Shown: positions 1 to 64,000 of the stretch, piece by piece
How positions within the stretch are numbered: the stretch's first letter is position 1
Layout of the letters: the number at the start of each line of letters is the position of its first letter
IMG/VR virus record: IMGVR_UViG_3300028393_000019
Coordinates: 1-64,000 of that record
Reading direction: 5' to 3' (one strand)
DNA length: 64,000 nt
Notes under the pieces: generated by a model
Told to the model about the DNA's origin: nothing
What the model saw: the letters and a program-made list of their open reading frames with translations, nothing else
The model's database searches: none
Position numbers and translations under genes: made by a program

Positions 1-2
1 TA

Positions 3-1427
3 ACAGCTAGTCAAACTGGTTTGGCAATTACTAACATTACAACTGCTGGTGTTGCTACAATTAGTTCTGGTACATACGTAGTTGGACAAGACGTTGTAGT
101 TACTGGTGTTACACTAGGTACCGCAACAGGGTTTGCTAACGGCACATATTATGTTGCTGTAGTCGGTAGTTCAACAAGCATCACACTTGCCAGTTCATAT
201 GCTAATGCAGTGGCCGCAAGTCCAGTAGCAATTACAACTGTAACAGGTTCTGGTACAGTTACAGCTTCAACCGTAGTAGTTGGTGGCACATACAACACAG
301 TAGCGAGCGTAGCCGTAGTAGCTGGTGGTACATACGCTCAGTCAGGTGTTACAGCTGGTTTAAATGCCGCTCAAACTCCAACACCAGCAGTAACTGGCGG
401 TGCCGGTTTGACAATTACTCCAGCAACATTTGGTGTTAACGGTGTTACATACACTAACAACGGTAACGGTTATATCAACACAGTTCCAGTAACTCCTGGT
501 ATTAGTGCTACAACAGTAACAACTATTGCTAGTGGTGCTTATGGTACAATCACAGTGGGTGCAGTAACTAACACAATCACATTGGGTACAGCACAAGCCG
601 CTGGAACATTCTATATTGGACAGGTGGTTACATTTACTGGTACAGCAAGTACAAACTTCATCGACAGCTCATACTCAACTGGTAACAGCTATTTGGTAAC
701 AGCCACTAACGGTACAAGCACATTGACATTGGTAACTATTGCAGGTACTGCTCCAACAGGCGGAGCCGCAGGTGCAGTGACTGGGTTGTCAATTGTTCTT
801 TACAAAGAAACTGTAAGTTCAACAGACCAATTGGTTCCAGGATTGAAAGTGGTTACAACTGGTTCAGGTGGTAGCTTGTCAGCTGGTACTTATTACATTA
901 TTGCAGTCAACGGAGCAACTGAAATTGTTCTAAGTAGCTCAGTAGGCGGCAATGCCGCAGTTGTTACAACAGCAACAAGTTTGACAATTACTACAGTAGT
1001 AAGTGGTAACACAGCAATCACATTTGGTTCAGGATCAGCGGCTGCAACAATGACATTTGCCGCACAGGTAACAACTGGTTACACTGGTAACTATGCCGCT
1101 ATGCAAGCAGTGGCATTGGCCACAACTGGTGGCGTTGCTCGTCAAGACACTGACATTATCAAACAAGAAAACACACAACGTTTCCGTGTTGAAAATGCTG
1201 ATGGTGTATTCTACGCCAAGTTGGTAACAGCTTTCCCAACAGTTGGTGGCACAATGGCTATCAACGCTGTCGACTCAGCTGGTGGTTCATATTGGGTCAG
1301 CAAGATCACTAACCGTCGTTGCCGTGTAACACGCAATACTGGTACACAGTTTGCAGATGGAGCAACAGTTAACTGGACATTTGGTTCAGCAGTGTCCAGC
1401 GTTTCAGTTAAGATCGATAACGTGTAA
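3..1427 (+). CDS. Thr/Gly-rich virion structural protein (5'-truncated by window edge)
   Basis: Frame is open from position 3 (ACA GCT AGT CAA...), so the TTG at 21 is probably not the true start. Beta-rich T/G/V/A composition with 'TYYV/TYYI' modules like the other virion genes. Confidence 0.7.
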   Translation, partial: TASQTGLAITNITTAGVATISSGTYVVGQDVVVTGVTLGTATGFANGTYYVAVVGSSTSITLASSYANAVAASPVAITTVTGSGTVTASTVVVGGTYNTVASVAVVAGGTYAQSGVTAGLNAAQTPTPAVTGGAGLTITPATFGVNGVTYTNNGNGYINTVPVTPGISATTVTTIASGAYGTITVGAVTNTITLGTAQAAGTFYIGQVVTFTGTASTNFIDSSYSTGNSYLVTATNGTSTLTLVTIAGTAPTGGAAGAVTGLSIVLYKETVSSTDQLVPGLKVVTTGSGGSLSAGTYYIIAVNGATEIVLSSSVGGNAAVVTTATSLTITTVVSGNTAITFGSGSAAATMTFAAQVTTGYTGNYAAMQAVALATTGGVARQDTDIIKQENTQRFRVENADGVFYAKLVTAFPTVGGTMAINAVDSAGGSYWVSKITNRRCRVTRNTGTQFADGATVNWTFGSAVSSVSVKIDNV

Positions 1428-1436
1428 TAAACCAAT

Positions 1437-1457
1437 AGGGCCCTTCGGGGCCCTTAT
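1437..1457 (+). terminator. cUUCGg stem-loop (terminator or mRNA-stabilising hairpin)
   Basis: AGGGCCC-TTCG-GGGCCCT perfect 7-bp stem just after the stop at 1427; U-tract is weak (TAT). Confidence 0.6.
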
Positions 1458-1467
1458 AGGATTCTAA

Positions 1468-2865
1468 ATGTCAAAAATTGTCAAAGTAGCCAACGGTGAT
1501 TATAGCTTACAGGTAAGGCCTGGAGGTAATATCATCTTTGACACTACAGGCACGGCGATTGGTCGATATGCCAGCGGAAATTATGGCACAGTGACTATCT
1601 GGGGCAACTTGGATGTCAAAGGTGCATCGACTATTATTGAAACAACTACCAGTGTACTCAATGACAATATTATTGAAATAAATTCAGGCGGAACTGGATC
1701 AGTTATTGCTGGTTCTGGTACCAGCGGTTTACAAATTGATAGAGGCAACACTTCAGCAGGACAGTTGTTGTTTAATGAAAATGTCAGTCACTACGATGCA
1801 GTGTTGAACAATGAAGTTACAGGAACATTTTTACTAGACACAGTAACAGTCAATCCCAGCACTAGAGCAACAACTGGTCAAGTGTTGAATGCATTGCAAG
1901 TGCGAACATTGGTAGCAGATTCTACAGGCGATTTGGCTTTTGATCTGCAAGGTGGCACCAAAGCATTGGCCATAGTGAATTCTGGTGCAACGTACAACGG
2001 TACGACCAACACTTTACTAACCAGTGCAAACAACTATGCTGGACTGGGTCTAAGTGCATGGCACATACCCAATGTGCAATATCTAAACAACTATGTGGCC
2101 AGTAGCTACAGTGGTGCAGGAGCAGGACAAGCACTGGTCAGTACAATCCAGTATCCCAGTACTCCTACAATCAGCGGAGTGATAATTGCTGGTACAGCTG
2201 GTCAGTTTACCTGTAACACATCTACACTATTTGTGGGAATGCAGGTCACTGTTAGCGGAGCAGGCAGCGGCACTGGTTCTATTACTGGTTATAGCAATCC
2301 AACAATATATCAAATATCTGCAACCAACACTTTTAATACGTTTACACTGAGAACTTACCCAGGAAATCTTGCAATAGTTACTACAGCAGGATCAACTACA
2401 GGACTTACGTTTACCAACTATACCTATGCACAGGTAACAGTTACTGGTACTAGCCAAGCTACTGGATCAATCCAGTTCTTGACAACGCCAAATACCAACC
2501 CCAACCCCATGGGATATTTTGCCACAGTAACAGGAACAACTGCTAGCGGAATCACAACCAGTGCCAACGGCAGTTTGACTGTGGGCAGTGTTAGAATTTA
2601 CGGCGATACTATAAATGATATTGGCAGTAACAATCTAACACTGACAGCCAACAGCGGAACTGTTGAAATTAATGCATACACCCGATTTGACAATCAATCA
2701 GCATTGACGTACAACAGCGGAACTATGGCCAGTAGCACTCAAGTATATTCCAGCTCTCAAGTTGGACCGGGACGTACAGGCTTGTATATAGTAAATTCCA
2801 CTGTGCAAACACCGGACGAATTAATAAGTAGAAAACGAGCAGTACTGCTAAGTATTTTACTATAA
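1468..2865 (+). CDS. virion structural protein (tail/baseplate-associated)
   Basis: 465 aa, SD AGGA; 'GNLDVKG...NDNIIEIN...GLQIDRG' segment typical of phage fibre proteins; carries the 'GTAGQF' module. Confidence 0.65.
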   Translation: MSKIVKVANGDYSLQVRPGGNIIFDTTGTAIGRYASGNYGTVTIWGNLDVKGASTIIETTTSVLNDNIIEINSGGTGSVIAGSGTSGLQIDRGNTSAGQLLFNENVSHYDAVLNNEVTGTFLLDTVTVNPSTRATTGQVLNALQVRTLVADSTGDLAFDLQGGTKALAIVNSGATYNGTTNTLLTSANNYAGLGLSAWHIPNVQYLNNYVASSYSGAGAGQALVSTIQYPSTPTISGVIIAGTAGQFTCNTSTLFVGMQVTVSGAGSGTGSITGYSNPTIYQISATNTFNTFTLRTYPGNLAIVTTAGSTTGLTFTNYTYAQVTVTGTSQATGSIQFLTTPNTNPNPMGYFATVTGTTASGITTSANGSLTVGSVRIYGDTINDIGSNNLTLTANSGTVEINAYTRFDNQSALTYNSGTMASSTQVYSSSQVGPGRTGLYIVNSTVQTPDELISRKRAVLLSILL

Positions 2866-2874
2866 GGACACAAC

Positions 2875-3201
2875 ATGGCACTTAATGCACAACAGATAAC
2901 AACTTCACCATTAGTAGTAACACTACCTGCGGTCACAGCACCCAGCATTGGAAATGCCATTACTTCAATTATAATTTGCAACACCAGTAGCAGTGTTACA
3001 GACACAGTGACAGTATGGGCAGTTCCTAGCGGGCAGTCAGCCAGCACTGTCAATATGATTATTAATGCATTACCAGTTCCGCCAACAGAAACTGTAAGTT
3101 TAGATCAAGAAAAACTAGTGTTGGGCACAGGTGATGCTGTGTATGTGCAAGCAGGAGCAACATCAAACTTGTCAATAGTCGTAAGTTCACTACCAGTATA
3201 A
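2875..3201 (+). CDS. small beta-sandwich virion protein (paralogue family with 7351 and 28254)
   Basis: 108 aa, SD AAGGA; pattern 'IIICNT...TVTV...P...KLVL..GD.VYV.A'. Confidence 0.65.
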   Translation: MALNAQQITTSPLVVTLPAVTAPSIGNAITSIIICNTSSSVTDTVTVWAVPSGQSASTVNMIINALPVPPTETVSLDQEKLVLGTGDAVYVQAGATSNLSIVVSSLPV

Positions 3202-4967
3202 TGAGATATTTAAAACGTCAAAATATTAATCGTAGAGTTGCCAACGATACAACTCTATATTCAGATGTTAGCAACACTAACGTCTTTGTGAGCCCTGTTA
3301 ATTCAGGTAGCCTAGTGCTACCCAACGGCACTACAGGTCAACGAAACGGTACAAATTTGGGATCCATGCGCTACAATACTTCAACAAACCAAGTTGAAGT
3401 GTATCAAGGATCAGCAGGCCTTAGTACCGCCAACTGGAGAGCATTGCGTTTTAAAGAAAGTAATCCCATAATCCAACAAAATCTAGGAGCAGGTGACGGC
3501 CTAAATACATTATTTGGTCCGCTAAACAGTGCCTACAACACAGATAAGTTATACTATTCCAGCAACATTCCTTCAGCTGGTGGTGCAGCCGCTGGTCAGT
3601 TTGGGGGACAGAACGCTTTAGTGGTAGTAGAAAATGTGCTACAACTGTCTGGTATAAATTATTCAGTGACAGCAAGCCCGTCAGTGGGCGGAGAAACCTA
3701 TACCGGATCAGTTAGCCAATCAGCCGCTACTGGAGCAACCACACTGTATTTCAGCACCAGTTTAGTTGGCACTGCTACCAGTAGCAGTGGAACTATTTCA
3801 TTTACAGGATTTATTTCAAACGGTTCTGCTCCTTCGGGCACTGCTGGAACCACACTCACAGTAACAAGCGGGTCTACACCAATAGCAGGCCAAACACTGA
3901 GCAACAACGGTGTCACAGCCGGAACTACCATTGTGGCAGCAAACTCTTCAGCGTTCACGGGCTACACCAGCGGCACAACATTGACAGTGACATCAATAAC
4001 ATCCAGTATTATTACCTTGGGTATGGTTATCACTGGTAGCAGTATGGCTGCTGGAACTTATATCAGTGCATTAGGATCCGGCGTAGGTGGTGCAGGCACA
4101 TATACCTTAAGCACAAGCCAATCAGTAGCCAGTGGTTCCAGCGGTAGTCCTGTGAACTTGACAGGAACTAGTTACACAGTCAGTGTCAGTCAGTCTACTG
4201 CCAGCGGAAGTATCACAGCCGCAGGGGTAACAGCCACTATAAACTTTGCCGCACAAGCCGGCAATCCATTTGCTATAGGTGATACTATCACAGTATCTGG
4301 ATTTACTCCGACAGCATACAATGGTAAATTTTCAGTAACAGCCAGCTCAACAACCAGTGTGAGCTATTTTAGTCCAGCAACAGGTTCCATGACCATCGCT
4401 GGAACTGTGACCAGTAATACAGCAGTTTATCCGGCAGTGAATATTCTTGGAGCAGTAGTCAGCGGGCCAGCCAGCATACCAAGTTCAACCACACTGAGCT
4501 CAGTTATTATTGTAGGAACAGCAGGACAATTTCAATGCACCAGTACTACGCTAGCTGTTAATCAAGCAATCACAATCAGCGGAACAGCTGGACAAACTTA
4601 TCCAACAGCAGGCAGTATTAGCGGTTATTCAAATCCTACTACCTATTATATTATTACAACCAACGGAACTACTACATTTACTCTTAGTTTGTCACCTGGT
4701 GGAACAGCCATAACAACAGCAGTTGGAACTCCTACAGGATTAACCTACACAGTACCAACTTGTGTGTTGAGTTATCTAACAGATGCTACAACAGACGCAT
4801 TGCTCAGTATCAATATCAGCAAACCCACTATTACATCAACGATTGCAGTGCTGACGTCTGTTACAATTACAGAACCAACGACTACATATACAGGCAACTA
4901 CCTGCAATTTACCAGTCCAGTTCCCTACGGCAAAGTAGTCACAGTACTACTAGGGTTTGACGCCTAA
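3201..4967 (+). CDS. virion structural/fibre protein with inserted modules
   Basis: 588 aa; 'LPNGTTGQR...GSMRYNT...VEVY' fibre motif; several repeated beta modules. Confidence 0.65.
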   Translation: MRYLKRQNINRRVANDTTLYSDVSNTNVFVSPVNSGSLVLPNGTTGQRNGTNLGSMRYNTSTNQVEVYQGSAGLSTANWRALRFKESNPIIQQNLGAGDGLNTLFGPLNSAYNTDKLYYSSNIPSAGGAAAGQFGGQNALVVVENVLQLSGINYSVTASPSVGGETYTGSVSQSAATGATTLYFSTSLVGTATSSSGTISFTGFISNGSAPSGTAGTTLTVTSGSTPIAGQTLSNNGVTAGTTIVAANSSAFTGYTSGTTLTVTSITSSIITLGMVITGSSMAAGTYISALGSGVGGAGTYTLSTSQSVASGSSGSPVNLTGTSYTVSVSQSTASGSITAAGVTATINFAAQAGNPFAIGDTITVSGFTPTAYNGKFSVTASSTTSVSYFSPATGSMTIAGTVTSNTAVYPAVNILGAVVSGPASIPSSTTLSSVIIVGTAGQFQCTSTTLAVNQAITISGTAGQTYPTAGSISGYSNPTTYYIITTNGTTTFTLSLSPGGTAITTAVGTPTGLTYTVPTCVLSYLTDATTDALLSINISKPTITSTIAVLTSVTITEPTTTYTGNYLQFTSPVPYGKVVTVLLGFDA

Positions 4968-4978
4968 GGAGGATTGAC

Positions 4979-6142
4979 ATGTCAGTCCAGCAGGGAAGAA
5001 TAGGTGGCCCGCTACTAGCAGACAACCTAGTACGCAATGGTACAAATTTAGCGTTTGACAACAAAGTCCTATATCTCGATGTGGTTAACAAACGCATCGG
5101 GTTCAACAATGCGTCTCCAGTTAACGATCTATATGTGCCTACAGCAATTGACACAGTAAACTTAACAGTTGATACTACAGCAGACATTGGCAACTTTGTG
5201 GTCAGCGGCAGCACAATTCAGTACGTGCTTGGCAATTCAATAACAATTAGTCCCAGTCAAAACATAAACCCCAGAATTATCACTCCGGGATTAAGCACTG
5301 CAAACTTGTATTTGTACAGCAATACCTTAAGCAATACTGTTACCAACAACGCTGTGAATTTTTCACCCAACGGCACTGGCAGTATTAATTTTGCCAACGA
5401 CTCGGGTAATGTACAAACAACAGTAAATGGCAGTTTACATGCTACTGGAAACATAACATTTGACGGTAGTATTACACTGGGCACCAGCACCAGTAATCGT
5501 ATAACAATTACAGCAGAAGTGGCCAGTAATATTGTTCCCGTGGGAATAGTTAATCAATCTGCACAAAATGTAATAAGCCAATCTAGCCCATTGTTTACAG
5601 GAGTAGATGATGAGTCTTTGTTGTATATAGGCACATCATATGAGTGGGATTTGGGTAGCAGTGCTTTGCAATGGAATAATCTGTATTTGACTACGCTGAC
5701 TGTAGGGCAAACCACATCGGGCCCACTTGCACTAACAACTGCAAATTTTGGCAATATAAATTTTACAGGCAATACTATATCCGACACTGTAGGAGATATT
5801 AATTTTTCTACTACGGGCACCGGGTCAGTTAGGATCAATGGTTCTGATTTCTTCAGCACTGCCAACACCTTCAAAATTGCCAGTAATATGAGTTTGGCTG
5901 TTACTGGCCAGGGATACTACAAATTCTCAGGCACCAACGGTGTAGCAGTTCCTGTGGGAACCAACCTTAATCGACCAGCAAGCCCAGTAGAAGGCACTGT
6001 AAGATATGACACCACATTGGCCTATGTGGAAGTTTATAGTTCAAGCCAAGGTTGGATTCCGGCCTATGGTCAAAATGCCAATGCTACTGTGCAAGACGTC
6101 AGTGACGCTTCAACATTGTACAGCATCGTCTTTGGCTACTAA
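4979..6142 (+). CDS. tail fibre-like structural protein (paralogue of 6283..7347)
   Basis: N-terminal GRIGGPLLADNLVRNG-NLAF; C-terminal 'VPVGTNLNRP...GTVRYDT...VEVY'; SD AGGAGG. Confidence 0.65.
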   Translation: MSVQQGRIGGPLLADNLVRNGTNLAFDNKVLYLDVVNKRIGFNNASPVNDLYVPTAIDTVNLTVDTTADIGNFVVSGSTIQYVLGNSITISPSQNINPRIITPGLSTANLYLYSNTLSNTVTNNAVNFSPNGTGSINFANDSGNVQTTVNGSLHATGNITFDGSITLGTSTSNRITITAEVASNIVPVGIVNQSAQNVISQSSPLFTGVDDESLLYIGTSYEWDLGSSALQWNNLYLTTLTVGQTTSGPLALTTANFGNINFTGNTISDTVGDINFSTTGTGSVRINGSDFFSTANTFKIASNMSLAVTGQGYYKFSGTNGVAVPVGTNLNRPASPVEGTVRYDTTLAYVEVYSSSQGWIPAYGQNANATVQDVSDASTLYSIVFGY

Positions 6143-6155
6143 AATTCAAATCAGC

Positions 6156-6161
6156 TAAATA
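6156..6161 (+). promoter_or_regulatory. T4-type late promoter core (TAAATA)
   Basis: CTAAATA in intergenic DNA; the same motif precedes many structural genes in the window. Confidence 0.55.
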
Positions 6162-6168
6162 CTTTTAC

Positions 6169-6270
6169 TGCGGTGCTTGACCAAGCATTGCGATATCCGA
6201 CTGTGGTAAACCCGCAAAGAGCCCTTGAAACAAGGGATGAAAAGGTGGTTATCCGTGAAACACGGGGGTA
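6169..6270 (+). ncRNA. candidate structured 5' leader / cis-regulatory RNA (four hairpins)
   Basis: Stems 6169-6192, 6202-6216, 6222-6236 (CCCTTG-AAA-CAAGGG) and 6253-6265 (CCGTG-AAA-CACGG) in a 140-nt intergenic gap of an otherwise tightly packed operon. Confidence 0.45.
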
Positions 6271-6282
6271 CAAGGAGAGCAC

Positions 6283-7347
6283 ATGGCTGTCGGTCGAATT
6301 TCCGGTCCGCTCTTAAAGGATAATTTGCTCCGCAACGGGCAGAATTTGGCCTTTGAGACGAACCTTCTCTATTTAGATGTTGTTAATAGCCGCGTGGGTA
6401 TCAACACAGCCACTCCTACCAACGATCTAAGCGTAAACGGCACAACCCGAACTACAAATTTATACACCAGTGGATCAGCTTCACTGGGGTTACTGACCTT
6501 TTCAGGCAGTACAATAAGCAGTATTAATTCATCAATTACATTTACCCCAAGCGGTCCAAATGCAACTATCTATCAGGGTACTGCACTTGTAGGGAATCTA
6601 AGTCTAACTGGCAATACCCTAGCGTCTACAAACACCAACGGCGCTATCAATATTGTTGCCAACGGTACAGGTGCAATCAATTTAAATTCAGATGTGTTGG
6701 TTACAGGCAACTTGCATGCTACTGGTACAATCACTGCTGACGGAAATATTCAATTAGGCGATATGCCTACAGATACTATCACATTTGCCGGTGAAGTTAG
6801 CAGTAATATTTTACCCGCAACCACTAACACATACACGCTGGGATCTAATCTCCTACGATGGAAAAATGTATACAGTCAAAACGTCAACACTACCAATATC
6901 AATGCTACTACAGGAAATGTAAGTAGTTTTTCAACCACAGGAACGCCCAGCATCACAATTAGTGGTAACACAATCAGCGCCAATACCAGTAACGTAGATA
7001 TCAATTTCACCACTTCAGGAACCAGCGGAGTGGCCTTGGGCAATTTAAAATTTACCACAGGCAGTGTAACCAATACTGCCAATAATGCAGTAACACAACT
7101 GACCAGTACAGGTAATGGGTATTTTCAATTTGCCGGAACCTACGGTGTTGTAGTACCGGTAGGAAACACAGCACAGCGCCCTGCATTTGCAAATTCTACC
7201 ACAGGAATGTTACGTTTCAGTACAGACAATCAATATGTTGAAGTTTACAACGGTATATCATGGACCAGCGTTGCGGGTCTAAGTAGCGGTGTAACTGTTG
7301 CCCAGGCCAGTGATGTGGCATTGGGTGTGGTAATAAGTTTAGGATAA
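6283..7347 (+). CDS. tail fibre-like structural protein (paralogue of 4979..6142)
   Basis: N-terminal GRISGPLLKDNLLRNGQNLAF; C-terminal 'VPVGNTAQRP...GMLRFST...VEVYNG..W'; SD AAGGAG. Confidence 0.65.
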   Translation: MAVGRISGPLLKDNLLRNGQNLAFETNLLYLDVVNSRVGINTATPTNDLSVNGTTRTTNLYTSGSASLGLLTFSGSTISSINSSITFTPSGPNATIYQGTALVGNLSLTGNTLASTNTNGAINIVANGTGAINLNSDVLVTGNLHATGTITADGNIQLGDMPTDTITFAGEVSSNILPATTNTYTLGSNLLRWKNVYSQNVNTTNINATTGNVSSFSTTGTPSITISGNTISANTSNVDINFTTSGTSGVALGNLKFTTGSVTNTANNAVTQLTSTGNGYFQFAGTYGVVVPVGNTAQRPAFANSTTGMLRFSTDNQYVEVYNGISWTSVAGLSSGVTVAQASDVALGVVISLG

Positions 7348-7350
7348 ATC

Positions 7351-7902
7351 ATGGCAACAGTATTTAAAAACTCGCTACAGAACAATATAAGCCCAATCAT
7401 ATCAGTTGGCACAGTGGCAGCCAGCAGCCCCAGTTCAGGGTCTGTGACATTGAGATTTCCTGCGCAAGACATTGTTCCGTTTCCTATTGGAAGTTATATC
7501 TATGTTGCCGGAGTCAGCGTAGCTGGGTACAATGGATATCAGACTGTGACAGGTGCAACATTCACTTCAGTGACCTATTCAAATTCAACAACTACTGCTG
7601 CCACAGGTGGCACAATTACACCAGTACTGTGGCAATCAAACGCCGGTGCCAAGACCACAGTAATTGGAATCAGCCTTACAAACACCACGGCAAATATTAT
7701 CACGGTCTCTGTGCAATTACAAGATACAGTAGCATCTACCACAGCGTATTATGCGTACAATGTAATTTTACCTGGCTTTCAAAGTTTAAGATTAGTTTCT
7801 CAGGGAGAAAAACTTATACTAGGGCCCAGCACAAACATGTTGGTTACTACCAACACAGCAGGTAGTCTTGATGTAATAGCAAGCTACGTTGAAATTAGTT
7901 AA
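7351..7902 (+). CDS. small beta-sandwich virion protein with a ~70-aa inserted module
   Basis: C-terminal part matches the 108/106-aa paralogues (ISLTNTT..ITVSV...EKLILG); N-terminal insert 'PFPIGSYIYVAGV..AGYNG'. Confidence 0.6.
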   Translation: MATVFKNSLQNNISPIISVGTVAASSPSSGSVTLRFPAQDIVPFPIGSYIYVAGVSVAGYNGYQTVTGATFTSVTYSNSTTTAATGGTITPVLWQSNAGAKTTVIGISLTNTTANIITVSVQLQDTVASTTAYYAYNVILPGFQSLRLVSQGEKLILGPSTNMLVTTNTAGSLDVIASYVEIS

Positions 7903-7913
7903 AGGATAAGATT

Positions 7914-8294
7914 ATGTCATACTATGTTGGTGGTGATCTAAGTTACAATGATATGTTGGGAGAGGGCAATCCCAGATTCTTTTACGGACTGCGCAGATTG
8001 GATGATGGCACATTGTTTTTTAACAAAGTTGATCAATTGAGTTCAACTGCCAGTATTGCAGTGAACTTGCCGGGACCAAACAGCGCAAACTTTGAAAATT
8101 TTGAATATGGCGTGGATTATTTTGATGGTAGACTAGCAACAGATCACAGTAGACCTTACCCCAACTTGTATTTTGATCAGTATCGTTGGGACAGTAAAAA
8201 TTGTTTTTATTATATTGACACACAGGGACAATTGGTTGTTCGTGTAAATCAAACATATATTTACAGTGCCGCTCAGATTGTTAGTGCAATTTAA
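7914..8294 (+). CDS. hypothetical phage structural-region protein
   Basis: 126 aa, SD AAGGA, aromatic-rich, in operon with neighbours. Confidence 0.6.
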   Translation: MSYYVGGDLSYNDMLGEGNPRFFYGLRRLDDGTLFFNKVDQLSSTASIAVNLPGPNSANFENFEYGVDYFDGRLATDHSRPYPNLYFDQYRWDSKNCFYYIDTQGQLVVRVNQTYIYSAAQIVSAI

Positions 8295-8306
8295 TAGGAT
8301 ATAAAA

Positions 8307-11300
8307 ATGGCTGCAGAATTTAAAATTGGAAGATTGAGATTTTCATGGAAGGGTGTATGGACGCCTGCTACTATCTACGCTCGAGATGATGTTGTCAGTT
8401 ATCAAGGTAAAGCCTATGTTTGCCTACTTCCAAATACATCTGATGCTACAAGTTTTTACAACGACTTGTATTACGTTACTCAGACCGGAGCAAGCACACC
8501 ATACTGGAACATGATTGTAGATGGCAAGACTTTTGTCACAGCCAACGGCGGAGCATGGCAAACTGGTCAAGCGTACAGTTTAGGAAACATTGTGTCATTT
8601 GGCGGCGTTATTTATTATGCCAACACCAAACACACTAGCACAGCTTTTGCTAGCCAAGCATCTTATTGGACTCAGTATTCAGAATTTAATGCATGGAGGT
8701 CAGTGGGCTGGCTTCCAAATAATGTCTACGGCAAAAATGATGTGGTCAAATATGGCGGCATTGTTTACAAGTGCATAGCCAACCATACTAGTTCTGCAAG
8801 CAATACACTGGGCTTAGAGGCAAATCAATCAGCATGGACCATTATAGATAGTGGTGTCGAATACAAAGGCACATGGTCATCAAATGTTAGATACAAAACC
8901 AATGACATTGTAAAATACGGTCCGGACTTGTGGTCTGCCATCAACGGACATACCAGTGTCGTAGCTAACACGTTAAGCACTGTTGCTACAACCGGAACCG
9001 CTGGACAATTTTCTTATACCGGCGGCACACTTATTATTGGGCAAGCTGTTACTGTTTCTGGACAACTGGCTTCAACAGCGACTGGATCTATCTCAGGATA
9101 CGCCGGAGCAACAACAACGTATTATGTGAGTGCAACCGATGGAGCCAGCACGTTTACATTATCAAATACCTATGCAAACGCTATTGCAAACACAGGTCAA
9201 CTGACCACTGTTCAGGGAACGTTGACAGGATTAACAGTCAGCATTAATGGTTTTGATCAAGCCAAATGGACCACATGGATGCCAGGATTTGAATACGTTG
9301 GCTCTTGGAATGTTGGTACTGTATACCAAACAGGAGACACTGTATCATATGGTGGATATACCTACTATAGTAAAACTGCTAACAACATAGGTAATACACC
9401 ATCAGTTGATGCGACTGACTGGGGAGTGTTGACACAAGGTTTTAATTTCAGGGGAGAATGGGGTTCTGCAACCAATTATCGAATTGGTGATGTGATTAGG
9501 CGTAATGGCATGTTCTTTGATGCCATTGCTGATAATACTGCACAAGACCCAAGCTCTTATAGTGTTAGCAAAACATATTCCACAACTGGCAGTTCAGGCA
9601 CTGTATTAAAACTCAATTCAGTTTCAGGCATAACGATTGGCATGAATGTTATTGGCAACGGCTTTAGTGCTGGACAAACTGTTATCAACATTGATAATAC
9701 CGCAACTACAATCACAGTCAGTGCAGTAAATGATACAGCACTCACAGATGGTCAATCACTATCGCTAGTGGGTACCAATTATATCAATTGGAAGATAGTT
9801 ATTCCGGGACGCTATTGGACCAAAACCTGGACCGTTGGGACCACATACATAGTGGGCGATTTGGCTGTTTGGCAAAACGGTACTTATGTTTGTGTCCAAA
9901 CGCACACCTCACAACTTTCTCCACAAAATAATCGTCCTGATGCTGATACTACAAATATCTATTGGATATTTTACATACCTCATGCTAGAAAAAATGCAAT
10001 GAATACTATTGGTGATACTGAATACTATTCAAATGCTACTAGTTCTTATACTGCATTACCGATCGGAACTAATCAATATACACTCAAAGCAGTAGCTAGC
10101 ACCGGAGTCACTGGCACCGTAACAACGGCTCCGGCTTGGAATAAAATCAATCAGGTCAATGCTGTTTACTATGTTTCAACAAAAACAGGTATAGACCGTG
10201 CAGACTACGGAACTACTTGGGACCAACCTTGGAAGACCATTGCATACGCATGTAACTTTGTCGGTGCTGGAACTATTAATCAAAACGCAACTGCTCTTAT
10301 CACAGCAAATAAAACTTGGTTGACCACAGAAATGTACTACTGGATGCTGTCTCAAAAAGCGGCCAGTACTAATGGATTTACTCCCAGTTCAGTATTCGAT
10401 CAAACCAAGACTATACGCGATGCAGGATATATCATTGATGCCATAGTGTATGACATGTCACGTGGCGGCAACAGTCAAACAGTCGCAGCCACCCTGGCAT
10501 ATTTTGCATTTGGTAGTTCAACTACATTCATCAATGCTGCCAGTCTAGCAGAACTACCATATTTCCTATCTGGATTACTTCAGTTAGGCACGTTTATACA
10601 AACAGCGTTGACCAATAATGTCGTCGGTAATGGTGCAATATATCAAACCGCAAATTCAATAACACCCGTAGTTTATCAAAAAACAACAAGTGCTGGCCCC
10701 GAGCTGGGAGCAACTGCATTAGCATCTTCATTGCTGAGCATTGTGACCACAGCACTTACTAATCAGAGCACTGCACTGGTACCACCTTCCAACAGCGGAA
10801 TAACTGCCAGTATTTTTGTCAAGACTGGAAGTTATTTCGAAACCCTACCAATTGTGGTGCCCGCCAACGTGGCCATTATTGGGGACGAACTGCGCGGAGT
10901 AACAGTTTCTCCAGCAATTATTTTGACTCTGCAATGCACTGCTACTACAAGTGGCAGCAATCTAGTTACAGTTAACAGTACCAGTCAATTTGTAGATCAA
11001 ACAGCATTGCAGTTTGTTAACCCAAGTATTACTTCTGTCATAGGAACAAATCCATATTATGGGTTTGGCGGCATAACTCCAGGAACAACTTATTATGTTG
11101 TAGGTGCAACAATCACTGCTACACAATTTAAAATTACTGCATTGTCTGGAACGTATTATTCTGTCTCGGGAACCAATATAACAGCAACTGGTACAGGTGC
11201 AACATTCAATGTGACCCCAGTACAAGATGGAACCTACTCTGTGAGCGTGGCATATGGCGGCACAAACTATGTGGCTGGTAGCACAATAAGAATTTTAGGC

Positions 11301-14300
11301 AGTAGTCTTGGAATCGCCTCAACTGTTGCAGGATTTTTTATAACAGGATTCCAATACACAATTATATCTGTTGGCACAACTGATTTTACTGCAATTGGTG
11401 CTAGTGCCAGTACTGTTGGTATAAGATTTACTGCAACAGGAGTTGGCACTGGTACTGGTACTGCAACCATAACTGCTAACGATATTATCATTACAGTGGC
11501 GTCTGTGATCTCAGGAGCCATAGCAACAGTGACCGTAGTTGGCTCAACAATATTTCCATTGACAACCGGCGTAGGCAGTGTTGCATTAGGCACTCATATG
11601 ACAGTTTATGCGGGTGACTGTGTGAAAGACATGTTCCGTCTTCGCAACGGTTCTGGTTTGCGCAACATGACTCTAACCGGGCTGTTAGGTACCTTATCAA
11701 ATCCAGATGCTTTTTATATACAACGACCTACAGGAGGAAGTTATGCTAGCTTAGATCCCGGGTCGGGCCCAACTGACACCACAGCGTGGATCTATCGACG
11801 TAGCCCATATGTTCAAAATATTTCATCATTTGGTAACGGCTGTACTGGTTTAAAGATTGACGGTAATCTACACAATGGCGGTAATAAATCAATTGTTTGT
11901 AATGATTTCACACACATTATTAGTGACGGTGTCGGACTTTGGTGTACTGGTCCAGGCGCATTAACAGAAGCAGTATCTATATTTTCATACTACGGATACT
12001 GTGGATATTTTGCAGAAAATGGTGGACGTATACGTGCTACCAACGGTAACACTAGTTATGGTACATACGGCGTTATTGCAGAAGGTTACGACCTCACAGA
12101 AACACCAGCGACCGGCATCGTTTATAATCAAAGTAGCCAAGTACAAGCCCAAGTACAAAGTGCGTTTGGCGCTCAAGCTCAATTGGTAAGATTGACTTTC
12201 TCCAATTCTGGATCGGCCTACAATACAACAACTACTAATTTATTAAATTTCAGCAATAATTTCCTAGGCGGCAGTTGGCTTAATGATTCAAACGTGTCAT
12301 TTAACAAGAATACTACAGCACCGACTGGTCTGACTGAGGCATGGGCTATTGCAGGAAATTCTGCCGGCCCTAACGGAAGTTATGTTTATCAGAATATCAG
12401 TGTGCCAGCGGCTGGCGCAGTTTATAGTAATTTAGGTGGTACAAATATTCTAGGTAGCGGTGGTACCGGCGCCAATAATCCAGCACTGTTCAACGTTACA
12501 GTTACCGCTACTGCATATGTTGTTACTGTATCAGACGGTGGCGCCGGGTATGTAAACGGTAACACATTATATATTGCTGGTAGTACACTAGGCGGTGTTG
12601 ATAATGTCAATGATTGTATCATTACAATAACCGGAGTAAGCGGTAATGTGGTTACAAGTGTATCAAGTGTTGGAACAGTTCCAATTAACAGTGCGTTGGG
12701 ATATACTCTAAGTGCTTATGTGAAAAAAGGCACATCGTCAATTGTTGATTTGTATGCAATATTTTCTGGATCAAGCACAGTGACCAGTAGTATCAGTTAC
12801 AATTTTGATACAGGAGTAGTAACAGCAGGAAATTCTGGTGGCGGATTATTGCCCGTAAACTATGGCGCTATCAATCAACAACTATCAGCAACTGATCCCA
12901 CAGCTGGATGGATAAGAATATGGTTTTCAGTATACGATACAACCGGCTTGAACACACAACTACAATATAGATTGTATCCTAGAGGCTATAATGGCTCCAT
13001 TGGGCAGTACACATTTGTTTATGCGTCCCAGACTGAGTTATCAAAATCTAATTTTACGCCGAGTTTTTACTTGGAAGTAACCAACACATCCAAGTTTACT
13101 GCCTATGCTAATTACAATATTACTGGTGCAGGTACCGGTGTTGTAACAATTGGAGATGAAATTCGTAGCGGTGCAGTGTTTCAATCACGTGTAGTTACAG
13201 ATAGTAATGGTATAACCGGCGGCGCTGGCTATCTTACTGCGTCTAATAATGCTCAAGCAGGTAATCCTCAGTATGTGCAATTATCGCAGGCAGATACGAA
13301 CACTAATGGTAACTATACCGGTATGCGAGTATTCATACAAGGCGGTACGGGCGCAGGCCAATACGGTTATATCTCATATTATAATAGCGGAACTAAAGTA
13401 GCTTGGTTACTAAAAGAATCTTTTTCAGCAGTACCTATAACTGCAACTGCCAGTAGCGGAAGTTTATTAACTACTACGTCAACGGCATCATTATATTTGA
13501 ATCAGCCAGTTCAATTTATTCCCACATACTATACAACTTCGGTTACTTCAACATCTCTAGCAACAACTACAGTTACGCAGGCATTTGGTGGAACAATTAA
13601 TACATTCACAGTTGCAAGCACTGTGGGATTGGTATTTAACCAAGCAGTGACTTTTAGTGGCACAACATTCAGTACAGTTAATCCAACGCAAACATATTAT
13701 ATTTTTGCAATTGTTGACAGCACAACGATACAAATTACTAATCAACCATTTGGCACAGTGTGGCAGTTAATCAGTGGTACTGGTACTATGACTATGAATT
13801 TTAGTTCTAATACAAGTTATCTGCAAGGCTCAACAACCAATATGGTTGTTAATTATCCGATACAGTTTACAGGAACAGCATTAGGTGGAATATCAGTTGG
13901 CACAGTTTACTATATTAACGAAATTGTTAGTTCTACTAGTTTTACTATTTCTTCTACACTTATTAGTTTGACAGTAACAGCATCAACAGCAGGTGTAGTT
14001 AACGGTGCAACCAATGCCTATTGGGGTTCAAATTATCCCAAACTCACTATGGCAGATACTTCATCATTGGTAGCATTGAATCCTGTGATATTTTCTTCTC
14101 CGATGATTGGCGGACTAACAGATTCACAAAAATATTACATTGCCAAAATTCTCAACAGCACAACAATTGCAATATCCACAACAATTATATCAGTAACTGT
14201 AACTAGATTTGAAGCAGGTACAAACTTGATTACTGTTTCCAGTACTACCGGATTTCAACAAGATCATCCAATTAGGTTTGTCGGAGCCGCCATAAATACC

Positions 14301-17084
14301 ATTTCTCCCGAGTCAACTTATTATATTTCAGCTATCAATAACGCTACAACGTTTACTATTACCACATTGCCAGGACAGGCAGTAGTTCAATGTACTGCTA
14401 CTACTACTGGCTATATGACTGCAACAACTTGTCCACAAGCAACTCAGGTTACTACAGCCACAGGCGGCACGATGACACTATCATCAACTTCTGCAAAGAC
14501 CTCATTGTCTCTAGGTATTGGCAGTATGAATGCCACGTTCTCAACTCAGCTATTCGGTGGTCCGCAAATAGGCCAGACATATTATATTCAATCAATTCCC
14601 GATTCATTACACTTCTCAGTAGCACTTAATACCGGAACAATTTCAGGAACCAGTACAAGTGCTAGCCCAATAAGTCTTGCTGACAAAACTGGATCAATGA
14701 GTATTGCCGCGGTGGGTTGGGACCATATCAATCCAGGTACACAGCCGGTCGTAGCACTAGATAGCTCGTCACAGTATTTTATTGAACCAAGAACAACCTT
14801 TACGCAACCTGCATTTACACAGTCAGTTGCAACTTCAGTAGTAGCACTATCTTTAGGGACCACATACGCCACTATGGCGCACGGCAACGGTTATTGGATA
14901 GCATTGGCCAGTTCCGGCACAGTGGCAGCTGGATCCAGTGACGGAACAACTTGGACTAGTATCACTTTACCAGGATCTAGTTTTGTTGGCATAGCATATG
15001 GCAACGGATACTGGGTGATAATTTCAAGTGGTGGTGTATCTAATAGCACATTTGCAATTTCAAAATCTAATGGAGCTGGCTGGCGAACTGTGACTTCTGC
15101 ACCAACAAACTCTTGGAGTAGTATTGCCTACGGCAACGGTACATTTAGTGTGATAGCATCAAATACAAACAATGCAATTTATAGTACTAACTATGGAATC
15201 TCATGGACCTCTGCAACACTGCCGTCATCCGCACCTTGGTCGTGTATGACTTACGGAGGGTCTGCACCTAACAATGTAACTGGTGGACGATTTGTTGCCC
15301 TAGCAAGCGGAGTAAGATACGCAGGCGTGGCCTCTCAAGTAGTGGTAGCTACTGGTACAAGTGCAACTTTTAATGTGGTTGTAAATCCTTCTGCATACAC
15401 TGTTACTGTGGCCAACGGCGGCAGCGGTTATACAGTGGGTGACACTGTGAAAGTTCTTGGAACCAGCGTGGGCGGCACAACCCCAGCCAATGATATTCTT
15501 ATCACAATTAGTGGAGTGAATCCTACCAGTAGCAATGCCGTTGGTTCAGTTACATTTACAGGCACTCCTGTAACTACAACAGCCACCATTGCCGCATACA
15601 GCGCGACTGGAGCCACATGGATCAGCGTTACATTACCTGCTAGCGGTGCTTGGAGTTCAGTCGCATATGGAAACGGTCTGTTTGTAGCAGTTGCTACCGG
15701 CACGGGTGCAACTCCTGTATATTCGCAAGACGGCGTAGTGTGGTATGCGGCAAACAATATTATTTCTGCAGATAAAATCAGTTACGGACAAGGAGTATTT
15801 GTTACAGTATCTGCATCAAGTACAACAGCATACACAAGCGAAAATGGATTTGACTGGAAATCTCGAACAGTTTCAAATGATGGCTACAGTGCAATGGCAT
15901 TTGGATTCGTTGGAGCATCTGGCGCCACCCAATATAATGGAGTATTCTCTACTCTAGCAGGAAGAAACACAGGAAGTGTTATCAGTGCAGGCTGTCAAAC
16001 CAAGGCTCGAGCCAGTATTGCATCAAATATAATTACAAGTCTTAACTTGTTTGAACCTGGTTCTGGATATAGCGTGGCACCATCTGTATCTTTTGTGGAC
16101 CCTAATGTGACCACACTAGCCAGCATCAGTCCACGCATAGCCAACGGAGTGTTAAGTAGTCCAACCTTTGCCAATAGAGGAACTGGATACAATACTAATT
16201 CTACTTCAGTAATTGTAACAGGTAACGGATATGCAGATCAGTATCAAACAGGTTTACAGATAATTTTGAATAATCTAACAAGACTGCCTAGCCCAGGTGA
16301 TAACTTGACTATTACCGGAGTCAGCCAAATTTTCAAAGTCACTAGTGCATACAGTGTGTTTAATACCGTTGCTCCTAACTTAGAAGCTAACGTAAGCGTA
16401 AGTCCAAGTATTAGCACAGCTAACGCCACTGCCAACGGAACAACTGTAAGTATACGTAGCAAATATAGTCAGGCACGATTGACTGGACACGATTTTTTAA
16501 ATATTGGCTACGGAGATTTTATCAACAGTAACTATCCTGGCTTTCCAGTGGGCGCCTATGCGGCTGCCCAAAATAACCAATCAGTTGAAGCCAACTATGG
16601 GCGTGTGTTCTTTACGTCAACTGACCAAGACGGTAACTTCAAAGTTGGTAACTTGTTTGGAGTACAACAAGCCACTGGTATTGTTACCCTAAGTGCAAGT
16701 CAATTTGGATTGAGCGGATTGAGCAGTCTGAGCTTAGGCGGTATTGCAGTAGGCGGATCAAGTGTTGTTGTCAACCAGTTCAGCACTGACAGTACGTTTA
16801 CGGCTAATAGTGATAATGTAATCCCTACACAGAAAGCAATCAAGAAGTATCTAACAGATCGACTATCAGCAGGCGGATCAAACACATTTACAGGACAGCT
16901 GACAGCAGGTACTGTTGTAGTTGGCGGTCCAAACTTTATTAGGTCAACTATACCTGCAGGAGTGATAGGATCGAATGTAAGGTTCTCAGCCTTAGCAAAT
17001 TTTACAGGTCCTAATGCCGCAGTTGACGGTAATTTGCCGGCACTGAGTTTCTTTGCTAGAACTGCATTTGCACGATCACAATAA
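8307..17084 (+). CDS. giant multidomain tail fibre/adhesin (CBM5/12-like repeats, pectin-lyase-like beta-helix, beta-propeller repeats)
   Basis: 2925 aa; N-terminal W-x5-Y-x3-D-VV-x-YGG-x2-Y-x-C-x3-HTS repeats; 'DMFRLRNGSGLRNMTL...SPYVQN...KIDG' beta-helix; 'WSSIAYGNG.F' propeller blades. Confidence 0.75.
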   Translation: MAAEFKIGRLRFSWKGVWTPATIYARDDVVSYQGKAYVCLLPNTSDATSFYNDLYYVTQTGASTPYWNMIVDGKTFVTANGGAWQTGQAYSLGNIVSFGGVIYYANTKHTSTAFASQASYWTQYSEFNAWRSVGWLPNNVYGKNDVVKYGGIVYKCIANHTSSASNTLGLEANQSAWTIIDSGVEYKGTWSSNVRYKTNDIVKYGPDLWSAINGHTSVVANTLSTVATTGTAGQFSYTGGTLIIGQAVTVSGQLASTATGSISGYAGATTTYYVSATDGASTFTLSNTYANAIANTGQLTTVQGTLTGLTVSINGFDQAKWTTWMPGFEYVGSWNVGTVYQTGDTVSYGGYTYYSKTANNIGNTPSVDATDWGVLTQGFNFRGEWGSATNYRIGDVIRRNGMFFDAIADNTAQDPSSYSVSKTYSTTGSSGTVLKLNSVSGITIGMNVIGNGFSAGQTVINIDNTATTITVSAVNDTALTDGQSLSLVGTNYINWKIVIPGRYWTKTWTVGTTYIVGDLAVWQNGTYVCVQTHTSQLSPQNNRPDADTTNIYWIFYIPHARKNAMNTIGDTEYYSNATSSYTALPIGTNQYTLKAVASTGVTGTVTTAPAWNKINQVNAVYYVSTKTGIDRADYGTTWDQPWKTIAYACNFVGAGTINQNATALITANKTWLTTEMYYWMLSQKAASTNGFTPSSVFDQTKTIRDAGYIIDAIVYDMSRGGNSQTVAATLAYFAFGSSTTFINAASLAELPYFLSGLLQLGTFIQTALTNNVVGNGAIYQTANSITPVVYQKTTSAGPELGATALASSLLSIVTTALTNQSTALVPPSNSGITASIFVKTGSYFETLPIVVPANVAIIGDELRGVTVSPAIILTLQCTATTSGSNLVTVNSTSQFVDQTALQFVNPSITSVIGTNPYYGFGGITPGTTYYVVGATITATQFKITALSGTYYSVSGTNITATGTGATFNVTPVQDGTYSVSVAYGGTNYVAGSTIRILGSSLGIASTVAGFFITGFQYTIISVGTTDFTAIGASASTVGIRFTATGVGTGTGTATITANDIIITVASVISGAIATVTVVGSTIFPLTTGVGSVALGTHMTVYAGDCVKDMFRLRNGSGLRNMTLTGLLGTLSNPDAFYIQRPTGGSYASLDPGSGPTDTTAWIYRRSPYVQNISSFGNGCTGLKIDGNLHNGGNKSIVCNDFTHIISDGVGLWCTGPGALTEAVSIFSYYGYCGYFAENGGRIRATNGNTSYGTYGVIAEGYDLTETPATGIVYNQSSQVQAQVQSAFGAQAQLVRLTFSNSGSAYNTTTTNLLNFSNNFLGGSWLNDSNVSFNKNTTAPTGLTEAWAIAGNSAGPNGSYVYQNISVPAAGAVYSNLGGTNILGSGGTGANNPALFNVTVTATAYVVTVSDGGAGYVNGNTLYIAGSTLGGVDNVNDCIITITGVSGNVVTSVSSVGTVPINSALGYTLSAYVKKGTSSIVDLYAIFSGSSTVTSSISYNFDTGVVTAGNSGGGLLPVNYGAINQQLSATDPTAGWIRIWFSVYDTTGLNTQLQYRLYPRGYNGSIGQYTFVYASQTELSKSNFTPSFYLEVTNTSKFTAYANYNITGAGTGVVTIGDEIRSGAVFQSRVVTDSNGITGGAGYLTASNNAQAGNPQYVQLSQADTNTNGNYTGMRVFIQGGTGAGQYGYISYYNSGTKVAWLLKESFSAVPITATASSGSLLTTTSTASLYLNQPVQFIPTYYTTSVTSTSLATTTVTQAFGGTINTFTVASTVGLVFNQAVTFSGTTFSTVNPTQTYYIFAIVDSTTIQITNQPFGTVWQLISGTGTMTMNFSSNTSYLQGSTTNMVVNYPIQFTGTALGGISVGTVYYINEIVSSTSFTISSTLISLTVTASTAGVVNGATNAYWGSNYPKLTMADTSSLVALNPVIFSSPMIGGLTDSQKYYIAKILNSTTIAISTTIISVTVTRFEAGTNLITVSSTTGFQQDHPIRFVGAAINTISPESTYYISAINNATTFTITTLPGQAVVQCTATTTGYMTATTCPQATQVTTATGGTMTLSSTSAKTSLSLGIGSMNATFSTQLFGGPQIGQTYYIQSIPDSLHFSVALNTGTISGTSTSASPISLADKTGSMSIAAVGWDHINPGTQPVVALDSSSQYFIEPRTTFTQPAFTQSVATSVVALSLGTTYATMAHGNGYWIALASSGTVAAGSSDGTTWTSITLPGSSFVGIAYGNGYWVIISSGGVSNSTFAISKSNGAGWRTVTSAPTNSWSSIAYGNGTFSVIASNTNNAIYSTNYGISWTSATLPSSAPWSCMTYGGSAPNNVTGGRFVALASGVRYAGVASQVVVATGTSATFNVVVNPSAYTVTVANGGSGYTVGDTVKVLGTSVGGTTPANDILITISGVNPTSSNAVGSVTFTGTPVTTTATIAAYSATGATWISVTLPASGAWSSVAYGNGLFVAVATGTGATPVYSQDGVVWYAANNIISADKISYGQGVFVTVSASSTTAYTSENGFDWKSRTVSNDGYSAMAFGFVGASGATQYNGVFSTLAGRNTGSVISAGCQTKARASIASNIITSLNLFEPGSGYSVAPSVSFVDPNVTTLASISPRIANGVLSSPTFANRGTGYNTNSTSVIVTGNGYADQYQTGLQIILNNLTRLPSPGDNLTITGVSQIFKVTSAYSVFNTVAPNLEANVSVSPSISTANATANGTTVSIRSKYSQARLTGHDFLNIGYGDFINSNYPGFPVGAYAAAQNNQSVEANYGRVFFTSTDQDGNFKVGNLFGVQQATGIVTLSASQFGLSGLSSLSLGGIAVGGSSVVVNQFSTDSTFTANSDNVIPTQKAIKKYLTDRLSAGGSNTFTGQLTAGTVVVGGPNFIRSTIPAGVIGSNVRFSALANFTGPNAAVDGNLPALSFFARTAFARSQ

Positions 17085-17103
17085 CCTATAAATTAATTTA
17101 AGA

Positions 17104-17109
17104 TAAATA
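17104..17109 (+). promoter_or_regulatory. late promoter core (ATAAATA)
   Basis: GATAAATAG upstream of SD GAGGA and the 3701-aa gene. Confidence 0.55.
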
Positions 17110-17129
17110 GACTAGAGGAATAAAATAAA

Positions 17130-20100
17130 ATGGCAGAATTTAAACTAGGTAGAATTAAGTTTGTGTACCAAGGTCCTTGGGCACAAAACAACGCATATGT
17201 AGTTGACGACGTGGTTACTGTAAGCGGTAAAACGTATATTTGCGTAGTTAGTCATACTTCTACAAACTCAGCAACAGGGTTTGCTACAGATTTAGCTTAC
17301 AATCCTACCAACTGGAATTTGATTGCCGACGGAGCAAAATGGATCGGAGCATGGTCAAATGGAACATACTATAATGTTAGCGACCAAGTATCATACGGCG
17401 GCGTAGTTTATCAATGCTTAACCTCGCATACTAGCACAGCATCAACAGCTACAATAACTGCGACAGGATTTACAGTTTTTGCAGGAACAGCAACCTTGAC
17501 TTATGCCAGCCAAGTAGTTCAACCATTCCTTGTCGGATCAACTGTTACTCTTTCAGGATTCAGCCCAAGTACTACTAGCACTCCTAGTACAGTTAACTCA
17601 ACATTTACAGTTGCAAGTTGTACAACAACACAAATTACATTTGCAATAACTGGCACATATACTGTATCAATCTTGGGTACAGTGTCTGGTACAAGTCAGC
17701 TAGGACTCGAGCAAGACCAAAGCAAGTGGGTAGCCTTTGCCAGTAACTTTAATTGGTCTCAGGGCTGGTCTACCAACTATCGATATAAAGTTCGTGACCT
17801 AGTCACCAACGGTGGCTATACATACGTTTGTAATACTGCTCACGTCAGTGCCAACACAGTTGCCCTAGGCCTAGAAGCAGATCTTTCTAAATGGGACACA
17901 TTCAATGCAGGAATTATATATCGCCAAACATGGAGCGGTAGCAGTGTAACATATCGCCTAAATGATGTTGTTACCTATGGCGCCGATCTATGGATTTGTA
18001 CAACTGCACATACGTCAACGGGAACTGTATTAGATGTAACTAAATTTAGTATTTTTGTTAACGGTTTTGAATTTTCAAACAGTTGGAATTCAACGACAAA
18101 CTATGTTATAGGTGACATGGTCACGTATGGCGGCTACACTTACACTGCTATACAAAACGGAAACGGACAAACTCCTAGTACTGCTACAGGGTATTGGCAA
18201 CCATTTACCACTGGATTTAATTTCCGTGGTGATTGGTCTGGATCAAACAGTTACAGAATTGGTGATGTTGCCCGTGTTAGTGGATATACATATGTGGCGG
18301 CACTTGATAACACTGTACAACTTGTTCAAGCTATTGCTACAACAGTTTCTAGTGACGGTACTCGCCCTAATCAAATCACTATAGCCGCAGGTATTACTAT
18401 TACTGGTGCCAGTGTTACATCAACTACTGCTACACTAACTTATGCTTCACAATCACAAATTCCGTTTGTTGCAGGACAAACTATTGTAGTTGCCGGTGTG
18501 ACTAATACCGCTTACAACGGTACATTTATTGTAACAGGAACACCAAGTGTAACACAGGTGCAATATACACTGACTGGAAGTCCGGCAAGTAGTTCAGGCG
18601 GAACAGTTTCAGCAACAACTGCAAACTTGATTGTGGGATTACCAATTACATTTGGAACAGCATTGGGTAATTTGTTGACCACTGGCCAATATTATGTAAA
18701 TACGATCCCAGACAGTTCGCATTTTACTGTAACTGCAACACAGTTTAGTGGAACAGCTTTTGCGTTAGTATCTGCTACAGGTACAAGTGCAGGCACTACC
18801 AATCCTAAACCACCATTTACCACATATTGGAGTCAGTTGAATTCGGGATTCAAATGGAATCCGACAAACAATTCTTATTCAGCGGTAGCCGGTACCAATA
18901 TTATTGGATCTGGAACTAGTGCGACTTGGAACGTAACTGCAAAGAATACAATTTACACTGTGACACTTAATGCAGGCGGCAGTGGATATGCCAACAGTGA
19001 TACCATAAAGATCTTAGGTACAAGTTTAGGCGGATTAAGTCCTGCCAATGACTTAACAATCACAGTTACTGGAACAAGTAGTGGAGTGATTACAGTATTT
19101 TCATCAACTGGTATTTCAGTCAGCTGGAGTACTAGTGTAACCTACGTAGCTGGAGATACTGTGCTGTGGGGCGTTAGCAGTTATACTTGTGTACTGGCAC
19201 ATGTCAGTGCAACCGGCAATCGCCCAGATAACGATGTAACTGGCACATACTGGAATTTATTGGCCAGCGGTGCTGAGTCAAGTGTATTGACCACACAAGG
19301 TGACACATTTTATTACGGTGCTAATGGACCAACTCGGTTGCCAATTGGTACAGACGGGCAAATCCTGCGTGTAAACAATACTACACCAGCATGGCAATAT
19401 TACGGACAGATCAACAACATTGTTTACGTCAGTCCAGCTGGTGTAGATACATTGGCCAACGGTCAAGGAACTACAATTGACAAGCCGTGGGCCACAATCA
19501 GATATGCATGTTATCAAATTGAAAACGGATATCTAAACCCCAATGCCAGTTTATTACTTGCAGTTAACAAGCAATTCTTATTGAAAGAAGTCAGCAATTA
19601 TGTTACCTACACATATCAAGCCAGTGTAACTGGTACTTCTGGAGGAGCATTCCTTACAGCCAATACAGCAGGCTTAAATGTGGGTATGCCAGTCACATTT
19701 ACTGCCCAAACAGGTAGTTTGACACTAACAGCGGCTGCTATTCCCAGTACTACTGTTTATTACATCAAAGCTATTGTAGCAAATACCAGCTTCACAGTTG
19801 CCAGTACTTATGGCGGAACAGCATTGACTGCTGCCGGTACTGGCACTGCTGTAGCAAAATATTACACATCACTGCCAACAGAAATTGAAAGAGATGCAGG
19901 ATTTACAATTGATGGATTTGTATTTGATCTAAGCCACGGCGGTACGTACAATACAAATCTTAATACGCTGTTGTTCTTTAACACTGCGGGTTCTGATTAC
20001 ATCAACAATTTTGTAAAATATGAAATTACACAGTTTATTGGAGCACAGACTTATCTACTGAGCCTGATAGGTAAGATACTAGCCAACTCGGCACCTGCCA

Positions 20101-23100
20101 ACAACTATCAAGCGTTGAACGGAATCAGTTCTGGTTCTAGAGCAATTCAAAATACAACAAGTGTTGCTACTTCAAGTGTGGAATCTGTTGCAATATCAAC
20201 AATCACATCATTGAGCACTATTCTAACCAATGCTATGGCATTAGGAAATACCAGTCAATTGCCGGCAGTAGTGACACCAGCTACCACAATCAGCGTAAAA
20301 ACTGGCACTTATAATGAAGTGTTACCTATTGTTGTACCATCATACACCGCCATAGTTGGTGACGAACTTCGTAGCACTATCGTTCAACCAGCGGCAGCTA
20401 ATCTTAATTTAGCGACTGACAAACCTAAATCAGTAGCATCTCTTGCACGTATTCAAGCAATATTGCCAACACTATTGGCTAACTCTACTGTAACTGCTAC
20501 TACCGGCAATACACAAACGCAGATTACCACATTGCCAGCAGGCGATACAGGTAGTCAATCGGCAGTGAATTCTGTGATGACTGGCATTGCCACAGTGCAA
20601 GACATGATTAATAACGGCTATCAAGCGACTCCTCCGTTCAGCTTTACAAACCCAACAGGATATAACACAAGTTTCTTAGCAGGCTTTGGTGATGGCGCAA
20701 CTCAAATCAAGAATAACTATACATTCATTAAGTATGAAGTGGCTAACTTTTTAAGCACAAATTACTCCACCCAATGGACTGCATTTGGCGCATCCTTACA
20801 AGCAGAAACATTGCGTGACGTTGGATTTATATTGGACGGCCTACAGTATGACATGACTTATGGTTGTAATAATCAAAGTCTTATTAATGGTAGCGCATAC
20901 TACTCATTAAATATTCTTCAAATTAGAGCTTCTTATTTGCCATCAACCGTGGCTTCTTTACAGCGTGTAGCAGGTATTATCAGTCAGATCGTAACAGCTA
21001 CAAGCGTTACTGCAACATCACAAACTGCTCCTTATACAGCAACACAATCAACTAGTGGTACAGCAGGATCAGCTGCCGCGGCAGCCTTTGCGGCGGCTCG
21101 TGTGCAGGACGTAATCTACTGGATAAACAACGGATTTGCCAATACAAGTACTTCAGCAGTAACTGGTAGTATTGCTACAACTGCTGGCGGAACACTAACC
21201 GTATCAGCAGTTACCAATGGAACACTAGTACCAGGAATGCTACTTACCGGTACTGGTGTAAGTACGCCAACATACATTGTAAATCAATCAACTGGTGTAA
21301 CTGCAATTGCCAGTCCAACTTTATCAAGCGGTGGCACAACTGGTACAAACACATTTGTTGTCAGTAGTGCAACTGGTATACTAGCTGGACAACTGGTAAC
21401 AGGTACCAATGTCCCAGCAGGCTCATATGTTATTTCAACTTATACTGCTGGCACAACTATCACTCTAGTTAACTACTGGGGATATCCAAGCAATTTTATT
21501 GCAACAGGCAGCGGAACATACAACTTCTACACAGCAGGCGGAACTGGCACATACTTGGTAAGTGTAAGCCAAACAGTATCAAGCACAACTATCACCGGAA
21601 ACTCAACTATTACTCCGATTACTAGCGGTGCGTATGCATTGGCTTCTACTGCACTACAAACAGCTTATACTATTGCCACTGCTAGAAATAGTGAAATTGC
21701 CAGTGATGCGCAAGTATGGGTACAAAAGTTCTATCAAGCATATTCTATTAGCACAACATTAACCAACAGAGATGCTGGTTTAGTTTCTGCAGGACTAGCA
21801 TGGGACTTATTGTTGCAGTCAAACTTTAATAGTATTGCTATTGGCCGTGCTTACAATAGATTGAACACTAGCGCATTAGCATTATTAGCAAATTCAAACA
21901 ACGAATTAGTAGCTACATTAGGTGCACTAAACTTTGTTGGTTATAAGATGAAACAGATTGTATCTAGTGGTTCTGTAATTAGAGCACAGACTACAATCGA
22001 CGACATGATCCAGTCAATTTATGGAACTGTATCGACAACATTGTCAGTAGCTACGACAAGTACAAACGTATTAACTGTAGGAACTACTACAAACGTGTTG
22101 CCAGGTATGCAAATTTCGTTTACAGGGTTACCAGCAAACATTACAACTACGGCAACATCTACAACAACAAGCACAAACGTAATTAACCTAGCTGCCACAG
22201 CGGCAAGTTTAGGTATTGTTGCTGGCCAGCAAATTTACTTTACAGGTGCAGTTGTTGGTAATTTAGTACCTAATCAGATGTATTATGTAATTAACCCGAG
22301 TGCTAGTACTATTCAAGTTAGTAACACATTTGGTGGAGCTGCCGTATCATTGAATAATGCTACTCCTGCCGCAACTATGAACGTGATAGTAAATAATGCA
22401 GGCGGATTATGGAACAACTACATTTATTATGTAAACACAGTTATTAGCGGAACTACACTAACTATCACTTCGGCTTATAAGAGTGGTACAGCCCTTGTGA
22501 TTAATAATACAGTCAGCGGTATGTCCGCAGTAGTGACTATTAATGCAAGTAGTCAAATTGCTGGAGCAACTCCTGGTGCAGAACGCAACGGAACATTAAC
22601 TTACGATAATACGCAAACCACTGTTCAAGGTTCAGAAATTCTACGTGCTAACATTAATTTCCTAGCAAATGAAGCTAGCGCCTACACAGCCGCAAACTTC
22701 AGCGGTACAGTAACTACTACCGCAACAGATGGTACTATTACAACTTCCGCGGCCCACAATTTAAAAGCAGGTGATCCTGTAAACTTTACAGCAACAACTG
22801 TTGTAACAACAGTTACTGGTACAAATACCAACGGCAATATCACAGTTAATAGTTCAACCGGGATGGTTGTCAACATGCCAGTTTCTTTCACAGGATCAGT
22901 ATTTGGTGGTTTGAGCATAGCAACAACATATTACATTAGAAGTATAAGCGGTACAACTGTTACATTGAGCACAGCATATCCAGCCAGTACCAGTCTATAT
23001 ACTCCAACAAGCACAACCACTGGTAGTGCAACAATGACAGTGGGTGGATTGTTTGGTGGCCTGACTGCAACCAACAGCAATACTGGATTAACACAACTTT

Positions 23101-26100
23101 ACTATGTGTTGACAGTGCCAACTACAACATCGTTGACTGTGTCAACAGTACAATCTGGTCAAGGAACACAAACCACCAGTACATGGACTGCGGCCAACGG
23201 CGTTGCCACTGTGATGTATTATTATAGTGTGGTCAAATGCTTGAGAGACACAACAAACATTGTTAATGCATTGATATATGATTTACAATTCCCAGGCAAT
23301 TACAAATCAATGAGAGCTGTGGAGTTATACAACAATGCTATCACTGGATCAGCCACTAAAAACATGTTCTTGGTACGAAATTCAACTGGTCTACGCAACA
23401 TGACCATGAACGGATTAACCGGTGTGCTGAGTGCCGCTAACGCCAACTTCACACGTCGCCCAACAGCTGGTGCGTATGCAAGTTTAGATCCAGGCTTTGG
23501 ACCAAACGATGCTAACAGCTGGATCTACGCTCGTTCATGCTATACACAAAACTGTACAATGTTTGGTTATGCATGTACCGGTGCTAAGGTTGACGGTGCA
23601 TTACACGCCGGCGGCAACCGTTCTATGGTTGCTAACGACTATACGACTATTATCGGTGACGGCATTGGATACTGGGTAACTGGCAGTAATGCTGTAGCAG
23701 AGCTTGTTTCGGTGTTTAACTACTACGGTTACTCAGGATATTTGAGTGAGTTGGGCGGACGTATACGTGCTACCAACGGTAATAGTTCATATGGTACATA
23801 CGGTGTGATTGCAGAAGGGGTTGATACATTTGAAACACCTATCTATGGCACATTGAACAATAGATATTATCAGGCACAAATAACCAATGTGGTTACAGAT
23901 GCTACTGATAAAGTGTACCGTTTTGAATTTGCCAATGCAGGTAGTAACTACACAAACACTGTTCACACTTTGAGTTCTCCAGGATACGGTACAGTTATTG
24001 TGGCAGACGAATTTAGAGATGCAGGCGTATTTGAAACTCGTTTGATTGACAATGGTGACAGCACTACATCTAGTGTTGGCGGAACAAGCTACTTAACCGC
24101 AACTAATAGTGCTCAGATTAGTGTGATAGGACAACTAGTAGTAGCAGCCACTGACACTGCATTAACTGGAGCCTATGCAGGTATGCGTGTGCAATTGACT
24201 GCTGGTACAGGTGTAGGACAATATGCAAATATTTTAACATTTACTAACGGTAACAAAGTTGCTACAATTGTGAAAGATAGCTTTGCACCATTAATTATTA
24301 CCGCTGCCGCAACAACAAATAATTTGTTTACAGTTGCTAGCACAGCAGGTATGTATACAGGTATGCCAGTGTATGTCTATACTGCATTCAGCTCATTGCT
24401 ATCGGTGCAGACTTTGTATTATGTAAATTCTGCCAACTTTAGTGCAACGCAATTCCAGTTGAGTCTAACATCAGGCGGTGCTGGCTCAGCAGTTAATATT
24501 GGTAGTAACGTGGCAGCGGTCACAGTTACCGTTACAGCAACAGCCGTTATAAACAACTTGATAACAGCCACTAATACACTAACAGCTGGGCAAGCAATAA
24601 CTTTCAACAGTAGTTTTAACGGTATTGATTCTGGTACAACATATTTTGTACTAGCAACAAACCTGACAACCAGTTCATTTGCTGTCGCAAGAGATCCATG
24701 GACCAATGTGGCAGTGACTATCACAGCAACTGGCAGTGCTACATCTACAGGTACTGTTGGGTCAGCAATGTATGCCGCTGGATGGGACCACGTATTGCCA
24801 GGTGTTGCAATCAATAATGGACCAGACTTGACCACTGGATATGTTATTGAACCGCGCATCAGCTACACTGCCCCGGGGTATCTGGCAACTGCTAGAACAC
24901 TCAACAACGCTGTAACAGGTGGCGCAGTGGCGTTTGGCAATGGGCGTTATATCACCGTAGGTACGGGTACAACTACCAACGTGTCAACAGATGGAAAAAC
25001 TTTTGCAAATGGCGGAACACTCACAAGCGCAACTTGGAACGGAGTTGTATATGGTGGTGGTGCTGGTGCTACAGCCACAGCAGTGATTGGCGGACTTGGC
25101 GGAACGGGTGCTGTATTAACCGCAGTGGTTGGTACTGGTGCTTATGCTACACAAATTGTAAGTATAACTATTGTTAGTGGCGGATATAATTATCTTACAC
25201 CTCCGAGCATTGTTATTGTCGGTGGTGGTGGAAGCGGTGCTACAGCCATATGTACTGTGTTGAATGGTGCTATTCAAACAGTGACTTTGAGTGTTAATGG
25301 TTCTGGTTATTCTAGCGCACCAACTGTGACTGCTAATACTTCAATTTTGGCAAGTATCACTGCCAATCAATACGGTCGTAATTATTTTAGTAGTCCACAA
25401 ATCACAGTAAGTCAGCCACAAGGATTAAGCCCAACGGCATATCCGCAAAGTGCTTCGGCAACACAGGGGACATACTATCAAACAGCAGCCGGAAGAATTT
25501 ATCTATGTATAACAGCTGGTACGACAAGTGCTACAATTCCATCATTTGATTATACAACTACGTCTGGTTATACAAATATTCAGAACGGTAGTGCGTACTT
25601 CACTTACATTGCTACACAAGCTCAAGTGGCATCGCCAACATTGACCAATAACGGTGTAAGTGCATTACCACTAAGCGTTGCAGGATACGGCTATACCAGT
25701 ACACCAACAGTGACAATAACTGATACCAGTGCAAAGTTTGTAGCAATAAGCAACAGTGCAAGCACAAGTACAAATACCAGTTACAGTTCAAACAACGGTA
25801 CCAGTTGGACCAACACCACAACCACTGTATTGAACTTGCGTTCACTAGCATATGGCAACGGTGTATATGTGGCAGTGGGCGGCGCAAGCGGTACAGCTAC
25901 CGCAGTATCTACTTCAGATATTGTGAGCGGCTGGACCAATCGCTCATCAAACATCACAGCTCTAGTGTCTGGCTATTATTCAGCAGTTACATACGGCGGA
26001 TCATACTTTGTAGCTGTTCAAAACGGTGCATTGATAACCAGTGTTACGCAAAATGCCAATACATGGACTCAGGGTGCCAACTTACCGTCAGGATTTACAG

Positions 26101-28235
26101 ATGCAGTAAGTATTGCTTATGGTAATAATCGATATGTGGTACTGGGAACAAGTGGCAAGATTGCCTACAGTATCAACAACGGCGGAACACAATCTGTTGC
26201 AGGTTGGACCACGGCACCATCATGTACTGGCACAACCACAAGTGTGTTGTCATCCACATATACTTGGACAGCAATCACATACGGTCAAGGTCAGTTTGTT
26301 GCAGTGGCACAAGGTACTGTGGCAGCAACCAGCTGGGACGGTATCAACTGGTATAGAACAACATTGCCAACCAGCACAAACTGGGGCAGTATAGCATTTG
26401 GCAACCCAATCAGTGCTACATTAGGAGCTCAACCATTGTTTGTTGCAGTGACCACACAAGGTACCACAGCGGCCGCCAGCATTAGAACTGGAACTCAACC
26501 ACTGGGACGCATGAAGGCGGCCAGCGGAGTGATTACAGAAATACGTATGGTTGAACCAGGTAGCGGATTTGCCAAAGGCAACGTTAGTTCAACAGTTGCA
26601 CAAACTACTGTGACAGTCAACTCTAGTAGCGGTACTACAATCACATTGAGTGCAAGCGCCACACTAACAGTTGGAGCACCAATTACATTTGCCAGTGCAG
26701 TTGGATCTATATCAGCCAGTCCTGTAGTTTATTATGTACAAGCAAGTTCAGGTACAAGTTTATCGGTAGCTACAACACCAACAGGCAGTGCGGCAACTGC
26801 GGGAACAACTTCGGCATTGACTGTAGTTGCAACTGTACAACCAGTGTTGGTTGTAGATGATACTACCAACATGCCAACCAGTATTGCCAACAATTATCCA
26901 GTTGAATTTAGTGTAGCCAGCGGTACATTGACAACCAACACCACTTATTATGTGATTGGTTCAAGTGTGGGAGCATCTACATTCCAAGTTACTGCTACAT
27001 CAGGCAGTACAACACCGGTTGCACTGACATCAACTACACCAACTGGTATGATTTACACTGTGGGACCATTGGTTCAACAGTTTGATACCAACAGAGTTAA
27101 AACTGCGGCAACTCGTGTGCGTACTGGAAATGGTATTTTAGGCAATCCAAGTATTACCAACAAAGGTGCAGGCAACGCTACAGGAACTGTATCTACACTT
27201 GGTGATGGATATTCCGACTTGTTCCAAAACAGTGCATATATCAACGTGGCTGGATTGTACAGTATGCCAAGTCCAGGTGCAAACGTTCAGTTTGGTACTA
27301 CATATACTGGTGTTCCTTGGACTGCAAACACAGTGGTTAGAACTGGTGTACAGTTAATTGCAACCAACTCAGTTGTAGTTGGCAGTACAACAACTTATTA
27401 CTACAATGTATATACTGTTTCTAACGGTGGTACTACAGGATCAACTGCTCCGACAAGCACTGGTTCAAGTGTAAGTGATGGTACAGCAACACTAAGCTAT
27501 GTGGGACAAAATCCAAACACTTGGTACAAATTAGTTACTATCAGCAATCAATTGGGAATTGCTGGCAATTACACAGCCACATTCCAAGTGAATCCTGCAC
27601 TGACCACTGCTACAGCAGGTGTACACAACACTACAATCACTACAAGATTGAAATACAGTCAAGTACGCTTGACTGGACATGATTTCTTGTACATTGGTAC
27701 TGGAAATCAAACACAGACCAACTACCCATATGTCAATGCGGCCAACGCGATACAGGCAAATCAACAGTATCCTGTAGCTGGCGGACGTGTGTTCTTTACG
27801 TCAACTGACCAAGACGGTAACTTTAACGTGGGTAACTTGTTTGGAGTTCAACAGTCAACTGGTACTGCTACATTGAATGCCAGTGCGTTTAACTTGGCTG
27901 GTTTGCAGAGTTTGACATTGGGTGCTATTAACTTGGGGGTTGGATCAGCTACTATTACACAATTTAGTACAGATCCATACTTTACAGCCAATAGCGATAA
28001 TATTGTTCCAACACAGAAAGCAATTAAAAGCTATATTACAGCTCAAATTGGTGGCGGATCAAGCAGTTTGAACGTAAATACACTGACAGCTGGACAGGTA
28101 TATATTGCAAACAACTCTATAGGATTGGCAGCAACAGTTACTGGTACAACAACAATTAACGTTACAAGTAAAATGAACTTTACAGGCGGAATAGACGGAG
28201 CACCAGTGGCTTTGATATTCTTTGGACAGAAATAA
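17130..28235 (+). CDS. giant multidomain tail fibre/adhesin, paralogue of 8307..17084
   Basis: 3701 aa; same N-terminus (AEFK[LI]GR), same beta-helix and propeller modules, same C-terminus (RLTGHDFL.IG...GRVFFTSTDQDGNF.VG.LFGVQQ). Confidence 0.75.
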   Translation: MAEFKLGRIKFVYQGPWAQNNAYVVDDVVTVSGKTYICVVSHTSTNSATGFATDLAYNPTNWNLIADGAKWIGAWSNGTYYNVSDQVSYGGVVYQCLTSHTSTASTATITATGFTVFAGTATLTYASQVVQPFLVGSTVTLSGFSPSTTSTPSTVNSTFTVASCTTTQITFAITGTYTVSILGTVSGTSQLGLEQDQSKWVAFASNFNWSQGWSTNYRYKVRDLVTNGGYTYVCNTAHVSANTVALGLEADLSKWDTFNAGIIYRQTWSGSSVTYRLNDVVTYGADLWICTTAHTSTGTVLDVTKFSIFVNGFEFSNSWNSTTNYVIGDMVTYGGYTYTAIQNGNGQTPSTATGYWQPFTTGFNFRGDWSGSNSYRIGDVARVSGYTYVAALDNTVQLVQAIATTVSSDGTRPNQITIAAGITITGASVTSTTATLTYASQSQIPFVAGQTIVVAGVTNTAYNGTFIVTGTPSVTQVQYTLTGSPASSSGGTVSATTANLIVGLPITFGTALGNLLTTGQYYVNTIPDSSHFTVTATQFSGTAFALVSATGTSAGTTNPKPPFTTYWSQLNSGFKWNPTNNSYSAVAGTNIIGSGTSATWNVTAKNTIYTVTLNAGGSGYANSDTIKILGTSLGGLSPANDLTITVTGTSSGVITVFSSTGISVSWSTSVTYVAGDTVLWGVSSYTCVLAHVSATGNRPDNDVTGTYWNLLASGAESSVLTTQGDTFYYGANGPTRLPIGTDGQILRVNNTTPAWQYYGQINNIVYVSPAGVDTLANGQGTTIDKPWATIRYACYQIENGYLNPNASLLLAVNKQFLLKEVSNYVTYTYQASVTGTSGGAFLTANTAGLNVGMPVTFTAQTGSLTLTAAAIPSTTVYYIKAIVANTSFTVASTYGGTALTAAGTGTAVAKYYTSLPTEIERDAGFTIDGFVFDLSHGGTYNTNLNTLLFFNTAGSDYINNFVKYEITQFIGAQTYLLSLIGKILANSAPANNYQALNGISSGSRAIQNTTSVATSSVESVAISTITSLSTILTNAMALGNTSQLPAVVTPATTISVKTGTYNEVLPIVVPSYTAIVGDELRSTIVQPAAANLNLATDKPKSVASLARIQAILPTLLANSTVTATTGNTQTQITTLPAGDTGSQSAVNSVMTGIATVQDMINNGYQATPPFSFTNPTGYNTSFLAGFGDGATQIKNNYTFIKYEVANFLSTNYSTQWTAFGASLQAETLRDVGFILDGLQYDMTYGCNNQSLINGSAYYSLNILQIRASYLPSTVASLQRVAGIISQIVTATSVTATSQTAPYTATQSTSGTAGSAAAAAFAAARVQDVIYWINNGFANTSTSAVTGSIATTAGGTLTVSAVTNGTLVPGMLLTGTGVSTPTYIVNQSTGVTAIASPTLSSGGTTGTNTFVVSSATGILAGQLVTGTNVPAGSYVISTYTAGTTITLVNYWGYPSNFIATGSGTYNFYTAGGTGTYLVSVSQTVSSTTITGNSTITPITSGAYALASTALQTAYTIATARNSEIASDAQVWVQKFYQAYSISTTLTNRDAGLVSAGLAWDLLLQSNFNSIAIGRAYNRLNTSALALLANSNNELVATLGALNFVGYKMKQIVSSGSVIRAQTTIDDMIQSIYGTVSTTLSVATTSTNVLTVGTTTNVLPGMQISFTGLPANITTTATSTTTSTNVINLAATAASLGIVAGQQIYFTGAVVGNLVPNQMYYVINPSASTIQVSNTFGGAAVSLNNATPAATMNVIVNNAGGLWNNYIYYVNTVISGTTLTITSAYKSGTALVINNTVSGMSAVVTINASSQIAGATPGAERNGTLTYDNTQTTVQGSEILRANINFLANEASAYTAANFSGTVTTTATDGTITTSAAHNLKAGDPVNFTATTVVTTVTGTNTNGNITVNSSTGMVVNMPVSFTGSVFGGLSIATTYYIRSISGTTVTLSTAYPASTSLYTPTSTTTGSATMTVGGLFGGLTATNSNTGLTQLYYVLTVPTTTSLTVSTVQSGQGTQTTSTWTAANGVATVMYYYSVVKCLRDTTNIVNALIYDLQFPGNYKSMRAVELYNNAITGSATKNMFLVRNSTGLRNMTMNGLTGVLSAANANFTRRPTAGAYASLDPGFGPNDANSWIYARSCYTQNCTMFGYACTGAKVDGALHAGGNRSMVANDYTTIIGDGIGYWVTGSNAVAELVSVFNYYGYSGYLSELGGRIRATNGNSSYGTYGVIAEGVDTFETPIYGTLNNRYYQAQITNVVTDATDKVYRFEFANAGSNYTNTVHTLSSPGYGTVIVADEFRDAGVFETRLIDNGDSTTSSVGGTSYLTATNSAQISVIGQLVVAATDTALTGAYAGMRVQLTAGTGVGQYANILTFTNGNKVATIVKDSFAPLIITAAATTNNLFTVASTAGMYTGMPVYVYTAFSSLLSVQTLYYVNSANFSATQFQLSLTSGGAGSAVNIGSNVAAVTVTVTATAVINNLITATNTLTAGQAITFNSSFNGIDSGTTYFVLATNLTTSSFAVARDPWTNVAVTITATGSATSTGTVGSAMYAAGWDHVLPGVAINNGPDLTTGYVIEPRISYTAPGYLATARTLNNAVTGGAVAFGNGRYITVGTGTTTNVSTDGKTFANGGTLTSATWNGVVYGGGAGATATAVIGGLGGTGAVLTAVVGTGAYATQIVSITIVSGGYNYLTPPSIVIVGGGGSGATAICTVLNGAIQTVTLSVNGSGYSSAPTVTANTSILASITANQYGRNYFSSPQITVSQPQGLSPTAYPQSASATQGTYYQTAAGRIYLCITAGTTSATIPSFDYTTTSGYTNIQNGSAYFTYIATQAQVASPTLTNNGVSALPLSVAGYGYTSTPTVTITDTSAKFVAISNSASTSTNTSYSSNNGTSWTNTTTTVLNLRSLAYGNGVYVAVGGASGTATAVSTSDIVSGWTNRSSNITALVSGYYSAVTYGGSYFVAVQNGALITSVTQNANTWTQGANLPSGFTDAVSIAYGNNRYVVLGTSGKIAYSINNGGTQSVAGWTTAPSCTGTTTSVLSSTYTWTAITYGQGQFVAVAQGTVAATSWDGINWYRTTLPTSTNWGSIAFGNPISATLGAQPLFVAVTTQGTTAAASIRTGTQPLGRMKAASGVITEIRMVEPGSGFAKGNVSSTVAQTTVTVNSSSGTTITLSASATLTVGAPITFASAVGSISASPVVYYVQASSGTSLSVATTPTGSAATAGTTSALTVVATVQPVLVVDDTTNMPTSIANNYPVEFSVASGTLTTNTTYYVIGSSVGASTFQVTATSGSTTPVALTSTTPTGMIYTVGPLVQQFDTNRVKTAATRVRTGNGILGNPSITNKGAGNATGTVSTLGDGYSDLFQNSAYINVAGLYSMPSPGANVQFGTTYTGVPWTANTVVRTGVQLIATNSVVVGSTTTYYYNVYTVSNGGTTGSTAPTSTGSSVSDGTATLSYVGQNPNTWYKLVTISNQLGIAGNYTATFQVNPALTTATAGVHNTTITTRLKYSQVRLTGHDFLYIGTGNQTQTNYPYVNAANAIQANQQYPVAGGRVFFTSTDQDGNFNVGNLFGVQQSTGTATLNASAFNLAGLQSLTLGAINLGVGSATITQFSTDPYFTANSDNIVPTQKAIKSYITAQIGGGSSSLNVNTLTAGQVYIANNSIGLAATVTGTTTINVTSKMNFTGGIDGAPVALIFFGQK

Positions 28236-28253
28236 AATTTTGGAGAAATTAAA

Positions 28254-28574
28254 ATGGCAACAGGAAGATTAGGAACTTTTGCACTGGCAGCTACTACTCT
28301 AACTACAGTGTATACTGTACCGAGTAATAACTACGCAGTGTTTAACGTTTCATTTACAAATACAAACTCTACATCAGTGACTATTCGATTGGCAATAGCA
28401 ACATTGGCTACACCTGCGACCAGTGAATATATCGAGTACGATACAACAATCATCCCCAAGGGTGTTTTTGAACGCAGTGGGCTAGTGGCCAACGGAAACT
28501 TATTAATAGTTGCATATTCCAGCGCCTCTGGTGTAAACGCAAACGTTTACGGCATTGAAACATCTACAGTATAA
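28254..28574 (+). CDS. small beta-sandwich virion protein (paralogue of 2875 and 7351)
   Basis: 106 aa; 'TTVYTVP...VSFTNT...VTIRL...YIEYD..I'; SD GGAG. Confidence 0.65.
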   Translation: MATGRLGTFALAATTLTTVYTVPSNNYAVFNVSFTNTNSTSVTIRLAIATLATPATSEYIEYDTTIIPKGVFERSGLVANGNLLIVAYSSASGVNANVYGIETSTV

Positions 28575-28584
28575 GTGAGATATT

Positions 28585-29352
28585 ATGGCACGTTATAACA
28601 CCGTTAATCCGACATCTGTTTCAAGCGGGGCCGTTACTGTTGGAGCTCCAACCCAAGGTTTAGTTACCACTTTGACAGGGTCATCGGGTTACACTGTAAC
28701 GTTGTCTGCACCAAACTTATTTTCTGGTATATCACAACTATTTTACAATGCCACTGGCGGCAACGTAACAATTGCTTCACCAACTGGCAACATCAAAGGT
28801 CCTGGTTTTACAGCAGCCACCACACAGATTATTCCTGCCAATGCAGTGTATACACTAACATCAGACGGCACTGACTTTATTGTAACCAACAATGAAGGCG
28901 GCCCACAGTTATCATCCACTATCAATGCAACTGGATTATTGACAGCGGCAGCCAACGTGTCTATGACTGGCACTTTGATTCAAACCAGTTCCGCTCAAAC
29001 AATAACCACATCTTATGATTTGGTACACCTAAATTATTTGCAAACTAACTATGGACAGGCTTGGTCAGTAAAAAGTGCAGGTTTTACAGCCACTGCTGGT
29101 GGTAGATATTTTATCGATACTGGAGTCACTGCATTTACCATGACTTTACCATCTAGTCCAGCCTCGGGCGACATGGTACATATTATTGACTATGCTGGAA
29201 CACTCAGTTCCCGTAACTTGACTATTGCTCCCGGTGGTAACAGAATTCAGCGTGTGGCAGATACTATGACAGTATCAACCAACGGTGCCGCATTTGTCCT
29301 ACTGTACTCAGGCGCAGCCAATCCAGGTTGGTTAGTGGCAACAGGTATTTAA
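28585..29352 (+). CDS. tail fibre connector-like protein
   Basis: 255 aa; C-terminal 'FTATAGGRYFIDT...TMTLPSSP.SGD.V.IID.AG....NLTI..GG..I' domain common in T4-like fibre proteins. Confidence 0.6.
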   Translation: MARYNTVNPTSVSSGAVTVGAPTQGLVTTLTGSSGYTVTLSAPNLFSGISQLFYNATGGNVTIASPTGNIKGPGFTAATTQIIPANAVYTLTSDGTDFIVTNNEGGPQLSSTINATGLLTAAANVSMTGTLIQTSSAQTITTSYDLVHLNYLQTNYGQAWSVKSAGFTATAGGRYFIDTGVTAFTMTLPSSPASGDMVHIIDYAGTLSSRNLTIAPGGNRIQRVADTMTVSTNGAAFVLLYSGAANPGWLVATGI

Positions 29353-29364
29353 TAAGGGAATAAC

Positions 29365-30216
29365 ATGGCGTTTGACTATCAAACACTCAAGAACATACGT
29401 ACTGACGCAGTCATTGACGGTACTGTGGCCACTGCTGACTTGTCTGATAACAGTGTCACAGCCACAACAATTGTTGCTGGCAATATTACTGCGGCAAAAC
29501 TTGCTAGCGGAGCCATTGACAACACGTCATCAGTGACCACCGGCACTTTGCCTTACAGTAAAGGGGGTACACAATTAACCAGTTTTCCAGGTGCCAATCA
29601 AGCAATTTACAGTGACGGCGGCAATTTGAGTTTTACCAATCATGGTATTCAAGGACTCAGTGTGTTCACTGGCGGTGGTACATGGAATAGACCAAGCGGA
29701 GTGCGATACATCAGAGTGCAGTGTCAAGCAGGCGCAGGCGGTGGATCAGGACATGGAGAAGGTGGTGGCGCTGGCGGGTACAGTGAACGATTCTTGGATG
29801 TAACTGGTATCAGTTCAGTGACTGTCACCATTGGCGGCGGAGGCGGTGGCACATATTATGCCAACGCAGGCGGCGATGGCGGCGCAAGTTCATTTGGACC
29901 ATACTGCTCTGCATCAGCTGGCCATGGCGCAAATAGACAAAATCAACACTCAGGTGGTGTTAGTGGTGTAGGCTCAGGCGGTGACTTAAACCTACACATG
30001 GGTGGCGGCCTAAGCCACCATGCTTATTCAGCACAAAGCTGTGCAGATACATATTTTGGCGGTGGCGCCCCGAGTAGCCACCCACAAGGCGGACATTTTG
30101 CACATGTGCATCAAGGCCATACTGCTCCGGGAACTGGTGGTGCAGGCGCACACTTCCACGGACATAGAGGATCAGATGGCAGGCCCGGTATTGTTATTGT
30201 TACTAATTACTATTAA
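29365..30216 (+). CDS. Gly/His-rich fibre-tip (polyglycine-type) protein, paralogue 1
   Basis: 283 aa; MAFDYQTLKN start; 'VFTGGGTWNRPSGVRYIRV..QAGAGGG' glycine-rich domain ending GSDGRPGIVIV. Confidence 0.7.
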   Translation: MAFDYQTLKNIRTDAVIDGTVATADLSDNSVTATTIVAGNITAAKLASGAIDNTSSVTTGTLPYSKGGTQLTSFPGANQAIYSDGGNLSFTNHGIQGLSVFTGGGTWNRPSGVRYIRVQCQAGAGGGSGHGEGGGAGGYSERFLDVTGISSVTVTIGGGGGGTYYANAGGDGGASSFGPYCSASAGHGANRQNQHSGGVSGVGSGGDLNLHMGGGLSHHAYSAQSCADTYFGGGAPSSHPQGGHFAHVHQGHTAPGTGGAGAHFHGHRGSDGRPGIVIVTNYY

Positions 30217-30227
30217 TAGAGGCATAT

Positions 30228-31091
30228 ATGGCATTTGATTATCAAACACTTAAAAATTTAGTTGCATCATCGTTTATTGCAAACACTATTACTGGTTCAG
30301 ACATTGGTTCACAGCAGGTTACAACAAACAAATTTGTAGGTACAACTCTGACTGCAAACGAATTTGCCACTAGCTCGGTAGATTTGACATCGGGCACAGT
30401 TACAGGAGTTACTCCGGTATCCAAGGGCGGTACCAGTCTCAGTGGTGTAGGTTCAGCTTACCAGGTTCTAGCAACCAACAGTGCCAATAACGCATTGAAC
30501 TTTGTACCGTCGGGCATCTATAGAATGCAGGTATTCACCAGCAACGCCACATGGACTAGAGCCGCCAACGTGCGCTATATTCACATTCAGCTACAAGCTG
30601 GCGGCGGCGGAGCGTCGGGTCATGGTGAATCAGGAGCCGCAGGCGGATATACCGAGCGTGTGCTTGAAGTGATGCAAAGCGGTATTAATTCTGTGGGTAT
30701 TACCATAGGCGGCCAAGGCGGCGGCACATACTATTCAAGTGCAGGTGGCGATGGTGGTGCAAGCTCATTTGGGCCTTATTGCTCAGCATCAGGCGGGCAT
30801 GGCGCAAATAGACAAAATCAACACAACGGTGGTGTTAGTGGTACTGGATCAGGCGGAGATGTGAATTTGTACCAAGGATCAGGCGGTGGTCACGAACAGC
30901 GTAGTTCAGGCATGGGCGGAAGCACATTCTTCGGCGGGCCAGCACCCAGCGGCCACCCACAAGGCGGACACTTTAGTCACATTCACCAAGGCCATTCAGC
31001 ACCGGGTACAGGCGGCACCAGCGGTTATTTCAGTGGACACAGAGGTTCAGATGGACGTCCAGGAATTTGTGTGATCACGGAATATTATTAA
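30228..31091 (+). CDS. Gly/His-rich fibre-tip protein, paralogue 2
   Basis: 287 aa; same architecture and motifs as paralogue 1. Confidence 0.7.
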   Translation: MAFDYQTLKNLVASSFIANTITGSDIGSQQVTTNKFVGTTLTANEFATSSVDLTSGTVTGVTPVSKGGTSLSGVGSAYQVLATNSANNALNFVPSGIYRMQVFTSNATWTRAANVRYIHIQLQAGGGGASGHGESGAAGGYTERVLEVMQSGINSVGITIGGQGGGTYYSSAGGDGGASSFGPYCSASGGHGANRQNQHNGGVSGTGSGGDVNLYQGSGGGHEQRSSGMGGSTFFGGPAPSGHPQGGHFSHIHQGHSAPGTGGTSGYFSGHRGSDGRPGICVITEYY

Positions 31092-31101
31092 AAGGTAAAT
31101 T

Positions 31102-31956
31102 ATGGCGTTTGACTATCAAACATTAAAAAATATTAATAGTGCCGCAATTACTGACGGTACGTTAGTGACCTCTAATATTGCAAATAGTACCATTTCATCA
31201 GGCAACATTGCCGATGGCAACGTGACTGCGGCAAAAATTAGCAACAGCGCAATCAACTATACTTCAACTATTGTAGCCAATGCCATGCCAATCAGCAAGG
31301 GTGGTACTGCACTTACTAGTGTAGGCGGAGCCAATACAGCACTTAGAACCAACAGCAGTGCCAACGGTTACGAGTATGCCAAACTTGGTTTTTCAAGTAT
31401 GCAGGTATTTACCGGTGGCGGTACATGGAACAGACCAGCTGGTGTCAGATTCATCAAGGTCAAATGTCAAGCTGGTGGTGGTGGTGCAAGCGGGCACGGA
31501 GAATCAGGAGCTGCCGGTGGATACAGTGAACGTGTATTGGATGTAACAGGTATTGGTTCAGTGACTGTTACTGTTGGGGGTGGTGGTGGCGGCACATACT
31601 ATTCAGGTGCAGGTGGCGACGGCGGCGCCAGTTCATTTGGCCCTTACTGCTCAGCATCAGCTGGTCATGGGGCAAATAGACAAAATCAACACTCAGGCGG
31701 AGTTAGTGGTAGTGGCTCAGGAGGCGATCTAAACATTCATACTGGATCAGGTGGCTCACATCACCACTCATTTGGACCCGGCGGCACCAGTCACTTTGGT
31801 GGCCCAGCACCCAGCGGTCATCCACAAGGTGGACATTTTAGTCACAATCATCAAGGTCATGCGGCTCCAGGTTCTGGGGGCACAGGCGGTTATTTCACTG
31901 GACACAGGGGTTCAGATGGAAGACCAGGAATTATAGTCATCGAGGAGTATAAATAA
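31102..31956 (+). CDS. Gly/His-rich fibre-tip protein, paralogue 3
   Basis: 284 aa; same architecture and motifs as paralogues 1 and 2. Confidence 0.7.
   Translation: MAFDYQTLKNINSAAITDGTLVTSNIANSTISSGNIADGNVTAAKISNSAINYTSTIVANAMPISKGGTALTSVGGANTALRTNSSANGYEYAKLGFSSMQVFTGGGTWNRPAGVRFIKVKCQAGGGGASGHGESGAAGGYSERVLDVTGIGSVTVTVGGGGGGTYYSGAGGDGGASSFGPYCSASAGHGANRQNQHSGGVSGSGSGGDLNIHTGSGGSHHHSFGPGGTSHFGGPAPSGHPQGGHFSHNHQGHAAPGSGGTGGYFTGHRGSDGRPGIIVIEEYK
31948..31955 (+). promoter_or_regulatory. late promoter TATAAATA overlapping the end of paralogue 3
   Basis: Exact T4 late consensus 5 nt upstream of the ATG at 31961; could also be coincidental coding sequence (TAT AAA TAA). Confidence 0.45.
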
Positions 31957-31960
31957 CATT

Positions 31961-32455
31961 ATGAAAAAAGCACTAGTAACATATCAAGGTTATGTCCAGG
32001 ACATTAGAGATCCAGGCGAGCATTTTGAGATCTACGAAGGTCCAGATGCCACATTTGTATGGGTAGACGCCCCAGACGAAATCCAAAAAGAATGGACACT
32101 TGAATGGAGTCCCAGCCGTCAAGAAATGATATGGATTGAACGAGAAGGCGCATTTACCAGTAACGAAGTTGCTCGTAAAGTGGCATACGGTGAAATAGGA
32201 GCTCAATTAGGTCAGATATTTGACGACATCAAAGAGCACGGAGCATTAAGTGCTGAAACAAGTGTGTGGTTCGCTCACATTCAAAACGTAAAAAATCTAA
32301 TTGAAAAACCAGTTTACGAAGTACCGATCACAATGGAAGAAATGATGATTCGTGCGAATACTATGGAGCCACATGTTGATAATCCACATCAAATATCTAC
32401 TCCTGAATTACCAGCATGGAAACGTTATCCTGGATGGAAAGGATTTGGACAATAA
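31961..32455 (+). CDS. putative tail fibre assembly chaperone
   Basis: 164 aa directly after the fibre-tip genes; 'ARKVAYGEIGAQLGQIFDDI...WFAHIQNVK' resembles the R..Y..I.EQL...W...I..VK pattern of fibre-associated chaperone-like proteins. Confidence 0.5.
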   Translation: MKKALVTYQGYVQDIRDPGEHFEIYEGPDATFVWVDAPDEIQKEWTLEWSPSRQEMIWIEREGAFTSNEVARKVAYGEIGAQLGQIFDDIKEHGALSAETSVWFAHIQNVKNLIEKPVYEVPITMEEMMIRANTMEPHVDNPHQISTPELPAWKRYPGWKGFGQ

Positions 32456-32472
32456 TATCTAGTATATTATAC

Positions 32473-32498
32473 AAAAAGGCGCTTGAAGCGCCTTTTTT
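32473..32498 (+). terminator. rho-independent terminator (bidirectional form)
   Basis: AAAAAGGCGCT-TGA-AGCGCCTTTTTT. Confidence 0.85.
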
Positions 32499-32520
32499 AA
32501 CGACTGCAAAACTCTGTGGT

Positions 32521-32528
32521 TATAAATA
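32521..32528 (+). promoter_or_regulatory. T4-type late promoter TATAAATA driving the enzyme island
   Basis: Exact consensus between the terminator and the SD (AAAGGA) of the first halogenase. Confidence 0.75.
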
Positions 32529-32552
32529 CTCGGCAATAGCAAAGGATAAATT

Positions 32553-34169
32553 ATGCAGATAAAAACGGTAATGATTGTTGGTGGTGGTAGTTCTGGCTGG
32601 ATGACTGCGGCCGCATTATCAAAACTATGCCCTCATTTAAAAGTGTCATTGGTAGAGTCTATAAAGATAGGTACTATTGGAGTGGGTGAAAGTACTCTTG
32701 GACATATCAATAAATTTTTTGGTATGCTGGGATTGAAGGATGAAGACTGGATGGCAGAATGCAATGCCACTTACAAAAATTCTATCCGCTTTACCAACTT
32801 TAGAGAAAACGACGGCACTCATTTTGAATATCCGTTCAGTGCGGGGCTGGATTTTACTGACAAGCCTGCGGGCACTGGTGCATGGTCAGAACTGGCAACG
32901 CTATATCCCGAAGAATACACTCCTGAGACTTTTGCAGAATTTTATTGTACTGGTAACACGATGCTGGCCAAATACAACAAACAGACCCGCGATGAAAAAG
33001 GTATTTTGCGTAACTATGATTTTGCATGGGATACTGCATATCATCTTGATGCACAATTGCTAGGACAGTATTTGAAAAATAAAATTGCAATTCCCAACGG
33101 AGTTACACATCTTGATGCAGAGATTCATTCTTATAAAAAAGATTATCTTGGCAATTTAACGGATATTTTGTGTGTTGATGGTACTGTACTCCGTGCAGAT
33201 TTGTTTATTGACTGTACTGGATTTAAATCAATGCTGTTGGAAGGATGGATGGGATCAGAATTTAGATCGTTTGACAAGTATTTGGCAAATGACAGTGCAT
33301 GGGCCTGCCGTATTCCTTATGAAGATCGCGAAAAAGAAATGCACAATATTACTGACTGCCATGCACTTGGTAATGGATGGGTATGGAACATTCCCTTGTG
33401 GAATCGCATAGGAACAGGCTATTGCTATTCATCCAAGTTTACCACAGACGAAGAAGCCAAGCGTGAGTTTCGCAATCACTTGGCAACTACTGGATCAAAA
33501 GAACGTGCAGAAAATGCAGAAATGATGCATGTTAAGATCAAACACGGCCGCAGACGTCGTGCATGGGTGCAGAATGTGGTAGGAGTTGGACTGAGTTATG
33601 GATTTGTCGAACCACTTGAGTCAACTGGATTGCTGACTACACATGAAAATATTATCAAACTTGTGGAGCAGTTGAATCGCCGTCAGGGATACATAACTCG
33701 TACAGAAATTGAAGGCTTTAACTTTTCTGTTGAGAACGAAGTATTACGTTTTAGAGATTTCGTTAGCCAACACTATGCACTTTCTCAAAGAACTGATACT
33801 CCATATTGGCGCTGGTGCACCCAGTTGCATGAGTATTGCCCAGACCAGATGGGAGACTACATGTTGACTCAGGCACAGTATCCCAACTTGATGGCTAACA
33901 TTGTTGGTAATCAACGCTATTACGGTGAGTATGTGGGCAATATGTTTATTGCGGGTGGTATGGGGGTTAAGTCTATCTCGACCAAAGAACTAATCTTTTT
34001 TAATGGTACTAGACAGGCTAAAACGCTCAAACAAGAAGAAATTGGATACACTAAACGTCGATACGAAGAATATAGAGATTATGTAATTGATTACGTGAAA
34101 ACATTACCAAGTCATTATGCATTCTTGAAGAAAGAAATCTATGGCGGAAAAGATGACCACGCTGTGTAA
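32553..34169 (+). CDS. flavin-dependent halogenase, tryptophan halogenase family
   Basis: GGGSSG FAD motif, IGVGEST, catalytic-Lys motif CNATYKNSIRF, FIDCTGF, GWVWNIP, FVEPLESTG. Confidence 0.92.
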   Translation: MQIKTVMIVGGGSSGWMTAAALSKLCPHLKVSLVESIKIGTIGVGESTLGHINKFFGMLGLKDEDWMAECNATYKNSIRFTNFRENDGTHFEYPFSAGLDFTDKPAGTGAWSELATLYPEEYTPETFAEFYCTGNTMLAKYNKQTRDEKGILRNYDFAWDTAYHLDAQLLGQYLKNKIAIPNGVTHLDAEIHSYKKDYLGNLTDILCVDGTVLRADLFIDCTGFKSMLLEGWMGSEFRSFDKYLANDSAWACRIPYEDREKEMHNITDCHALGNGWVWNIPLWNRIGTGYCYSSKFTTDEEAKREFRNHLATTGSKERAENAEMMHVKIKHGRRRRAWVQNVVGVGLSYGFVEPLESTGLLTTHENIIKLVEQLNRRQGYITRTEIEGFNFSVENEVLRFRDFVSQHYALSQRTDTPYWRWCTQLHEYCPDQMGDYMLTQAQYPNLMANIVGNQRYYGEYVGNMFIAGGMGVKSISTKELIFFNGTRQAKTLKQEEIGYTKRRYEEYRDYVIDYVKTLPSHYAFLKKEIYGGKDDHAV

Positions 34170-34953
34170 AACTCTGTTTGGGTGGATGCGTAGAGAATCA
34201 AAACCTTTTATTCGCTTTTACTCGCTAGAGCCAGGTACTGCAACTCTATTTCCTATTGTAAAATCATCATCTATCGATCGTAATTTTTTATCAAATATTC
34301 AACCGGGTGATCAACCAGAAACACTATCTTCAAAAAACTGCCCCGGCATTAAGAAGATTGTGTCAAGCGGTTGGATAGTACCTGCCCCAGCAGACTTTAC
34401 AATAAACACCAACGGTGACGGAATTAGTTTTGACTGGGCTCAACCGTATCGATTCAGTAAAATCACTCCTGGCATGGAAGCGTATGTCAACAGTCATACT
34501 CGCAGTCAAACGGAACCATTGCTCGATGACGAAACTTCTACATTGAAAACTGTAGTGAAAGTTGAAACTCCTTGGCGAATTGAAGCAAGTGACGATACAG
34601 TACTGTTACTAATGCCAGTGACATACAACAACGAAAGCAGATTCTCGGCAGCTACTGGAATATTAGATCCCAAATACGGACACGTTGTTAATATTCAATT
34701 ATTCTGGAAAGTGTTAAATGGAGCAACTACCGTAAAAGCAGGAACACCGTTGTGTCAAATTATTCCAATTTCAAGAAAAGCCTTGTCCGGATCGTTTTAT
34801 GATGTTACAATAGATACAGCTACTGATAATGACACTAAAAAAGAACACGAATTTAACTATGCATCAAACTGTGCATTTTTAGCAAATGATTCGCTGTCTT
34901 CAAGACTAAGCCGTGTAATAACTATTTTAAATAAGTACAAGACTAAAGGATAA
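34141..34953 (+). CDS. DUF6065/dUTPase-fold-like protein (start may be 34153)
   Basis: 'KNCPGI...GWIVPAPADF...KVETPWRI...GILD...VKAGTPLCQIIP'; paralogue of 47600..48430. Confidence 0.55.
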   Translation: MAEKMTTLCKTLFGWMRRESKPFIRFYSLEPGTATLFPIVKSSSIDRNFLSNIQPGDQPETLSSKNCPGIKKIVSSGWIVPAPADFTINTNGDGISFDWAQPYRFSKITPGMEAYVNSHTRSQTEPLLDDETSTLKTVVKVETPWRIEASDDTVLLLMPVTYNNESRFSAATGILDPKYGHVVNIQLFWKVLNGATTVKAGTPLCQIIPISRKALSGSFYDVTIDTATDNDTKKEHEFNYASNCAFLANDSLSSRLSRVITILNKYKTKG

Positions 34954-34956
34954 CCT

Positions 34957-35208
34957 ATGAACTACAAAGAACAACTTCAAACCATCATCGTAAAAATTAC
35001 CGAGCAAAAAGAAGGTGCTAGCGCAGAACTTGCTAAATTGGAAGAAGAGTTTGCTAACGTGAAATTAAATCCGTATGGCATCACAGCCATTGATTTTGCT
35101 AAACGTCAAGAACTCAGCACAGATGTTCTAAAAATGGAAGGCGTACTCATGGGTTTACAACTTGCATTAGAAACATTTGACGGAGCTCAGCAAGGTGATC
35201 CAGCTTAA
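34957..35208 (+). CDS. small helical/coiled-coil hypothetical protein
   Basis: 83 aa, SD AAAGGA, heptad-like E/K/L pattern. Confidence 0.6.
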   Translation: MNYKEQLQTIIVKITEQKEGASAELAKLEEEFANVKLNPYGITAIDFAKRQELSTDVLKMEGVLMGLQLALETFDGAQQGDPA

Positions 35209-35782
35209 GAATGGCGGCTTATTTTTATTTCCTCCAGATGTTTGGAAATTCAAGTACGATTTTAATTTTGAAGAATTAAAACCAAAGATAGATCATTTGT
35301 TGAACATTACTGAGAATAACTCAGAACTTGAATCAGGCGATGCTCTATCTACTGTTGCATTGGACGAAAGTATGCAACCACATTCGTGGGCGGAGTTGGC
35401 ACATTTTCAAAACTGGTTAGGAGAAAAAATTGCTCTTATCCGGAGAGAAAATGCATTCAACTACACACGTTCTGAAGTATCCAGATCATGGGTCAATCGT
35501 CACGGGTTTGGCGGCGAAACAATTGAACACAATCATAATCAAACTACATTCGTAGTAACATGTTATCTTCAGTTACCACCTGATTCGGGATTTATTGAAT
35601 TCAAAGACCCGCTGGAATATCATAAAACTCTTTACCCTATAATTCCTGAAGAAAGTTCTTATCAGGCAGTGCCTTGCGAAACTAATGATGTATTGATATT
35701 TCCTGGATATATGCGTCATAGAGTGCAACAAAATAAAAACAAGACCGACGAACGACTTGTTCTAACGCTCAATATCAAATGA
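35177..35782 (+). CDS. Fe(II)/2OG oxygenase, TIGR02466-like
   Basis: SWVN...EHNH, LIFPGYMRHRV, terminal R.VLT.N; exact start uncertain (TTG). Confidence 0.8.
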   Translation: MTELSKVIQLKNGGLFLFPPDVWKFKYDFNFEELKPKIDHLLNITENNSELESGDALSTVALDESMQPHSWAELAHFQNWLGEKIALIRRENAFNYTRSEVSRSWVNRHGFGGETIEHNHNQTTFVVTCYLQLPPDSGFIEFKDPLEYHKTLYPIIPEESSYQAVPCETNDVLIFPGYMRHRVQQNKNKTDERLVLTLNIK

Positions 35783-36576
35783 GAGAATTCAAAGTTTGCT
35801 ATCCTGATGCCAACAACATCAATAAAGTTCTTAAACTCAAACCCATTAAGGACTTCAATGTCAAGTATGTAAAACTTGACAAGGAAATCGGGTATTGGGT
35901 GTCGGATCACCCGTTTATTGACAACGGTTTTGATATCTTTAGAGAATTAATAGCTTCATTTCCTATACAGAAAGACAATAATCATCCTGATAATATGGAT
36001 CCCAACCCATTTGATACCATACATGTACCCGAGTGGGTCAGTGGAAATATTGTCTCAGTGGTTGAAGAATTTTATCGCATGAGCAACACAAAAACTATCT
36101 TTGTACCGCAACTGCATGAATGGGGTAATGTTTATTTCAAAGCAAAAGCCCGCCCCATAACCTGCTGGCGAATTCCACATATTGATTATATACATGGCTT
36201 GGTTGCAAATTTATGGTTTACAGATCATGATATTACAGACAGCGGAACCAAATTGTATCACTACACCGGCAAGATGTATAACGAAATTTACGACTTTCAG
36301 CAAGATACTGATCATCCAAGATACAAAGAATGGCAACAGTTGGCTGACAAACCTACTCGCGCAGATGCTTGGTTTAATATTCCCGATGAAGAATTACGAA
36401 CTTGGGGATTTGAATGTGTAGGCATTGCCCCAACCAAAGAAGGCACAATGACCTGGTACAATTCAAATGTTTGCCACCTTGCATATATTTCTGAAAAAGT
36501 AGATTTTAGATGGAGTCATACATTTGCATTTAGCCATGAAACACACCCTAGTACTATGGGAGATTTGTTTAGATGA
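35779..36576 (+). CDS. Fe(II)/2OG oxygenase-like (DUF6445-like)
   Basis: RIPHID (HxD), SGTKLY, distal 'YNSNVCHLA', RWS. Confidence 0.65.
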   Translation: MREFKVCYPDANNINKVLKLKPIKDFNVKYVKLDKEIGYWVSDHPFIDNGFDIFRELIASFPIQKDNNHPDNMDPNPFDTIHVPEWVSGNIVSVVEEFYRMSNTKTIFVPQLHEWGNVYFKAKARPITCWRIPHIDYIHGLVANLWFTDHDITDSGTKLYHYTGKMYNEIYDFQQDTDHPRYKEWQQLADKPTRADAWFNIPDEELRTWGFECVGIAPTKEGTMTWYNSNVCHLAYISEKVDFRWSHTFAFSHETHPSTMGDLFR

Positions 36577-37196
36577 ACTATGATTTATATTTTCCAACTC
36601 CCATATGGTGGGAGGATACCAATTTTGATACCGAAGACATGCTTAAACTATGTTATTCAGTAAAAGAACAAGATCCTATTGGAAGAAAATTAAGCAATGA
36701 CGGTGGCTGGCAAAGCAAAGACTTTAGGCCTGGAAAATACCCCGAGCTAAAAGTCTTAGAAGATAGAATAATGGCGCAGGCACAGCAATGTATACGTGAT
36801 TTTGGATTTGATGAAAATTCATGTTTTCCTGTGTTAGAGAATATATGGCTCAATGTCAACGGCAAGCACAATTCCAACATGGTCCATATGCATGATGCAT
36901 CGTTTGTGTCGGGCGTATTTTACCTAAAGGCTCGCCCCGGGCAGGGTAAAATTACCATGTATAAAAATATGATGCAAGATTTTGCCACAATGTCATTTGC
37001 AAATTTAGAAAAATTTACTCAGATCAGCGCATCTGCAATCAGCTATGATCCATTTACTAGTAGGTTGATCATGTTCCCGGGATGGTTGCCTCACGGAGTA
37101 TCTGCTAACGAGTTAGACGAAGATCGAGTTTCACTTTCATTTAATGTAAAAATAATTAGGACCGACGATGAACGCTATAGGCCAACGATTAGTTAA
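36573..37196 (+). CDS. Fe(II)/2OG oxygenase, TIGR02466-like
   Basis: YFPTPIW, GGWQS, WLNVN..HNSNMVHMH, VSGVFYL, MFPGWLPHGV, RVSLSFN. Confidence 0.88.
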   Translation: MNYDLYFPTPIWWEDTNFDTEDMLKLCYSVKEQDPIGRKLSNDGGWQSKDFRPGKYPELKVLEDRIMAQAQQCIRDFGFDENSCFPVLENIWLNVNGKHNSNMVHMHDASFVSGVFYLKARPGQGKITMYKNMMQDFATMSFANLEKFTQISASAISYDPFTSRLIMFPGWLPHGVSANELDEDRVSLSFNVKIIRTDDERYRPTIS

Positions 37197-37893
37197 CGAG
37201 ACCAATCTTCTATACGAGGATAAACCGCATTATTTTAAAAACTTATTACCAGGTGTAAAAGAAATGCTGACCTGGGCTGATGTTGAAAAATGTGCTAACA
37301 ACCCTGCCCTTTATAATTTTGAAATGATTGGTAAAGATAATATCAAAATTGAAATTCCAATGCATAAAAAAGCATGGGTATTTTCTAAACCAGTGCAGGA
37401 TAAGGCATTTATAGTGGATCATATCAACAAAGGCAACGGTTTTGTCATCATGGACTATGGGTTTTACAGTGAAAAGACCAATGAACTACTAAAAATACTT
37501 GAAACAATCTATGATGTAAATGGTGCTATCCACGTGTATGGCGGACTTGCTGATGCAAAGTCATTCTGGATACACGAGGATTATCCGTCTAACTTTATTT
37601 TTCAAGCAGAAGGTAAAACTAGATGGAAAGTGTACAACAATCGGATTTCTGCCATGTATAGAACTGGCACAATGAATCATAAATTAAAACATCAAGACCT
37701 TGACTTGGCATTCGATGTGGTACTTGAACCAGGTGATGCAATATACATACCATCCAGAGCATACCACATTGCAGAACCAATGGGACAGCGATTGAGTATG
37801 AGTGTTCCGTGTTGGACTAGATTGCCTACAGATGATCCCCGCGAAATGAATGACAGAAACAATTATAGGATTAACTATGACAGAAATATTTAA
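37168..37893 (+). CDS. JmjC/cupin-4 (ROXA/YcfD-like) oxygenase
   Basis: SFWIHED..NFIFQAEGKTRWKVY and LEPGDAIYIPSRAYHIA. Confidence 0.82.
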   Translation: MNAIGQRLVNETNLLYEDKPHYFKNLLPGVKEMLTWADVEKCANNPALYNFEMIGKDNIKIEIPMHKKAWVFSKPVQDKAFIVDHINKGNGFVIMDYGFYSEKTNELLKILETIYDVNGAIHVYGGLADAKSFWIHEDYPSNFIFQAEGKTRWKVYNNRISAMYRTGTMNHKLKHQDLDLAFDVVLEPGDAIYIPSRAYHIAEPMGQRLSMSVPCWTRLPTDDPREMNDRNNYRINYDRNI

Positions 37894-38464
37894 ACCAAGG
37901 GAGTACTCGGGGGGTGTGAATTTTGACTATCAGAAAGCCATGTATGCTTATCTAACTGATATCAAGTTTGACTGGCATTACATGGAAGATACTACCACTG
38001 AAAAAACCAATCTTCCACAATATTCTACCCCAGCATTTGGAAATTTATTATACTATTCACAGCACGAATCAAATCCGCACTACGAATTTTTTAAACCGCT
38101 GATTGAAGCATTGGAACAAACCGCTGGATTTAAAATTAAAAAACTGCTGAGAATGCGAGCTGGTATGTTGCTCAACACCAAATATGTACTGCCAGGTATG
38201 CCTTACAAATATAATACGCCTCACATAGATTATGATATTGATCATTATACAGTAGTGTATTATGTGAACGAGTGTGACGGTGATACTGTGGTATTTCGTG
38301 AAATTGCTCCTGCTGAAAAATACTATAGCCTGCACAAGTGTACCCCACACCAAGGAAAGTTCTTGTTGTTTAACGGGCGGCATTATCATGCAAGTACCTG
38401 TCCCAAAGTGTACACCAAGCGTATTGCTATCACAATCAATTTTACTGCTGATATAGATGGATAA
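37877..38464 (+). CDS. Fe(II)/2OG oxygenase
   Basis: PHIDYD, YYVNECDGDT, FNGRHYHAS, RIAITINF; ATG 37877 has SD AGGA, preferred over 37850. Confidence 0.8.
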   Translation: MTEIFKPREYSGGVNFDYQKAMYAYLTDIKFDWHYMEDTTTEKTNLPQYSTPAFGNLLYYSQHESNPHYEFFKPLIEALEQTAGFKIKKLLRMRAGMLLNTKYVLPGMPYKYNTPHIDYDIDHYTVVYYVNECDGDTVVFREIAPAEKYYSLHKCTPHQGKFLLFNGRHYHASTCPKVYTKRIAITINFTADIDG

Positions 38465-39164
38465 TTTGTTTTTAAATAAATTCATAAACACCAAAAACTT
38501 GAGTAGTTCAGAGTTTATTAAATCTCACGACATTAAAAATCGGTTCCTGTATCCATATATGCCGACCATTGTGATTGATAATTTCTATAACGATCCTAAT
38601 TTATGGAGAGAATTTGCGTTAGATCAAAAGTTTTTCAAAGGTGATCGGGGTAACTGGCCCGGCTTGAGAACTGAATTGTTGCATAAACTACACTATGATC
38701 TATTTAAAATCACGTTGAAAAAAATATTATTTGTTTTAAAAGATTACGGAATTACTCAAGTGGTCGAACTACAAACAGGATTCCAACTGATAGCTGAAGA
38801 GTATGGGCGCGGCTGGGTGCATGATGATGATCCATCGTTTCAATATGCAGGCATCATATATCTAAGCAAGGACGCTCCAATTGGTTCCGGCACTACAATA
38901 TATGAAGACTCTGTGGACTTTGACGGAGATGTATATAACAAAATGTTTGAAACAGATGTTAACAATGCCTCTGCAGAAGATCGAGAAATATATGCAAAAT
39001 ACAGAGCAGAACAAGTGTCAAAATTTAAAAAAAGTATAGTGGTAGAAAATGTATACAATCGCTTTGTATTGTTTGATTCGCGTTGTTGGCACAGTGCTGA
39101 TAATTTTTTTGGTAGCACACCGGACGATACTAGATTAACGCAGGTATTTTTTATCAAACAATGA
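38457..39164 (+). CDS. Fe(II)/2OG oxygenase (DUF6445-like)
   Basis: IVIDNFY.DP, WPGLRT, GWVHDD, AGIIYL, SGTTIY, YNRFVLFDSRCWHSA..FG, RLTQVFF. Confidence 0.78.
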   Translation: MDNLFLNKFINTKNLSSSEFIKSHDIKNRFLYPYMPTIVIDNFYNDPNLWREFALDQKFFKGDRGNWPGLRTELLHKLHYDLFKITLKKILFVLKDYGITQVVELQTGFQLIAEEYGRGWVHDDDPSFQYAGIIYLSKDAPIGSGTTIYEDSVDFDGDVYNKMFETDVNNASAEDREIYAKYRAEQVSKFKKSIVVENVYNRFVLFDSRCWHSADNFFGSTPDDTRLTQVFFIKQ

Positions 39165-39772
39165 AAACATTAAAACAACCAATCAAGGTTATTGATAACT
39201 TTTTTGAAGCTCCTGATTTATGGCAACACTATGCCCTGAAGCAACAGTTTGCTCGAGACAACAACTCAACTTGGCCCGGAACTCGAACTACTACACTGGA
39301 TCAATTGGATATGGAACTGTTTAATTCCGTTGCATCTACTCTCATTAGTCATACACACGGTAAACAGTTCTTTTCTCTCTTAAAGATAAACTTTGCATCT
39401 GTTGACAGCAGTTATAATATTGGATGGATGCACCAAGACGAGCCGCAGTACAATGTTGCTGGCGTCATATTCTTGAATAAATTTGCTCCTGCCAATACTG
39501 GATTATCGTTTTACACAAAGGTTGCAGATAATAATCAAGACTACAACAGTTTGTTCTTTGAAGAATTAAAAGCTGATCCAGCCGATCGATCAGCGTTCGT
39601 TAAATTTAAAGAAGAACAACGTAGATTGTTCAAGCGGAATATGACTGTTGAAAATATTTTTAATAGATGTGTGATGTTTCCACCGGAACAATTCCATGCG
39701 GCTGACGGATACTTTGGCAATACACTAGATGATGCTAGATTAACAATTAATTTTTTTGGAATTTCAATATGA
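39161..39772 (+). CDS. Fe(II)/2OG oxygenase (DUF6445-like), tandem paralogue of 38457
   Basis: VIDNFFEAP, WPGTRT, GWMHQD, AGVIFL, FNRCVMF...FHAA.GYFG, RLTINFF. Confidence 0.78.
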   Translation: MKTLKQPIKVIDNFFEAPDLWQHYALKQQFARDNNSTWPGTRTTTLDQLDMELFNSVASTLISHTHGKQFFSLLKINFASVDSSYNIGWMHQDEPQYNVAGVIFLNKFAPANTGLSFYTKVADNNQDYNSLFFEELKADPADRSAFVKFKEEQRRLFKRNMTVENIFNRCVMFPPEQFHAADGYFGNTLDDARLTINFFGISI

Positions 39773-40383
39773 CATCGGCTTTTGGTCACTTTAGTAATTT
39801 TGGGTTTGTTAGAGATACAGTGCCACCAGAACTGCTCGATGAATTACAAACAGAAATCGATTCAATCGATTTAACAGAACCAATAAAAGATAAACTGGCA
39901 GGCAATTTAGAGACTTCATACGTTCTTGAAAAATCAAGAACTAATTTGGAAAAGTTTGTATTGGGGTTGGCAAACGCATACTCTGCTGGGTTCGATGCAA
40001 CTCAGACTGGTAAAAATCTCACAGGGGATAATTTATCTTTAAGATTGTTTTGGGTAAATTTTCAAAGAAAACACGAGTTCAATCCTATACACATGCACGA
40101 TGGTGATTTCAGCTTTGTGATATGGTTAAAAGTTCCGTATAAACTTGCCGATGAAGTGAATATGCCCCGGGCCAAAAATTCTAATATGCCTCGAGGTGGT
40201 ATGTTTAGTTTTTTCTATACTAATATATTTGGTGAAATTCGAGAAGCTGAATTTCCTATAGACAAGTTATGGGAAGGGCAAATATTGCTATTCCCAGCAT
40301 GTTTACAACACATGGTATATCCATTTGCATCAACGGATGATGTGCGTATATCAATTTCAGGGAACATAAAAAGAAATGAATGA
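39769..40383 (+). CDS. Fe(II)/2OG oxygenase, TIGR02466-like
   Basis: WVNFQRKHEFNPIHMHDGDFSFVIWL, LFPACLQHMVYPF, RISISGN. Confidence 0.82.
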   Translation: MTSAFGHFSNFGFVRDTVPPELLDELQTEIDSIDLTEPIKDKLAGNLETSYVLEKSRTNLEKFVLGLANAYSAGFDATQTGKNLTGDNLSLRLFWVNFQRKHEFNPIHMHDGDFSFVIWLKVPYKLADEVNMPRAKNSNMPRGGMFSFFYTNIFGEIREAEFPIDKLWEGQILLFPACLQHMVYPFASTDDVRISISGNIKRNE

Positions 40384-40984
40384 CATTATAGAAGTTGACA
40401 ATATTATCCCGCTTGATTATCAGAATCATTTACTTGATACATTCACAGGCTGGGAATTTCCATGGGTCCTTAATAAGAATATGGTGTCGGGCGACGAGTG
40501 TTTTAAGAACATGTCAAACAATCCTCCGGGATTTAATCACTTCTTTTACGAAAAAAGTGCGCCAGTGAGTAATTTCTTTCAACTGGTGTACCCGCTAGTA
40601 TTAAGTATAACCAGTCAAGCAAAGGTACCCTTTAACAGACTATACAGAATGCGAGCCAATTTGACACTGGCAAATCAAAAATCGGACTCTGATATGTTGA
40701 TGCCGCACATTGACAGTTTCCACCCGCACTGGAATGCAATTTACTATGTGAATGACAGCGACGGAGATACTATTATTTTTAACGAAACCAATGACGAGTT
40801 TGATCCGGGGCAAAAAGATATAGACAAAATTAAAAATGGTGAATTTACAATCAAACATAGAATTACTCCCAAGAAGGGTAAACTGATTGCGTTCCCAGGC
40901 AAATATTATCATACTGCAAGTTTCTGTAAAGAAGCAGACTATAGATGTTTAATCAATATTAACTTGGGAAATTTATTTGTATGA
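40376..40984 (+). CDS. Fe(II)/2OG oxygenase, paralogue of 37877
   Basis: PHIDS, YYVNDSDGDT, FPGKYYHTAS, RCLININ. Confidence 0.8.
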   Translation: MNDIIEVDNIIPLDYQNHLLDTFTGWEFPWVLNKNMVSGDECFKNMSNNPPGFNHFFYEKSAPVSNFFQLVYPLVLSITSQAKVPFNRLYRMRANLTLANQKSDSDMLMPHIDSFHPHWNAIYYVNDSDGDTIIFNETNDEFDPGQKDIDKIKNGEFTIKHRITPKKGKLIAFPGKYYHTASFCKEADYRCLININLGNLFV

Positions 40985-41523
40985 CAGACTACACACTATA
41001 TCAGTCAGAATTTATTGCCAACAATCAAGATTTAATATTTGAAGATATCAATCGTGCCCACGATTTATTTAGAGAAGTATTTCCTAATCAAGACTCAACT
41101 TGGACTTATCACAAGTATAATATATTTGCGCTAACTGCGCCGTCAACAGCATTTTATCAAATATACACAGAATTGAGAAACTTGGTCAGATCACAGTTGG
41201 GTAACGATAGGCCATTGTGGTTTCAAGCATGGATCAATTACCATCAACAATCCGAATTGTTAAAATGGCACGGGCACGAGTTTGATTATCACGGGTATAT
41301 TGCAATTGACCCCAAGAATACCAAGACAGTATTTGAAGGGTATGAAATTGTAAACAAACCAGGACAGATTTACTTTGGTCCAGGCTGGAGAGAACATATG
41401 GTGGAAGCAATCTCACCATTTCAAGGAGTTAGAACTACAATTGGGTTTGATATATTTACAACTCCGGATAACCGCCATGTAGCCCACCCTTACACCAATA
41501 TGAGTCTAATGCCATTGCTATGA
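40981..41523 (+). CDS. putative Fe(II)/2OG oxygenase
   Basis: AWINY...LKWHGH, HGYI, distal EHMV, RTTIGFD. Confidence 0.65.
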   Translation: MTDYTLYQSEFIANNQDLIFEDINRAHDLFREVFPNQDSTWTYHKYNIFALTAPSTAFYQIYTELRNLVRSQLGNDRPLWFQAWINYHQQSELLKWHGHEFDYHGYIAIDPKNTKTVFEGYEIVNKPGQIYFGPGWREHMVEAISPFQGVRTTIGFDIFTTPDNRHVAHPYTNMSLMPLL

Positions 41524-42158
41524 AACAAGATTACTATATTATCAAAAATGCTATCAGCAAAGAACTGGCTGAATTTATTGCTCTTGAGTTTAGCATGATG
41601 GAAACTACTTGCAAGCATTTGTATCCCGATGCTGATTTGTCAGATTTATGTAAAGGCACATTCGCTCGTTACAGTCCGCTAATGGTAGAAGCATTGTCAG
41701 TATCACTACAGCCCAAGATTGAACAAGCAGTTGGAATGAAATTGTTGCCAACATACTCTTATGCACGTATCTACTACAAAGACACTGATTTAAAATCCCA
41801 TTTTGATCGTGCAAGTTCTGAAGTCACAGTTAGCGTGTGCCTACAACAAACAGCCACATGGCCCTTGTATGTAAAAAATGCCGAAGGAGTAATCCACGCA
41901 ATCAATTTGGAAGTGGGCGATGCTGGAATTTATTGCGGCCGCAAGCACGAACACTGGCGAGAACCTTTACAAGAAGAAGGTCAGCATGTTCAAGCATTTT
42001 TACAATACGTTGACGCTGAAGGTGACGATGCCTGGCTTAAATGGGATACTCGACCCTGTTTAGGGTTACCTTTTGAGTATGCCAGCCAGGCAATACAATC
42101 AGAATTAAGTCACATTAAGAATGTTAAAAACTTAATGGATTCTGTTGGTAAACTGTAA
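41520..42158 (+). CDS. Fe(II)/2OG oxygenase
   Basis: PTYSYARIY...HFDRASSEVTVSVCL, GDAGIYCG..HEHWRE, QAFLQY. Confidence 0.8.
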   Translation: MKQDYYIIKNAISKELAEFIALEFSMMETTCKHLYPDADLSDLCKGTFARYSPLMVEALSVSLQPKIEQAVGMKLLPTYSYARIYYKDTDLKSHFDRASSEVTVSVCLQQTATWPLYVKNAEGVIHAINLEVGDAGIYCGRKHEHWREPLQEEGQHVQAFLQYVDAEGDDAWLKWDTRPCLGLPFEYASQAIQSELSHIKNVKNLMDSVGKL

Positions 42159-42374
42159 TCAAGCGGGTTTGCTGTTAATAAACACAGCACCTTCTGGAAC
42201 TTTGGATTCTTCAACTTTCAAAGGGCCAGCCACGTGCCAACGTGGTCCGTCGACATCATTGAATATCACACCTGCTTCGTTACGTGTGTTTGCATAACAA
42301 TACTTTTCAATGGTATGTAATGCTGATGTGTTTGGGTTATCACCATCTCTTAAAATTACTTTGTAAATGTTCAT
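42159..42374 (-). CDS. small hypothetical protein
   Basis: 71 aa with strong SD (AGGAG) and its own TAAATA upstream on the minus strand. Confidence 0.65.
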   Translation of the reverse strand: MNIYKVILRDGDNPNTSALHTIEKYCYANTRNEAGVIFNDVDGPRWHVAGPLKVEESKVPEGAVFINSKPA

Positions 42375-42396
42375 TTACTATCTCCTACGATAAATG

Positions 42397-42402
42397 TATT
42401 TA
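42397..42402 (-). promoter_or_regulatory. late promoter core (CTAAATA)
   Basis: Overlaps the stop of the 514-aa halogenase, upstream of the SD of the 71-aa gene. Confidence 0.45.
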
Positions 42403-43944
42403 GTTTGTTTTATCCAGCCATTCTTCAATGGTCCAAAATGGCTCAACAAGAATCTTGTACTTGTCTCTGTTGATATTTAGTACTTTTTCTCCTACCTTGA
42501 GAAACTTTTCATTTGTTTTTGCTAAATTGGTGTGATCAAATACAGACAGCCCCTGCAACACCATGAGCCAAGCACTTGCAGAATATCCGTGACAATACGG
42601 TTCAGGGCGATCGCTGTTAAAATATTCTCCCCAAGCAGTTAATTTTTCCTTTAAACTTGGAGGAATACGAAATTCGTCATATGCATGACTTTTCCAGAAG
42701 TCAGTGTCTCTACGTTGCCCTCTATAATGCAATGCTAGAAAGTCTCTAATATCTTCGGTAATATACCATATGCGATCGTTGAATCTCTTAATTGTTTCAG
42801 TGGGATGGTTGGCTTCGTAAGGGCTCCAATAGTCCTGTAAACCAAACAAACTTTCAACAATAACTGCAATTCCGTTAGCTTCAAGCGGTTCTAAAAAGCC
42901 ACTACTGAGTCCTATAGCAACAACATTGTTTTTCCAAGCGTTGCGCATCATGCCAGGGTCGAACTGAAAATTAGCAATTGGTTCTATCTTTTTATTGAAT
43001 CGTAATTCAGCTTCCTGCACTGCTTGATCAAGTGTTATATGATCCGGATCATAAATGTATCCGTTGCCAGACCTGTTGCGAATATTGATGTTCCAACTCC
43101 AACCGTATTTCATAGCAGTGGCATTGGTAGTCACACACGGACAAGTTTCATCCCACCATGCCACAACTGCTCTGGATGGAAAATAACTGGTGGCATCAAC
43201 AATTGGTTCTTTCAGTTGTTTACCCAACAGTAATCTTGCAAATCCTGAGCAATCAAAAAACCAGTCACCTTCTGCAACACGCCCATTGGTTAGTGTTATA
43301 CTGGTAACGTCACCGTTGAGATCCTGCATGGTCTGCTGGAACTCGCCTTCTAATAAAGTGATACCCCGTTCCAGTCCTATTTTTTTAAGATAGGCAGCGG
43401 TGCTTCTGCTTTCAAAATGCCACATGGGCACACATGGAATATCAGAGGCAGCTCCAAACGGTACTTTGTTCTCTTTGATAAAATAATTGGCATAGAATGC
43501 GTCTGCTGTAGGAATACGGTTTGCCAATATGGTACGCATGTATCTATCCTTGGCGCTCTCGGCATTCATGAGGGACATCAAAGTTCCCACAGTCAATTCA
43601 TCTCGATTTTCTGCAAAATAATCAGTCCAACCGTTGAGATATGGTGCATAATCAGTTTGAAGTGAGTGAATAAATTCTGTGCCTACTCCATTCCAGTCAG
43701 TGAACTTGCCACCCAACTTGGGTGTGGCATTAACCTGTCGAATAAAATCATTTATATCAATTCGTAAATGTTTTAATAATGTTACAAATGTAGTATTACC
43801 GCTTTCGCCTGCAATAATAGGCGGCTGATTAGGATTCTCAATAACAGTAACTTGTGCCCTGTGCCAATTGCGTTGGACGAACAGGGCAGTTAACCATCCT
43901 GCTGTACCGCCTCCTAATACAACAACTTTAGAATTTGTATACAT
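42400..43944 (-). CDS. flavin-dependent halogenase family protein (divergent)
   Basis: GGGTAG, IIAGESG, NATPKLGGKF, FFDCSGF, GWSWNIN, FLEPLEANG. Confidence 0.88.
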   Translation of the reverse strand: MYTNSKVVVLGGGTAGWLTALFVQRNWHRAQVTVIENPNQPPIIAGESGNTTFVTLLKHLRIDINDFIRQVNATPKLGGKFTDWNGVGTEFIHSLQTDYAPYLNGWTDYFAENRDELTVGTLMSLMNAESAKDRYMRTILANRIPTADAFYANYFIKENKVPFGAASDIPCVPMWHFESRSTAAYLKKIGLERGITLLEGEFQQTMQDLNGDVTSITLTNGRVAEGDWFFDCSGFARLLLGKQLKEPIVDATSYFPSRAVVAWWDETCPCVTTNATAMKYGWSWNINIRNRSGNGYIYDPDHITLDQAVQEAELRFNKKIEPIANFQFDPGMMRNAWKNNVVAIGLSSGFLEPLEANGIAVIVESLFGLQDYWSPYEANHPTETIKRFNDRIWYITEDIRDFLALHYRGQRRDTDFWKSHAYDEFRIPPSLKEKLTAWGEYFNSDRPEPYCHGYSASAWLMVLQGLSVFDHTNLAKTNEKFLKVGEKVLNINRDKYKILVEPFWTIEEWLDKTN

Positions 43945-45433
43945 GTGGGTTTGCTCGTTGTTTAATTATTTCTAGTGCTTGTCTATGTGAATAGAACGTG
44001 TCATTTTCATCACTTAGCTTGGTGGCTTTCATAAATTCATCAGTGTCTGCTGAGTGTGCTAACATATGAGCTTCATACTTGTCTCGAATACTTGTATTAT
44101 CAAACATACCCAGACCATGCATAACTTGACCATAATTTAAATATGAAAACAGTATCATGGGATGATTAAACAGATTAATGTTTGGATATCCTTTCTTGAA
44201 ATAGTCTAAGTATTTTGCGTTAAATTCTGTAGGTACAATTTCATTTTTGCACCAACGCCAGAACTCACTGTTGTCACGTTTGGTAAAATAATGTAGTTGT
44301 ATAAAGTCTATAATATTTTCTGAAATAGTTTTCATATGTTTGTTATAGCGTTCGGCAGTTAGTTCTTCACCTCGTTCATAAAAGAACAAATCAGGTAGCA
44401 TCATAGATGCTTGCTGTATAGTAGTGCCAATACTGCTAGCTTCGAGCGGCTCGACAAATATACCGCTTAACCCAACCATAACACAATTTTTAATCCAGTA
44501 GTTTTCTACATAGCCTGCACTAAATTTAACCTTCTTACCAATAGTAAGTGTCTGATCAATGCCAAGATTATTTTTATAATGTTGTGAAACTTCATCAAAC
44601 GCATGGGTCTCATTCATAAACTCATCGCAGAATACATAGCCATTGCCGTAACGCTCTTGCGTGGGTATGCGCCACACCCATCCACTGCTTAGGGCCGTTG
44701 CTTCCGTGTAGGAAGGTATAACTTCAGTGTAATCTGTTGGAAATGCAATAGCACTGTTCATAGGCAACTGCTTGGAACAGTCAACCCATTTAGCACCTAA
44801 CTTGCTGCCAATAATTCTTTTGAATCCACTACAGTCAATATAAAACTCATATGCATGATGTGTACCGGTTACGTCAACTAGTTCTTTAACATACCCATCT
44901 TCATCAAGAATGACATCTTCAACTTCAGTGTCTATAACTGTAATTTTTCTTTCTTTACACACTCTATGTAAGAAGTCATTGAGTTTATTAGTGTCAAAGT
45001 GATATTGACTTAATATATCATGTACCGGCTCAATATGCAGACCGTCTTGCGCCTTGCGCCACACGGTATCTAACGGATCCCAATCTTCACCAATCATACG
45101 CAACCAAGTAAATGGAAGTCCGTGTACTTTCGACACAGAACCATACTGCTCTGATAAACTATGGAAATAACTTTTGCCATCACCGTTCCAGTCAGTAAAC
45201 TTAATACCTATTTTAAATGTAGCACCAGTTTCTCGAACTAACGAAAAAATATCAATATCCACGTGCCGCATAAACACACGCCAGTGCTCAGTTGATCCTT
45301 CGCCTACCCCGATAATACCTATCTTTGAACTTTCAATCATGGTGATTTTAATCTCTGGCCATGCTTTGCGTAGCATCAATGCGGTGACTAGGCCGCTAGT
45401 TCCGCCACCGAGTATACAAACTGAATTGATCAT
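43928..45433 (-). CDS. flavin-dependent halogenase family protein
   Basis: GGGTSG, IGVGEGS, GATFKIGIKF, YIDCSGF, GWVWRIP, FVEPLEASS. Confidence 0.9.
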   Translation of the reverse strand: MINSVCILGGGTSGLVTALMLRKAWPEIKITMIESSKIGIIGVGEGSTEHWRVFMRHVDIDIFSLVRETGATFKIGIKFTDWNGDGKSYFHSLSEQYGSVSKVHGLPFTWLRMIGEDWDPLDTVWRKAQDGLHIEPVHDILSQYHFDTNKLNDFLHRVCKERKITVIDTEVEDVILDEDGYVKELVDVTGTHHAYEFYIDCSGFKRIIGSKLGAKWVDCSKQLPMNSAIAFPTDYTEVIPSYTEATALSSGWVWRIPTQERYGNGYVFCDEFMNETHAFDEVSQHYKNNLGIDQTLTIGKKVKFSAGYVENYWIKNCVMVGLSGIFVEPLEASSIGTTIQQASMMLPDLFFYERGEELTAERYNKHMKTISENIIDFIQLHYFTKRDNSEFWRWCKNEIVPTEFNAKYLDYFKKGYPNINLFNHPMILFSYLNYGQVMHGLGMFDNTSIRDKYEAHMLAHSADTDEFMKATKLSDENDTFYSHRQALEIIKQRANPHVYKF

Positions 45434-46932
45434 AATGCGTATTCTATTCCTTTTAATCGCTGTTTAACAAGGGCAATAGCATCCTTGTGTTTCATCCACC
45501 CATCTGTAGTAGAACTATGCATTTGTTTAATGTTGCTTTCACACCGCTCTCTATATTTTGCTCCGTATTGTGCATCGTATAACTGTTTAATTTTAGCAGT
45601 ATCAAACATTCTTAGCCCATGCATAACTTGTGTCCAGTTTAAACAATCATAAATTCTAAACAACGACATTAAACCGTCTTCTGGTAATACTATTTGATTA
45701 ATAAAATTTGTTTTAAAATTTTCTATGTTAGCTTTATTAAACTCTGTCATCTTTATATCATGTTTACACCAGCGCCAGAACTCTGTATCTTCTCGCTGTG
45801 TGAAATAGTGTAGCTGAATAAAGTCTAACACGTTTAGCATCATATCGTCAAATACTCTATTATACTCGTTAATTGTTGCAGAGTCATTACGATGCCAGTT
45901 CCATAATCCAGCAACTAATAATCTTGATTGTTGAATAGTAGTTGAGATACTGCTAGCTTCAAGGGGCTCTACAAAGTTACTGCTAAGACCAATACTTACA
46001 CAGTTCTTGATCCATGCCTTGTTTACTCTTCCTGATACAAAGTTAATCTTTCTGCCAATATTAATAGTGTCTTTAAAATGTGTTTGTATTTCTGCGATCG
46101 CTTGATCTTCAGTAATAAATTGATCGCTGAATACGTATCCATTACCAAAGCGCCCCTGTACCGGACTGCGCCAGTGCCATCCACTGTCCATGGCTTTCGA
46201 TAATGTGTATACTGGTATGTCATCTTGATCAGTAGTTTGAAAGGCTACTGCACTGTTCATTGGTAAATGAGCCGACCAGTCAACCCACGTAGCACCAAGT
46301 TTGGATGCAATTACTCGTCTAAATCCGCTACTGTCAATAAAGAAGTCTGCAGAGTAGTGTTGATTATCAGAGCTAACAATTGATTTGACAAAACCAGCAT
46401 CGTCTAAAACACAGTCTACAACTTCAGCTTCAACTATAGATATACCTCGTCCAGTACATAATTTTTCTAAGTATGCATTTAATTTTTCACTGTCAAAGTG
46501 AAACTGATAGTAATCAGTTAACGGTTCCGCCACCATGTTGTCTTCAAGGATCATCTTCCAGTGCATATCCTCAGCTTTTATACCGTCACCTATTATTCGC
46601 ATCATAGAGTATGCCGCGCCAGTATGTGGATCCATTCCGACATATCCTTCGGGTAAACTATGAAAATAGCTAGTACCGTCACCGTGCCAATTTTCAAACT
46701 TAATACCTGTTTTAATAGTCGCACCGCAATGCTCAATTAATTCTATAAAACTAATACCAACTGCATTAGCAAATCGTGTCCAGTGTTCAGTAGATCCCTC
46801 TCCGACACCTATGGTTCCAATTTTGCTGGATTTGACCAAGGTAATATCAAGGTGCGGAATAGATGCCTTGAGGTACAGTGCATTCATTAAACCAGCGTTG
46901 CCGCCACCTAGTACACAAATTGAGTTTATCAT
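45430..46932 (-). CDS. flavin-dependent halogenase family protein
   Basis: Start set at MINSICVLGGGNAG (46932) by alignment to its neighbour MINSVCILGGG; GATIKTGIKF, FIDSSGF, GWHWRSP, FVEPLEASS. Confidence 0.9.
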   Translation of the reverse strand: MINSICVLGGGNAGLMNALYLKASIPHLDITLVKSSKIGTIGVGEGSTEHWTRFANAVGISFIELIEHCGATIKTGIKFENWHGDGTSYFHSLPEGYVGMDPHTGAAYSMMRIIGDGIKAEDMHWKMILEDNMVAEPLTDYYQFHFDSEKLNAYLEKLCTGRGISIVEAEVVDCVLDDAGFVKSIVSSDNQHYSADFFIDSSGFRRVIASKLGATWVDWSAHLPMNSAVAFQTTDQDDIPVYTLSKAMDSGWHWRSPVQGRFGNGYVFSDQFITEDQAIAEIQTHFKDTINIGRKINFVSGRVNKAWIKNCVSIGLSSNFVEPLEASSISTTIQQSRLLVAGLWNWHRNDSATINEYNRVFDDMMLNVLDFIQLHYFTQREDTEFWRWCKHDIKMTEFNKANIENFKTNFINQIVLPEDGLMSLFRIYDCLNWTQVMHGLRMFDTAKIKQLYDAQYGAKYRERCESNIKQMHSSTTDGWMKHKDAIALVKQRLKGIEYAL

Positions 46933-47012
46933 AACCAGTTCTTCTCGAAGTTTTTTTGTAGTGTAATATATATCATTGTACACGCAGATGTTCTGCAGAC
47001 CTGAAAGGAACT

Positions 47013-47603
47013 ATGTCCGAAAAGCAACTATGGCCTTTGTTTTCAAAGCCAATTTTTAAAACACACTTAGACGTTTCTAAAGTGGACTTGTCTAATATCA
47101 AATGGGCAAGGAACTATCAAAACTGGATTAGCGAATCTCAAAAAGTGCTTGACGATCCTGTATTAACTGACTTTGCCAATCAGATTTCAGATAACCTTGT
47201 GGAATACTTTTACGGAATCATGGGTGCAAATCCAAATGTAAAGATGTATGTTACTGAAAGTTGGTTTAACAAAACAGAAAAAGGACAAAGTCATCATAGA
47301 CATTGGCATCCTAACAGTATCTTATCAGGTGTAGTTTATCTTGACAGCGAAGGCGACAGCGGCCGCATTAAATTTATTACCAGCCAGTATGACACAATTG
47401 AATACAATATTGTTGAGTCTAACTTGTATAATTCACGTAGTTGGTCAGTAGTTCCGGAAGCTGGTACTATGCTAATATTCCCCAGTAATGTAGAGCACAT
47501 GGTTGAAGAGTACATTGGCGACAAACCGCGATTTAGTCTGTCGTTTAACACATTTATCAGCGGTGACATCAACGTAGATCCGTTGACTCGACTTAAAATT
47601 TAA
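47013..47603 (+). CDS. Fe(II)/2OG oxygenase, TIGR02466-like
   Basis: LFSKPI, SWFN...SHHRHWHPNSILSGVVYL, LIFPSNVEHMV, RFSLSFN; SD AAAGGA. Confidence 0.88.
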   Translation: MSEKQLWPLFSKPIFKTHLDVSKVDLSNIKWARNYQNWISESQKVLDDPVLTDFANQISDNLVEYFYGIMGANPNVKMYVTESWFNKTEKGQSHHRHWHPNSILSGVVYLDSEGDSGRIKFITSQYDTIEYNIVESNLYNSRSWSVVPEAGTMLIFPSNVEHMVEEYIGDKPRFSLSFNTFISGDINVDPLTRLKI

Positions 47604-48430
47604 ATTTTATTCTTGGGATATTTGTTTCTAAAATAGCGAAACAGGTCAGTAATAATCCTGATTTTGTTACCCACTGTATCTGTCTTAGGGAATCGGCTGT
47701 GATTTGAAAACACATAAGCATCCTCTATTTCACGATCGACGTCGTCTGCACTATCAACTATAAATTCTATATTGTTACTGTTCAGTAACTCTCTGCTGAT
47801 CGGTACATACTGTACAAGCGGTGTGCCTGCTTTGACAAGAACTTCGCCTTCAATTATATGCCAAAATAGTTGTACACTGATTGCATGCATGTAGCGTGGA
47901 TCAACAATGCCAATAGCCGCAGTAAAGCGTTCTTCATTGGTATAAGTCACTGGAATTTGTAGGAATACAATATCGTCACTGGCTTTGACACGCCATGGCG
48001 TTTCCACTTTAACCCCACTATGATGATACTGTTTTTCGCTGTGCGGGCATTCTCGAGGTATTAACGGTTCAACCTGCGGAGGACTGTGCCAGCTGATGTA
48101 ATAATCAGTGCCGCCAAATGTATATTTGTTGCTGTGACGTTTGAATGAAAATGGATGCTCCCAGGATATATCTGTAGGGCCCTTGCCTGTTTTGATAATA
48201 AAATCAGCCGGCGCACAAATCACATAGCCCGCTCGATTAATTTGTTTTATCGCCGGACAATTTAGTACAGTTTGATTGCCTTGTTCAGGACGATTGCGAT
48301 CAAGATTACCTAATCCGTTCCAGTCGCGCTCAACAAGTGTATTTTTTATAACTGGATAAATGGTTGATACATTTTGATCAAGGGAATAAAATCTTACCCA
48401 GCTTTTTTTCTTTTTAAACCAATCAAACAT
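47600..48430 (-). CDS. DUF6065/dUTPase-fold-like protein, paralogue of 34141
   Basis: WVRFYSL, LNCPAI...GYVICAPADF, KVETPWRV, GIVD, VKAGTPLVQYVP. Confidence 0.55.
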   Translation of the reverse strand: MFDWFKKKKSWVRFYSLDQNVSTIYPVIKNTLVERDWNGLGNLDRNRPEQGNQTVLNCPAIKQINRAGYVICAPADFIIKTGKGPTDISWEHPFSFKRHSNKYTFGGTDYYISWHSPPQVEPLIPRECPHSEKQYHHSGVKVETPWRVKASDDIVFLQIPVTYTNEERFTAAIGIVDPRYMHAISVQLFWHIIEGEVLVKAGTPLVQYVPISRELLNSNNIEFIVDSADDVDREIEDAYVFSNHSRFPKTDTVGNKIRIITDLFRYFRNKYPKNKI

Positions 48431-48879
48431 TAGATTAACTCCACTAGATCGAAGACAGTTTGTAATTTTGTGCGAATAGTTTTGCTTGAAAAACTATTAC
48501 GGAGTCCTTGATGCAAAGGTTTTGGAGAACGATCCATTGTAGCCCATGCCCAACCTTGATGTTCATCACTTAGCACAGGTACAAATTCTGCGTCAACTAC
48601 ACACAGGTAAGTGTGAAAGTTGAATACACGATCGTTTGATACAAATGTTTCTAGCGGAATAGTTTTTATTATGCTGGGGTGACTACCAATTTCTTCGGTA
48701 ATTTCACGCTGTAGACCCTGCCAAGGCGTTTCGCCTGTGACATTGGTACCGCCCACTAGGCCCCAAGTACCTTCATGCTTACCTGTAGCTTTTTGTAGCA
48801 GTAGAAAACGTCTCGTAGATTTGGCATAAAACAATGCTCCGCTACAGACTATTTGTTCTTTTACAATATGATTTTCCAT
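48430..48879 (-). CDS. NUDIX hydrolase
   Basis: Nudix box GGTNVTGETPWQGLQREITEEIG; LSDEHQGWAW. Confidence 0.88.
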   Translation of the reverse strand: MENHIVKEQIVCSGALFYAKSTRRFLLLQKATGKHEGTWGLVGGTNVTGETPWQGLQREITEEIGSHPSIIKTIPLETFVSNDRVFNFHTYLCVVDAEFVPVLSDEHQGWAWATMDRSPKPLHQGLRNSFSSKTIRTKLQTVFDLVELI

Positions 48880-50327
48880 TGTGCGGCAGTATATTCACCC
48901 TCGAAACTCTTGACCCATGAAACACCGTTCCATAAGTATTGAACTCCTGTGTATATATTAGTTTGCCACACCATGGTATCGTGTTCTTGATTGCTGTTGA
49001 AAATAACACGCCATACAGTTCCTGTATATTCTATAATGTCATTGGCTTGAGCCACCAACGACCCCCACACAGACGACGGACTGGTATTGATACTACTGCC
49101 AATATCTTCAATCACAAGATATCGTCTTCCTGCCACAGCGCCAGTGGGCACATAGGTTTGTGGATTGATAATAGCATCAAATGTGCCAGGGCTATTGGGC
49201 CTACGACTGGCAGCGGCGTTGTAGTGTGCAGTATCTGTGCTGAGATACCCGTTGCTGTCAATACCCGTGTTGCTGGGATAAGTGTCTGGATTGTAATTGA
49301 TCTGCAATAATTTTGTATCCAAACTGTTGACTGCAATAGTTCCTATCACATAGTTTCCGCTGGACTGCTGTAGGAATATTTGACTAGAACCTGCGGTATA
49401 TTGTCCAGGATACAATTGGAACAGTTGTGCCCAATCTACAGGACTACCAGTGCTTGCAGGAATATCCAGAGTGGGTGCTAGGGGCACATATCCATCTGTA
49501 CCACTGTACAATCTGGCCTGTCCGTTGTACACTTGAATGGTGTAGCCTGTGATAGTGGTAGTTTCTGTAGCCAGCAGTTGACCCAAGCTGGGTGCCACTC
49601 CGTCTGTTTGTAATGTAGGATCGATGCCCAGTCCGTCTATATAGCCTGCAGGATATGCACCTGATCCCTGATGTATGTTGGTGATAATTTTTGTAATAAC
49701 ACCAAGATGTTTGACTTTGACTGGCGGACTGATCCATATAGGCGATTCTAAAGTCAAGCTAGCAACATCTATGGCTGTGTCAGCGCCCTGGGGAACCTGT
49801 CTGCTGGACCATGTAGTATCAGTTAGATTTAACACACTGATACTGGTCCAGTCAATGTAGTTATCTGTGGTTTGTATTTCAAGACTGGGATTGAACAGCA
49901 CCAGTATCTGTTCCAGTATTTGCAGTTTCTGATCAGTGCTTGATGCCCAGATGTCGCATTTCATTTTTAGATTAAATGGAGTTGGCATCAAACGTTCCAC
50001 TGTGTAGTTACGTCCCTGTGCTGAAGTGTATTCGCCTGCACTGTTTACATCACGTTCACGAAAATGCAATTTGCCCACATAGGTTTGATCAGCCAGTCTG
50101 TTACGATCCAGTTCTAAACCTGTGATATACACTGCTATACGGGGTATAGTACTGATGGAGTTTTCTGAATTATTGTTCAATATACTGGCAACTTGTCGGT
50201 CAGCATCACCGTAAGTTACAGGCACTTGATGCAGTGTGCCATCACCATATTTGACCACAAAGTTACTGAACACACGAATTGTCTGTGTGAGATATCGTCT
50301 TATCTGCCCGTCATAGAACCATTGCAT
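48861..50327 (-). CDS. gp15: tail completion / sheath stabiliser protein, T4 gp15-like with C-terminal extension
   Basis: 'FYDGQIRRYL.Q..RVFSNF...VPVTYG...PRI...PTPFNL...QILEQILVLFNPS' pattern; position next to neck genes. Confidence 0.7.
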   Translation of the reverse strand: MQWFYDGQIRRYLTQTIRVFSNFVVKYGDGTLHQVPVTYGDADRQVASILNNNSENSISTIPRIAVYITGLELDRNRLADQTYVGKLHFRERDVNSAGEYTSAQGRNYTVERLMPTPFNLKMKCDIWASSTDQKLQILEQILVLFNPSLEIQTTDNYIDWTSISVLNLTDTTWSSRQVPQGADTAIDVASLTLESPIWISPPVKVKHLGVITKIITNIHQGSGAYPAGYIDGLGIDPTLQTDGVAPSLGQLLATETTTITGYTIQVYNGQARLYSGTDGYVPLAPTLDIPASTGSPVDWAQLFQLYPGQYTAGSSQIFLQQSSGNYVIGTIAVNSLDTKLLQINYNPDTYPSNTGIDSNGYLSTDTAHYNAAASRRPNSPGTFDAIINPQTYVPTGAVAGRRYLVIEDIGSSINTSPSSVWGSLVAQANDIIEYTGTVWRVIFNSNQEHDTMVWQTNIYTGVQYLWNGVSWVKSFEGEYTAAQWKIIL

Positions 50328-51784
50328 TAGAAATCCGCCTTAGGTCTGAGTGCAGTAGATAGACTTGATCTTTCTGCTTCTCTTGTGTTATATAGTGTGA
50401 TGCTCCACTGTCCTGTACTAGGTATGACTTGCTGTATGCCATTGATCGTGGGCAAGTTGATTCGTAAACAAGCACTGGTAGTGCCAACTGGGCTGATATA
50501 GTTATATGAAGTGTACAGGGTTGTTGGATAATCGCTCAGTGCAAATCCCAGTGTGGTAACGCCTATTTTGATCACAGCATACTTGGCCACGCTGCCTGTC
50601 GCAAAAGTTATTCTAGTGTTGATAAATGTAGCATTTGCAACCAAGTTGACCACATCGGTAGCCACTTCGCTGTTGTAAGTGTAGTTGTTGTTGTTGATAA
50701 AACTGGTCTTGAGGGTACTGCGCGAGTCAGTCTGTGTCATGTCCATACGCACTGCATCCTCTACTTTGATCCAACTGTTGCCTTCAAATCTAAATAGTCT
50801 GTTGGGTAAAAAATCTGTTCTAAGATAAAAATCATTCTCACCGGGATATTCTGGAAACTGTATACCAAATCCAAAGGCATAGCCGTTGTCTGGAATTCCG
50901 TCGCCTATCAAATAGCCAGTGTAACCTGTGCGAACAGGAACTCCGGCATTTTCGTTTGCAAGATAATTTATCTGACTGGTATCCAGTGTTGACTCGTCGG
51001 CTGTCTGAACCACCGGCTTGCCTGTTGCAGGATCTACAGCCAATGTATAAAATTGTCTTGTTTCGTAACCGCTTTTTGGTGCATCTGCTTGACCTTGTGC
51101 CACCACTTGGTCGCCCACATTTACTATGGTATTGTAGTTGCTCAGTAGCTCGGCCAAGGTGGTGTTGGAACCAACTATAGGATCACCGTTGCTGTCAGCA
51201 ATGGGTGCATTGAATATAGATGTAAACTGTTGTTGATTGGCCACCTTCTTGAGTTTTAATCTGTAGAGATGCGGAGCCCAGGTTACTGAAAATCCTTCAC
51301 TTGCACGACCCACATCAGTAACTTGATAGTATCTGGGCAAACTGACATTGTAATTGTTTAGGGCAAAATCATCTCGTAGATGTGGCAGTTCTAATACATC
51401 ACCAGTAATGGGCTTGCGCCCTATAATTTTTTGTATGTCATTGATGTGTACAGTCATGTAGACTGTGTCATTTTCAATGAAAAGTCCAAACTGACTAACA
51501 TTAAAGTCAATGTTTTGAACTTGATATAGCCCACGAATTCTATAGATTTCTTTATCGTAGGTGCGATCTCGGTTTTCTAAAAACAGCAGATCTTGTATGT
51601 TGGTCACGCTGGTATTGGCATAGTTGGGCTGTGCCGCAGTGGCATTTTCAGCTGATGTATTGGCACCTAGATATTTGTGCCAATACACATCAGTTCCGCC
51701 CACAGTGAACATCTCTGAGGCTTGTCGGTCAATGAACTTGTAGTCCTTGCCTTTTTCTGGTTTGTATAGGGATAAGCGTGGCAT
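50327..51784 (-). CDS. gp14: neck/head-closure protein, T4 gp14-like, extended
   Basis: 'DLLFLENRDR.YD...SQFGLFIENDT.YMT.H...GRKP..GDVLELP' pattern. Confidence 0.65.
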   Translation of the reverse strand: MPRLSLYKPEKGKDYKFIDRQASEMFTVGGTDVYWHKYLGANTSAENATAAQPNYANTSVTNIQDLLFLENRDRTYDKEIYRIRGLYQVQNIDFNVSQFGLFIENDTVYMTVHINDIQKIIGRKPITGDVLELPHLRDDFALNNYNVSLPRYYQVTDVGRASEGFSVTWAPHLYRLKLKKVANQQQFTSIFNAPIADSNGDPIVGSNTTLAELLSNYNTIVNVGDQVVAQGQADAPKSGYETRQFYTLAVDPATGKPVVQTADESTLDTSQINYLANENAGVPVRTGYTGYLIGDGIPDNGYAFGFGIQFPEYPGENDFYLRTDFLPNRLFRFEGNSWIKVEDAVRMDMTQTDSRSTLKTSFINNNNYTYNSEVATDVVNLVANATFINTRITFATGSVAKYAVIKIGVTTLGFALSDYPTTLYTSYNYISPVGTTSACLRINLPTINGIQQVIPSTGQWSITLYNTREAERSSLSTALRPKADF

Positions 51785-51791
51785 AGTAACA

Positions 51792-51811
51792 TATTTATCG
51801 ATAGCTAAATA
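51792..51811. promoter_or_regulatory. back-to-back divergent late promoters
   Basis: TATTTA (51792-51797, minus) and TAAATA (51806-51811, plus) between the divergent gp14-like and gp13-like genes. Confidence 0.7.
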
Positions 51812-51829
51812 TAGTACGAGGACAATTAT

Positions 51830-52618
51830 ATGGCAGATTCACTACCGTCAAGCACCCAAAGTACATCAACTGTAGAGCGTAACAAAGTATTTGAGTACGT
51901 CAAACTCATGCTGGGCGATGGTATGGTTGAAGTAGAACTTGATCCCGTTCACTATGAGATGGCTCTAGATCGTGCCCTAAATAGAATGCGTCAGCGCAGT
52001 CCCAACGCTGTAGAAGAAAGCTACATGTTTTTAGAACTAATACAGGACGAAAATGAATACAGATTACCTGATGAAGTTATCACAGTACGTCAAGTGTTTC
52101 GTAGAGCTATTGGCTCAAGAACTGGTATTGGTGCAGGCGGCACGCTATTTGAGCCGTTTAATCTAGCATATACCAATACCTATTTGATGAGTGGAAGTAT
52201 GATGGGCGGATTGGCCACATACGATGCATTTGCTGGCTATCAGAAACTAGTGGGGCGTATGTTTGGTAGTTATATAGAATTCCTTTGGAAGCCTACCACA
52301 CACATTTTGAACATTTTACAACGTCCTTTTGCACAGGGCGAACAGATTCTAGTGCAGACCTATAACTATCGCCCTGACTGGGTATTGTTACAAGATCCGT
52401 ACGCCAAACAATGGATACGTGATTACACTTTGGCCACTAGTAAAGAAATGCTGGGCGAGGCACGTAGCAAGTTTGGATCAATATCGGGTCCTAGCAGTCC
52501 TGTAACATTGAACGGAACTGCACTAAAAAGCGAAGCCAAAGAGATGATTGAAAAATTGGACAAGGAATTAGAAATGCTAGTTCCCGGCGGTTCGGGCTAT
52601 TATTTCGTAATAGGTTAA
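51830..52618 (+). CDS. gp13: neck protein, T4 gp13-like
   Basis: 'YVKLMLGDGMVEVELD', 'WIRDYTLA..KEMLGEARSKF..I.GP...VTLNGTALK.EA'. Confidence 0.75.
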   Translation: MADSLPSSTQSTSTVERNKVFEYVKLMLGDGMVEVELDPVHYEMALDRALNRMRQRSPNAVEESYMFLELIQDENEYRLPDEVITVRQVFRRAIGSRTGIGAGGTLFEPFNLAYTNTYLMSGSMMGGLATYDAFAGYQKLVGRMFGSYIEFLWKPTTHILNILQRPFAQGEQILVQTYNYRPDWVLLQDPYAKQWIRDYTLATSKEMLGEARSKFGSISGPSSPVTLNGTALKSEAKEMIEKLDKELEMLVPGGSGYYFVIG

Positions 52619-52626
52619 AAAATATA

Positions 52627-52656
52627 TTGACCCCTGTAATAAAAGTGTTATATACT
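52627..52656 (+). promoter_or_regulatory. sigma70-type (early/middle) promoter for dNMP kinase
   Basis: TTGACC-18 nt-TATACT. Confidence 0.6.
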
Positions 52657-52679
52657 AGCACTACTTACAGGGGATTCTT

Positions 52680-53369
52680 ATGATCATAGGTGTGTGCGGT
52701 TTTATTGGCTCGGGCAAAGATACTATTGCAGATTATCTAACTAACTTTCACGGGTTTAGACGAGAATCATTTGCCAACAGTCTTAAGGATGCTGTGAGCG
52801 CAGTGTTTGGTTGGGACAGAACCATGCTGGAAGGCCGCACAAAACAGGCCCGTGAATGGCGAGAACAAGTGGATCCTTGGTGGGCCGAAAGACTGGGCAT
52901 GCCACATTTGACTCCGCGTTGGATCTTGCAATACTGGGGTACAGAAGTTTGCCGTCAGGGATTCCACGATGACATGTGGATTGCGGCACTGGAAAACAAA
53001 CTGCGCACAAGTACAGACAATATTGTTATTAGTGATTGCCGATTCCCTAACGAAATCAAATCAATCAAAAGTGCAGGTGGACAAATTGTGTGTGTCGAAC
53101 GCGGTATTCAACCACATTGGTTGGACATTGCTGTACAGGCAAATCGAGGCAGTGCCAATGCACAAGACTGGTTAAAAACTGAAATGATCCACGCAAGTGA
53201 AACTGCTTGGGTTGGTACTAGTTTTGATGCTGTGCTCAATAACAATGGCACTATTGACGATCTTTATCAACAGGTCAAACTGCTTATAGATCCGGAACTA
53301 GATCACCTTGACGCCAACGAACGCCCTCTTTATGTAGGACTCTCTGACAGTTTGCACATACAGTCTTGA
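52680..53369 (+). CDS. gp1: deoxynucleoside monophosphate kinase, T4 gp1-like
   Basis: IIGVCGFIGSGKDT P-loop, SFANSLKD, TPRWILQYWGTE, ISDCRFPNE, HASE. Confidence 0.9.
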   Translation: MIIGVCGFIGSGKDTIADYLTNFHGFRRESFANSLKDAVSAVFGWDRTMLEGRTKQAREWREQVDPWWAERLGMPHLTPRWILQYWGTEVCRQGFHDDMWIAALENKLRTSTDNIVISDCRFPNEIKSIKSAGGQIVCVERGIQPHWLDIAVQANRGSANAQDWLKTEMIHASETAWVGTSFDAVLNNNGTIDDLYQQVKLLIDPELDHLDANERPLYVGLSDSLHIQS

Positions 53370-53610
53370 GATTTGCATGATGGCAATTGTCTAAATTGCC
53401 ATCAACATGAAACACAGCAAACACTTCTTTGTGCTGTGACTTAAACCCGCATTTATCGCAACTGAGTTTTACTTTGTATCCAGCACGAAGCCATCGTGCT
53501 GTTCCTTTGCCACCAAGGCAAGTTTCACACTTACGTCTGTAGTAAGTACGTCCGTTTTTGTGATAATTAACAGCGGCTGGCCTTAGGCCGCACATACACA
53601 GTGGTCTCAT
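53284..53610 (-). CDS. small Cys-rich HNH-like zinc-binding protein
   Basis: CxC, CxxC, CDKCG, FHVDGNLDN...NLKTVCANC; own TAAATA 5 nt upstream. Confidence 0.7.
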   Translation of the reverse strand: MRPLCMCGLRPAAVNYHKNGRTYYRRKCETCLGGKGTARWLRAGYKVKLSCDKCGFKSQHKEVFAVFHVDGNLDNCHHANLKTVCANCQRVLHKEGVRWRQGDLVPDL

Positions 53611-53615
53611 ACAAT

Positions 53616-53683
53616 TATTTAAGCCTTTTTATCCCCTTTTTGTGGTAGTATAACTGCACCAAAAAGTCCAAATGCCATAAATA
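53616..53683. promoter_or_regulatory. divergent late promoters (minus 53616-53621; plus 53678-53683)
   Basis: TAAATA on each strand facing the HNH-like gene and the tail sheath gene. Confidence 0.6.
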
Positions 53684-53715
53684 CATTAACAGCATGTCAT
53701 CATGGAGATAACACA

Positions 53716-56700
53716 ATGGCTCAATTAAGTTCACCAGGAATTAGCGTAACGGTTGTAAATGAATCGTTCTATACACCCGCTGCCCCAGGTACCATACCCC
53801 TAATCGTAGTAGCTTCACAAGCAAACAAAGCAAATTCAGCTGGCACAGGAATTGCCCCGGGCACGTTGGCTGCCAACGCTGGTGTAGTATATACACTGAC
53901 CAGCCAAGCAGACCTAGGTGCCACATTTGGTGTACCTTACTTTCAAACAGACGCCAGCAACAATCCAGTAAATGCAGGTGAGATCAATGAATACGGTCTA
54001 CAAGCTGCCTACAGTTTCTTGGGTGTTAGCAATCAAGCCTATGTGGTACGTGCTCCAGTTGACCTCGGACAACTGACAGGATCAACCAGCATACCAGTAG
54101 GTTCGCCAACAGCCGGTACATATTGGTGGAACACAACTGCCACAAACTATGGTGTATTTGAATGGAATGCCAATGCGGCAACTGCAACAAACGGACAAAC
54201 ATTTCAAGAACAGCAGTCAATAGGCAATCTGTTAGTTATTACCAACACAGCATACCTAAGTCCGTCAACAGGGTTTGATGGGTTAGATGTGTATGATAGC
54301 CCATTGGCCAGCTACGGAGCTTCAGGTAACTATGCCGTGGTTGCAAATTCATCAGCAACCAACACACATATTCTATGGTACAAAACAAAAAATACAGCAA
54401 ACGACGGTACAGGTGGCTCAACTATTGCTGTCAGCAACAGTAGTTGGGTACAAGTTGGTACAACTGCTTGGGCCAAATCACAGCCAACTATCACTTCAAC
54501 TGCACCAAGTCCAACATTTACTGCCAGTCAAACAATAATAATCAATGCCAACACAATCACCAATGCTGGCACAACGCTGGCAGGTTTGTCCACAGCGATC
54601 AACGCCAGCTCAGCATTGACCTCAGCAGGTATCACATCTAGTGTGCGCAACGGTTTCCTAAATATCTATTCAACCGGTGCTCAGGTTACTATCGCAGCCG
54701 GCACAATGTCGTTGACCACACTGGGTATTACAGCTGGTACATATAATCCACCAGTGTTGGTTATTGCACCGCATTATCAAGTTCCACAATTCGGCAATTA
54801 TTCATCAGGCACACTGACCGGCACTACAGGATTCCCGTCAGGTTCAGTATGGATCAAAACAACTACAGTCAATCTAGGCGCCAACTTCAATATCAGTTTG
54901 TACAATGGTACAACTGCCAGCTGGATACAACAAACTTCAGTTACACAGTTGTATGCCAACAATCAGTCAGCGATGGCTGCATTGGATCCATTAGGTGGCG
55001 GTGCAAACATACCAGTGGGACAAGTTTATGTCAAGTTTAACGATACAGAATCACTCACAACAATCAACAGCATCAACTATCCAACCTACGCCAACTATAA
55101 AATTTACTATCGTGCGTCAACAGGTGCTACAACTGTAACATCTAATATCATCACAGCAAGTACATTTACTAGCGGTTCGAACACAATCGTAGCTGTGGCA
55201 TCTAGTCAGATAGGCAGTTCTACACTAACATCAGCACCACAAGTGAGTGGTGCGGCAGTTACATTTACTGCTTCGGGCAACGCTACATCAGATGCACAGG
55301 CATTTGTGGCCGCGTTCAATGCCGCTGTACAAACATTGACCAACGTGGTAGCCAGCATTAATGCAAACAATCAGATTGTTATATCTCATACACAGGGTGG
55401 TGACATACGCTTTACTGATGGTACTAACACTCCGCTAAACAAGGCCTTTACCACAAGTGGCACTATCAGTATCAGCAATTTCTTTGCCGCTCCTGATTCA
55501 ACAGGCAGCGACGGCAAGTATTTGGTATCAGCATGGGCCAATACACTGTCAATCTCTAGTAATACTCCTTGGGTAACAGTGAGCCCAACAGCACCTACAT
55601 CAACTCCTGCCAACGGTACCCTATGGTATGACACAGTGATCACTGATTTAGACATCATGATCAATGATGGCACACGCTGGAGAGGCTACTGCTCAACTGC
55701 AGGAAAAGTTGTTGTCAACCAAGGTGTTGGCTATGCAAACAGTGCCACAACTACAGACATCAATGGTCCTATTATTTCTGCTACGCAACCAACCACTAAC
55801 TCATCAGGTGCAAGTTTACAGCACGGTGATTTATGGTTAAATTCAAGCAATACAGAAGCTTGGCCAACGCTGTACACATGGAATGCATTGACCAAAGCAT
55901 GGGTACTGATTGTCAACAGCGATCATACTACACAAAATGGTATTGTGTTTGCTGATGCTCGCTGGTATGATGACAGCACCAACTCGGCCAGCGCAAAAAC
56001 AGGCGCAGCCAGTCCACAAACTATTGCAGGCGCCGCAACTGGCACACTGATTACTAGTGACTTTGTAGATTTTGACTGTCCTAATCCAGCACTGTATCCA
56101 AAAGGTATGTTGTTGTGGAACACACGTCGTTCAGGATTCAACGTTAAGAAGTATGTTACTAATTATGTTAATGTGGCCGCTCAAAACACAATCCTAAGTG
56201 GTTCTCCTTACATGACTTATTACTATCCAGATCGTTGGGTAACAGCAAGTCCTAATGATTATTTAGGTGTAGGACAGTTTGGCCGTAAGAGTCAACGTGC
56301 AGTGGTGGTAGCATCATTGAACGGATTGATCAACAGCAATCAAAACATGCGTAACGAAGACAGTCTCACTTACGATTTACTATGTTGCCCAGGATATATT
56401 GAAACAACCAGTTCTTTGGTTAATTTAAACACAGGACGCGGTCTACTATCATTTATCGTAGCAGATGCTCCGGCACGTTTGACACCAGATGCAACAAGCC
56501 TAAGTGCTTGGGGCAGTAACTCAAAGAATGCCACAGGTGACGGTGAAATTGGTCTGATTACAACTGACAGTAATACAGCAGTTTACTATCCATGGGGTGA
56601 AACCACTGACTTGTACGGCAACAATATTGCTGTACCTCCAAGCCATATCATGCTACGCACAATCGCACTAAGCGACAACGTGAGTTATCCATGGTTTGCA

Positions 56701-57234
56701 CCAGCAGGTGTACGTCGCGGTGGAGTTACCAATGCAAACTCAGTTGGTTACATTGTTGGACAAACAGGTGTGTTTATGCCAACATCACTAAACACAGGAC
56801 AACGCGATACGCTGGCCAAAGTACAGGTTAATCCTATTACCTATATTGGTGGCACAGGTCTAGTTGTATATGGGCAGTTTACACGTTCGTTAGTTGCCAG
56901 TGCAGTGAATCGTATCAATGTGGCACGTTTGGTAATTTATCTACGCTACCAGTTGAATGCTATTGCTAAACCATATGTATTTGAACCAAACGATACAATT
57001 ACACGTAACTCAATCAAACAACAAATTGAAAAATTAATGCTGAATCTCACAGGAGAACGAGCCTTGTACGATTACTTGATAGTATGCGATACAACTAACA
57101 ATACTCCGAGCAGAATAGATGCTAATGAGTTACACGTTGATATAGCTATTGAGCCAGTCAAGGCAGTGGAATTTATTTACATTCCATTACGTTTAGAGAA
57201 CACTGGCGCTATTGCTGGTTTAGGTAGCAAATAA
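53716..57234 (+). CDS. gp18: contractile tail sheath protein with large internal insertion
   Basis: LSSPGISVTVVNES N-terminus; PPSH...PWFAPAGVRRG, RDTL...VNPI, RINVARL, FEPND, IEPVKAVEFIYIP C-terminus; 1172 aa. Confidence 0.92.
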   Translation: MAQLSSPGISVTVVNESFYTPAAPGTIPLIVVASQANKANSAGTGIAPGTLAANAGVVYTLTSQADLGATFGVPYFQTDASNNPVNAGEINEYGLQAAYSFLGVSNQAYVVRAPVDLGQLTGSTSIPVGSPTAGTYWWNTTATNYGVFEWNANAATATNGQTFQEQQSIGNLLVITNTAYLSPSTGFDGLDVYDSPLASYGASGNYAVVANSSATNTHILWYKTKNTANDGTGGSTIAVSNSSWVQVGTTAWAKSQPTITSTAPSPTFTASQTIIINANTITNAGTTLAGLSTAINASSALTSAGITSSVRNGFLNIYSTGAQVTIAAGTMSLTTLGITAGTYNPPVLVIAPHYQVPQFGNYSSGTLTGTTGFPSGSVWIKTTTVNLGANFNISLYNGTTASWIQQTSVTQLYANNQSAMAALDPLGGGANIPVGQVYVKFNDTESLTTINSINYPTYANYKIYYRASTGATTVTSNIITASTFTSGSNTIVAVASSQIGSSTLTSAPQVSGAAVTFTASGNATSDAQAFVAAFNAAVQTLTNVVASINANNQIVISHTQGGDIRFTDGTNTPLNKAFTTSGTISISNFFAAPDSTGSDGKYLVSAWANTLSISSNTPWVTVSPTAPTSTPANGTLWYDTVITDLDIMINDGTRWRGYCSTAGKVVVNQGVGYANSATTTDINGPIISATQPTTNSSGASLQHGDLWLNSSNTEAWPTLYTWNALTKAWVLIVNSDHTTQNGIVFADARWYDDSTNSASAKTGAASPQTIAGAATGTLITSDFVDFDCPNPALYPKGMLLWNTRRSGFNVKKYVTNYVNVAAQNTILSGSPYMTYYYPDRWVTASPNDYLGVGQFGRKSQRAVVVASLNGLINSNQNMRNEDSLTYDLLCCPGYIETTSSLVNLNTGRGLLSFIVADAPARLTPDATSLSAWGSNSKNATGDGEIGLITTDSNTAVYYPWGETTDLYGNNIAVPPSHIMLRTIALSDNVSYPWFAPAGVRRGGVTNANSVGYIVGQTGVFMPTSLNTGQRDTLAKVQVNPITYIGGTGLVVYGQFTRSLVASAVNRINVARLVIYLRYQLNAIAKPYVFEPNDTITRNSIKQQIEKLMLNLTGERALYDYLIVCDTTNNTPSRIDANELHVDIAIEPVKAVEFIYIPLRLENTGAIAGLGSK

Positions 57235-57246
57235 AGGAGAAATTAA

Positions 57247-57879
57247 ATGGCAATCGCGGCACTATCAAACTTCACAGTACCATTAGCTTCAGATCAAAGC
57301 GCGGCTTCACAGGGCATGTTGATGCCAAAGTTAAAATATAGATTTCGTATCATGTTTGAAAACTTTGGTGTAAGCACTCCTACAACTGAGCTGACAAAGC
57401 AAGTTGCAGAAGCATCTCGCCCACAGGTCAAATTTACTGATCAAGTTATTGAAATCTACAACAGCAAAATCCACTATGCAGGCAAGCCAAGCTGGGAACC
57501 AATTCCTATCAAACTACGTGATGATGTCACTGGTGCTGTTAGCAAGCTAGTAGGCGAACAAAATCAGAAACAGTTTGACTTCTTTGAACAAAGTTCAGCG
57601 GCGTCAGCTGGTGATTACAAGTTTACCATGCGTATTGAAATTCTAGACGGAGGCAACGGCAATGTTGCTCCGGGTGTACTAGAAACATGGTTATGTTATG
57701 GATGCTATGTTGAATCAACTAACTGGCAAGATTTAAAATATAGTGAACAAGGTCCAGCTATGATCGACTTATCAATACGTTTTGACAATGCGGTACAAAC
57801 TGCGCCTGTTCCAGCTATCGGTAGTCCAACACCGGTAATGAACAATGTTAAAACTGGTCGCAACGTACTAGGTTCATAA
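57247..57879 (+). CDS. gp19: tail tube protein
   Basis: Follows the sheath; PKLKYRFR, RPQVKF, YAGKPSWEPI..KLRDD, ETW..YGCY, IRFDNA. Confidence 0.82.
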   Translation: MAIAALSNFTVPLASDQSAASQGMLMPKLKYRFRIMFENFGVSTPTTELTKQVAEASRPQVKFTDQVIEIYNSKIHYAGKPSWEPIPIKLRDDVTGAVSKLVGEQNQKQFDFFEQSSAASAGDYKFTMRIEILDGGNGNVAPGVLETWLCYGCYVESTNWQDLKYSEQGPAMIDLSIRFDNAVQTAPVPAIGSPTPVMNNVKTGRNVLGS

Positions 57880-57883
57880 AACT

Positions 57884-57906
57884 AAGCCTGCACTTGCAGG
57901 CTTTTT
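57884..57906 (+). terminator. rho-independent terminator
   Basis: AAGCCTGCA-CT-TGCAGGCTT followed by T-run. Confidence 0.8.
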
Positions 57907-57953
57907 ATTGACTATCCATTAACTACGCACTTTATACATAGAATAAATACTGT

Positions 57954-58967
57954 ATGGCATTCACAAGTAATGATAAATTAAAGTCTGATGCATTTACCCA
58001 TCTGCGAGATCAACGTCACGCGGCAGATCTGTTTAATGCTGATCAATTTAGACTCGCTCCCAAGTTTGGCTTTCAATTTCATGTGGCATTCGGAATCAAT
58101 ACAGGCGCTCTACAGAACACAGCTATAGTACAGCGATACGGTGCTGAGATCAACATGCTGGTCAAGAGTATAGCTTTACCAAACTATACAGTACAAACAG
58201 AAACGCTGAATCAATACAATAGAAAAAAGATAGTGCAGTACTATCACAAGCCCGGTGAGATTGAAGTCAAGTTTCATGATGATAATATGGGTTTGATAAA
58301 TCAGTTGTGGCAAAACTACTACACTTACTATTATGCAGACCCAATGTCGGCAAAGGTGCCGGGAGCATATGCAAGAAATGCCATGCAGAGCTATGACTAT
58401 ATTCCTACCAGTTACGGCCTTGACAATGGCAGTACAGACCCATTCTTTAATTATATAAAAATCTATCAAATAGCTAGACACGAATACGTTGAATATATTT
58501 TAACTAATCCCATAATCACCAGTTGGAATCACAACAGAGTTGATTACGCTGACACAAAGACACGCGAATTTGACATGAAGATCATGTATGAAGCAGTAAG
58601 CTATAACATCGGAGCAGTTGATCCAAACAAAGATCCTGCCGGAGGTGTTGAAGGATTCGGAGAAGCTCATTATGATAAAGGTCCTAGTCCACTTCTGGGT
58701 ATTAATCCTGATCCAACTGTGATAGATCCCAGTTTTGTACAAAGTTTAGATTTAGAAGGTGCTCGTGGATCCATACTGGCCAGTGTGATAAATCAGATAG
58801 CCGGCGCTCAGAATACACAACCATCTATCAATGATTCGGGTACAGCAGGATTGCTAACTCCGCCTACCGGCACAAACGTAGGAGGTTTATCGGGTATTTC
58901 ATTTCCACAAAATAACACTGCAGGAAATGCGTCTACCACAGCCACAACATCAGGAATTACAGAATGA
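57954..58967 (+). CDS. tail tube-like / tube initiator protein
   Basis: PKFGFQFHV.F, LVKSIALP...TETLNQYNRK, KFHDD, LTNPIITSW.H..DY: tube-fold paralogue pattern. Confidence 0.6.
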   Translation: MAFTSNDKLKSDAFTHLRDQRHAADLFNADQFRLAPKFGFQFHVAFGINTGALQNTAIVQRYGAEINMLVKSIALPNYTVQTETLNQYNRKKIVQYYHKPGEIEVKFHDDNMGLINQLWQNYYTYYYADPMSAKVPGAYARNAMQSYDYIPTSYGLDNGSTDPFFNYIKIYQIARHEYVEYILTNPIITSWNHNRVDYADTKTREFDMKIMYEAVSYNIGAVDPNKDPAGGVEGFGEAHYDKGPSPLLGINPDPTVIDPSFVQSLDLEGARGSILASVINQIAGAQNTQPSINDSGTAGLLTPPTGTNVGGLSGISFPQNNTAGNASTTATTSGITE

Positions 58968-59332
58968 TAACAGGTAATCTTCCTATCTCCCCACATGCAG
59001 GAGCAACTGATGTCAAAATGTTTTTTGACAATTATTTTACAACTCAGGTAAGTTTTCCCGCAGCCGAGATAGATGCCGCTATAGGTTTTTTTGCAAAAAG
59101 AGGGTTTGATGATAGCAGTGCCAGTTCAACTGCTATAATTTTACTTAATCAAGCTAGAGTAGAAAATGTTTCAGTGTTTAGCCTACTTGATAAATTGAAA
59201 GGACTAACTGACATTCAGTTGGGCCAGGTTATAGCACAGGTTCTAAATGCATATAGAGAAAAGACCAGTTTGTTGGGCTACAGAACTGCGGTAGTTACTG
59301 ATACATTCGAAGCTCGTAACATACTGGTATAA
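58964..59332 (+). CDS. hypothetical protein (structural region)
   Basis: 122 aa, ATGA-coupled to the upstream gene. Confidence 0.6.
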   Translation: MITGNLPISPHAGATDVKMFFDNYFTTQVSFPAAEIDAAIGFFAKRGFDDSSASSTAIILLNQARVENVSVFSLLDKLKGLTDIQLGQVIAQVLNAYREKTSLLGYRTAVVTDTFEARNILV

Positions 59333-59333
59333 C

Positions 59334-59762
59334 ATGGCCAAGTTTGCTCGCGGCAAGTTCAGTATGAAAAACCCAGAAAAGTATGTGGGCAACAAGATGC
59401 CAACCTACAGAAGCAGTTGGGAGTGGAGTTTTATGAACTTTTGCGACAACAACGACAGTGTGGTCAAATGGGCCAGTGAAGCTGTACAGATCCCCTATAG
59501 AGACCCCCTTACTGAACGCCAAACTGTTTATGTGCCTGATTTTTTTATACAGTACGTGGATAAAAATGGCCGCATGCTACTGGAACTGATTGAGATAAAA
59601 CCTGCCAGTCAAACTATATTAGAGCGGGTGGGCAAGAACAAATTTAATCAAGCACAGTTTGTAAAGAATCAGGCCAAATGGGCTGCCGCCGGTGCTTGGT
59701 GCAAGCAACAGGGCTTGAAGTTTCGTATTCTCAATGAAAATGACATATTCAGTCACCGCTAG
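59334..59762 (+). CDS. gp4: head completion nuclease, T4 gp4-like (TnsA-type PD-(D/E)xK)
   Basis: KNPEKYVG, YRSSWE..FM.FCD, WASE...IPY, YVPDF, IEIKP, NQAKW.AA. Confidence 0.85.
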   Translation: MAKFARGKFSMKNPEKYVGNKMPTYRSSWEWSFMNFCDNNDSVVKWASEAVQIPYRDPLTERQTVYVPDFFIQYVDKNGRMLLELIEIKPASQTILERVGKNKFNQAQFVKNQAKWAAAGAWCKQQGLKFRILNENDIFSHR

Positions 59763-59776
59763 GTATAAGTAATACT

Positions 59777-60256
59777 ATGACAAAGAAATTAGAAGAAGTG
59801 TTGAATCTTCCCGAAAGCAAGAAGATTGTCAAGGAAGAAGAAAAGAAACAGGCCAAAGCTGATCTAGCGCAACCGTTTCTTCGCGATATCAGTGAGTATG
59901 ACAAGATATCGGCTGCACTGCCACAGGTCAAAGGCTTGGGTGATTTGGGTGATAGTGAGCTGGATGAACTGGCTCAAAAAGCCAAAGATGCCTACGAGGA
60001 CATCATGGATTTGGGCATGAATGTAGAAGCTAGATACAGCGGTAGGTTATTTGAAGTTGCGGCCAGCATGCTGGGTCATGCTATTCAAGCCAAAACTGCC
60101 AAACTGGATAAAAAGCTAAAAATGATCGACTTGCAGATTAAGAAGCAAAAATTAGATCAAGATACTAATAATGACGACAGCGTTACAATACAAGGTGACG
60201 GCGTTATTATCACAGATCGCAACAGTTTGTTAGAGAAATTAAAGAATTTAAAATAA
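59777..60256 (+). CDS. probable terminase small subunit
   Basis: Helical protein 'AYEDIMDLGMNVEARYSGRLFEVA..ML..AI.AK..K', C-terminal 'DRNSLL'; lies upstream of the large terminase. Confidence 0.5.
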   Translation: MTKKLEEVLNLPESKKIVKEEEKKQAKADLAQPFLRDISEYDKISAALPQVKGLGDLGDSELDELAQKAKDAYEDIMDLGMNVEARYSGRLFEVAASMLGHAIQAKTAKLDKKLKMIDLQIKKQKLDQDTNNDDSVTIQGDGVIITDRNSLLEKLKNLK

Positions 60257-60277
60257 ATATATGACTAGGATCATACT

Positions 60278-60910
60278 ATGAAATCATTCAAACACTACTT
60301 GACAGAAAGTACAAAAACATACGAATTTAAAATAAAGATCGCCGGGGATCATACCAAAGATGCTGTGGCGCAGATCAAAGCTAGTCTAGCTGAATTCCAT
60401 TGCGGCAAAGTATCTTCTGGTAAGACTACTCCGATCAGCGAGCGTCAATCAGATTTCCCCGAGCACAGAAATACAGAAATGACTGTGTATGATATTGAAA
60501 CTAATTATCCAGCTACCAGCTTGCAAATACGTGATCGTATCTCAGTGGGTTTGGGAGTAACACACAATCACGTCAAAGTACACAGCATGTACGAAGAGCT
60601 TGAGAACGAAATTAATCATCAGCATGACAATCCTACAGGTGAAGCATTTATTGGTCGAGAACAAGATCCCAGCAACAACGGCAATATGGTCAATGACGAG
60701 TACAAATATAATCTATTAAAAGAATTGGGTAAAACCAAACATCAGGGTACACAGTTTAAAGGATACAATGATCAACTCCTAGCTGACAGTGTTCCAGGCC
60801 TTGCTCCAGAATATCGTAAAGAAAAACAATCCAAGCAAGATGGTAAACACTTGAGTACTATTGGCACAACGCAAAATAATATGCCTGCTATAGTTAAAGG
60901 AGCAAGATAA
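60278..60910 (+). CDS. probable internal head protein with capsid-targeting-like N-terminus
   Basis: MKSFKHYLTE resembles the T4 internal-protein targeting peptide MKTYQEFIAE; late promoter at 60254-60259. Confidence 0.55.
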   Translation: MKSFKHYLTESTKTYEFKIKIAGDHTKDAVAQIKASLAEFHCGKVSSGKTTPISERQSDFPEHRNTEMTVYDIETNYPATSLQIRDRISVGLGVTHNHVKVHSMYEELENEINHQHDNPTGEAFIGREQDPSNNGNMVNDEYKYNLLKELGKTKHQGTQFKGYNDQLLADSVPGLAPEYRKEKQSKQDGKHLSTIGTTQNNMPAIVKGAR

Positions 60911-61458
60911 TGAACTTAAAAGATCTAATAGCAAAAATGGATGCTATCGAGGAAGGTGTAGCTGAATGTGGCGCAATGCCCATGCCTGGCGCAATTATGT
61001 CAATAGGACCACAGGCACATCAAGGCCAACCAGATAATGTGTCAATGACTATCAATGTCAACGGTCAGGGCGAAGGCGGCCTTCGTAGCATTATGAATAT
61101 CCTACGCGATATTGAAGCCGGCGAAGAGTCAGGTCACGATGAGCCAATTATGGGAACTGAAGAAGTTCTAAATGTGCAAGGCGATGAAAGTCCATTGTCT
61201 GTATCACCCGATGAAGAGATGGAAGAAGTCATCCATGACGATGAAGAAAGTTGGGGCAATTCTGCACACGGTGGTCACAAGCATCATACACACGGTGCAG
61301 AGGCTGTTACATTCAGCGGTGACGACATGAATAGCAAAGGCAAGATTAGCCCTGTATCACGTGCTCCTGGTACTAACTCATTACGTGAGCCAAGCCAATT
61401 TGATGAAGCATTGGTCAGTCGCTTGACAGCAATGTATCAAGAAATCAAAGAAGCATAA
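60910..61458 (+). CDS. acidic low-complexity protein, possible head core/internal protein
   Basis: 182 aa, E/D-rich with HGGHKHHTH patch; TAATG-coupled to the upstream gene. Confidence 0.55.
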   Translation: MNLKDLIAKMDAIEEGVAECGAMPMPGAIMSIGPQAHQGQPDNVSMTINVNGQGEGGLRSIMNILRDIEAGEESGHDEPIMGTEEVLNVQGDESPLSVSPDEEMEEVIHDDEESWGNSAHGGHKHHTHGAEAVTFSGDDMNSKGKISPVSRAPGTNSLREPSQFDEALVSRLTAMYQEIKEA

Positions 61459-61517
61459 AAGATAAATTTAAGAAAAAGAAAAAAATTCGTCGCAGTTAGC
61501 ACTCTGTTTCCAGTGCC

Positions 61518-61545
61518 AAATAGACCCCTAGGGGTCTATTTTTTT
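61518..61545 (+). terminator. rho-independent terminator
   Basis: AAATAGACCC-CTAG-GGGTCTATTT plus T-run. Confidence 0.85.
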
Positions 61546-61559
61546 GATTAAATAAACAT

Positions 61560-63161
61560 ATGGCAAAATCACTCGACGGCGTCTTAACAAAAAAGGCGCA
61601 TACCAAAGAAAAGTTTACAGAGGAGCAGGTACAGCACTTGCAGGCCTGTGCTGATCCTACCAATGGATACCTGCATTTTGCTAGGAATTTTTTCCATATA
61701 CAGCATCCGGTCAAAGGCAAGGTAAAATTTGAACCTTACGATTATCAAGTAAGGTTATTGCAGGCCTATCATGATTATCGCTTTAACATTAATATGCTGC
61801 CGCGGCAGAGTGGCAAGACAACTTGTGCCGCAGGCTATCTATTATGGTTTGCTATGTTTCATCCAGATCAGACTATTCTGGTTGCCGCACACAAATACAC
61901 AGGCTCACAGGAGATTATGCAACGTATTCGTTATGGATACGAATTATGCGATGACTACATACGTGCTGGGGTTGTCAATTACAACAAAGGGAGCATTGAA
62001 TTTGAAAACGGATCTAGAATTGTTTCAGCTACTACTACTGGTAATACCGGTCGTGGTATGTCCATATCCTTACTATATTGCGATGAGTTTGCTTTCGTAC
62101 AACCTAACATTGCTACAGAATTTTGGACTTCAATATCGCCGACACTAGCAACTGGTGGACGAGCAATTATCACAAGTACACCTAACTCAGATGAAGATGA
62201 ATTTGCTATCATCTGGAAGGAAAGCCAGGACCTATTTGACGAGTTTGGCAATGCACGAGATGACGGCAAAGGTCGCAATGGATTTCACGGATTCCGGGCA
62301 GAGTGGTATGAACACCCAGATCGGGATGAGGAATGGAAACGTGTTGAGACCGGACGTATCGGCGAAGAACGTTTCCGTCGTGAGTACGGTTGTGAATTCA
62401 TCGTGTATGATGAAACACTTATCAGTTCACTTAAACTTATTGATCTAGTGGGCAGAGATCCGCTATGGAAAATGGGGCAAGTGCGATGGTATAAGAAACC
62501 CGAACAGGATCGTGTATATCTTGTGGCATTGGATCCCAGTCTAGGCACAGGTGGCGACTACGGTGCCATTGAAGTGTTTGAAATGCCATCCATGATACAG
62601 ATAGCAGAGTGGCAACACAACATTACTCCTATACAGCAACAGGTCAAAATATTTAGAGATGTGCTGAAATATATCGCAGACGAAATTGGTGAAAACAGTT
62701 ATTCAAGTATCTACTGGAGTGTGGAAAATAACACTGTGGGTGAAAGCGCACTGGTGGTTATTGACAACTTGGGAGAAGAAACTTTTCCGGGAATATTTCT
62801 CAGCGAGCCGGCACGTAAAGGGCATGTGAAAAAATTCCGCAAAGGATTCAACACCACATTTGGTAACAAAATAGCCACTTGCGCTAAAACAAAATTCCTC
62901 GTTGAAGAGGAAAAAATGACCATAAACAGCAGACCCTTGATATCAGAACTCAAAACTTTCATAGCCGCAGGCACTACGTTCAAGGCCAAAGAAGGACAGC
63001 ACGATGATCTAGTATCTGCCCTGCTTTTGGTAGTACGTATGAGTCAAGTGCTAGCAGAATGGGATCCTCAAGTGCTGGAACGTATTAGAGTTACCAGCGA
63101 TTGGGCTGAAGATCCAGAATTTGAACCGCCTATGCCTATATTCGTATCTTCGGGTATGTGA
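61560..63161 (+). CDS. gp17: terminase large subunit
   Basis: Walker A PRQSGKTT, Walker B LLYCDEFAF, IITSTPN, RREYGCEF, nuclease ALDPS and HDDLV. Confidence 0.95.
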   Translation: MAKSLDGVLTKKAHTKEKFTEEQVQHLQACADPTNGYLHFARNFFHIQHPVKGKVKFEPYDYQVRLLQAYHDYRFNINMLPRQSGKTTCAAGYLLWFAMFHPDQTILVAAHKYTGSQEIMQRIRYGYELCDDYIRAGVVNYNKGSIEFENGSRIVSATTTGNTGRGMSISLLYCDEFAFVQPNIATEFWTSISPTLATGGRAIITSTPNSDEDEFAIIWKESQDLFDEFGNARDDGKGRNGFHGFRAEWYEHPDRDEEWKRVETGRIGEERFRREYGCEFIVYDETLISSLKLIDLVGRDPLWKMGQVRWYKKPEQDRVYLVALDPSLGTGGDYGAIEVFEMPSMIQIAEWQHNITPIQQQVKIFRDVLKYIADEIGENSYSSIYWSVENNTVGESALVVIDNLGEETFPGIFLSEPARKGHVKKFRKGFNTTFGNKIATCAKTKFLVEEEKMTINSRPLISELKTFIAAGTTFKAKEGQHDDLVSALLLVVRMSQVLAEWDPQVLERIRVTSDWAEDPEFEPPMPIFVSSGM

Positions 63162-63171
63162 TAAATATAAC

Positions 63172-64000
63172 ATGAACAAGAATTTAAATAAAATTGCACA
63201 AGATCTGTATGGGAAGATTGAAACACGGTTTCCTAATATCAAGATCGGTGATGAAAATGCTGGTGTTTTGAGCAAAAAGACCGATATTCCCGATGCACGT
63301 TTTTTCGAATTTGAATACGAAGATGACGGAGAAAAGTTGGGAACTATTGCCATCACGCTGGATGCAGATGACGGAATCGTTATTCAAGTCAGCGGACAGT
63401 TGGCTGACAGCAAGCACTACGGAGCATTTAGATTTATCCGCAGTTTTAGACAATTTGCCAAAAATCGCTTGTTAAAATTCCATGTGCAAAATATCGGCAA
63501 AGATCATCTAGACAAACGTGATTACAATTTTCAAGCGAAACCTAAGGAAGAACCAGTTATGCTATCGCAACAACAACCCATGATGGAAAGTAAGATGTAC
63601 GGTAACGCTCGCATGAGTTACCAGGATCTAGGCGAAGCACGCCTAGTGATCAAACACAGTCAACCGGTGAATCCAGAGATTGCCGCTGGCCGCACCATGC
63701 ACATTGACAGCATCTATGTTGAAAACTCACAAGGTGAACGTTTCAAATATCCATTCAAACATCTCAGTGGTGCTCGTGCAATGGCTGAACATCTCAAACA
63801 TGACGGAATTCCCTATGATGCAATCGGCAAACATATTACCAGTCTAAGCGAAGAACTGGCTCAACTACGCAAGTTCAAAGGCTATGTTACACGCAACTCC
63901 ACACTGGCAGAAGCAATGAACGACATCACCCCACGGGTGCTGGAGCGCATTGAAGCAGTTAAAAAAGAAGTAGACATGTTACAACGTCCAGCATACTATG
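63172..64000 (+). CDS. hypothetical late protein, 3'-truncated (absent from the ORF track)
   Basis: ATG at 63172 (MNKNLNKIAQDLYGKIETRF...) stays in frame through MMESKMYG...GARAMAEH to the window end; TAAATA at 63162-63167. Confidence 0.75.
   Translation, partial: MNKNLNKIAQDLYGKIETRFPNIKIGDENAGVLSKKTDIPDARFFEFEYEDDGEKLGTIAITLDADDGIVIQVSGQLADSKHYGAFRFIRSFRQFAKNRLLKFHVQNIGKDHLDKRDYNFQAKPKEEPVMLSQQQPMMESKMYGNARMSYQDLGEARLVIKHSQPVNPEIAAGRTMHIDSIYVENSQGERFKYPFKHLSGARAMAEHLKHDGIPYDAIGKHITSLSEELAQLRKFKGYVTRNSTLAEAMNDITPRVLERIEAVKKEVDMLQRPAYY

Follow-up and report, generated by a model that had tools for sequence, protein, structure and literature searches.

What does a phage genome keep in the only long intergenic gap of its first 32 kb? 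The question was raised by the window analysed here, a 64,000-nucleotide stretch comprising positions 1 to 64,000 of the 265,680-bp IMG/VR virus record IMGVR_UViG_3300028393_000019 (estimated to be 72% complete), in which positions 6143-6282 separate an ORF at 4979-6142 from an ORF at 6283-7347, both on the + strand. A sequence-only reading of this gap had pointed to a late promoter core followed by four stems, two of them capped by the same TGAAACA sequence, and had inferred a cis-regulatory RNA, for example a repeated protein-binding operator setting the stoichiometry of a downstream fibre operon, or an undescribed ncRNA. Our comparison with more than 130 distinct homologous leaders showed that the gap encodes a conserved, pseudoknotted 5' leader RNA of about 120 nt (6167-6285), without a match in Rfam, found in hundreds of uncultivated freshwater jumbo phages in front of one family of fibre-like genes, whose ribosome-binding region it probably folds up to control translation.

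The gap and its genomic setting

The features that had been described in the gap are present, and the observation itself is confirmed. The gap is the only one over 100 nt in the first 32 kb, since the apparent gap at 28236-28584 holds a 106-aa ORF. TAAATA lies at 6156-6161, four stems follow it in the minimum-free-energy (MFE) fold, and TGAAACA occurs at 6226-6232 and 6256-6262, each copy capping a stem (CCCUU/AAGGG and CCG/CGG), with the last stem ending at 6265 and the Shine-Dalgarno (SD) sequence GGAG at 6274-6277. On this one sequence, however, the fold is not beyond chance (z = -1.85 on the + strand, with 6 of 200 shuffles folding as well, and z = -1.33 on the - strand), and TGAAACA is itself common in the window, with 24 copies against 17 expected. 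The evidence that the element is real comes instead from comparison.

The window encodes tail sheath, tail tube, terminase and several tryptophan-halogenase-like proteins, with the terminase being 52% identical to that of Pseudomonas jumbo phage PA5oct and 51% identical to that of Sinorhizobium phage Phosso. The gene behind the gap (6283-7347, +, 354 aa, N-terminus MAVGRISGPLLK) has no Pfam domain, but matches PHROG families of virion structural proteins and belongs to a family of at least 1099 protein clusters, all hypothetical and without Pfam domains. Its N-terminal 150 residues or so are conserved, whereas the C-termini vary, giving lengths of 350-905 aa, and look-alike clusters identified with a protein language model carry PTL_trimer, Bactofilin (beta-helix), Mtd_N and Peptidase_S74 domains. 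“Fibre or receptor-binding protein” is therefore a reasonable label, although an unproven one, as the AlphaFold monomer model was too poor to use (pLDDT 56.6) and a PDB profile search found no solved homologue. Upstream is another fibre-like gene (4979-6142, +, 387 aa), whose stop is 13 nt before the promoter motif, and downstream is the rest of a tightly packed gene string (7351-28235, +) that encodes proteins of 183 aa and 126 aa and then giant ORFs of 2925 and 3701 aa. The gene order is conserved in relatives: in the seven related loci examined, the leader gene, two small genes and then a giant ORF of about 2000-2900 aa follow one another wherever the flank reaches far enough.

The promoter motif, TAAATA(C) at 6156-6162 (+), has the character of a T4-type late promoter, that is, a TATAAATA-like -10 element without a -35 that is enriched just upstream of late structural genes. 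TAAATAC occurs 57 times in the genome, and 25 copies (44%) lie within 130 nt upstream of an ORF start on the same strand, against about 8% expected; for ATAAATAC the figure is 14 of 17, and the sheath and tube genes are among those so preceded. In 24 of the 25 cases the distance to the start codon is 4-50 nt, but here it is 121 nt, by far the longest leader behind such a motif in the genome. In homologous loci TAAATA is present in 77 of 77 distinct upstream sequences, 5-6 nt before the first nucleotide of the RNA model in 74 of them. T4 late transcripts start 6 nt after the last A of TAAATA, and by this analogy the predicted transcription start is A6167, which is invariant in a 30-sequence alignment (A2), is where the covariance model match begins, and lies 2 nt before the first hairpin.

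Homologous leaders in uncultivated phages

A protein-seeded scan of IMG/VR produced 14 loci, with 48-87% protein identity, in which the leader is much better conserved than either flanking gene. The core 17-mer was found exactly in 40 viral contigs, and a scan with an alignment of the N-terminal domain matched more than 559 stretches, of which the best 80 loci all carry the leader wherever enough upstream sequence was present, with the exception of one distant homologue (L119). An independent 19-mer from the 3' half of the leader hit more than 120 contigs, a lower bound, and in all 112 where the start could be read the next gene begins xxGRISGPLLK. A covariance model found exactly one hit in 91 of 92 loci, all 91 in front of the same gene family, as well as one in the whole 265-kb record and one in each of five other records of 245-364 kb, two of which are at least 96% complete. 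The RNA occurs in a clade of jumbo phages of about 360 kb that also encode ribosomal protein bS21, and the sequencing runs that hold the stretch are freshwater and lake metagenomes.

No RNA family described in Rfam accounts for the element. Rfam 15 (4227 models, including all riboswitch and self-cleaving ribozyme classes) gave no match at gathering score in the 64-kb window, none at E <= 10 in 5900-6500 and none at E <= 1 in seven loci carrying divergent variants of the leader. DNA searches of deposited phage genomes with the 2.4-kb region and with a minimal-type leader also found no match, no cultured phage carrying the element, and tblastn with the protein gave only short weak hits to cyanophage and Methylophilales phage structural proteins. 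A scan of prokaryote genomes used a 15-mer that was too short, as all 120 rows returned were chance hits, none with the rest of the motif, and it says nothing about hosts. A search for a RegA homologue (PF01818) found none, but was uninformative since the control genomes did not respond either. Full-text literature searches turned up no paper describing the element.

Contigs from two lake metatranscriptome libraries cover 6047-6199 and 6183-6443 at 100% identity. Such contigs cannot show 5' ends, strand or level, and as the first of them crosses the promoter, read-through transcription or DNA carry-over is possible.

The conserved fold

Conservation and covariation of the stems in related phages had been named beforehand among the tests of a regulatory RNA, and both were found for the core helices. 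In the model-based alignment of 87 distinct sequences, covering the outer pairs of P1, P2, the pseudoknot and P4, 98.3% of cells are paired, against 88.9% in shuffles and 27-53% in slid controls, 9 of 16 pairs show changes on both sides, and none of 500 shuffles reaches any of the five measures used. Frequent G.U pairs would be A.C mismatches on the other strand, and the structure therefore belongs to the + strand transcript.

The RNA opens with P1, a 10-bp 5'-terminal hairpin (6169-6178 with 6183-6192) with an almost invariant GACC loop (6179-6182). There are 117 distinct P1 sequences, all of which fold into a hairpin of 6-11 bp, and compensatory changes occur at every pair, the inner pairs covarying in separate analyses that included one of mutual information. 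The J1/2 linker that follows (AUAUCCGAC, 6193-6201) is clade-specific in sequence and showed no pairing partner in the mutual-information analysis. P2 (6202-6216) is a helix of only 3 bp (U6202-A6216, G6203-C6215 and U6204.G6214) that encloses the 9-nt loop GGUAAACCC; its pairs are UA 79 / AU 7 and UG 76 / UA 7 / CG 3, with 100% of cells paired. Within this loop, AACCC (6209-6213) forms the 5' strand of an H-type pseudoknot, pairing with G6245 and with GGUU (6247-6250), some 30 nt downstream, with U6246 bulged. The pair C6213-G6245 is the strongest covariation in the alignment (CG 63, GC 11, AU 6, GU 4, UA 1), A6209-U6250 covaries also (AU 80, UA 5), 99.5% of cells are paired, and these are the top mutual-information pairs. 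The stem seen here in the sequence-only reading, a local 5-bp hairpin that is also produced by the MFE fold and RNAalifold, was rejected on these grounds: C6213 covaries with G6245 and not with G6205, and the alternative pairing G6205-C6213 is broken in about a quarter of leaders (column 56 is not C in about 22 of 86 rows), while G6205 is invariant in every alignment read.

P3 (6220-6238; A6220-U6238, G6221.A6237 and 6222-6226 with 6232-6236, loop GAAAC) proved to be dispensable, and rests on per-sequence folds rather than covariation. It is absent in 57 of 129 distinct leaders, where UGYAAG replaces it, a single hairpin in 42 and a double hairpin in 28, with 60 distinct insert sequences that mostly have GNRA loops. 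Its TGAAACA occurs in only 1 of 72 P3-bearing leaders, that of this genome, and the identity of the two loops is thus a coincidence. A long-range AGCC/GGUU helix proposed by RNAalifold was an artefact of MAFFT misaligning P3. P4 (6252-6266) pairs 6253-6257 with 6261-6265 around an AAA loop and is closed by a covarying non-canonical pair, U6252.G6266 (columns 118/137: A.G 60, U.U 14, U.G 6, G.U 3). Its second pair is CG 75 / GC 12, and although its loop, unlike that of P3, is conserved, a minority subfamily has a different hairpin with its own covariation.

Several other readings of the region were discarded. An upstream ORF starting at ATG 6237 is out of frame with the gene, and the ATG is absent in relatives; read-through, frameshift or bypass from the upstream ORF is contradicted by leader lengths of 95-139 nt without 3-nt periodicity and by differing frames; and a hammerhead, HDV-like or pistol ribozyme, considered by eye, does not fit in its core motifs, with the Rfam models also silent.

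Probable extension of the fold into the coding region

The structure appears to continue into the first 11 codons of the gene, a feature that, like the pseudoknot, had been missed in the sequence-only reading. Among 153 distinct sequences, synonymous diversity is low at codons 2-4, 6 and 8-11 (diversity index 0.16-0.43), but normal at Arg5 and Ser7 and from codon 12 on (0.6-0.8 for 4- and 6-fold codons). Codon 9 is CCG in 91% and codon 10 is CUC in 88% of sequences, yet CCG makes up only 13% of Pro codons and CUC only 2.8% of Leu codons in the large ORFs of this phage. GGAG is conserved in nearly every leader at a near-constant distance from AUG, and its flank (GAGAGC, 6275-6280) is complementary to GCUCUU (6309-6314, the end of codon 9 to codon 11). 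The flank is either AGC or CG(U), and the alternative form GGGAGCG, found in other clades, complements the same segment in a shifted register. The native duplex averages -9.4 kcal/mol, against -5.6 kcal/mol for synonymous recodings (z = -2.3), with control windows giving z of -0.7 to -0.9, and the SD pairs with this segment in the MFE of 81 of 129 sequences; RNAalifold over the initiation region of all sequences, however, found no single consensus, because the helix uses two registers.

A further contact is suggested by the P1 loop GACC, which is complementary to GGUC at 6292-6295 (the Gly4 codon plus the first base of Arg5). Gly4 is GGU in 140 of 153 sequences, 92.6% of cells are paired, against 4-52% for slid controls, and the native duplex is -7.8 kcal/mol, against -4.3 kcal/mol for synonymous recodings. 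With only two double-changed cells, a number reached by 37 of 500 shuffles, the contact is not significant in the shuffle test, and the claim rests instead on the recoding tests and on a targeted retrieval of every leader with the common P4 sequence that reads U-GGA-CG at this place. Six viral contigs and 12 metagenome contigs were found, and those with a readable P1 have GUCC in the loop, in two lineages with unrelated P1 stems, the leader L261 being the one exception. Elsewhere AACCUA pairs with UAGGU in one sequence each, and in one clade GACCG pairs with CGGUC. Further exceptions are the clade of leader L104 (3-4-nt loops, GGA-AGA) and a small divergent group without GACC. In line with the contact, three other GRISG-type genes in these loci, which lack the leader, use other Gly/Arg codons (GGA, GGC or GGG with AGA, AGG or CGA). 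We regard both contacts with the coding region as likely, but not proven.

A proposed translational operator and its alternatives

Taken together, the inference of a cis-regulatory RNA or undescribed ncRNA made in the sequence-only reading is well supported, by conservation, covariation, a fixed position after a conserved late-promoter motif and association with one gene family, whereas its specific idea of a repeated operator of two TGAAACA-capped hairpins is not, so that the interpretation holds in part. In the explanation that we favour, to which we would give a probability of roughly 0.5, the gap encodes the 5' leader of a late mRNA that would start at about A6167 and fold into P1, the pseudoknot, the optional P3 and P4, before closing over the translation initiation region through the pairing of the SD flank with codons 9-11 and of the P1 loop with codons 4-5. 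The SD and AUG would therefore sit inside a large pseudoknotted structure. The most likely function is gene-specific control of translation initiation, probably with repression or throttling as the default, which a trans-acting factor recognising the invariant pseudoknot core would relieve or reinforce. Our preferred candidate is a protein, possibly the unassembled fibre protein itself acting through its conserved N-terminal domain, although nothing here shows that this protein binds RNA. The analysis establishes the RNA family, the covariation of its core helices, its position and its exclusive association with this gene; the two coding-region contacts have support short of proof; and the direction of control, the effector, and any binding or repression by the gene product are inferences from sequence alone.

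A riboswitch, in which the pseudoknot core would be an aptamer for a small molecule or ion that opens or closes the initiation region, is unlikely but is the strongest of the alternatives. The conservation pattern is typical of an aptamer, with a covarying fold, nearly invariant junction and loop nucleotides (GGUA in the P2 loop, the A-rich strand AAUGYAAG and the GACC loop) and peripheral stems that are variable or dispensable and GNRA-capped, and the element lies immediately 5' of an SD. Riboswitch classes, however, usually control several gene families linked to their ligand, and only one structural gene family is found here; the SD is 24 nt beyond the pseudoknot and not part of it, with a variable linker between; and no terminator, and no pairing that competes with the pseudoknot so as to define a switch, was found, although pairing of the SD flank with codons 9-11 is supported. 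Were this doubtful reading nonetheless true, a riboswitch-like sensor of a host metabolite or signalling nucleotide would gate synthesis of a receptor-binding fibre in freshwater jumbo phages, with an expression platform built from the first eleven codons, and would be the first riboswitch dedicated to a phage virion gene.

Somewhat less likely still is a constitutive structure that protects the late mRNA from 5'-end-dependent RNases or directs a processing cut. P1 begins 2 nt after the predicted +1 in all leaders, the classical arrangement of stabilising 5' stem-loops such as that of the ompA leader, and the operon is very long (about 22 kb), but a stabiliser needs only a hairpin, which does not explain the invariant pseudoknot core, the GACC loop, P4 or the synonymous constraint on codons 2-11, and the other late genes seen behind TAAATAC in this genome manage with leaders of 4-50 nt. 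A processive antitermination RNA, like put of phage HK022, that carries RNA polymerase through the 22-kb gene string with its giant ORFs would fit the position directly after the promoter and the stacked hairpins formed by the first 100 nt of the transcript, but an RNA polymerase-binding element has no need of a fold that appears to include the SD flank and first codons of one particular gene, and the downstream 14 kb shows no excess of terminator-like sites (10 found, 12.9 expected); we consider it improbable. More remote is a separate stable small RNA acting in trans or as a virion assembly cofactor, as phi29 pRNA does: the compact, conserved fold of about 100 nt has its own promoter and is single copy in the records examined, but there is no terminator between P4 and the SD, the spacing to the start codon is constant, the constraint continues into the coding region, and the RNA-library contig runs continuously from 6183 to 6443. 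The absence of any RNA function, with the region being conserved DNA such as a promoter with protein-binding sites or a chance set of stems, has only the insignificant single-sequence fold in its favour and is contradicted by the covariation, by the strand-specific G.U pairs and by stems that vary in sequence and length but not in position.

Structured leaders that control translation are known for phage replication genes and for bacterial ribosomal proteins, but are essentially unknown for virion fibre genes. New here are the RNA family, its target and the apparent use of the first eleven codons in the fold, while structured cis-acting leaders as such are familiar. If it is an operator for the fibre protein, the RNA would show how a giant phage balances fibre supply with assembly, and if it is a ligand sensor, it would be a new riboswitch class. 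As a compact, well-defined pseudoknot of about 100 nt with rich covariation, it is also directly usable for structure determination and for reporter assays in E. coli without the uncultivated phage, and its minimal-type variant is only about 95 nt long.

Comparison with known systems

A catalogue of 10,006 candidate structured RNAs from IMG/VR (Fremin et al. 2023, PMC10690425) draws on the same data source and contains the same kind of object, unnamed cis-regulatory candidates upstream of phage genes, for example 12 upstream of gp32; its text mentions no tail or fibre gene motif, although the motif may be listed there without a name. The put RNAs of phage HK022 are likewise structured RNA made from the first roughly 100 nt after a phage promoter at the head of a long transcription unit, but consist of two hairpins without a pseudoknot and are not tied to a start codon. 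The H-type pseudoknot riboswitches (SAM-II, SAM-V, preQ1-II and fluoride) share with the leader a small pseudoknot with an A-rich third loop and invariant loop nucleotides, located 5' of an SD, but in those classes the SD is part of the pseudoknot and the RNA controls ligand-related genes, whereas here the SD is outside it, the only target is a structural gene and no Rfam model matches.

The closest mechanistic analogues are autogenous operators. The leader pseudoknot of T4 gene 32 is, like the present one, an H-type pseudoknot in the 5' leader of a single gene of a phage with T4-type late promoters, gene-specific and conserved among relatives, and it too is absent from Rfam (PMC10690425); here, in contrast, the gene is a late fibre-like structural protein, the leader has extra hairpins (P1, P3 and P4), the region down to the start is structured, and there is no sequence similarity. 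Nearest in topology is the E. coli rpsO (S15) leader, which, with that of the alpha operon (S4), has an upstream hairpin loop that pairs with the start of the coding sequence, so that the SD and AUG lie inside a pseudoknot and protein binding traps the 30S subunit. Those operators mimic the rRNA sites of ribosomal proteins; the proposed pairing of the P1 loop with codons 4-5 would give the same topology, but spans about 110 nt, with a second independent pseudoknot lying in between.

Gene Content Around the Leader and Its Gene

The C-terminal 70-100 residues of the two ORFs that flank the leader, at 4979-6142 and 6283-7347 (both within 3201-7347, + strand), match the N-terminal parts of the same PHROG families, for example phrog_25721 and phrog_1417, and in related loci the upstream gene ends in a similar short C-terminal motif (...L/F-G or ...G-Y, then stop), which suggests a shared module. 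Within the leader itself, a contig from a 2024 freshwater DNA run (X7) joins 6170 to 6247, skipping 76 nt, although with only 21 nt on the shorter side of the junction, and it is probably derived from a relative whose leader differs, or else is an alignment artefact. Three of the related loci (L022, L329 and L366) were found to contain further genes with a GRISG-type N-terminus, which are preceded by TAAATA and only a very short leader, without the RNA. Should these prove to be true paralogues, they would be natural controls for the codon constraint.

Downstream, two giant ORFs of 2925 and 3701 aa (8307-17084 and 17130-28235, + strand) follow the fibre-like gene and two small genes without gaps, and the same order, with a first giant ORF of 1960-2947 aa, recurs in the seven related loci wherever the flank reaches far enough. 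Beyond these are four consecutive ORFs of 255-287 aa (28585-31956, + strand), the first of which has a C-terminal domain that matches tail fibre and tailspike PHROG families, and these are possibly alternative fibre tips. Four paralogous genes for tryptophan-halogenase-like proteins (phrog_2928, E-values of 1e-80 to 1e-150) lie at 32553-34169 on the + strand and at 42400-46983 on the - strand, the three on the - strand being in tandem. Between them, at 35177-42158 (+ strand), are eleven back-to-back ORFs of 180-265 aa with overlapping stop and start codons, in what looks like a tandem array of similar-sized genes.

A bS21-Encoding Jumbo Phage Clade

Outside the window, the phage encodes a homologue of the ribosomal protein bS21 (PF01165, 70 bits), located at 153166-153321 on the + strand of its record (G000:C1, locus L372), and four of five related records of 245-364 kb that carry the leader encode one too. 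This is a bS21-encoding jumbo phage clade, and its genes use clear GGAG-type SD sequences, whereas the bS21 phages of PMC9723584 are predicted to infect Bacteroidetes.

What the first reader, a model, noticed from the sequence alone, without database searches (positions are those of the whole stretch)
29365..31956. Three tandem Gly/His-rich fibre-tip paralogues with invariant His loops and one variable loop: likely substrates or metal-binding adhesin
Seen: three ~285-aa genes share MAFDYQTLKN and Gly runs separated by near-invariant loops (SGHGE, GTYY, GHGANRQNQH, HPQGGHFxHxHQGH, GHRGSDGRPG). One loop differs (LSHHAYSAQSCA / GHEQRSSGMG / SHHHSFGPG). Known: Gly runs with exposed loops describe polyglycine-II sandwich adhesins such as T-even gp38; His clusters bind metal in T4 fibre tips; ROXA/NO66-type JmjC enzymes hydroxylate His; beta-hydroxy-His/Asp are siderophore iron ligands. 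Inference: a possibly heterotrimeric tip whose His/Tyr/Asn/Gln loops are hydroxylated or halogenated by the neighbouring island to form a metal-chelating or siderophore-mimicking receptor-binding surface.
Basis: partly seen in the sequence, partly recalled or inferred. Interest (0 to 1): 0.82.

Follow-up and report, generated by a model that had tools for sequence, protein, structure and literature searches.

The report
Three His-tipped glycine-rich tail-fibre paralogues
Three neighbouring genes of a T4-like cyanophage encode short tail-fibre (host-recognition) proteins of a known glycine-rich fold, unusual in that their outer tips are histidine-rich and strongly conserved and always lie next to a large block of protein- or metabolite-modifying enzymes, a link that is suggestive but unproven.

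Summary
Three tandem ORFs (283, 287 and 284 aa; 58-64% identical) share the N-terminus MAFDYQTLKN and Gly runs separated by His/Tyr-rich loops. They belong to Pfam PF21722 (Gly_rich_2) and PHROG 863. By sequence profile and predicted fold they are homologues of the solved trimeric tail fibre gp24 of cyanophage Pam3: a TNF-like beta-sandwich followed by a six-loop polyglycine domain. The 164-aa gene directly downstream has the size, position and two-domain layout of the Pam3 fibre chaperone gp25, but homology was not shown.

The three copies are old and separately conserved (three orthologous clades in 49 distinct trios). Their loop tips are under strong purifying selection, not hypervariable. 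His-rich tips occur only in the clade that lies next to the halogenase/2OG-oxygenase island. The trio was followed by p164 in 67/67 related contigs with enough flank and by a halogenase in 54/54. That clade is a single lineage, the wider family lacks the island, and each protein has only one Trp.

Verdict: fibre-tip identity is well supported. Metal binding is plausible. Heterotrimer formation and enzymatic modification are untested. This is a new variant of a known fibre kind.

The parts
29365..30216 (+). Gly-rich fibre paralogue 1 (283 aa). Docking motif at residues 1-10, variable shaft to about residue 95, then a TNF-like sandwich and a six-loop Gly-rich domain. 14 His in the C-terminal domain.
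30228..31091 (+). Gly-rich fibre paralogue 2 (287 aa), same architecture. 11 His in the C-terminal domain.
31102..31956 (+). Gly-rich fibre paralogue 3 (284 aa). AF2 model has pLDDT above 90 for residues about 70-284. Best fold matches are Pam3 fibre gp24, Bxb1 tail-tip chains and the ALK/LTK TNF-like plus Gly-rich domain.
31961..32455 (+). p164 (Syn9 gp40 family): candidate fibre chaperone. Five-strand beta-sandwich (residues 1-60) followed by a helical domain (68-155). Always lies directly after the last Gly-rich gene.
31948..31955 (+). TATAAATA, a T4-type late-promoter-like motif ending 5 nt before the p164 start codon.
32521..32528 (+). TATAAATA, a late-promoter-like motif ending 24 nt before the halogenase start codon.
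8307..28235 (+). Two giant tail-fibre genes (2925 and 3701 aa, PHROG 9851) upstream. They are part of the same late fibre block.
28254..29352 (+). p106 and p255, small fibre-module proteins that precede the trio in all related loci.
32553..34169 (+). Flavin-dependent (Trp-type) halogenase. GxGxxG, WxWxIP and the Lys motif are intact. It is the first gene of the enzyme island.
34141..42158 (+). Array of 13 tightly packed genes. Eight match Pfam: 2OG-Fe(II) oxygenases (PF13759, PF13640), a JmjC_2 protein and two DUF6445 proteins. Five have no Pfam match. Adjacent to the fibre module; a functional link is not shown.
42400..47603 (.). Three more halogenase paralogues on the - strand and one more 2OG oxygenase on the + strand.

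Best explanation
The three genes encode short tail-fibre (receptor-binding) proteins of a T4-like, Kyanoviridae-type myovirus.

Each protein has four parts. A 10-residue N-terminal motif, M[AP]F[DN]YQ[ST]LK, is shared by all three copies and probably docks them to one virion site. A fast-evolving shaft of about 85 residues follows. Then comes a TNF-like beta-sandwich. Last is a distal domain of six long Gly-rich hairpin loops packed as a polyglycine lattice, as in Pam3 gp24.

The hairpin apices carry the motifs SGHGES, TYYS, GANRQNQH, the paralogue-specific loop, GHPQGGHFxHxHQGH and GHRGSD. Together they would form a His/Tyr/Asn/Gln/Arg-rich distal face. Because that face is under strong purifying selection, it most likely binds something invariant: structural or functional metal ions, and/or a conserved surface component of the host (LPS in the characterised relatives). 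The paralogue-specific loop would give each copy its own specificity.

The downstream 164-aa protein most likely acts as the folding and trimerisation chaperone and is not kept in the virion, as for Pam3 gp25.

Shown here: family membership, predicted fold, orthology of the three copies, the selection pattern and the gene linkage. Inferred: the trimeric state, the position of the His residues at the distal face, metal or receptor binding, and the chaperone role.
For: - Family: Pfam PF21722 above cut-off for all three; PHROG 863.
- Homology to a solved fibre: a 105-sequence profile hits Pam3 gp24 at E 1.8e-7 over the whole TNF-like plus Gly-rich region. The AF2 model (pLDDT 85; C-terminal domain mostly above 90) matches 7ypx_A at E 2e-7 (TM 0.50/0.56), Bxb1 tail-tip chains at E 4e-6, and ALK/LTK GRD entries.
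- Pam3 gp24 is a virion fibre trimer with six Gly-rich loops and a 162-aa chaperone encoded downstream (PMC9608196).
- gp24 homologues of Klebsiella phages bind LPS, and host-range mutations map to the Gly-rich domain (PMC12671077).
- In the wider family the domain is always C-terminal, in proteins of 200-1258 aa.
- Three orthologous clades, 48/49 each, support at least 0.98.
- dN/dS is 0.07-0.12 in the C-terminal domain against 0.37-0.40 in the shaft, with synonymous sites saturated.
- The N-terminal motif is conserved in all copies of 73 loci.
- The midpoints of the six non-strand segments of the model coincide with the His/Tyr motifs.
- p164 follows the last Gly gene in 67/67 loci. It also follows it in three loci that have no enzymes nearby (L099, L109, L113).
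- The p164 model is a beta-sandwich plus helical domain, with weak BFVD matches to tail fibre assembly proteins (E 0.01).
Against: - No direct evidence that any of the three proteins is in the virion. I found no proteome record for the Syn9 or S-CREM1 homologues.
- Public annotation calls the family 'tail fiber assembly'.
- Conserved tips are the opposite of the hypervariable tips described for Pam3 gp24 and S16 gp38, so a simple strain-specific adhesin role is doubtful.
- p164 has no sequence or fold match to Pam3 gp25 in the PDB.
- The N-terminal 70 residues are modelled with low confidence and resemble nothing else in the window, so the attachment site is unknown.
Confidence: 0.75

Rival explanations
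1. One reading: the tips of the three proteins are substrates of the adjacent island. JmjC and 2OG oxygenases would hydroxylate His, Arg, Asn, Asp or Pro residues, and flavin halogenases would halogenate aromatic residues. The result would be a modified, metal-chelating or siderophore-like receptor-binding surface.
For: - Adjacency without exception in close relatives: halogenase 54/54 and at least three island families 45/45.
- The same holds in cultured phages of at least six different genera (Syn9, S-CREM1, S-RIM44, S-WAM1, P-TIM40, S-SZBM1), and by record coordinates in Syn10, Sf-FP1, Sf-CH3 and P-RSM6.
- Adjacency persists although the internal order of the island varies (L088 and L123).
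- A PF21722 protein also sits next to 2OG oxygenases in HTVC008M and in L093.
- The C-terminal domain has 3-7% His in island-linked proteins, against a median of 0.7% (maximum 2.0%) in 42 domain instances with no such enzymes nearby.
- Invariant tips would suit enzyme recognition.
- Late-promoter-like motifs lie before p164 and the halogenase, and the genes share one strand with tiny gaps.
- The JmjC protein is of the MINA/NO66 clade (PMC2938197; PF08007), whose characterised members hydroxylate protein His or Arg (general knowledge).
- Iyer et al. predicted that tail-collar and Gly-rich proteins are hydroxylase substrates in some bacterial operons.
Against: - No modification has been observed.
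- All island-linked proteins form one clade, so the His/island correlation is a single evolutionary event.
- Each protein has one Trp, in the GTW strand of the sandwich, although the window has four halogenases.
- 2OG oxygenases and halogenases occupy the structural-gene region of marine T4-like phages in other arrangements too: between the terminase genes in HTVC008M and beside sbcC in S-B64. Adjacency may therefore reflect inherited genome layout.
- The published reading of the Syn9 cluster is secondary-metabolite synthesis (PMC2938197).
- p164, not the island, tracks the Gly gene where the two are separated.
Confidence: 0.15
2. The three paralogues co-assemble 1:1:1 into one heterotrimeric fibre tip, rather than forming three different homotrimeric fibres.
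For: - Three copies are kept as separate orthologous lineages in fixed order in 77 of 83 loci.
- All three share the same N-terminal motif and nearly the same length within a genome, while lengths differ between genomes: 283-287 here, 266-269 in S-WAM1 and P-TIM40, 252-254 in S-RIM44.
- A three-copy state is seen in at least four lineages that do not group together in the tree.
Against: - Pam3 gp24 is a homotrimer (PMC9608196).
- Relatives function with one copy (L088, L123) or two (S-WAM1, S-SZBM1, Syn9).
- The shaft, which would have to mediate specific co-assembly, is the least conserved part.
- No multimer prediction could be run.
Confidence: 0.3
3. The proteins are non-structural fibre-assembly factors, as the 'tail fiber assembly' label implies (in the manner of T4 gp38), and are absent from the finished virion.
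For: - PHROG 863 label and RefSeq annotation of the Syn9, S-WAM1, P-TIM40 and S-RIM44 homologues.
- The position after the large fibre genes mirrors T4 gene 38.
Against: - The label is an annotation, not a test.
- No match to Caudo_TAP or T4 gp38 families in Pfam.
- Homology is to a fibre seen in the Pam3 virion by cryo-EM and mass spectrometry and to tail-tip chains of Bxb1.
- In the wider family the domain is the C-terminal end of long fibre proteins.
- A separate chaperone candidate (p164) lies next door.
Confidence: 0.08

Closest known systems
Tail fibre gp24 of myocyanophage Pam3 (PDB 7YPX, 7YFW) with its chaperone gp25
   Same: - Similar length (280 versus 283-287 aa).
- TNF-like sandwich followed by six Gly-rich loops.
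- Profile E 1.8e-7 and Foldseek E 2e-7.
- A gene of about 162-164 aa directly downstream, with an N-terminal beta-sandwich and a C-terminal helical domain.
   Different: - The N-terminus here is a short conserved motif plus a non-helical shaft, not a long helical bundle.
- Three diverged copies instead of one.
- Tips are His-rich (11-14 His) and conserved rather than hypervariable.
- p164 shows no detectable homology to gp25.
- Pam3 has no reported enzyme island next to the fibre gene.
Syn9 gp38/gp39 with gp40, and homologues in S-CREM1, S-RIM44, S-WAM1, P-TIM40 and S-SZBM1 (PHROG 863)
   Same: - Same C-terminal domain (up to 64% identity) with the same His motifs.
- Same p164/gp40 partner.
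- Same downstream halogenase and dioxygenase cluster.
   Different: - Those start with an Mtd_N-type N-terminus (MSTLKV...); the window clade starts M[AP]F[DN]YQ.
- Copy number ranges from 1 to 3.
- They are uncharacterised, and labelled 'tail fiber assembly', 'collagen-like protein' or 'hypothetical'.
T-even adhesin gp38 (Salmonella phage S16, T2, T6)
   Same: [quoted passage not shown]
- The gene follows the large distal fibre gene.
   Different: - No sequence or fold match was found here.
- The middle domain is TNF-like rather than a beta-helix.
- gp38 is a monomer capping gp37 and has hypervariable segments, whereas here the loops are invariant.
Extracellular TNF-like plus glycine-rich domain of ALK/LTK receptor kinases (PDB 7NX0, 7LS0, 7LIR)
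   Same: The combination of a TNF-like sandwich and a polyglycine-II lattice (Foldseek E 2.5e-3 to 1e-2).
   Different: - Remote structural resemblance only (TM about 0.25).
- No hit to the ALK/LTK glycine-rich-domain Pfam family was reported.
- Eukaryotic cytokine-binding function.
HxH iron sites of the T4 gp37 fibre needle, and the 'Ferrojan Horse' idea of iron-bearing marine phage fibres
   Same: - One to three HxH motifs per protein.
- A dense His cluster at a fibre tip of an aquatic phage.
   Different: - Different fold.
- Metal binding is not shown.
- The His residues are in loop apices of a Gly-rich domain, not along a triple beta-helix axis.

Membership tests
Pfam PF21722 Gly_rich_2 / Pam3 gp24-type TNF-like plus Gly-rich fibres | Match to the family model above its curated cut-off | tested here: met
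   40.9, 33.3 and 32.1 bits against a cut-off of 24.3, covering profile positions 4-224 of 226
Pfam PF21722 Gly_rich_2 / Pam3 gp24-type TNF-like plus Gly-rich fibres | TNF-like beta-sandwich whose strands extend into six Gly-rich loops | tested here: met
   AF2 model with pLDDT above 90 over most of the domain. Strands are separated by six long non-strand Gly-rich segments. Foldseek hits 7ypx_A at E 2e-7. The profile aligns across the whole region of gp24. This rests on a prediction, not an experiment.
Pfam PF21722 Gly_rich_2 / Pam3 gp24-type TNF-like plus Gly-rich fibres | Homotrimer present in the virion | not testable with these tools
   No multimer prediction was available and no proteome record was found
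Pam3 gp25 / Tfa-type intermolecular fibre chaperone (for p164) | Encoded directly after the fibre gene; N-terminal beta-sandwich plus C-terminal helical trimerisation domain | tested here: met
   A 4-nt gap after paralogue 3. Present in 67/67 loci. The model has five strands (residues 2-59) and helices at 68-155.
Pam3 gp25 / Tfa-type intermolecular fibre chaperone (for p164) | Detectable homology to gp25, Mu Tfa or Caudo_TAP | tested here: not met
   No Pfam hit. phmmer against the PDB gave nothing relevant. Foldseek against the PDB gave no hit below E 0.79. BFVD gave only weak 'tail fiber assembly' matches at E 0.01-0.1.
T-even gp38 adhesin | Homologous gp37-binding N-domain and beta-helix middle domain | tested here: not met
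   No gp38 family among the Pfam hits. PDB 6F45 is not among the 50 listed Foldseek matches.
T-even gp38 adhesin | Hypervariable segments between conserved Gly-rich motifs | tested here: not met
   Loop entropy is close to zero within each orthologue group. dN/dS is 0.07-0.12.
Substrate of a co-encoded modifying-enzyme cluster (RiPP-like or hydroxylated structural protein) | Conserved gene neighbourhood with the enzymes in independent lineages | tested here: inconclusive
   Adjacency is invariable within one clade and is also seen in HTVC008M and L093. It is absent from 42 domain instances in other lineages.
Substrate of a co-encoded modifying-enzyme cluster (RiPP-like or hydroxylated structural protein) | Modified residues observed | not testable with these tools
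   Needs mass spectrometry of virion protein
Metal-binding fibre tip (T4 gp37 HxH type) | His motifs positioned to coordinate a metal | tested here: inconclusive
   HxH motifs at residues 247, 263 and 265 (copy 1), 251 (copy 2), and 220 and 248 (copy 3). The geometry could not be examined.

The most novel reading that the evidence does not exclude
In a whole clade of aquatic T4-like phages, the fibre tip is a dedicated, invariant His/Tyr/Arg-rich scaffold. The late-expressed neighbouring battery of JmjC and 2OG oxygenases and flavin halogenases would modify it after translation. The product would be a chemically elaborated, metal-chelating receptor-binding surface: a ribosomally made, enzyme-tailored 'warhead' on a virion. 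The three paralogues would possibly form one heterotrimer.
Probability: 0.12. Interest if true: 0.9.

Novelty: new variant of a known kind. Interest (0 to 1): 0.5.

Why it matters
Receptor-binding proteins of T4-like cyanophages are largely unassigned, although these phages are a major cause of picocyanobacterial mortality. This work names a concrete candidate module: the Gly-rich fibres plus the gp40-family chaperone. That module is present in many cultured phages (Syn9, S-WAM1, P-TIM40 and others).

It also shows that the tip of this fibre is conserved and His-rich, unlike textbook adhesins, which points to a conserved ligand or a bound metal. This bears on the 'Ferrojan Horse' proposal that marine phage fibres carry iron.

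Finally, it gives the long-unexplained Syn9-type cluster of about ten dioxygenases and several halogenases a testable candidate substrate encoded next door. If modification were confirmed, it would to my knowledge be the first enzyme-tailored phage receptor-binding surface. If refuted, the secondary-metabolite reading stands and the fibre assignment is still useful for annotation.

Tried and rejected
- Megablast of 28000-33000 against GenBank phages found no match. The phage has no close cultured relative.
- A three-sequence profile against the PDB gave nothing. The 105-sequence profile was needed.
- p164 against the PDB by sequence and by fold showed no relation to Pam3 gp25. hhalign of the p164 family against HTVC008M gp066 also found no relation.
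- An N-terminal (residues 1-70) profile of the trio against the window's giant fibres, p106, p255 and other structural ORFs gave no hit. The shaft is therefore not built from the giant fibres' repeat, and the docking partner stays unknown.
- My first classification of L089-L094 as 'no enzymes nearby' was wrong. PHROG and Pfam searches showed a fused 2OG oxygenase right after the Gly gene. I then rebuilt the enzyme profiles.
- The look-up of encoding contigs for distant homologues returned contigs of only about 2 kb. A scan with the 753-aa relative P0164 returned loci without the Gly domain.
- Literature searches for Syn9 virion proteomics and transcript timing found nothing usable in the held library. 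S-CREM1 supplementary tables do not say whether ORF67 was in the virion proteome.
- The count of TATAAATA in the window is not above chance (2 found, 4.7 expected). Only its placement before start codons is notable.
- Recent gene conversion as the cause of loop invariance is rejected, because synonymous sites are saturated.
Full report
**Setting.** The window is the first 64 kb of IMG/VR contig IMGVR_UViG_3300028393_000019 (265,680 bp). It comes from a T4-like myovirus: a gp15-type tail sheath stabiliser is encoded at 48861-50327, and two giant tail-fibre genes of 2925 and 3701 aa (PHROG 9851) lie at 8307-28235. It has no close cultured relative at the DNA level. Its protein relatives are cyanophages of the Kyanoviridae.

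**The observation.** Three + strand ORFs (29365-30216, 30228-31091, 31102-31956) encode proteins of 283, 287 and 284 aa.
- They are 58% and 64% identical to the first copy, with an invariant MAFDYQTLKN start and invariant loops between the Gly runs.
- All three pass the curated threshold of Pfam PF21722 Gly_rich_2 over residues of about 104-284 and match PHROG 863 at E 1e-47 to 1e-56.

**What the proteins are.**
- A library-wide profile search found 3533 relatives at E up to 0.001. The Gly-rich domain is always at the C-terminal end, in proteins of 200 to 1258 aa. That is the position expected of a fibre tip.
- An AlphaFold2 model of paralogue 3, built on a 105-sequence alignment, is confident for residues of about 70-284 (mean pLDDT 85).
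- Foldseek against the PDB puts the cyanophage Pam3 fibre first (7ypx_A, E 2e-7, TM 0.50/0.56). Tail-tip chains of mycobacteriophage Bxb1 follow (E 4e-6), and then the TNF-like plus glycine-rich domain of ALK/LTK.
- The same 105-sequence profile finds Pam3 gp24 by sequence alone (E 1.8e-7), aligned from the first sandwich strand to the C-terminal IVxEY strand.
- Pam3 gp24 is a 280-aa virion fibre. It is a trimer with an N-terminal docking domain, a TNF-like sandwich and a distal domain of six Gly-rich loops (12 Gly-rich motifs in a four-layer lattice). Its distal apices are proposed to bind the receptor (PMC9608196).
- gp24 homologues of Klebsiella phages have been shown to bind LPS, with host-range mutations inside the Gly-rich domain (PMC12671077).

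In the model of paralogue 3, the six long non-strand segments (about 124-140, 158-176, 186-203, 214-232, 233-256 and 257-276) have at their midpoints SGHGES, TYYS, GANRQNQH, SHHHSF, GHPQGGHFSHNHQGH and GHRGSD. By analogy with Pam3, these are the distal apices. This is an inference, because I had no access to the model coordinates.

**The neighbour p164.** The 164-aa ORF at 31961-32455 starts 4 nt after paralogue 3.
- It belongs to the Syn9 gp40 family and has no Pfam match.
- Its model (pLDDT 89) is a five-strand beta-sandwich (residues 2-59) followed by a helical domain (68-155). That is the layout described for the 162-aa Pam3 chaperone gp25, which is likewise encoded directly after the fibre gene.
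- Homology was not demonstrated. There was no PDB match by sequence or fold, and only weak BFVD matches to 'tail fiber assembly' proteins (E 0.01).
- Gene linkage is strong. p164 lies within 200 nt of the last Gly-rich gene in 67 of 67 related loci with enough flank and in every cultured relative examined.
- It also accompanies a Gly-rich gene in three loci that have no halogenase or oxygenase nearby (L099, L109, L113).

p164 therefore belongs to the fibre module, not to the enzyme island.

**Evolution of the trio.**
- In 83 IMG/VR loci, 77 carry three copies. Forty-nine distinct complete trios were aligned.
- The copies fall into three orthologous clades (48 of 49 each, support at least 0.98). 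The triplication is therefore old and each copy is individually retained.
- Within each orthologue group, variation is concentrated in residues 11-95. The Gly-rich domain, including the paralogue-specific loop, is almost invariant.
- Synonymous sites are saturated in both halves (pS about 0.7). dN/dS is 0.07-0.12 in the C-terminal domain and 0.37-0.40 in the shaft. The invariance is therefore purifying selection, not recent gene conversion.
- The N-terminal motif M[AP]F[DN]YQ[ST]LK is kept in all three copies across 73 loci. It occurs nowhere else in the window.
- More distant relatives (Syn9, S-WAM1, P-TIM40, L123) instead begin MSTLKV..., a Pfam Mtd_N domain. The docking module has therefore been exchanged.
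- A tree of the C-terminal domain shows that the multi-copy state groups by lineage: the window clade, the L086 group, S-RIM44, P-TIM40 and S-WAM1/S-SZBM1. This fits repeated duplication or within-genome homogenisation.

**The enzyme island.**
- Downstream lie a flavin halogenase (32553-34169) with intact GxGxxG, WxWxIP and Lys motifs, then 13 tightly packed genes. Eight of these match Pfam: five 2OG-Fe(II) oxygenases, a JmjC_2 protein and two DUF6445 proteins.
- Three more halogenases follow on the other strand, and one more oxygenase on the + strand.
- The Syn9 counterpart (ten tandem dioxygenases, two halogenases and a dUTPase-fold protein) was described in 2010 and read as a secondary-metabolite pathway. 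Its JmjC protein was placed in the MINA/NO66 clade (PMC2938197). No paper in the held library links it to fibres.

**Evidence for a link between fibres and island.**
- Adjacency is invariable: halogenase 54/54, and at least three island families 45/45.
- The arrangement is also found in Syn9, S-CREM1, S-RIM44, S-WAM1, P-TIM40 and S-SZBM1. By coordinates it holds in Syn10, Sf-FP1, Sf-CH3 and P-RSM6 as well.
- Adjacency is kept even where the island's internal order differs (L088, L123).
- A PF21722 protein also sits beside 2OG oxygenases in pelagiphage HTVC008M and in the L093 group.
- The C-terminal domain contains 3-7% His in island-linked proteins. In 42 domain instances without such neighbours, including many in bacterial genomes, the median is 0.7% and the maximum 2.0%.
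- NATAAATA motifs, the T4-type late-promoter core, occur ten times in the window. Seven of them lie 5-33 nt before a start codon, including those of the 3701-aa fibre, p164 and the halogenase. In 46 of 67 related loci the motif precedes the halogenase.

**Evidence against a link.**
- The island-linked proteins form a single clade, so the His/island correlation counts as one event.
- Each protein has a single Trp, in the GTW strand of the sandwich.
- Halogenases and oxygenases occur in other places among the structural genes of marine T4-like phages (HTVC008M; S-B64), so adjacency may be inherited layout.
- The fold clearly does not need the enzymes.
- No modification has been seen.

**Conclusion.** I am confident that these are Pam3-gp24-type fibre-tip proteins with a dedicated chaperone candidate. 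They are a variant of that kind in three respects: an ancient, conserved triplication; a distinct N-terminal docking motif; and invariant, His-rich apices.
- A conserved ligand is implied. Metal binding is the simplest reading of 11-14 His and 1-3 HxH motifs per tip, and it connects with the 'Ferrojan Horse' idea. It is not shown.
- The heterotrimer is open.
I give it roughly one chance in seven.

Noticed in passing
L107 (Pelagibacter phage HTVC008M) 141-1031 and 2031-4904: gp065 is a PF21722 Gly_rich_2 protein (E 6.7e-18). It is annotated as hypothetical and lies next to five 2OG-oxygenase genes on the opposite strand. The fibre/2OG neighbourhood therefore extends beyond cyanophages.
   Followed up: partly
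L093 9410-12002 (same in L089-L094): A T4-like contig in which a His-poor Gly_rich_2 protein is followed at once by a 390-aa fusion of two 2OG-oxygenase-like halves (PHROG 2954 + 61; PF13640).
   Followed up: partly
window 42400-46983 (- strand): Three further flavin halogenase paralogues. The 514-aa copy lacks both WxWxIP and the Lys motif, and the 517-aa copy lacks WxWxIP. They may have other substrates or be inactive.
   Followed up: partly
window 17102, 31948, 32521, 53676, 57942, 60252 (+) and 51799 (-): NATAAATA motifs lie 5-33 nt upstream of start codons (7 of the 10 occurrences in the window). They look like this phage's late promoters.
   Followed up: partly
L002 (S-CREM1) 11185-11985; L001 (Syn9) 12528-13842: The first Gly-rich copy of S-CREM1 is split into two ORFs (a frameshift, a stop or a sequencing error). 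Syn9 gp39 carries a partial internal duplication of the Gly-rich domain.
   Followed up: no
L108, L109, L123 (genome contigs): MAG contigs assigned to Acidimicrobiaceae, Thaumarchaeota and Marinovum carry cyanophage-type Gly/p164 modules, and L108 carries the whole island. They are probably phage contigs binned with cellular genomes.
   Followed up: no
window 34141-34953 and 35779-36576: p270 and p265 have no Pfam match but are conserved island members in every related locus. The S-CREM1 counterpart of p270 is annotated as a dUTPase, and Iyer et al. 2010 describe a dUTPase-fold protein with a conserved Cys in the Syn9 cluster.
   Followed up: no
window 28585-29352: The C-terminal 100 residues of p255 match the N-terminal region (positions about 96-180) of many tail and tail-spike PHROG families of more than 1000 aa. 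It may be an adaptor that carries other fibres.
   Followed up: no
L096 (P-TIM40) 7691-9280: gp043 (530 aa), annotated as hypothetical, has a full Gly_rich_2 domain plus about 260 extra C-terminal residues that contain a second short Gly-rich match.
   Followed up: no

What the first reader, a model, noticed from the sequence alone, without database searches (positions are those of the whole stretch)
32521..48430. Late-promoter-driven island of 4 flavin-dependent halogenases and 12 Fe/2OG-JmjC oxygenases inside the virion module: candidate virion-tailoring pathway
Seen: about 16 kb holding 4 tryptophan-halogenase-family genes, 12 oxygenases from several subfamilies (TIGR02466-like x4, DUF6445-like x3, PHID/YYVN type x2, JmjC x1, two others), 2 DUF6065-like paralogues and 2 small ORFs. 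The island is bounded by fibre-tip genes and neck genes and begins at a perfect TATAAATA. No NRPS/PKS, transporter, flavin reductase or DNA-modification partner is present in the window. Known: these families halogenate aromatic residues or hydroxylate Pro/Asp/Asn/His/Lys/Arg, and smaller sets occur in cyanophages. Inference: late timing, position and the many non-identical enzymes suggest an assembly line that modifies virion proteins (fibres), rather than auxiliary metabolism.
Basis: partly seen in the sequence, partly recalled or inferred. Interest (0 to 1): 0.92.

Follow-up and report, generated by a model that had tools for sequence, protein, structure and literature searches.

The report
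Cyanophage halogenase–oxygenase island beside adhesin genes
This is a real, enlarged copy of an enzyme gene cluster already described in the ocean cyanophage Syn9; it always sits directly behind the phage's receptor-binding fibre-tip genes under a late-type promoter, which fits enzymes that chemically decorate virion proteins but does not prove it.

Summary
Window 32553-48430 carries 20 genes: 4 flavin-dependent halogenases, 12 Fe/2-oxoglutarate-type oxygenases, 2 paralogues with a dUTPase-like fold and 2 small conserved ORFs. All 16 enzymes keep their catalytic motifs. A perfect TATAAATA lies 25 nt before the first halogenase.

The island is not a new kind of thing. It is syntenic with Syn9 gp40-gp54, which Iyer et al. 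(2010) described as 10 dioxygenases, 2 halogenases and a dUTPase-fold protein. G01 is the orthologue of VirX1, the characterised Syn10 iodinase.

What I add:
- The island is always anchored to the Gly/His-rich gp38-like adhesin genes and a 164-aa gp40-like gene. This holds in 74 of 74 uncultured loci and in all 11 cultured phages that have gp40-like.
- The ATAAATA late motif is conserved in relatives while its flanks diverge.
- No scaffold-building enzyme is present in the window.

These points favour protein tailoring of fibre components (confidence 0.4), but there is no direct evidence. Enzyme number does not track adhesin number. The three minus-strand halogenases lack the late motif. Single homologues sit among replication genes in other cyanophages. 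Secondary-metabolite and host-directed readings remain open.

The parts
29365..31956 (+). Three paralogous gp38-like adhesins (283, 287 and 284 aa; Gly 21-23%, His 4-5%), at 29365-30216, 30228-31091 and 31102-31956. They are the upstream anchor of the module.
   Evidence: phrog_863 E 1e-47 to 1e-56. PF21722 Gly_rich_2. Composition. An adhesin lies directly upstream of gp40-like in 74 of 74 loci.
31961..32455 (+). gp40-like protein (164 aa, Trp 4.3%, conserved C-terminal W-K-R-Y-P-G-W motif). It always lies between the adhesins and the first halogenase.
   Evidence: phrog_1787. No Pfam hit. Found in 20 phage records (11 phages), each time next to the VirX1-like halogenase. Alignment. The AlphaFold2 model is poor (pLDDT 58).
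32473..32498 (+). Terminator-like hairpin (GGCGC-TTGAA-GCGCC) followed by a T-run, after gp40-like.
   Evidence: Read directly from the sequence. An equivalent hairpin is present in most relatives L003-L018 (not in L008). The consensus scanner missed it.
32521..32528 (+). TATAAATA, a T4-type late-promoter motif 25 nt upstream of G01.
   Evidence: [T/C/G]ATAAATA is conserved at this position in L003-L020. NATAAATA is the cyanomyovirus late promoter according to PMC2984593.
32553..34169 (+). G01, flavin-dependent halogenase, orthologue of VirX1 (Syn10).
   Evidence: PF04820 E 2.7e-105. PDB 6QGM VirX1 E 2.9e-193. Keeps GGGSSG, AT.K, WVWNIP and EPLES.
34141..34953 (+). G02, dUTPase-fold protein with invariant Cys67-Pro68 (Syn9 gp43 family).
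   Evidence: phrog_7084. AlphaFold2 pLDDT 83. Foldseek best hits are dUTPases, E 2e-4, TM 0.65 on the target. 196 homologues, none with a Pfam domain and none named as cellular. Invariant residues.
34957..35208 (+). G03, 83-aa protein (Syn9 gp44 family) with an invariant core KLNPYGIT.IDF.KR.
   Evidence: Alignment of 13 homologues. Among cultured phages it is found only in Syn9, Syn10 and S-CREM1.
35177..42158 (+). Eleven tandem oxygenase genes: G04 35177-35782, G05 35779-36576, G06 36573-37196, G07 (JmjC) 37168-37893, G08 37850-38464, G09 38457-39164, G10 39161-39772, G11 39769-40383, G12 40376-40984, G13 40981-41523, G14 41520-42158.
   Evidence: Pfam, NCBIfam and PHROG hits. Invariant HxD..H triad in G05, G07, G08, G09, G10, G12 and G14; HxH..H in G04, G06, G11 and G13; each with a distal Arg. 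hhalign links. The nearest solved relatives of G07 are the NO66, MINA53 and YcfD protein hydroxylases.
42159..42374 (-). G15, 71-aa conserved ORF at the end of the minus-strand block.
   Evidence: Conserved in 10 distinct relatives.
42400..46983 (-). Three halogenases: G16 42400-43944, G17 43928-45433, G18 45430-46983. The true start of G18 is probably the ATG at 46932.
   Evidence: PF04820 E 3e-89 to 2e-103. Motifs. PDB neighbours. No ATAAATA upstream.
47013..47603 (+). G19, PF13759/TIGR02466 oxygenase. It is inverted here compared with relatives L012-L016.
   Evidence: PF13759 E 2e-21. TIGR02466 E 2.9e-18. Orientation.
47600..48430 (-). G20, second dUTPase-fold paralogue. It is contiguous with the NUDIX-gp15-gp14 minus-strand late operon, whose ATAAATA is at 51792-51798.
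   Evidence: 38% identical to G02. phrog_7084 E 7e-47. Operon layout.

Best explanation
The island is the enlarged form of a conserved cyanomyovirus cassette: gp38-like adhesins, then a gp40-like protein, then halogenase(s), a dUTPase-fold protein and a tandem array of dioxygenases. Its plus-strand part is transcribed from a T4-type late promoter, at the same time as the virion genes.

It encodes only tailoring enzymes. The most likely job is therefore oxidative post-translational decoration of phage-made proteins of the fibre tip: hydroxylation by the twelve Fe/2OG enzymes and halogenation of aromatic side chains by the four flavin-dependent halogenases, which would use host-supplied reduced flavin. 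The candidate substrates are the Gly/His-rich adhesins, the Trp-rich gp40-like protein, or both.

Shown: gene content, intact catalytic motifs, conserved synteny, the conserved late motif, and the absence of scaffold-building genes in the window.

Inferred: late timing, a protein substrate, and which protein it is.
For: 1. All 4 halogenases keep the FAD motif, the catalytic Lys and the EPLE Glu. All 12 oxygenases keep a metal triad and a distal Arg.
2. Each enzyme has its own orthologue in the same order in 18 uncultured relatives, down to 53% JmjC identity, and in Syn9, S-CREM1, S-RIM44 and P-TIM40. The paralogues are therefore non-redundant.
3. The 5' anchor is constant. An adhesin lies directly upstream of gp40-like in 74 of 74 loci, and a VirX1-like halogenase lies directly downstream in 57 of 64, with 6 more after one intervening oxygenase.
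4. Among 50,697 phage records, gp40-like and the Gly/His adhesin domain occur in the same 11 phages, always beside the halogenase. The downstream neighbours differ between genomes: small unannotated genes in Syn9 and S-CREM1, neck genes in S-RIM44, a helicase in S-WAM1 and P-TIM40.
5. S-H38, the closest cultured relative of S-CREM1 according to PMC9964418, gave no gp40-like or adhesin match, and the oxygenase genes seen in the part I read lie among replication and auxiliary metabolic genes rather than beside fibre genes.
6. The late motif is enriched at gene starts and conserved before the island. In Syn9, S-CREM1 and S-RIM44 it lies before gp40-like, and the gap from gp40-like to the halogenase is only 15-39 nt.
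7. The nearest solved relatives of G07 are ribosomal-protein His/Arg hydroxylases. VirX1 has a large, open active site that accepts bulky substrates (PMC8407142).
8. There is no NRPS, PKS, ATP-grasp enzyme, transporter or flavin reductase in 64 kb.
Against: - There are no expression, proteomic or chemical data.
- Genes that are adjacent are inherited together, so the co-occurrence is partly trivial.
- Enzyme number does not scale with adhesin number.
- The minus-strand halogenase trio has no late motif.
- JmjC and other oxygenase homologues occur singly among replication or auxiliary metabolic genes in Syn30 and S-H38. Phage halogenases also occur away from fibre genes, in S-B64, S-SSM7 and HTVC008M.
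- From my own knowledge, known peptide-acting flavin halogenases act on RiPP precursor peptides, not on folded proteins.
- The adhesins hold only one Trp each.
Confidence: 0.4

Rival explanations
1. Secondary-metabolite pathway, the proposal of Iyer et al. 2010. The halogenases and dioxygenases successively modify a free amino acid, a small peptide or another host metabolite into a halogenated, hydroxylated compound, such as an antibiotic, a siderophore-like molecule or a signal, that is released at lysis.
For: - This is the published reading of the Syn9 cluster, made by analogy with cephamycin C and with the proteobacterial clusters of halogenase, SapC, TonB receptor and JmjC (PMC2938197).
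- VirX1 halogenates many small aromatic compounds in vitro (PMC8407142).
- G01 is closer in sequence to true tryptophan halogenases than to any other solved enzyme apart from VirX1.
- G03 could be a small precursor or carrier, since it has an invariant core.
Against: - There is no scaffold-forming enzyme, carrier protein, methyltransferase, transporter or immunity gene in 64 kb.
- Twelve distinct hydroxylases are many for one small molecule.
- G03 is missing from S-RIM44, S-WAM1 and P-TIM40, which keep the rest of the cassette.
- A metabolite pathway gives no reason for the constant anchoring to adhesin genes and a late promoter.
Confidence: 0.25
2. Host-directed enzymes. The oxygenases would hydroxylate host proteins such as ribosomal proteins or translation factors, or consume 2-oxoglutarate to steer the NtcA nitrogen-stress response. 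Under this reading the position beside the fibre genes is incidental.
For: - Sullivan et al. 2010 proposed 2OG modulation and DNA repair for cyanophage 2OG oxygenases (PMC3037559).
- The JmjC enzyme is nearest to ribosomal oxygenases.
- Homologues sit among replication or auxiliary metabolic genes in Syn30 and S-H38.
Against: - Burning 2OG does not need twelve conserved, non-redundant enzymes, and it does not need four halogenases.
- A late promoter is an odd choice for host takeover.
- The order of the cassette is conserved across several genera.
Confidence: 0.15
3. No joint function. The site after the fibre genes would be a permissive, hyperplastic slot where accessory genes accumulate and duplicate, each acting on its own.
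For: - T4-like cyanophages have known hyperplastic regions inside the structural module (PMC2984593).
- Enzyme counts vary from about 5 to 12.
- G19 is inverted in this lineage.
Against: - One-to-one orthology and the same gene order hold from this window to Syn9.
- The paralogues are old, at 23-45% identity, and all remain catalytically intact.
- gp40-like, the adhesin domain and the halogenase show the same presence and absence.
Confidence: 0.12
4. Nucleotide or DNA modification. The two dUTPase-fold proteins, with the neighbouring NUDIX hydrolase and dNMP kinase, would bind pyrimidine nucleotides, and the halogenases and oxygenases would modify those.
For: - G02 has a dUTPase-like fold with an invariant Cys.
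- A NUDIX gene abuts G20 and a dNMP kinase lies at 52680-53369.
Against: - The G02 profile has no sequence-level similarity to any solved dUTPase or dCTP deaminase.
- Late timing and a position in the fibre module are wrong for DNA precursor synthesis.
- There is no polymerase, glycosylase or transferase partner in the window.
Confidence: 0.05

Closest known systems
Syn9 gp40-gp54 dioxygenase/halogenase cluster (Iyer, Abhiman, de Souza & Aravind 2010, PMC2938197), also present in Syn10, S-CREM1, S-RIM44, S-WAM1 and P-TIM40
   Same: The gene order is the same: adhesins, gp40-like, halogenase(s), dUTPase-fold protein with a conserved Cys, small gp44-like ORF, then a tandem array of dioxygenases from several families that includes one MINA/NO66-type JmjC and ends with the gp54-like enzyme.
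   Different: This version is larger: 12 dioxygenases against 10, and 4 halogenases against 1-2. It adds a convergent minus-strand block of three divergent halogenases, a small ORF and a second dUTPase-fold paralogue. It has its own terminator and TATAAATA between gp40-like and the first halogenase. It ends at the neck genes rather than at the block of small unannotated genes that follows the cluster in Syn9.
VirX1, the flavin-dependent halogenase of cyanophage Syn10 (PDB 6QGM)
   Same: G01 matches it over its full length at E 2.9e-193, and tblastn against the Syn10 genome gives 52.6% identity. G01 has the same motifs.
   Different: Only G01 is of this type. G16-G18 are 27-30% identical to G01, and their nearest solved relatives are BrvH-like or putative halogenases and RebH. 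The natural substrate of VirX1 is not given in the text I could read (PMC8407142).
Proteobacterial clusters of Trp halogenase, SapC, a TonB-dependent receptor and a JmjC or gp52-like dioxygenase (Iyer et al. 2010)
   Same: They combine one to three Trp-type halogenases with a JmjC enzyme and a Syn9-gp52-like dioxygenase.
   Different: The phage island has no TonB receptor. I could not test whether the dUTPase-fold protein corresponds to SapC. The search of bacterial genomes returned only three contigs: two were near-identical to known cyanophages and the third was an uncharacterised 6-kb MAG fragment.
Viral and bacterial hydroxylases of collagen-like or tail-collar proteins: the giant-virus prolyl/lysyl hydroxylases (from my own knowledge) and the bacterial operons predicted by Iyer et al. 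2010
   Same: The working idea is the same: 2OG oxygenases encoded next to Gly-rich or fibre-like structural proteins, which they are predicted to hydroxylate.
   Different: The adhesins here carry a PF21722 Gly-rich domain. Read by eye, their sequences show runs of Gly rather than a regular Gly-X-Y repeat. No halogenases are involved in those systems, and no sulfotransferase is present here.

Membership tests
Flavin-dependent (tryptophan-type) halogenases, PF04820 | Profile match above Pfam's gathering score | tested here: met
   G01, G16, G17 and G18 score 300-353 bits against a cut-off of 21.
Flavin-dependent (tryptophan-type) halogenases, PF04820 | GxGxxG flavin-binding motif, catalytic Lys, WxWxIP motif and the Glu of the EPLE motif | tested here: met
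   All four have GGGxxG, AT.K and (F/L/V)EPLE(S/A). WxWxIP is exact in G01 and G17 and variant in G16 (WSWNIN) and G18 (WHWRSP). The residue roles are from the literature (PMC8407142).
Flavin-dependent (tryptophan-type) halogenases, PF04820 | A partner flavin reductase encoded nearby | tested here: not met
   No family match to a flavin reductase among the window proteins scanned. A host reductase would have to serve.
Flavin-dependent (tryptophan-type) halogenases, PF04820 | Halogenating activity and the natural substrate | not testable with these tools
   Only the Syn10 orthologue of G01 (VirX1) has been assayed, and only on unnatural substrates.
Fe(II)/2-oxoglutarate dioxygenase (double-stranded beta-helix) superfamily, including JmjC | Profile match to a member family | tested here: met
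   Nine of twelve match by Pfam or NCBIfam, G08 and G12 just below Pfam's gathering score. G13 is linked by phrog_81 and hhalign at 91%. G05 is linked by the phrog_1644 it shares with the DUF6445 protein G09. G14 rests only on the literature (Syn9 gp54) and on its motif, so on its own it is inconclusive.
Fe(II)/2-oxoglutarate dioxygenase (double-stranded beta-helix) superfamily, including JmjC | HxD/E...H metal triad and a basic residue that binds 2OG | tested here: met
   HxD..H plus Arg is invariant in G05, G07, G08, G09, G10, G12 and G14. The PF13759-type enzymes G04, G06, G11 and G13 have HxH..H plus Arg. For G19 I confirmed only two invariant His residues (H99, H162) and an Arg. None has the HxA/G signature of 2OG-dependent halogenases.
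Syn9-type cyanophage dioxygenase/halogenase cluster (Iyer et al. 2010) | Tandem array of about 10 dioxygenases from at least 5 families including one MINA/NO66-type JmjC, at least one Trp halogenase, and a dUTPase-fold protein with a conserved Cys | tested here: met
   Gene-for-gene synteny with Syn9 (L002) and S-CREM1 (L001) is shown.
Syn9-type cyanophage dioxygenase/halogenase cluster (Iyer et al. 2010) | One dioxygenase fused to tetratricopeptide repeats | not tested
   No TPR Pfam match appeared, but I made no targeted search.
T4-type late transcription unit | NATAAATA motif at promoter distance from the first gene, conserved in relatives | tested here: met
   TATAAATA lies 25 nt upstream of G01 and ATAAATA is conserved in L003-L020. 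Seven of the 10 copies in the window lie at gene starts. This is not met for the minus-strand trio G18-G16.
T4-type late transcription unit | Measured late expression dependent on gp55, gp33 and gp45 | not testable with these tools
   The Syn9 RNA-seq paper (Doron et al. 2016) is not held.
Biosynthetic gene cluster for a secondary metabolite (NRPS, PKS or RiPP) | A scaffold-forming enzyme or precursor peptide, plus export or immunity genes | tested here: not met
   No such family appears in 64 kb. G03 is a possible small substrate, but it is absent from several relatives that keep the cassette.
Collagen-type prolyl/lysyl hydroxylation systems | A substrate with Gly-X-Y collagen repeats encoded alongside the hydroxylase | tested here: inconclusive
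   The adhesins are Gly-rich (PF21722). Read by eye, their sequences show Gly runs rather than a regular Gly-X-Y repeat. I ran no formal repeat search.

The most novel reading that the evidence does not exclude
The receptor-binding adhesins, the gp40-like protein or both are enzymatically halogenated and multiply hydroxylated before assembly. This family of cyanophages would then carry chemically tailored fibre tips. That would be the first enzymatic halogenation of a virion protein, and a new way for a phage to tune adsorption, stability or host range.
Probability: 0.3. Interest if true: 0.85.

Novelty: new member of a known kind. Interest (0 to 1): 0.55.

Why it matters
The Syn9-type cluster has been on record since 2010 (Iyer et al.), and one of its enzymes has become a biocatalysis tool. 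In the papers I could read, its biological role was still only conjectured: an antibiotic, 2-oxoglutarate control or DNA repair.

This window shows that the cassette can grow to 16 enzymes. The comparison made here shows that the cassette is tied to a particular type of adhesin and to a gp40-like protein, under late-type promoters. That narrows the search for the natural substrate to a few phage proteins. Those can be checked by mass spectrometry in phages that are already in culture (Syn9, S-CREM1, P-TIM40).

If the substrate is a virion protein, this would be a new class of phage structural modification. It would also give VirX1-type halogenases a natural substrate. If the substrate is not a virion protein, the metabolite reading gains ground.

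Tried and rejected
- Near-identity DNA search of the island against 50,697 phage records found no match. The window comes from an uncultured 265,680-bp IMG/VR contig.
- Pfam at E up to 10 found nothing for G02, G05, G13, G14, G15 or G20.
- The AlphaFold2 model of gp40-like was too poor to search with (pLDDT 58).
- The G02 profile against PDB sequences found nothing, so the dUTPase link is at fold level only.
- Search for cellular homologues of G02: two of the three genome hits were near-identical to known cyanophages (98.3% to P-TIM40 and 98-99% to S-CREM1) in a bacterial assembly and a MAG, and the third was an uncharacterised 6-kb MAG contig. A bacterial origin or context is therefore unsupported.
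- The sigma-70 promoter and terminator scans of the island were at the level of shuffled controls. Nothing can be read from them, and the scanner missed the hairpin at 32473-32498.
- Co-variation of enzyme number with adhesin number: the adhesin count is nearly constant, so there is no signal.
- tblastn with the adhesin N-terminus was uninformative.
- The Syn9 transcriptome paper, the VirX1 primary paper and a metatranscriptome paper were either not held or silent on these genes.
- The S-CREM1 supplement did not show which ORFs were found in virions.
- hhalign with shallow local alignments did not link G14 or G05 confidently to the other families.

Full report
**What is there**

The window is a stretch of a T4-like cyanomyovirus (Kyanoviridae).
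- Outside the island it encodes fibre proteins, including two giants of 2925 and 3701 aa.
- It also encodes three gp38-like adhesins, neck proteins gp13, gp14 and gp15, the sheath, the tube, a head-closure protein and the large terminase, plus a NUDIX hydrolase and a dNMP kinase.
- It has no close DNA match among 50,697 deposited phage genomes.
- It is identical, in the parts compared, to an uncultured IMG/VR contig of 265,680 bp.

**Check of the observation**

Between 32553 and 48430 there are 20 genes.
- Four are flavin-dependent halogenases of the tryptophan-halogenase family (PF04820, E 3e-89 to 3e-105). They are old paralogues, 27-45% identical.
- All four keep GGGxxG, the AT.K lysine, a WxWxIP-like motif and the EPLE glutamate.
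- G01 is the orthologue of VirX1, the Syn10 iodinating halogenase (PDB 6QGM, E 2.9e-193).
- Nine oxygenases are recognised by Pfam or NCBIfam, two of them (G08, G12) just below Pfam's gathering score: four PF13759/TIGR02466, one JmjC_2, two PF13640-like and two DUF6445.
- Three more are assigned indirectly. G05 shares phrog_1644 with the DUF6445 protein G09. G13 hits phrog_81 and aligns with G04 at 91% hhalign probability. G14 is the orthologue of Syn9 gp54.
- Across orthologues all twelve keep an invariant metal triad and a distal arginine. The triad is HxD..H in seven and HxH..H in the PF13759-type enzymes.
- G02 and G20 are paralogues (38% identical). They have no Pfam match. A confident AlphaFold2 model (pLDDT 83) finds dUTPases as its best structural neighbours.
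- G03 and G15 are small ORFs conserved in relatives.

**It is a known kind of cluster**

The island is syntenic, gene for gene, with Syn9 gp40-gp54 and S-CREM1 ORF68-80.
- Iyer et al. (2010, PMC2938197) described the Syn9 version as ten tandem dioxygenases of at least five families, including the MINA/NO66-type gp49, two tryptophan halogenases and a dUTPase-fold protein with a conserved cysteine. They proposed synthesis of a halogenated secondary metabolite.
- Sullivan et al. (2010) proposed that cyanophage 2OG oxygenases act on 2-oxoglutarate and nitrogen signalling.
- S-SCSM1 has 24 such genes scattered through its genome.
- The window is therefore a larger member of this kind: 12 oxygenases, 4 halogenases and a second dUTPase-fold gene.
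- The extra genes form a convergent minus-strand block, G20 to G15. That block is conserved in 15 uncultured relatives, some of which also have a second plus-strand halogenase.

**New comparative evidence**

1. Order and content are conserved.
   - Eighteen IMG/VR loci found with the JmjC protein keep the same gene order down to 53% JmjC identity.

2. The 5' anchor is constant.
   - In 80 loci found with the gp40-like protein, an adhesin lies directly upstream in 74 of the 74 with enough flank.
   - A VirX1-like halogenase lies directly downstream in 57 of 64, and after one oxygenase in 6 more.

3. The same holds in cultured phages.
   - The gp40-like protein occurs in 20 records, which represent 11 phages: Syn9, Syn10, S-CREM1, S-RIM44, S-WAM1, S-SZBM1, P-RSM6, P-TIM40, Sf-FP1, Sf-CH3 and Sf-FR1.
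   - In each it lies next to the halogenase.
   - The Gly/His-rich adhesin domain is detectable in exactly those phages.
   - The genes downstream of the island differ: small unannotated genes in Syn9 and S-CREM1, neck genes in S-RIM44 and here, a helicase in S-WAM1 and P-TIM40.
   - S-H38, reported as the closest cultured relative of S-CREM1 (PMC9964418), gave no gp40-like or adhesin match, and the stretch I read carries a few oxygenase genes among replication and auxiliary metabolic genes.

4. The promoter evidence is consistent.
   - NATAAATA is the accepted cyanomyovirus late promoter (PMC2984593).
   - In this window ATAAATA is depleted, with 10 copies against 18 expected, and 7 copies lie no more than 33 nt upstream of same-strand gene starts. 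These include the giant fibre gene, gp14 and the sheath gene.
   - The copy before G01 follows a hairpin with a T-run. It is conserved in relatives whose surrounding sequence has diverged.
   - In Syn9, S-CREM1 and S-RIM44 the motif lies before the gp40-like gene, which runs into the halogenase gene with a gap of only 15-39 nt.

**What argues against, or limits, the virion-tailoring idea**

- Adjacent genes are inherited together, so part of the co-occurrence is trivial.
Adhesins number 2-3 everywhere, while oxygenases range from about 5 to 12 and halogenases from 1 to 5.
- The three minus-strand halogenases have no late motif upstream. In relatives their operon is headed by G19 and by further oxygenase genes.
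- Homologues of the JmjC and other oxygenases sit singly among replication or auxiliary metabolic genes in Syn30 and S-H38. Phage halogenases also occur outside the fibre context.
- Each adhesin has only one tryptophan, although tyrosine and histidine are plentiful.
- I found no expression or modification data. The Syn9 transcriptome paper is not in the library.

**Most likely mechanism**

The island holds sixteen intact tailoring enzymes and no scaffold-forming enzyme, transporter or flavin reductase. The scaffold must therefore come from elsewhere.

Twelve non-redundant hydroxylases retained as one-to-one orthologues imply many distinct sites. That fits proteins better than one small molecule.

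Four further observations point the same way:
- the anchoring to adhesin and gp40-like genes;
- the late-type promoters;
- the protein-hydroxylase affinity of the JmjC enzyme;
- the open active site reported for VirX1.

The best-supported model is late, post-translational hydroxylation and halogenation of fibre-tip components. I put it at 0.4. The rivals are the secondary-metabolite reading at 0.25, host-directed action at 0.15, no joint function at 0.12 and nucleotide modification at 0.05.

**Verdict**

The object is a new and larger member of a known cluster type. Its interest lies in the sharpened, directly testable hypothesis about the natural substrate, not in the island's existence.

Noticed in passing
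L107 (NZ_RMVE01000006.1, 'Nonlabens xiamenensis 1Q3') and L106 (CAYVOK010000041.1, 'Acidimicrobiaceae' MAG): A 188,235-bp contig of a flavobacterial isolate assembly is 98.3% identical over 19 kb to cyanophage P-TIM40. A MAG contig is 98-99% identical to S-CREM1. Both look like phage sequence filed under bacterial genomes.
   Followed up: yes
L108:1518-4795: A 6-kb MAG contig carries three tandem paralogues of the dUTPase-fold protein next to a G14-like oxygenase. This is an expansion of the least understood component of the cassette.
   Followed up: no
window 34957-35208 (G03): This 83-aa protein has an invariant core, K-L-N-P-Y-G-I-T-x-I-D-F-x-K-R, from this window to Syn9 gp44, while both of its ends vary. 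It could be a small substrate or an adaptor. It is absent from S-RIM44, S-WAM1 and P-TIM40.
   Followed up: partly
window 31961-32455; L007:3011-3682, L009:217-885, L012:4619-5281: The gp40-like protein has conserved Trp residues and a C-terminal W-K-R-Y-P-G-W-K-G motif in a region predicted to be disordered. Some relatives add a C-terminal extension of about 55 aa.
   Followed up: partly
window 47013-47603 (G19) and 46933-47012: G19 is on the plus strand here. In L012-L016 it is on the minus strand, directly upstream of the halogenase trio in the minus-strand gene block, so a local inversion seems to have left G18 with an 80-bp upstream region that lacks a late motif. G18 probably starts at the ATG at 46932, not at the GTG at 46983.
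   Followed up: partly
window 29365-31956: The three tandem gp38-like adhesin paralogues form the most GC-rich part of the window (0.49 against about 0.42). They share a His-rich C-terminal motif, HPQGGHF.H.HQGH.
   Followed up: partly
window 34141-34953 (G02): The invariant strings APADF, TPWR, GILDPKYGH and AGTPLxQ resemble dUTPase motifs 1-4 as I recall them, with no motif 5. The profile search against PDB sequences found nothing, so this is only a lead.
   Followed up: partly
window 31948-31955: The second perfect TATAAATA overlaps the last codons and the stop of adhesin 3 (E-E-Y-K-stop) and ends 5 nt before the gp40-like start codon. It may be a coding by-product rather than a promoter.
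   Followed up: partly
window 53370-53715: A 346-bp non-coding gap before the sheath gene is the longest in the window. It ends with a CATAAATA late motif.
   Followed up: no

What the first reader, a model, noticed from the sequence alone, without database searches (positions are those of the whole stretch)
42400..46932. Halogenase paralogues keep the catalytic Lys but diverge at the halide-site and WxWxIP motifs
Seen: only the 32553 enzyme has canonical WxWxIP plus EPLESTG. The three tandem minus-strand enzymes read WSWNIN/EPLEANG, WVWRIP/EPLEASS and WHWRSP/EPLEASS, and all keep the ATxK lysine. Known: in PrnA-type enzymes the Thr-Gly after EPLES forms the halide site, and WxWxIP is thought to block monooxygenase chemistry. 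Inference: the paralogues may differ in halide preference (Br/I, as reported for a cyanophage enzyme), in substrate, or may be non-halogenating flavin oxidases.
Basis: partly seen in the sequence, partly recalled or inferred. Interest (0 to 1): 0.65.

Follow-up and report, generated by a model that had tools for sequence, protein, structure and literature searches.

The report
Conserved phage halogenase set, altered motifs
A large marine T4-like phage carries a fixed set of four to five old, distinct flavin-dependent halogenase genes; three of them have altered "signature" motifs that are conserved across hundreds of related phage genes, so they mark untested enzyme lineages, not decay and not a proven change of halide.

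Summary
The three tandem minus-strand ORFs read WSWNIN/EPLEANG, WVWRIP/EPLEASS and WHWRSP/EPLEASS. The 32553 ORF reads WVWNIP/EPLESTG. All four keep the catalytic Lys and Glu. A fifth copy lies outside the window and reads WRFKIG/EPLEANA.

The copies are old paralogues (28-47% identical), not recent duplicates. Each variant motif is fixed across its own clade of about 90-120 metagenomic phage proteins, down to about 45-50% identity. The trio keeps its gene order in 70 of 80 viral loci, within a known type of neighbourhood: a dioxygenase array plus halogenases, as in Syn9.

The canonical copy is the VirX1 type, and VirX1 is the iodide-preferring enzyme. So iodide preference does not require these motif changes. 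The halide is held by backbone amides, and in the bromide-preferring BrvH the Gly-to-Ser exchange there did not explain its preference. A Ser-to-Ala mutant of the same motif position in CHEESY1 stayed active.

Most likely all copies are working halogenases specialised for different substrates or positions in one phage pathway. A halide-preference difference is unsupported but not excluded. Loss of halogenation is unlikely, because Lys, Glu and both Trp are invariant. Interest is moderate: these are uncharacterised viral FDH clades that motif-based mining would miss.

The parts
42400..43944 (-). Clade-1 flavin-dependent halogenase homologue (P0001, 514 aa): GGGTAG, ATPK, WSWNIN, EPLEANG
   Evidence: PF04820 E 3.2e-89. 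The motifs are fixed in 120 relatives, and Lys76, Trp282, Trp284 and Glu355 are invariant. AF2 pLDDT is 90.7. Best Foldseek hits are BrvH and Xcc4156. No cultured-phage relative exceeds 30% identity.
43928..45433 (-). Clade-2 halogenase homologue (P0002, 501 aa): ATFK, WVWRIP (canonical), EPLEASS. It overlaps the next gene by 17 nt.
   Evidence: PF04820 E 1.7e-100. EPLEASS or EPLEATS occurs in 119 of 119 relatives. It is sister to clade 3 on the tree.
45430..46935 (-). Clade-3 halogenase homologue (P0003 from Met17, 501 aa): ATIK, WHWRSP, EPLEASS. It shares a 4-nt overlap with the clade-2 gene.
   Evidence: PF04820 E 1.8e-103. WxWRSP occurs in about 76 of 86 relatives. Lys, both Trp, Pro and E-P-L-E-A-S are invariant. 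AF2 pLDDT is 90.1, with TM 0.83-0.87 to PyrH, Thal and PrnA.
32553..34169 (+). VirX1-type halogenase (P0004, 538 aa) with canonical WVWNIP and EPLESTG
   Evidence: The VirX1 chain 6qgm matches at E 2.9e-193 over residues 2-532. Identity is 52.6% to the Syn9/Syn10 gene and 62.8% to S-CREM1.
34141..34953 (+). Gp43-like protein of unknown function (phrog_7084), coupled to the VirX1-type gene
   Evidence: phrog_7084 E 5.5e-52. The Atlas cluster is named 'Gp43 family', DUF6065. The gene is conserved beside the halogenase in L006-L008 and in Syn9.
47600..48430 (-). Second Gp43-like paralogue (phrog_7084), beside the trio
   Evidence: phrog_7084 E 7.4e-47. It is 38% identical to 34141-34953.
35177..42158 (+). 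Array of about 11 small dioxygenase-type genes (2OG-Fe(II) oxygenases, one JmjC, two DUF6445) lying between the halogenase genes
   Evidence: Pfam and PHROG matches. The same array is present in L006, L007 and L008.
47013..47603 (+). 2OG-Fe(II) oxygenase, divergently placed next to the trio
   Evidence: PF13759 E 2e-21. It is conserved at this place in L006-L008.
42159..42374 (-). 71-aa ORF directly downstream of the trio, function unknown
   Evidence: ORF list. A 71-75 aa gene is called at the same position in L006, L007 and L008. It has no PHROG match.

Best explanation
The window holds four members, and the genome a fifth, of a fixed set of anciently diverged phage-borne 'variant A' flavin-dependent halogenases. 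They belong to a conserved module with about a dozen dioxygenases and two Gp43-like proteins.

Inferred mechanism: each enzyme binds reduced flavin supplied by a reductase, forms hypohalous acid from O2 and a halide at the flavin, and passes it down the tunnel to the Lys/Glu pair, where an electron-rich carbon of the substrate is halogenated.

The deviations from WxWxIP and EPLESTG are lineage signatures under purifying selection. They sit on the tunnel and substrate side. The Ser next to the catalytic Glu is replaced by Ala, which is the usual state in phage halogenase homologues.

The deviations therefore most likely reflect specialisation of each paralogue for a different substrate, or a different position on a shared substrate, in one multi-step pathway. 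They probably do not reflect a different halide or loss of halogenation. None of the paralogues is a tryptophan halogenase in the strict sense.

Shown here: family membership, fold, conservation, synteny, and the VirX1 relationship. Inferred: activity, substrate differences, and pathway role.
For: 1. All copies match PF04820 far above the cut-off. GxGxxG, Lys and Glu are invariant across all five clades.
2. AF2 models are confident (pLDDT 90-91) and superpose on solved FDHs at TM 0.77-0.88.
3. Motif variants are fixed within clades down to 39-50% identity. This indicates selection, not drift.
4. Pairwise identity is 28-47%. On the tree, clades 2 and 3 are sisters and clade 1 sits on a long stem followed by short branches, the pattern of an old functional shift.
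5. The order c3-c2-c1 is kept in 70 of 80 IMG/VR loci, and 48 of these also hold the VirX1 type. The whole module is syntenic in contigs of 92-239 kb.
6. Ser-to-Ala is tolerated in an FDH: CHEESY1 S311A had only a moderate effect, and none on one substrate (PMC12645471).
7. The halide is bound by backbone amides (PMC5945002).
8. Iyer et al. 2010 (PMC2938197) described the Syn9 array of ten dioxygenases plus two halogenases and proposed successive halogenations and hydroxylations.
9. The segments that mark Trp-halogenases (ATFS.., HPFE., per PMC8269204) are absent. The paralogues read GSTEHW/HSLSE, GSTEHW/HSLPE, SGNTTF/HSLQT and STLGHI/YPFSA.
Against: - No enzyme of clades 1, 2, 3 or 5 has been assayed, and no substrate is known.
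[quoted passage not shown] It is also the 'S' of a motif said to occur in all active FDHs (PMC8407142).
- CHEESY1 belongs to a different (phenol) FDH clade, so its S311A result may not transfer.
- Some cultured-phage homologues (Syn1, S-PM2) have Gln for the catalytic Glu. This shows that phage lineages can move away from efficient halogenation.
- The AF2 models dip in confidence at the loop after EPLEA (10-residue block means 81 and 76), and I could not measure the geometry.
- No classical flavin reductase was found in the record.
Confidence: 0.58

Rival explanations
1. Halide-preference reading. The changes after EPLE (A-N-G, A-S-S, A-N-A instead of S-T-G) reshape the halide pocket, so the paralogues use different halides (Cl, Br, I).
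For: - The changed residues are exactly those whose amides hold the halide.
- The enzymes are marine, where Br and I chemistry is common.
- The closest solved relatives by Foldseek, BrvH and Xcc4156, include the bromide-preferring BrvH, which has STS instead of STG.
- Four enzymes with different halides would explain why all are retained.
Against: - Binding is through the backbone, and the BrvH authors found that the exchange does not alter the site or explain the preference.
- VirX1, with I > Br > Cl, has the fully canonical motifs.
- Thal forms HOI, HOBr and HOCl alike at the flavin, and the halide outcome is set by space in the substrate pocket.
Confidence: 0.17
2. Non-halogenating reading. 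The clades with broken WxWxIP (WSWNIN, WxWRSP, WxFKIG) let substrate reach the flavin and act as hydroxylases or oxidases, complementing the dioxygenases.
For: - WxWxIP is proposed to shield the flavin from substrate.
- The module is otherwise full of oxygenases.
- There is weak, sub-threshold similarity to the protein-Trp hydroxylases QhpG and LodB.
Against: - Both Trp are invariant in clades 1 and 3. Only the last one or two positions differ.
- The Lys and Glu used only for halogenation are invariant.
- The QhpG and LodB scores are 20-31 bits against cut-offs of 240-400, so they reflect generic Rossmann similarity.
- The role of individual WxWxIP residues is stated to be unclear.
Confidence: 0.1
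3. Protein- or peptide-substrate reading. The halogenases and dioxygenases modify phage proteins encoded next to them (the 3701-aa CBM_5_12 protein, the Gly-rich proteins, or small ORFs) rather than a small molecule.
For: - The module lies inside the structural region, between the giant CBM protein with Gly_rich_2 genes and gp15/gp13.
- Iyer et al. proposed fibre-like proteins as substrates of co-encoded dioxygenases in other neighbourhoods.
- BrvH's open site was compared to the peptide halogenase MibH.
Against: - There is no direct evidence.
- The small ORFs (71 and 83 aa) are not rich in Trp, Tyr or His.
- MibH is among the weakest PDB matches for all copies.
- In hypervariable phage regions, adjacency is weak evidence.
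Confidence: 0.12

Closest known systems
VirX1 (cyanophage Syn10 flavin-dependent halogenase, PDB 6QGM)
   Same: The 32553 ORF matches it end to end (E 2.9e-193; 52.6% identity to the Syn9/Syn10 gene). It has the same WVWNIP, EPLESTG and NATYK motifs and an adjacent gp43-like gene.
   Different: The three tandem genes are only weak matches (E 1e-35 to 1e-44). They differ from VirX1 in both motifs.
BrvH (6FRL), Xcc4156 (6Y1W) and the proteobacterial halogenase homologues linked to TonB and SapC genes
   Same: They are among the best sequence or fold matches for clades 1 and 2. They are annotated as tryptophan halogenases; BrvH does not accept tryptophan and its native substrate is unknown. Several paralogues often lie side by side with dioxygenases.
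   Different: Identity is only about 25-37%. The bacterial group keeps Ser (EPLESTS in 100 of 120) and WxWxIP (116 of 120), while the phage clades have Ala.
Cyanophage and pelagiphage 'tryptophan halogenase' gene cluster T4-GC 212 (P-SSM2, S-H38, S-SCSM2R, HTVC008M, Syn1, S-PM2)
   Same: They share the Ser-to-Ala state (EPLEASS or EPLEATS). They group with clades 1-3 on the tree.
   Different: Identity is 28-39%. All have canonical WxWxIP. They occur as single genes rather than a trio. Syn1 and S-PM2 have Gln for the catalytic Glu.
Syn9 dioxygenase-halogenase neighbourhood (Iyer, Abhiman, de Souza, Aravind 2010)
   Same: It has the same architecture: a tandem array of unrelated 2OG and JmjC dioxygenases, halogenases and a gp43-type protein.
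   Different: Here there are four halogenases in the module plus a fifth elsewhere, against two in Syn9. Three of them belong to clades not represented in cultured phages at more than 39% identity.
Pseudoalteromonas sp. L11 'L11-2' putative halogenase (PDB 9LU2)
   Same: It is the only solved chain seen with Ala at the Ser position (EPLEATG), and it has a broken WxWxIP (WIWDIA). It is the top PDB match of clade 2.
   Different: The match is distant (190 bits, E 6.6e-55). No paper on it was found in the library, so its activity is unknown to me.

Membership tests
Flavin-dependent halogenase, Trp_halogenase family (PF04820, 'variant A') | Profile match above Pfam's gathering score | tested here: met
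   300-353 bits against a cut-off of 21 for all four window genes. The fifth copy scores 311 bits.
Flavin-dependent halogenase, Trp_halogenase family (PF04820, 'variant A') | GxGxxG flavin-binding motif | tested here: met
   GGGTAG, GGGTSG, GGGNAG and GGGSSG. The motif is invariant in clades.
Flavin-dependent halogenase, Trp_halogenase family (PF04820, 'variant A') | Catalytic Lys (PrnA K79) and Glu (PrnA E346) | tested here: met
   Both align in all five paralogues and are invariant across clades.
Flavin-dependent halogenase, Trp_halogenase family (PF04820, 'variant A') | Strict WxWxIP motif | tested here: not met
   The motif is met by 32553 (WVWNIP) and 43928 (WVWRIP). It is not met by 42400 (WSWNIN), 45430 (WHWRSP) or the fifth copy (WRFKIG). 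Both Trp are kept in the window genes. The literature notes that the motif is absent in some active FDHs, such as Bmp5.
Flavin-dependent halogenase, Trp_halogenase family (PF04820, 'variant A') | Fx.Px.Sx.G motif (the Ser next to the catalytic Glu), said to occur in all active FDHs | tested here: not met
   Only the VirX1-type copy has the Ser. The three tandem genes and the fifth copy have Ala (FLEPLEANG, FVEPLEASS, FTEPLEANA). CHEESY1 S311A remained active.
Flavin-dependent halogenase, Trp_halogenase family (PF04820, 'variant A') | FDH fold (flavin box plus helical substrate module) | tested here: met
   AF2 pLDDT 90.7 and 90.1. Foldseek probability 1.00 and TM 0.77-0.88 to BrvH, PrnA, RebH, Thal and PyrH.
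Flavin-dependent halogenase, Trp_halogenase family (PF04820, 'variant A') | Halide-dependent halogenating activity with FADH2 and O2 | not testable with these tools
   This needs an enzyme assay.
Tryptophan 5-, 6- or 7-halogenases (PrnA, RebH, PyrH, Thal) | Trp-binding signature segments (ATFS.. after GVGE, HPFE[QR], C-terminal YYHG..) | tested here: not met
   The signatures are listed in PMC8269204. The paralogues read GSTEHW/HSLSE, GSTEHW/HSLPE, SGNTTF/HSLQT and STLGHI/YPFSA. This resembles the 'indole halogenase' group with unknown native substrates.
VirX1-type viral halogenase | Full-length close similarity to VirX1 with the same motifs | tested here: met
   This applies only to 32553-34169: E 2.9e-193 over 2-532. 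The tandem trio does not qualify.

The most novel reading that the evidence does not exclude
The four to five halogenase clades, the roughly dozen dioxygenases and the two Gp43-like proteins form one phage-encoded pathway. It would carry out several different, position- or halide-specific halogenations and hydroxylations on one substrate, either a metabolite made during infection or the phage's own fibre-like proteins encoded next door.

On this reading, the Ala-for-Ser, WxWxIN and WxFxIG signatures mark new mechanistic subclasses of flavin-dependent halogenase that current motif-based mining does not find.
Probability: 0.22. Interest if true: 0.75.

Novelty: new variant of a known kind. Interest (0 to 1): 0.45.

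Why it matters
[quoted passage not shown] Large, conserved viral clades are shown here that keep the catalytic Lys and Glu but lack the Ser of the third motif. Two of them also break WxWxIP, so such screens would miss them.

They sit beside an orthologue of the only characterised viral halogenase. That gives a natural four-enzyme comparison set for asking what the motif residues do. It also shows that a widespread group of big marine phages keeps an elaborate halogenation and hydroxylation module whose product is unknown.

Tried and rejected
- DNA searches of the phage collection with the trio (megablast) and with the gp15 region (blastn) found nothing.
- The VirX1 paper (PMC6875430) is not held. 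No paper on PDB 9LU2, 9LUQ or 'L11-2' was found, so I cannot say whether the one solved EPLEATG/WIWDIA enzyme is active.
- A search for S347 gave only a QM/MM set-up detail.
- NCBIfam gave only sub-threshold generic flavoprotein hits.
- Model coordinates are not exposed to scripts. I could not measure the halide loop, tunnel or pocket, nor compare the helical lid directly.
- No PF01613 or PF03358 flavin reductase and no psbA were found in the 265 kb record. The record is incomplete (CheckV 72%), so absence is not proven and the host is open.
- I considered and rejected recent tandem duplication (28-47% identity), pseudogenes (intact frames, invariant catalytic residues) and private or neutral changes (clade-wide fixation).
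- The large representative search, read mapping and complex prediction were not used because the claims did not need them.

Full report
**What is there**

The window is the first 64 kb of a 265,680-bp IMG/VR virus record (linear, CheckV completeness 72%). It is a T4-like myovirus: it has a gp15 tail-sheath stabiliser at 48861-50327, a virion structural protein at 50327-51784, and a NUDIX gene. No psbA was found in the record, so the host is open.

The finding's coordinates hold three minus-strand ORFs that overlap by 17 and 4 nt:
- 42400-43944
- 43928-45433
- 45430-46935 (the ORF finder extends this one to a GTG at 46983, but relatives are 494-501 aa)

A fourth halogenase gene lies at 32553-34169 on the plus strand. 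All four match PF04820 at E 3e-89 to 3e-105. A fifth copy lies at about 209.3-210.9 kb of the record.

**Check of the observation**

| Gene | Lys motif | WxWxIP position | After EPLE |
|---|---|---|---|
| 42400 | ATPK | WSWNIN | EPLEANG |
| 43928 | ATFK | WVWRIP | EPLEASS |
| 45430 | ATIK | WHWRSP | EPLEASS |
| 32553 | ATYK | WVWNIP | EPLESTG |
| fifth copy | AVHK | WRFKIG | EPLEANA |

WVWRIP in the 43928 gene is itself canonical.

**The copies are old lineages, not recent duplicates and not decay**

Pairwise identity is 28-35%, except 46.5% between the 43928 and 45430 genes. Word-index searches returned 86-120 cluster representatives for each tandem gene at about 45-90% identity. All were from metagenomes or uncultured viruses, on contigs up to 381 kb.

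Within each clade the variant motif is the fixed state:
- WSWNIN 103/120, EPLEANG 116/120, ATPK 108/120
- WxWRIP 117/119, EPLEASS or EPLEATS 119/119
- WxWRSP about 76/86, EPLEASS or EPLEASN 86/86

The fifth clade keeps WxF[KN]I[GA] and EP[LM]EANA down to 39% identity. In alignments of 50-55 members, the GxGxxG glycines, the Lys, both Trp and E-P-L-E are invariant. Lys and Glu are invariant across all five clades.

A maximum-likelihood tree (quick search, 82 rows, midpoint root for drawing only) shows the following:
- Clades 2 and 3 are sisters (support 99). The cultured phages S-SCSM2R, S-H38 and P-SSM2 are their next relatives.
- Clade 1 sits on a long stem (2.14) followed by short internal branches.
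- Clade 5 and the VirX1-type gene fall on the side of the bacterial BrvH-like group.
- The VirX1-type branch is long, so its placement is unsure.

**Genomic context**

In 80 IMG/VR loci that hold a clade-1 gene, 70 have clade 3, clade 2 and clade 1 in the same order and orientation. Of these, 48 also have the VirX1 type on the opposite strand within 10 kb.

Contigs of 92 kb, 19 kb and 239 kb show the same full layout:
- gp13, a structural gene, gp15 and NUDIX
- a Gp43-like gene and a 2OG oxygenase
- the halogenase trio and a 71-75 aa ORF
- an array of about 11 dioxygenase-type genes
- an 83-aa ORF and a second Gp43-like gene
- one or two more halogenases

A 111-kb contig shows a variant of this layout beside a 4325-aa CBM_5_12 protein and Gly-rich proteins. 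The window has the same upstream genes: a 3701-aa ORF with four CBM_5_12 stretches and three Gly_rich_2 proteins.

This type of neighbourhood is already described. Iyer et al. 2010 reported ten tandem dioxygenases, two tryptophan halogenases and a novel Cys-containing protein in phage Syn9, and proposed successive halogenations and hydroxylations (PMC2938197).

**Comparison with characterised enzymes**

The canonical 32553 gene is the VirX1 type. PDB 6QGM matches at E 2.9e-193 over residues 2-532 with identical WVWNIP, EPLESTG and NATYK. Identity is 52.6% to the Syn9/Syn10 gene and 62.8% to S-CREM1. VirX1 is the viral enzyme with I > Br > Cl preference (PMC8407142).

The tandem genes are roughly equidistant (about 25-30% identity) from all solved FDHs. 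The motif after EPLE in these solved enzymes reads as follows:

| Enzyme | Residues after EPLE |
|---|---|
| PrnA, RebH, PyrH, LooH, VirX1 | E-S-T-G |
| Thal | E-S-S-G |
| BrvH, 9LUQ | E-S-T-S |
| 9LU2 (unpublished) | E-A-T-G, with WIWDIA |

In 120 halogenase ORFs from the 80 closest bacterial loci (Caulobacterales, Sphingomonadales, Alteromonadales, Xanthomonadales; 37% identity or less), EPLESTS occurs 100 times, any EPLEA 8 times, and WxWxIP 116 times.

Cultured phage homologues carry Ala as well. S-SCSM2R has EPLEASS. S-H38, P-SSM2 and HTVC008M have EPLEATS. Syn1 and S-PM2 have EPLQATS, with Gln for the catalytic Glu.

Ala at the Ser position is thus the usual state of phage homologues outside the VirX1 type. 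It is rare in their bacterial relatives and absent from characterised enzymes. The WxWxIN, WxWxSP and WxFxIG forms are specific to clades 1, 3 and 5.

**What the changed residues are known to do**

- The halide is coordinated by the backbone amides of the two residues after Ser (T359 and G360 in RebH, T351 and S352 in BrvH). The BrvH authors state that the Gly-to-Ser exchange does not alter the site and gives no clue to bromide preference (PMC5945002).
- Thal forms HOCl, HOBr and HOI at the flavin. Iodination fails only for lack of space at the substrate site. VirX1's iodination is attributed to a missing helical lid (PMC7948982).
[quoted passage not shown] It is the 'S' of the Fx.Px.Sx.G motif said to occur in all active FDHs.
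- In CHEESY1 the S311A mutant had only a moderate effect, and none on one substrate, while S311I was dead (PMC12645471).
- WxWxIP is proposed to shield the flavin from substrate, but the role of its individual residues is stated to be unclear (PMC10696468). Some active FDHs lack the motif.

**Structure**

AF2 models built on clade alignments are confident: P0001 has pLDDT 90.7 and P0003 has 90.1. They match solved FDHs at probability 1.00 and TM 0.77-0.88. BrvH and Xcc4156 rank first for clade 1, and PyrH, Thal and PrnA rank first for clade 3.

Confidence dips modestly in the 10-residue block that holds or follows EPLEA (81 and 76).

The short segments that mark true tryptophan halogenases (PMC8269204) are absent from all copies.

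**Interpretation**

The evidence fits working halogenases that diverged long ago and are kept together because each does a different job. Most plausibly they act on different substrates, or on different positions, in a pathway shared with the dioxygenases.

The halide-preference idea cannot be excluded, but it has no support from what is known of the site. It is also weakened because the iodinase type is the canonical copy. Loss of halogenation is unlikely, given the invariant Lys, Glu and Trp pair. A protein or peptide substrate, such as the neighbouring fibre-like proteins, is an open and attractive possibility without direct evidence.

A reduced-flavin source was not found among classical reductase families. 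A nitroreductase-family ORF 8 kb from the fifth copy is a lead. Otherwise the host would supply FADH2.

**Novelty and score**

Halogenases in cyanophages, VirX1 and the dioxygenase-halogenase neighbourhood are all known. New here:
- The set consists of five distinct conserved clades.
- Three of them, in the window, carry fixed deviations in motifs used as diagnostics.
- The trio is a syntenic unit in many uncultured large marine phages.
- Clade 1 has no cultured-phage relative above 30% identity.

I rate it a new variant of a known kind, with moderate interest (0.45).

Noticed in passing
window 34141-34953 (+) and 47600-48430 (-): Two paralogues (38% identical) of an unknown protein (phrog_7084; Atlas 'Gp43 family', DUF6065) flank the two halogenase groups and are conserved there in related contigs. 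Syn9 gp43 sits next to its halogenases too. [quoted passage not shown] 2010, and a candidate partner of the halogenases.
   Followed up: partly
G000:C1:209300-210868 (L004:1498-3066), outside the window: A fifth halogenase paralogue reads WRFKIG (second Trp replaced by Phe, Pro by Gly) and EPLEANA, with Lys kept. The signature is conserved in 15 viral loci down to 39% identity. A 206-aa ORF follows it, overlapping its 3' end; I did not scan it against any family library.
   Followed up: partly
G000:C1:201213-201911 (L198:314-1012): A 232-aa nitroreductase-family ORF (PF00881, 31.7 bits against a cut-off of 23.5) lies 8 kb from the fifth halogenase. It could be a phage-borne NAD(P)H:flavin reductase. 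It has no NCBIfam match.
   Followed up: partly
L036 (Syn1) and L037 (S-PM2) halogenase genes: These cultured cyanophage 'tryptophan halogenases' read EPLQATS: the catalytic Glu is replaced by Gln. That substitution should strongly impair a PrnA-type enzyme.
   Followed up: no
window 17130-28235 (+) and 28254-32455 (+): A 3701-aa ORF with four CBM_5_12 stretches is followed by a 106-aa tail-fibre-like ORF, four 255-287 aa paralogues (three match Gly_rich_2) and a 164-aa ORF. This block is conserved next to the halogenase module in a 111-kb contig.
   Followed up: partly
window 35177-42158 (+): About eleven back-to-back small genes, mostly overlapping by a few bases, belong to several unrelated dioxygenase families (2OG-FeII_Oxy_5, 2OG-FeII_Oxy_3, JmjC_2, DUF6445 x2, and phrog_2954, which is labelled 'ferrochelatase').
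   Followed up: partly
whole record G000: No psbA (PF00124) was found in 265 kb of a T4-like phage whose halogenase relatives are mostly cyanophage genes. Related contigs reach 240-380 kb. The host and the true genome size are open.
   Followed up: no
window 42159-42374 (-) and 34957-35208 (+): Two small conserved ORFs (71 and 83 aa) lie inside the module. They have no family match and are not rich in aromatic residues.
   Followed up: partly
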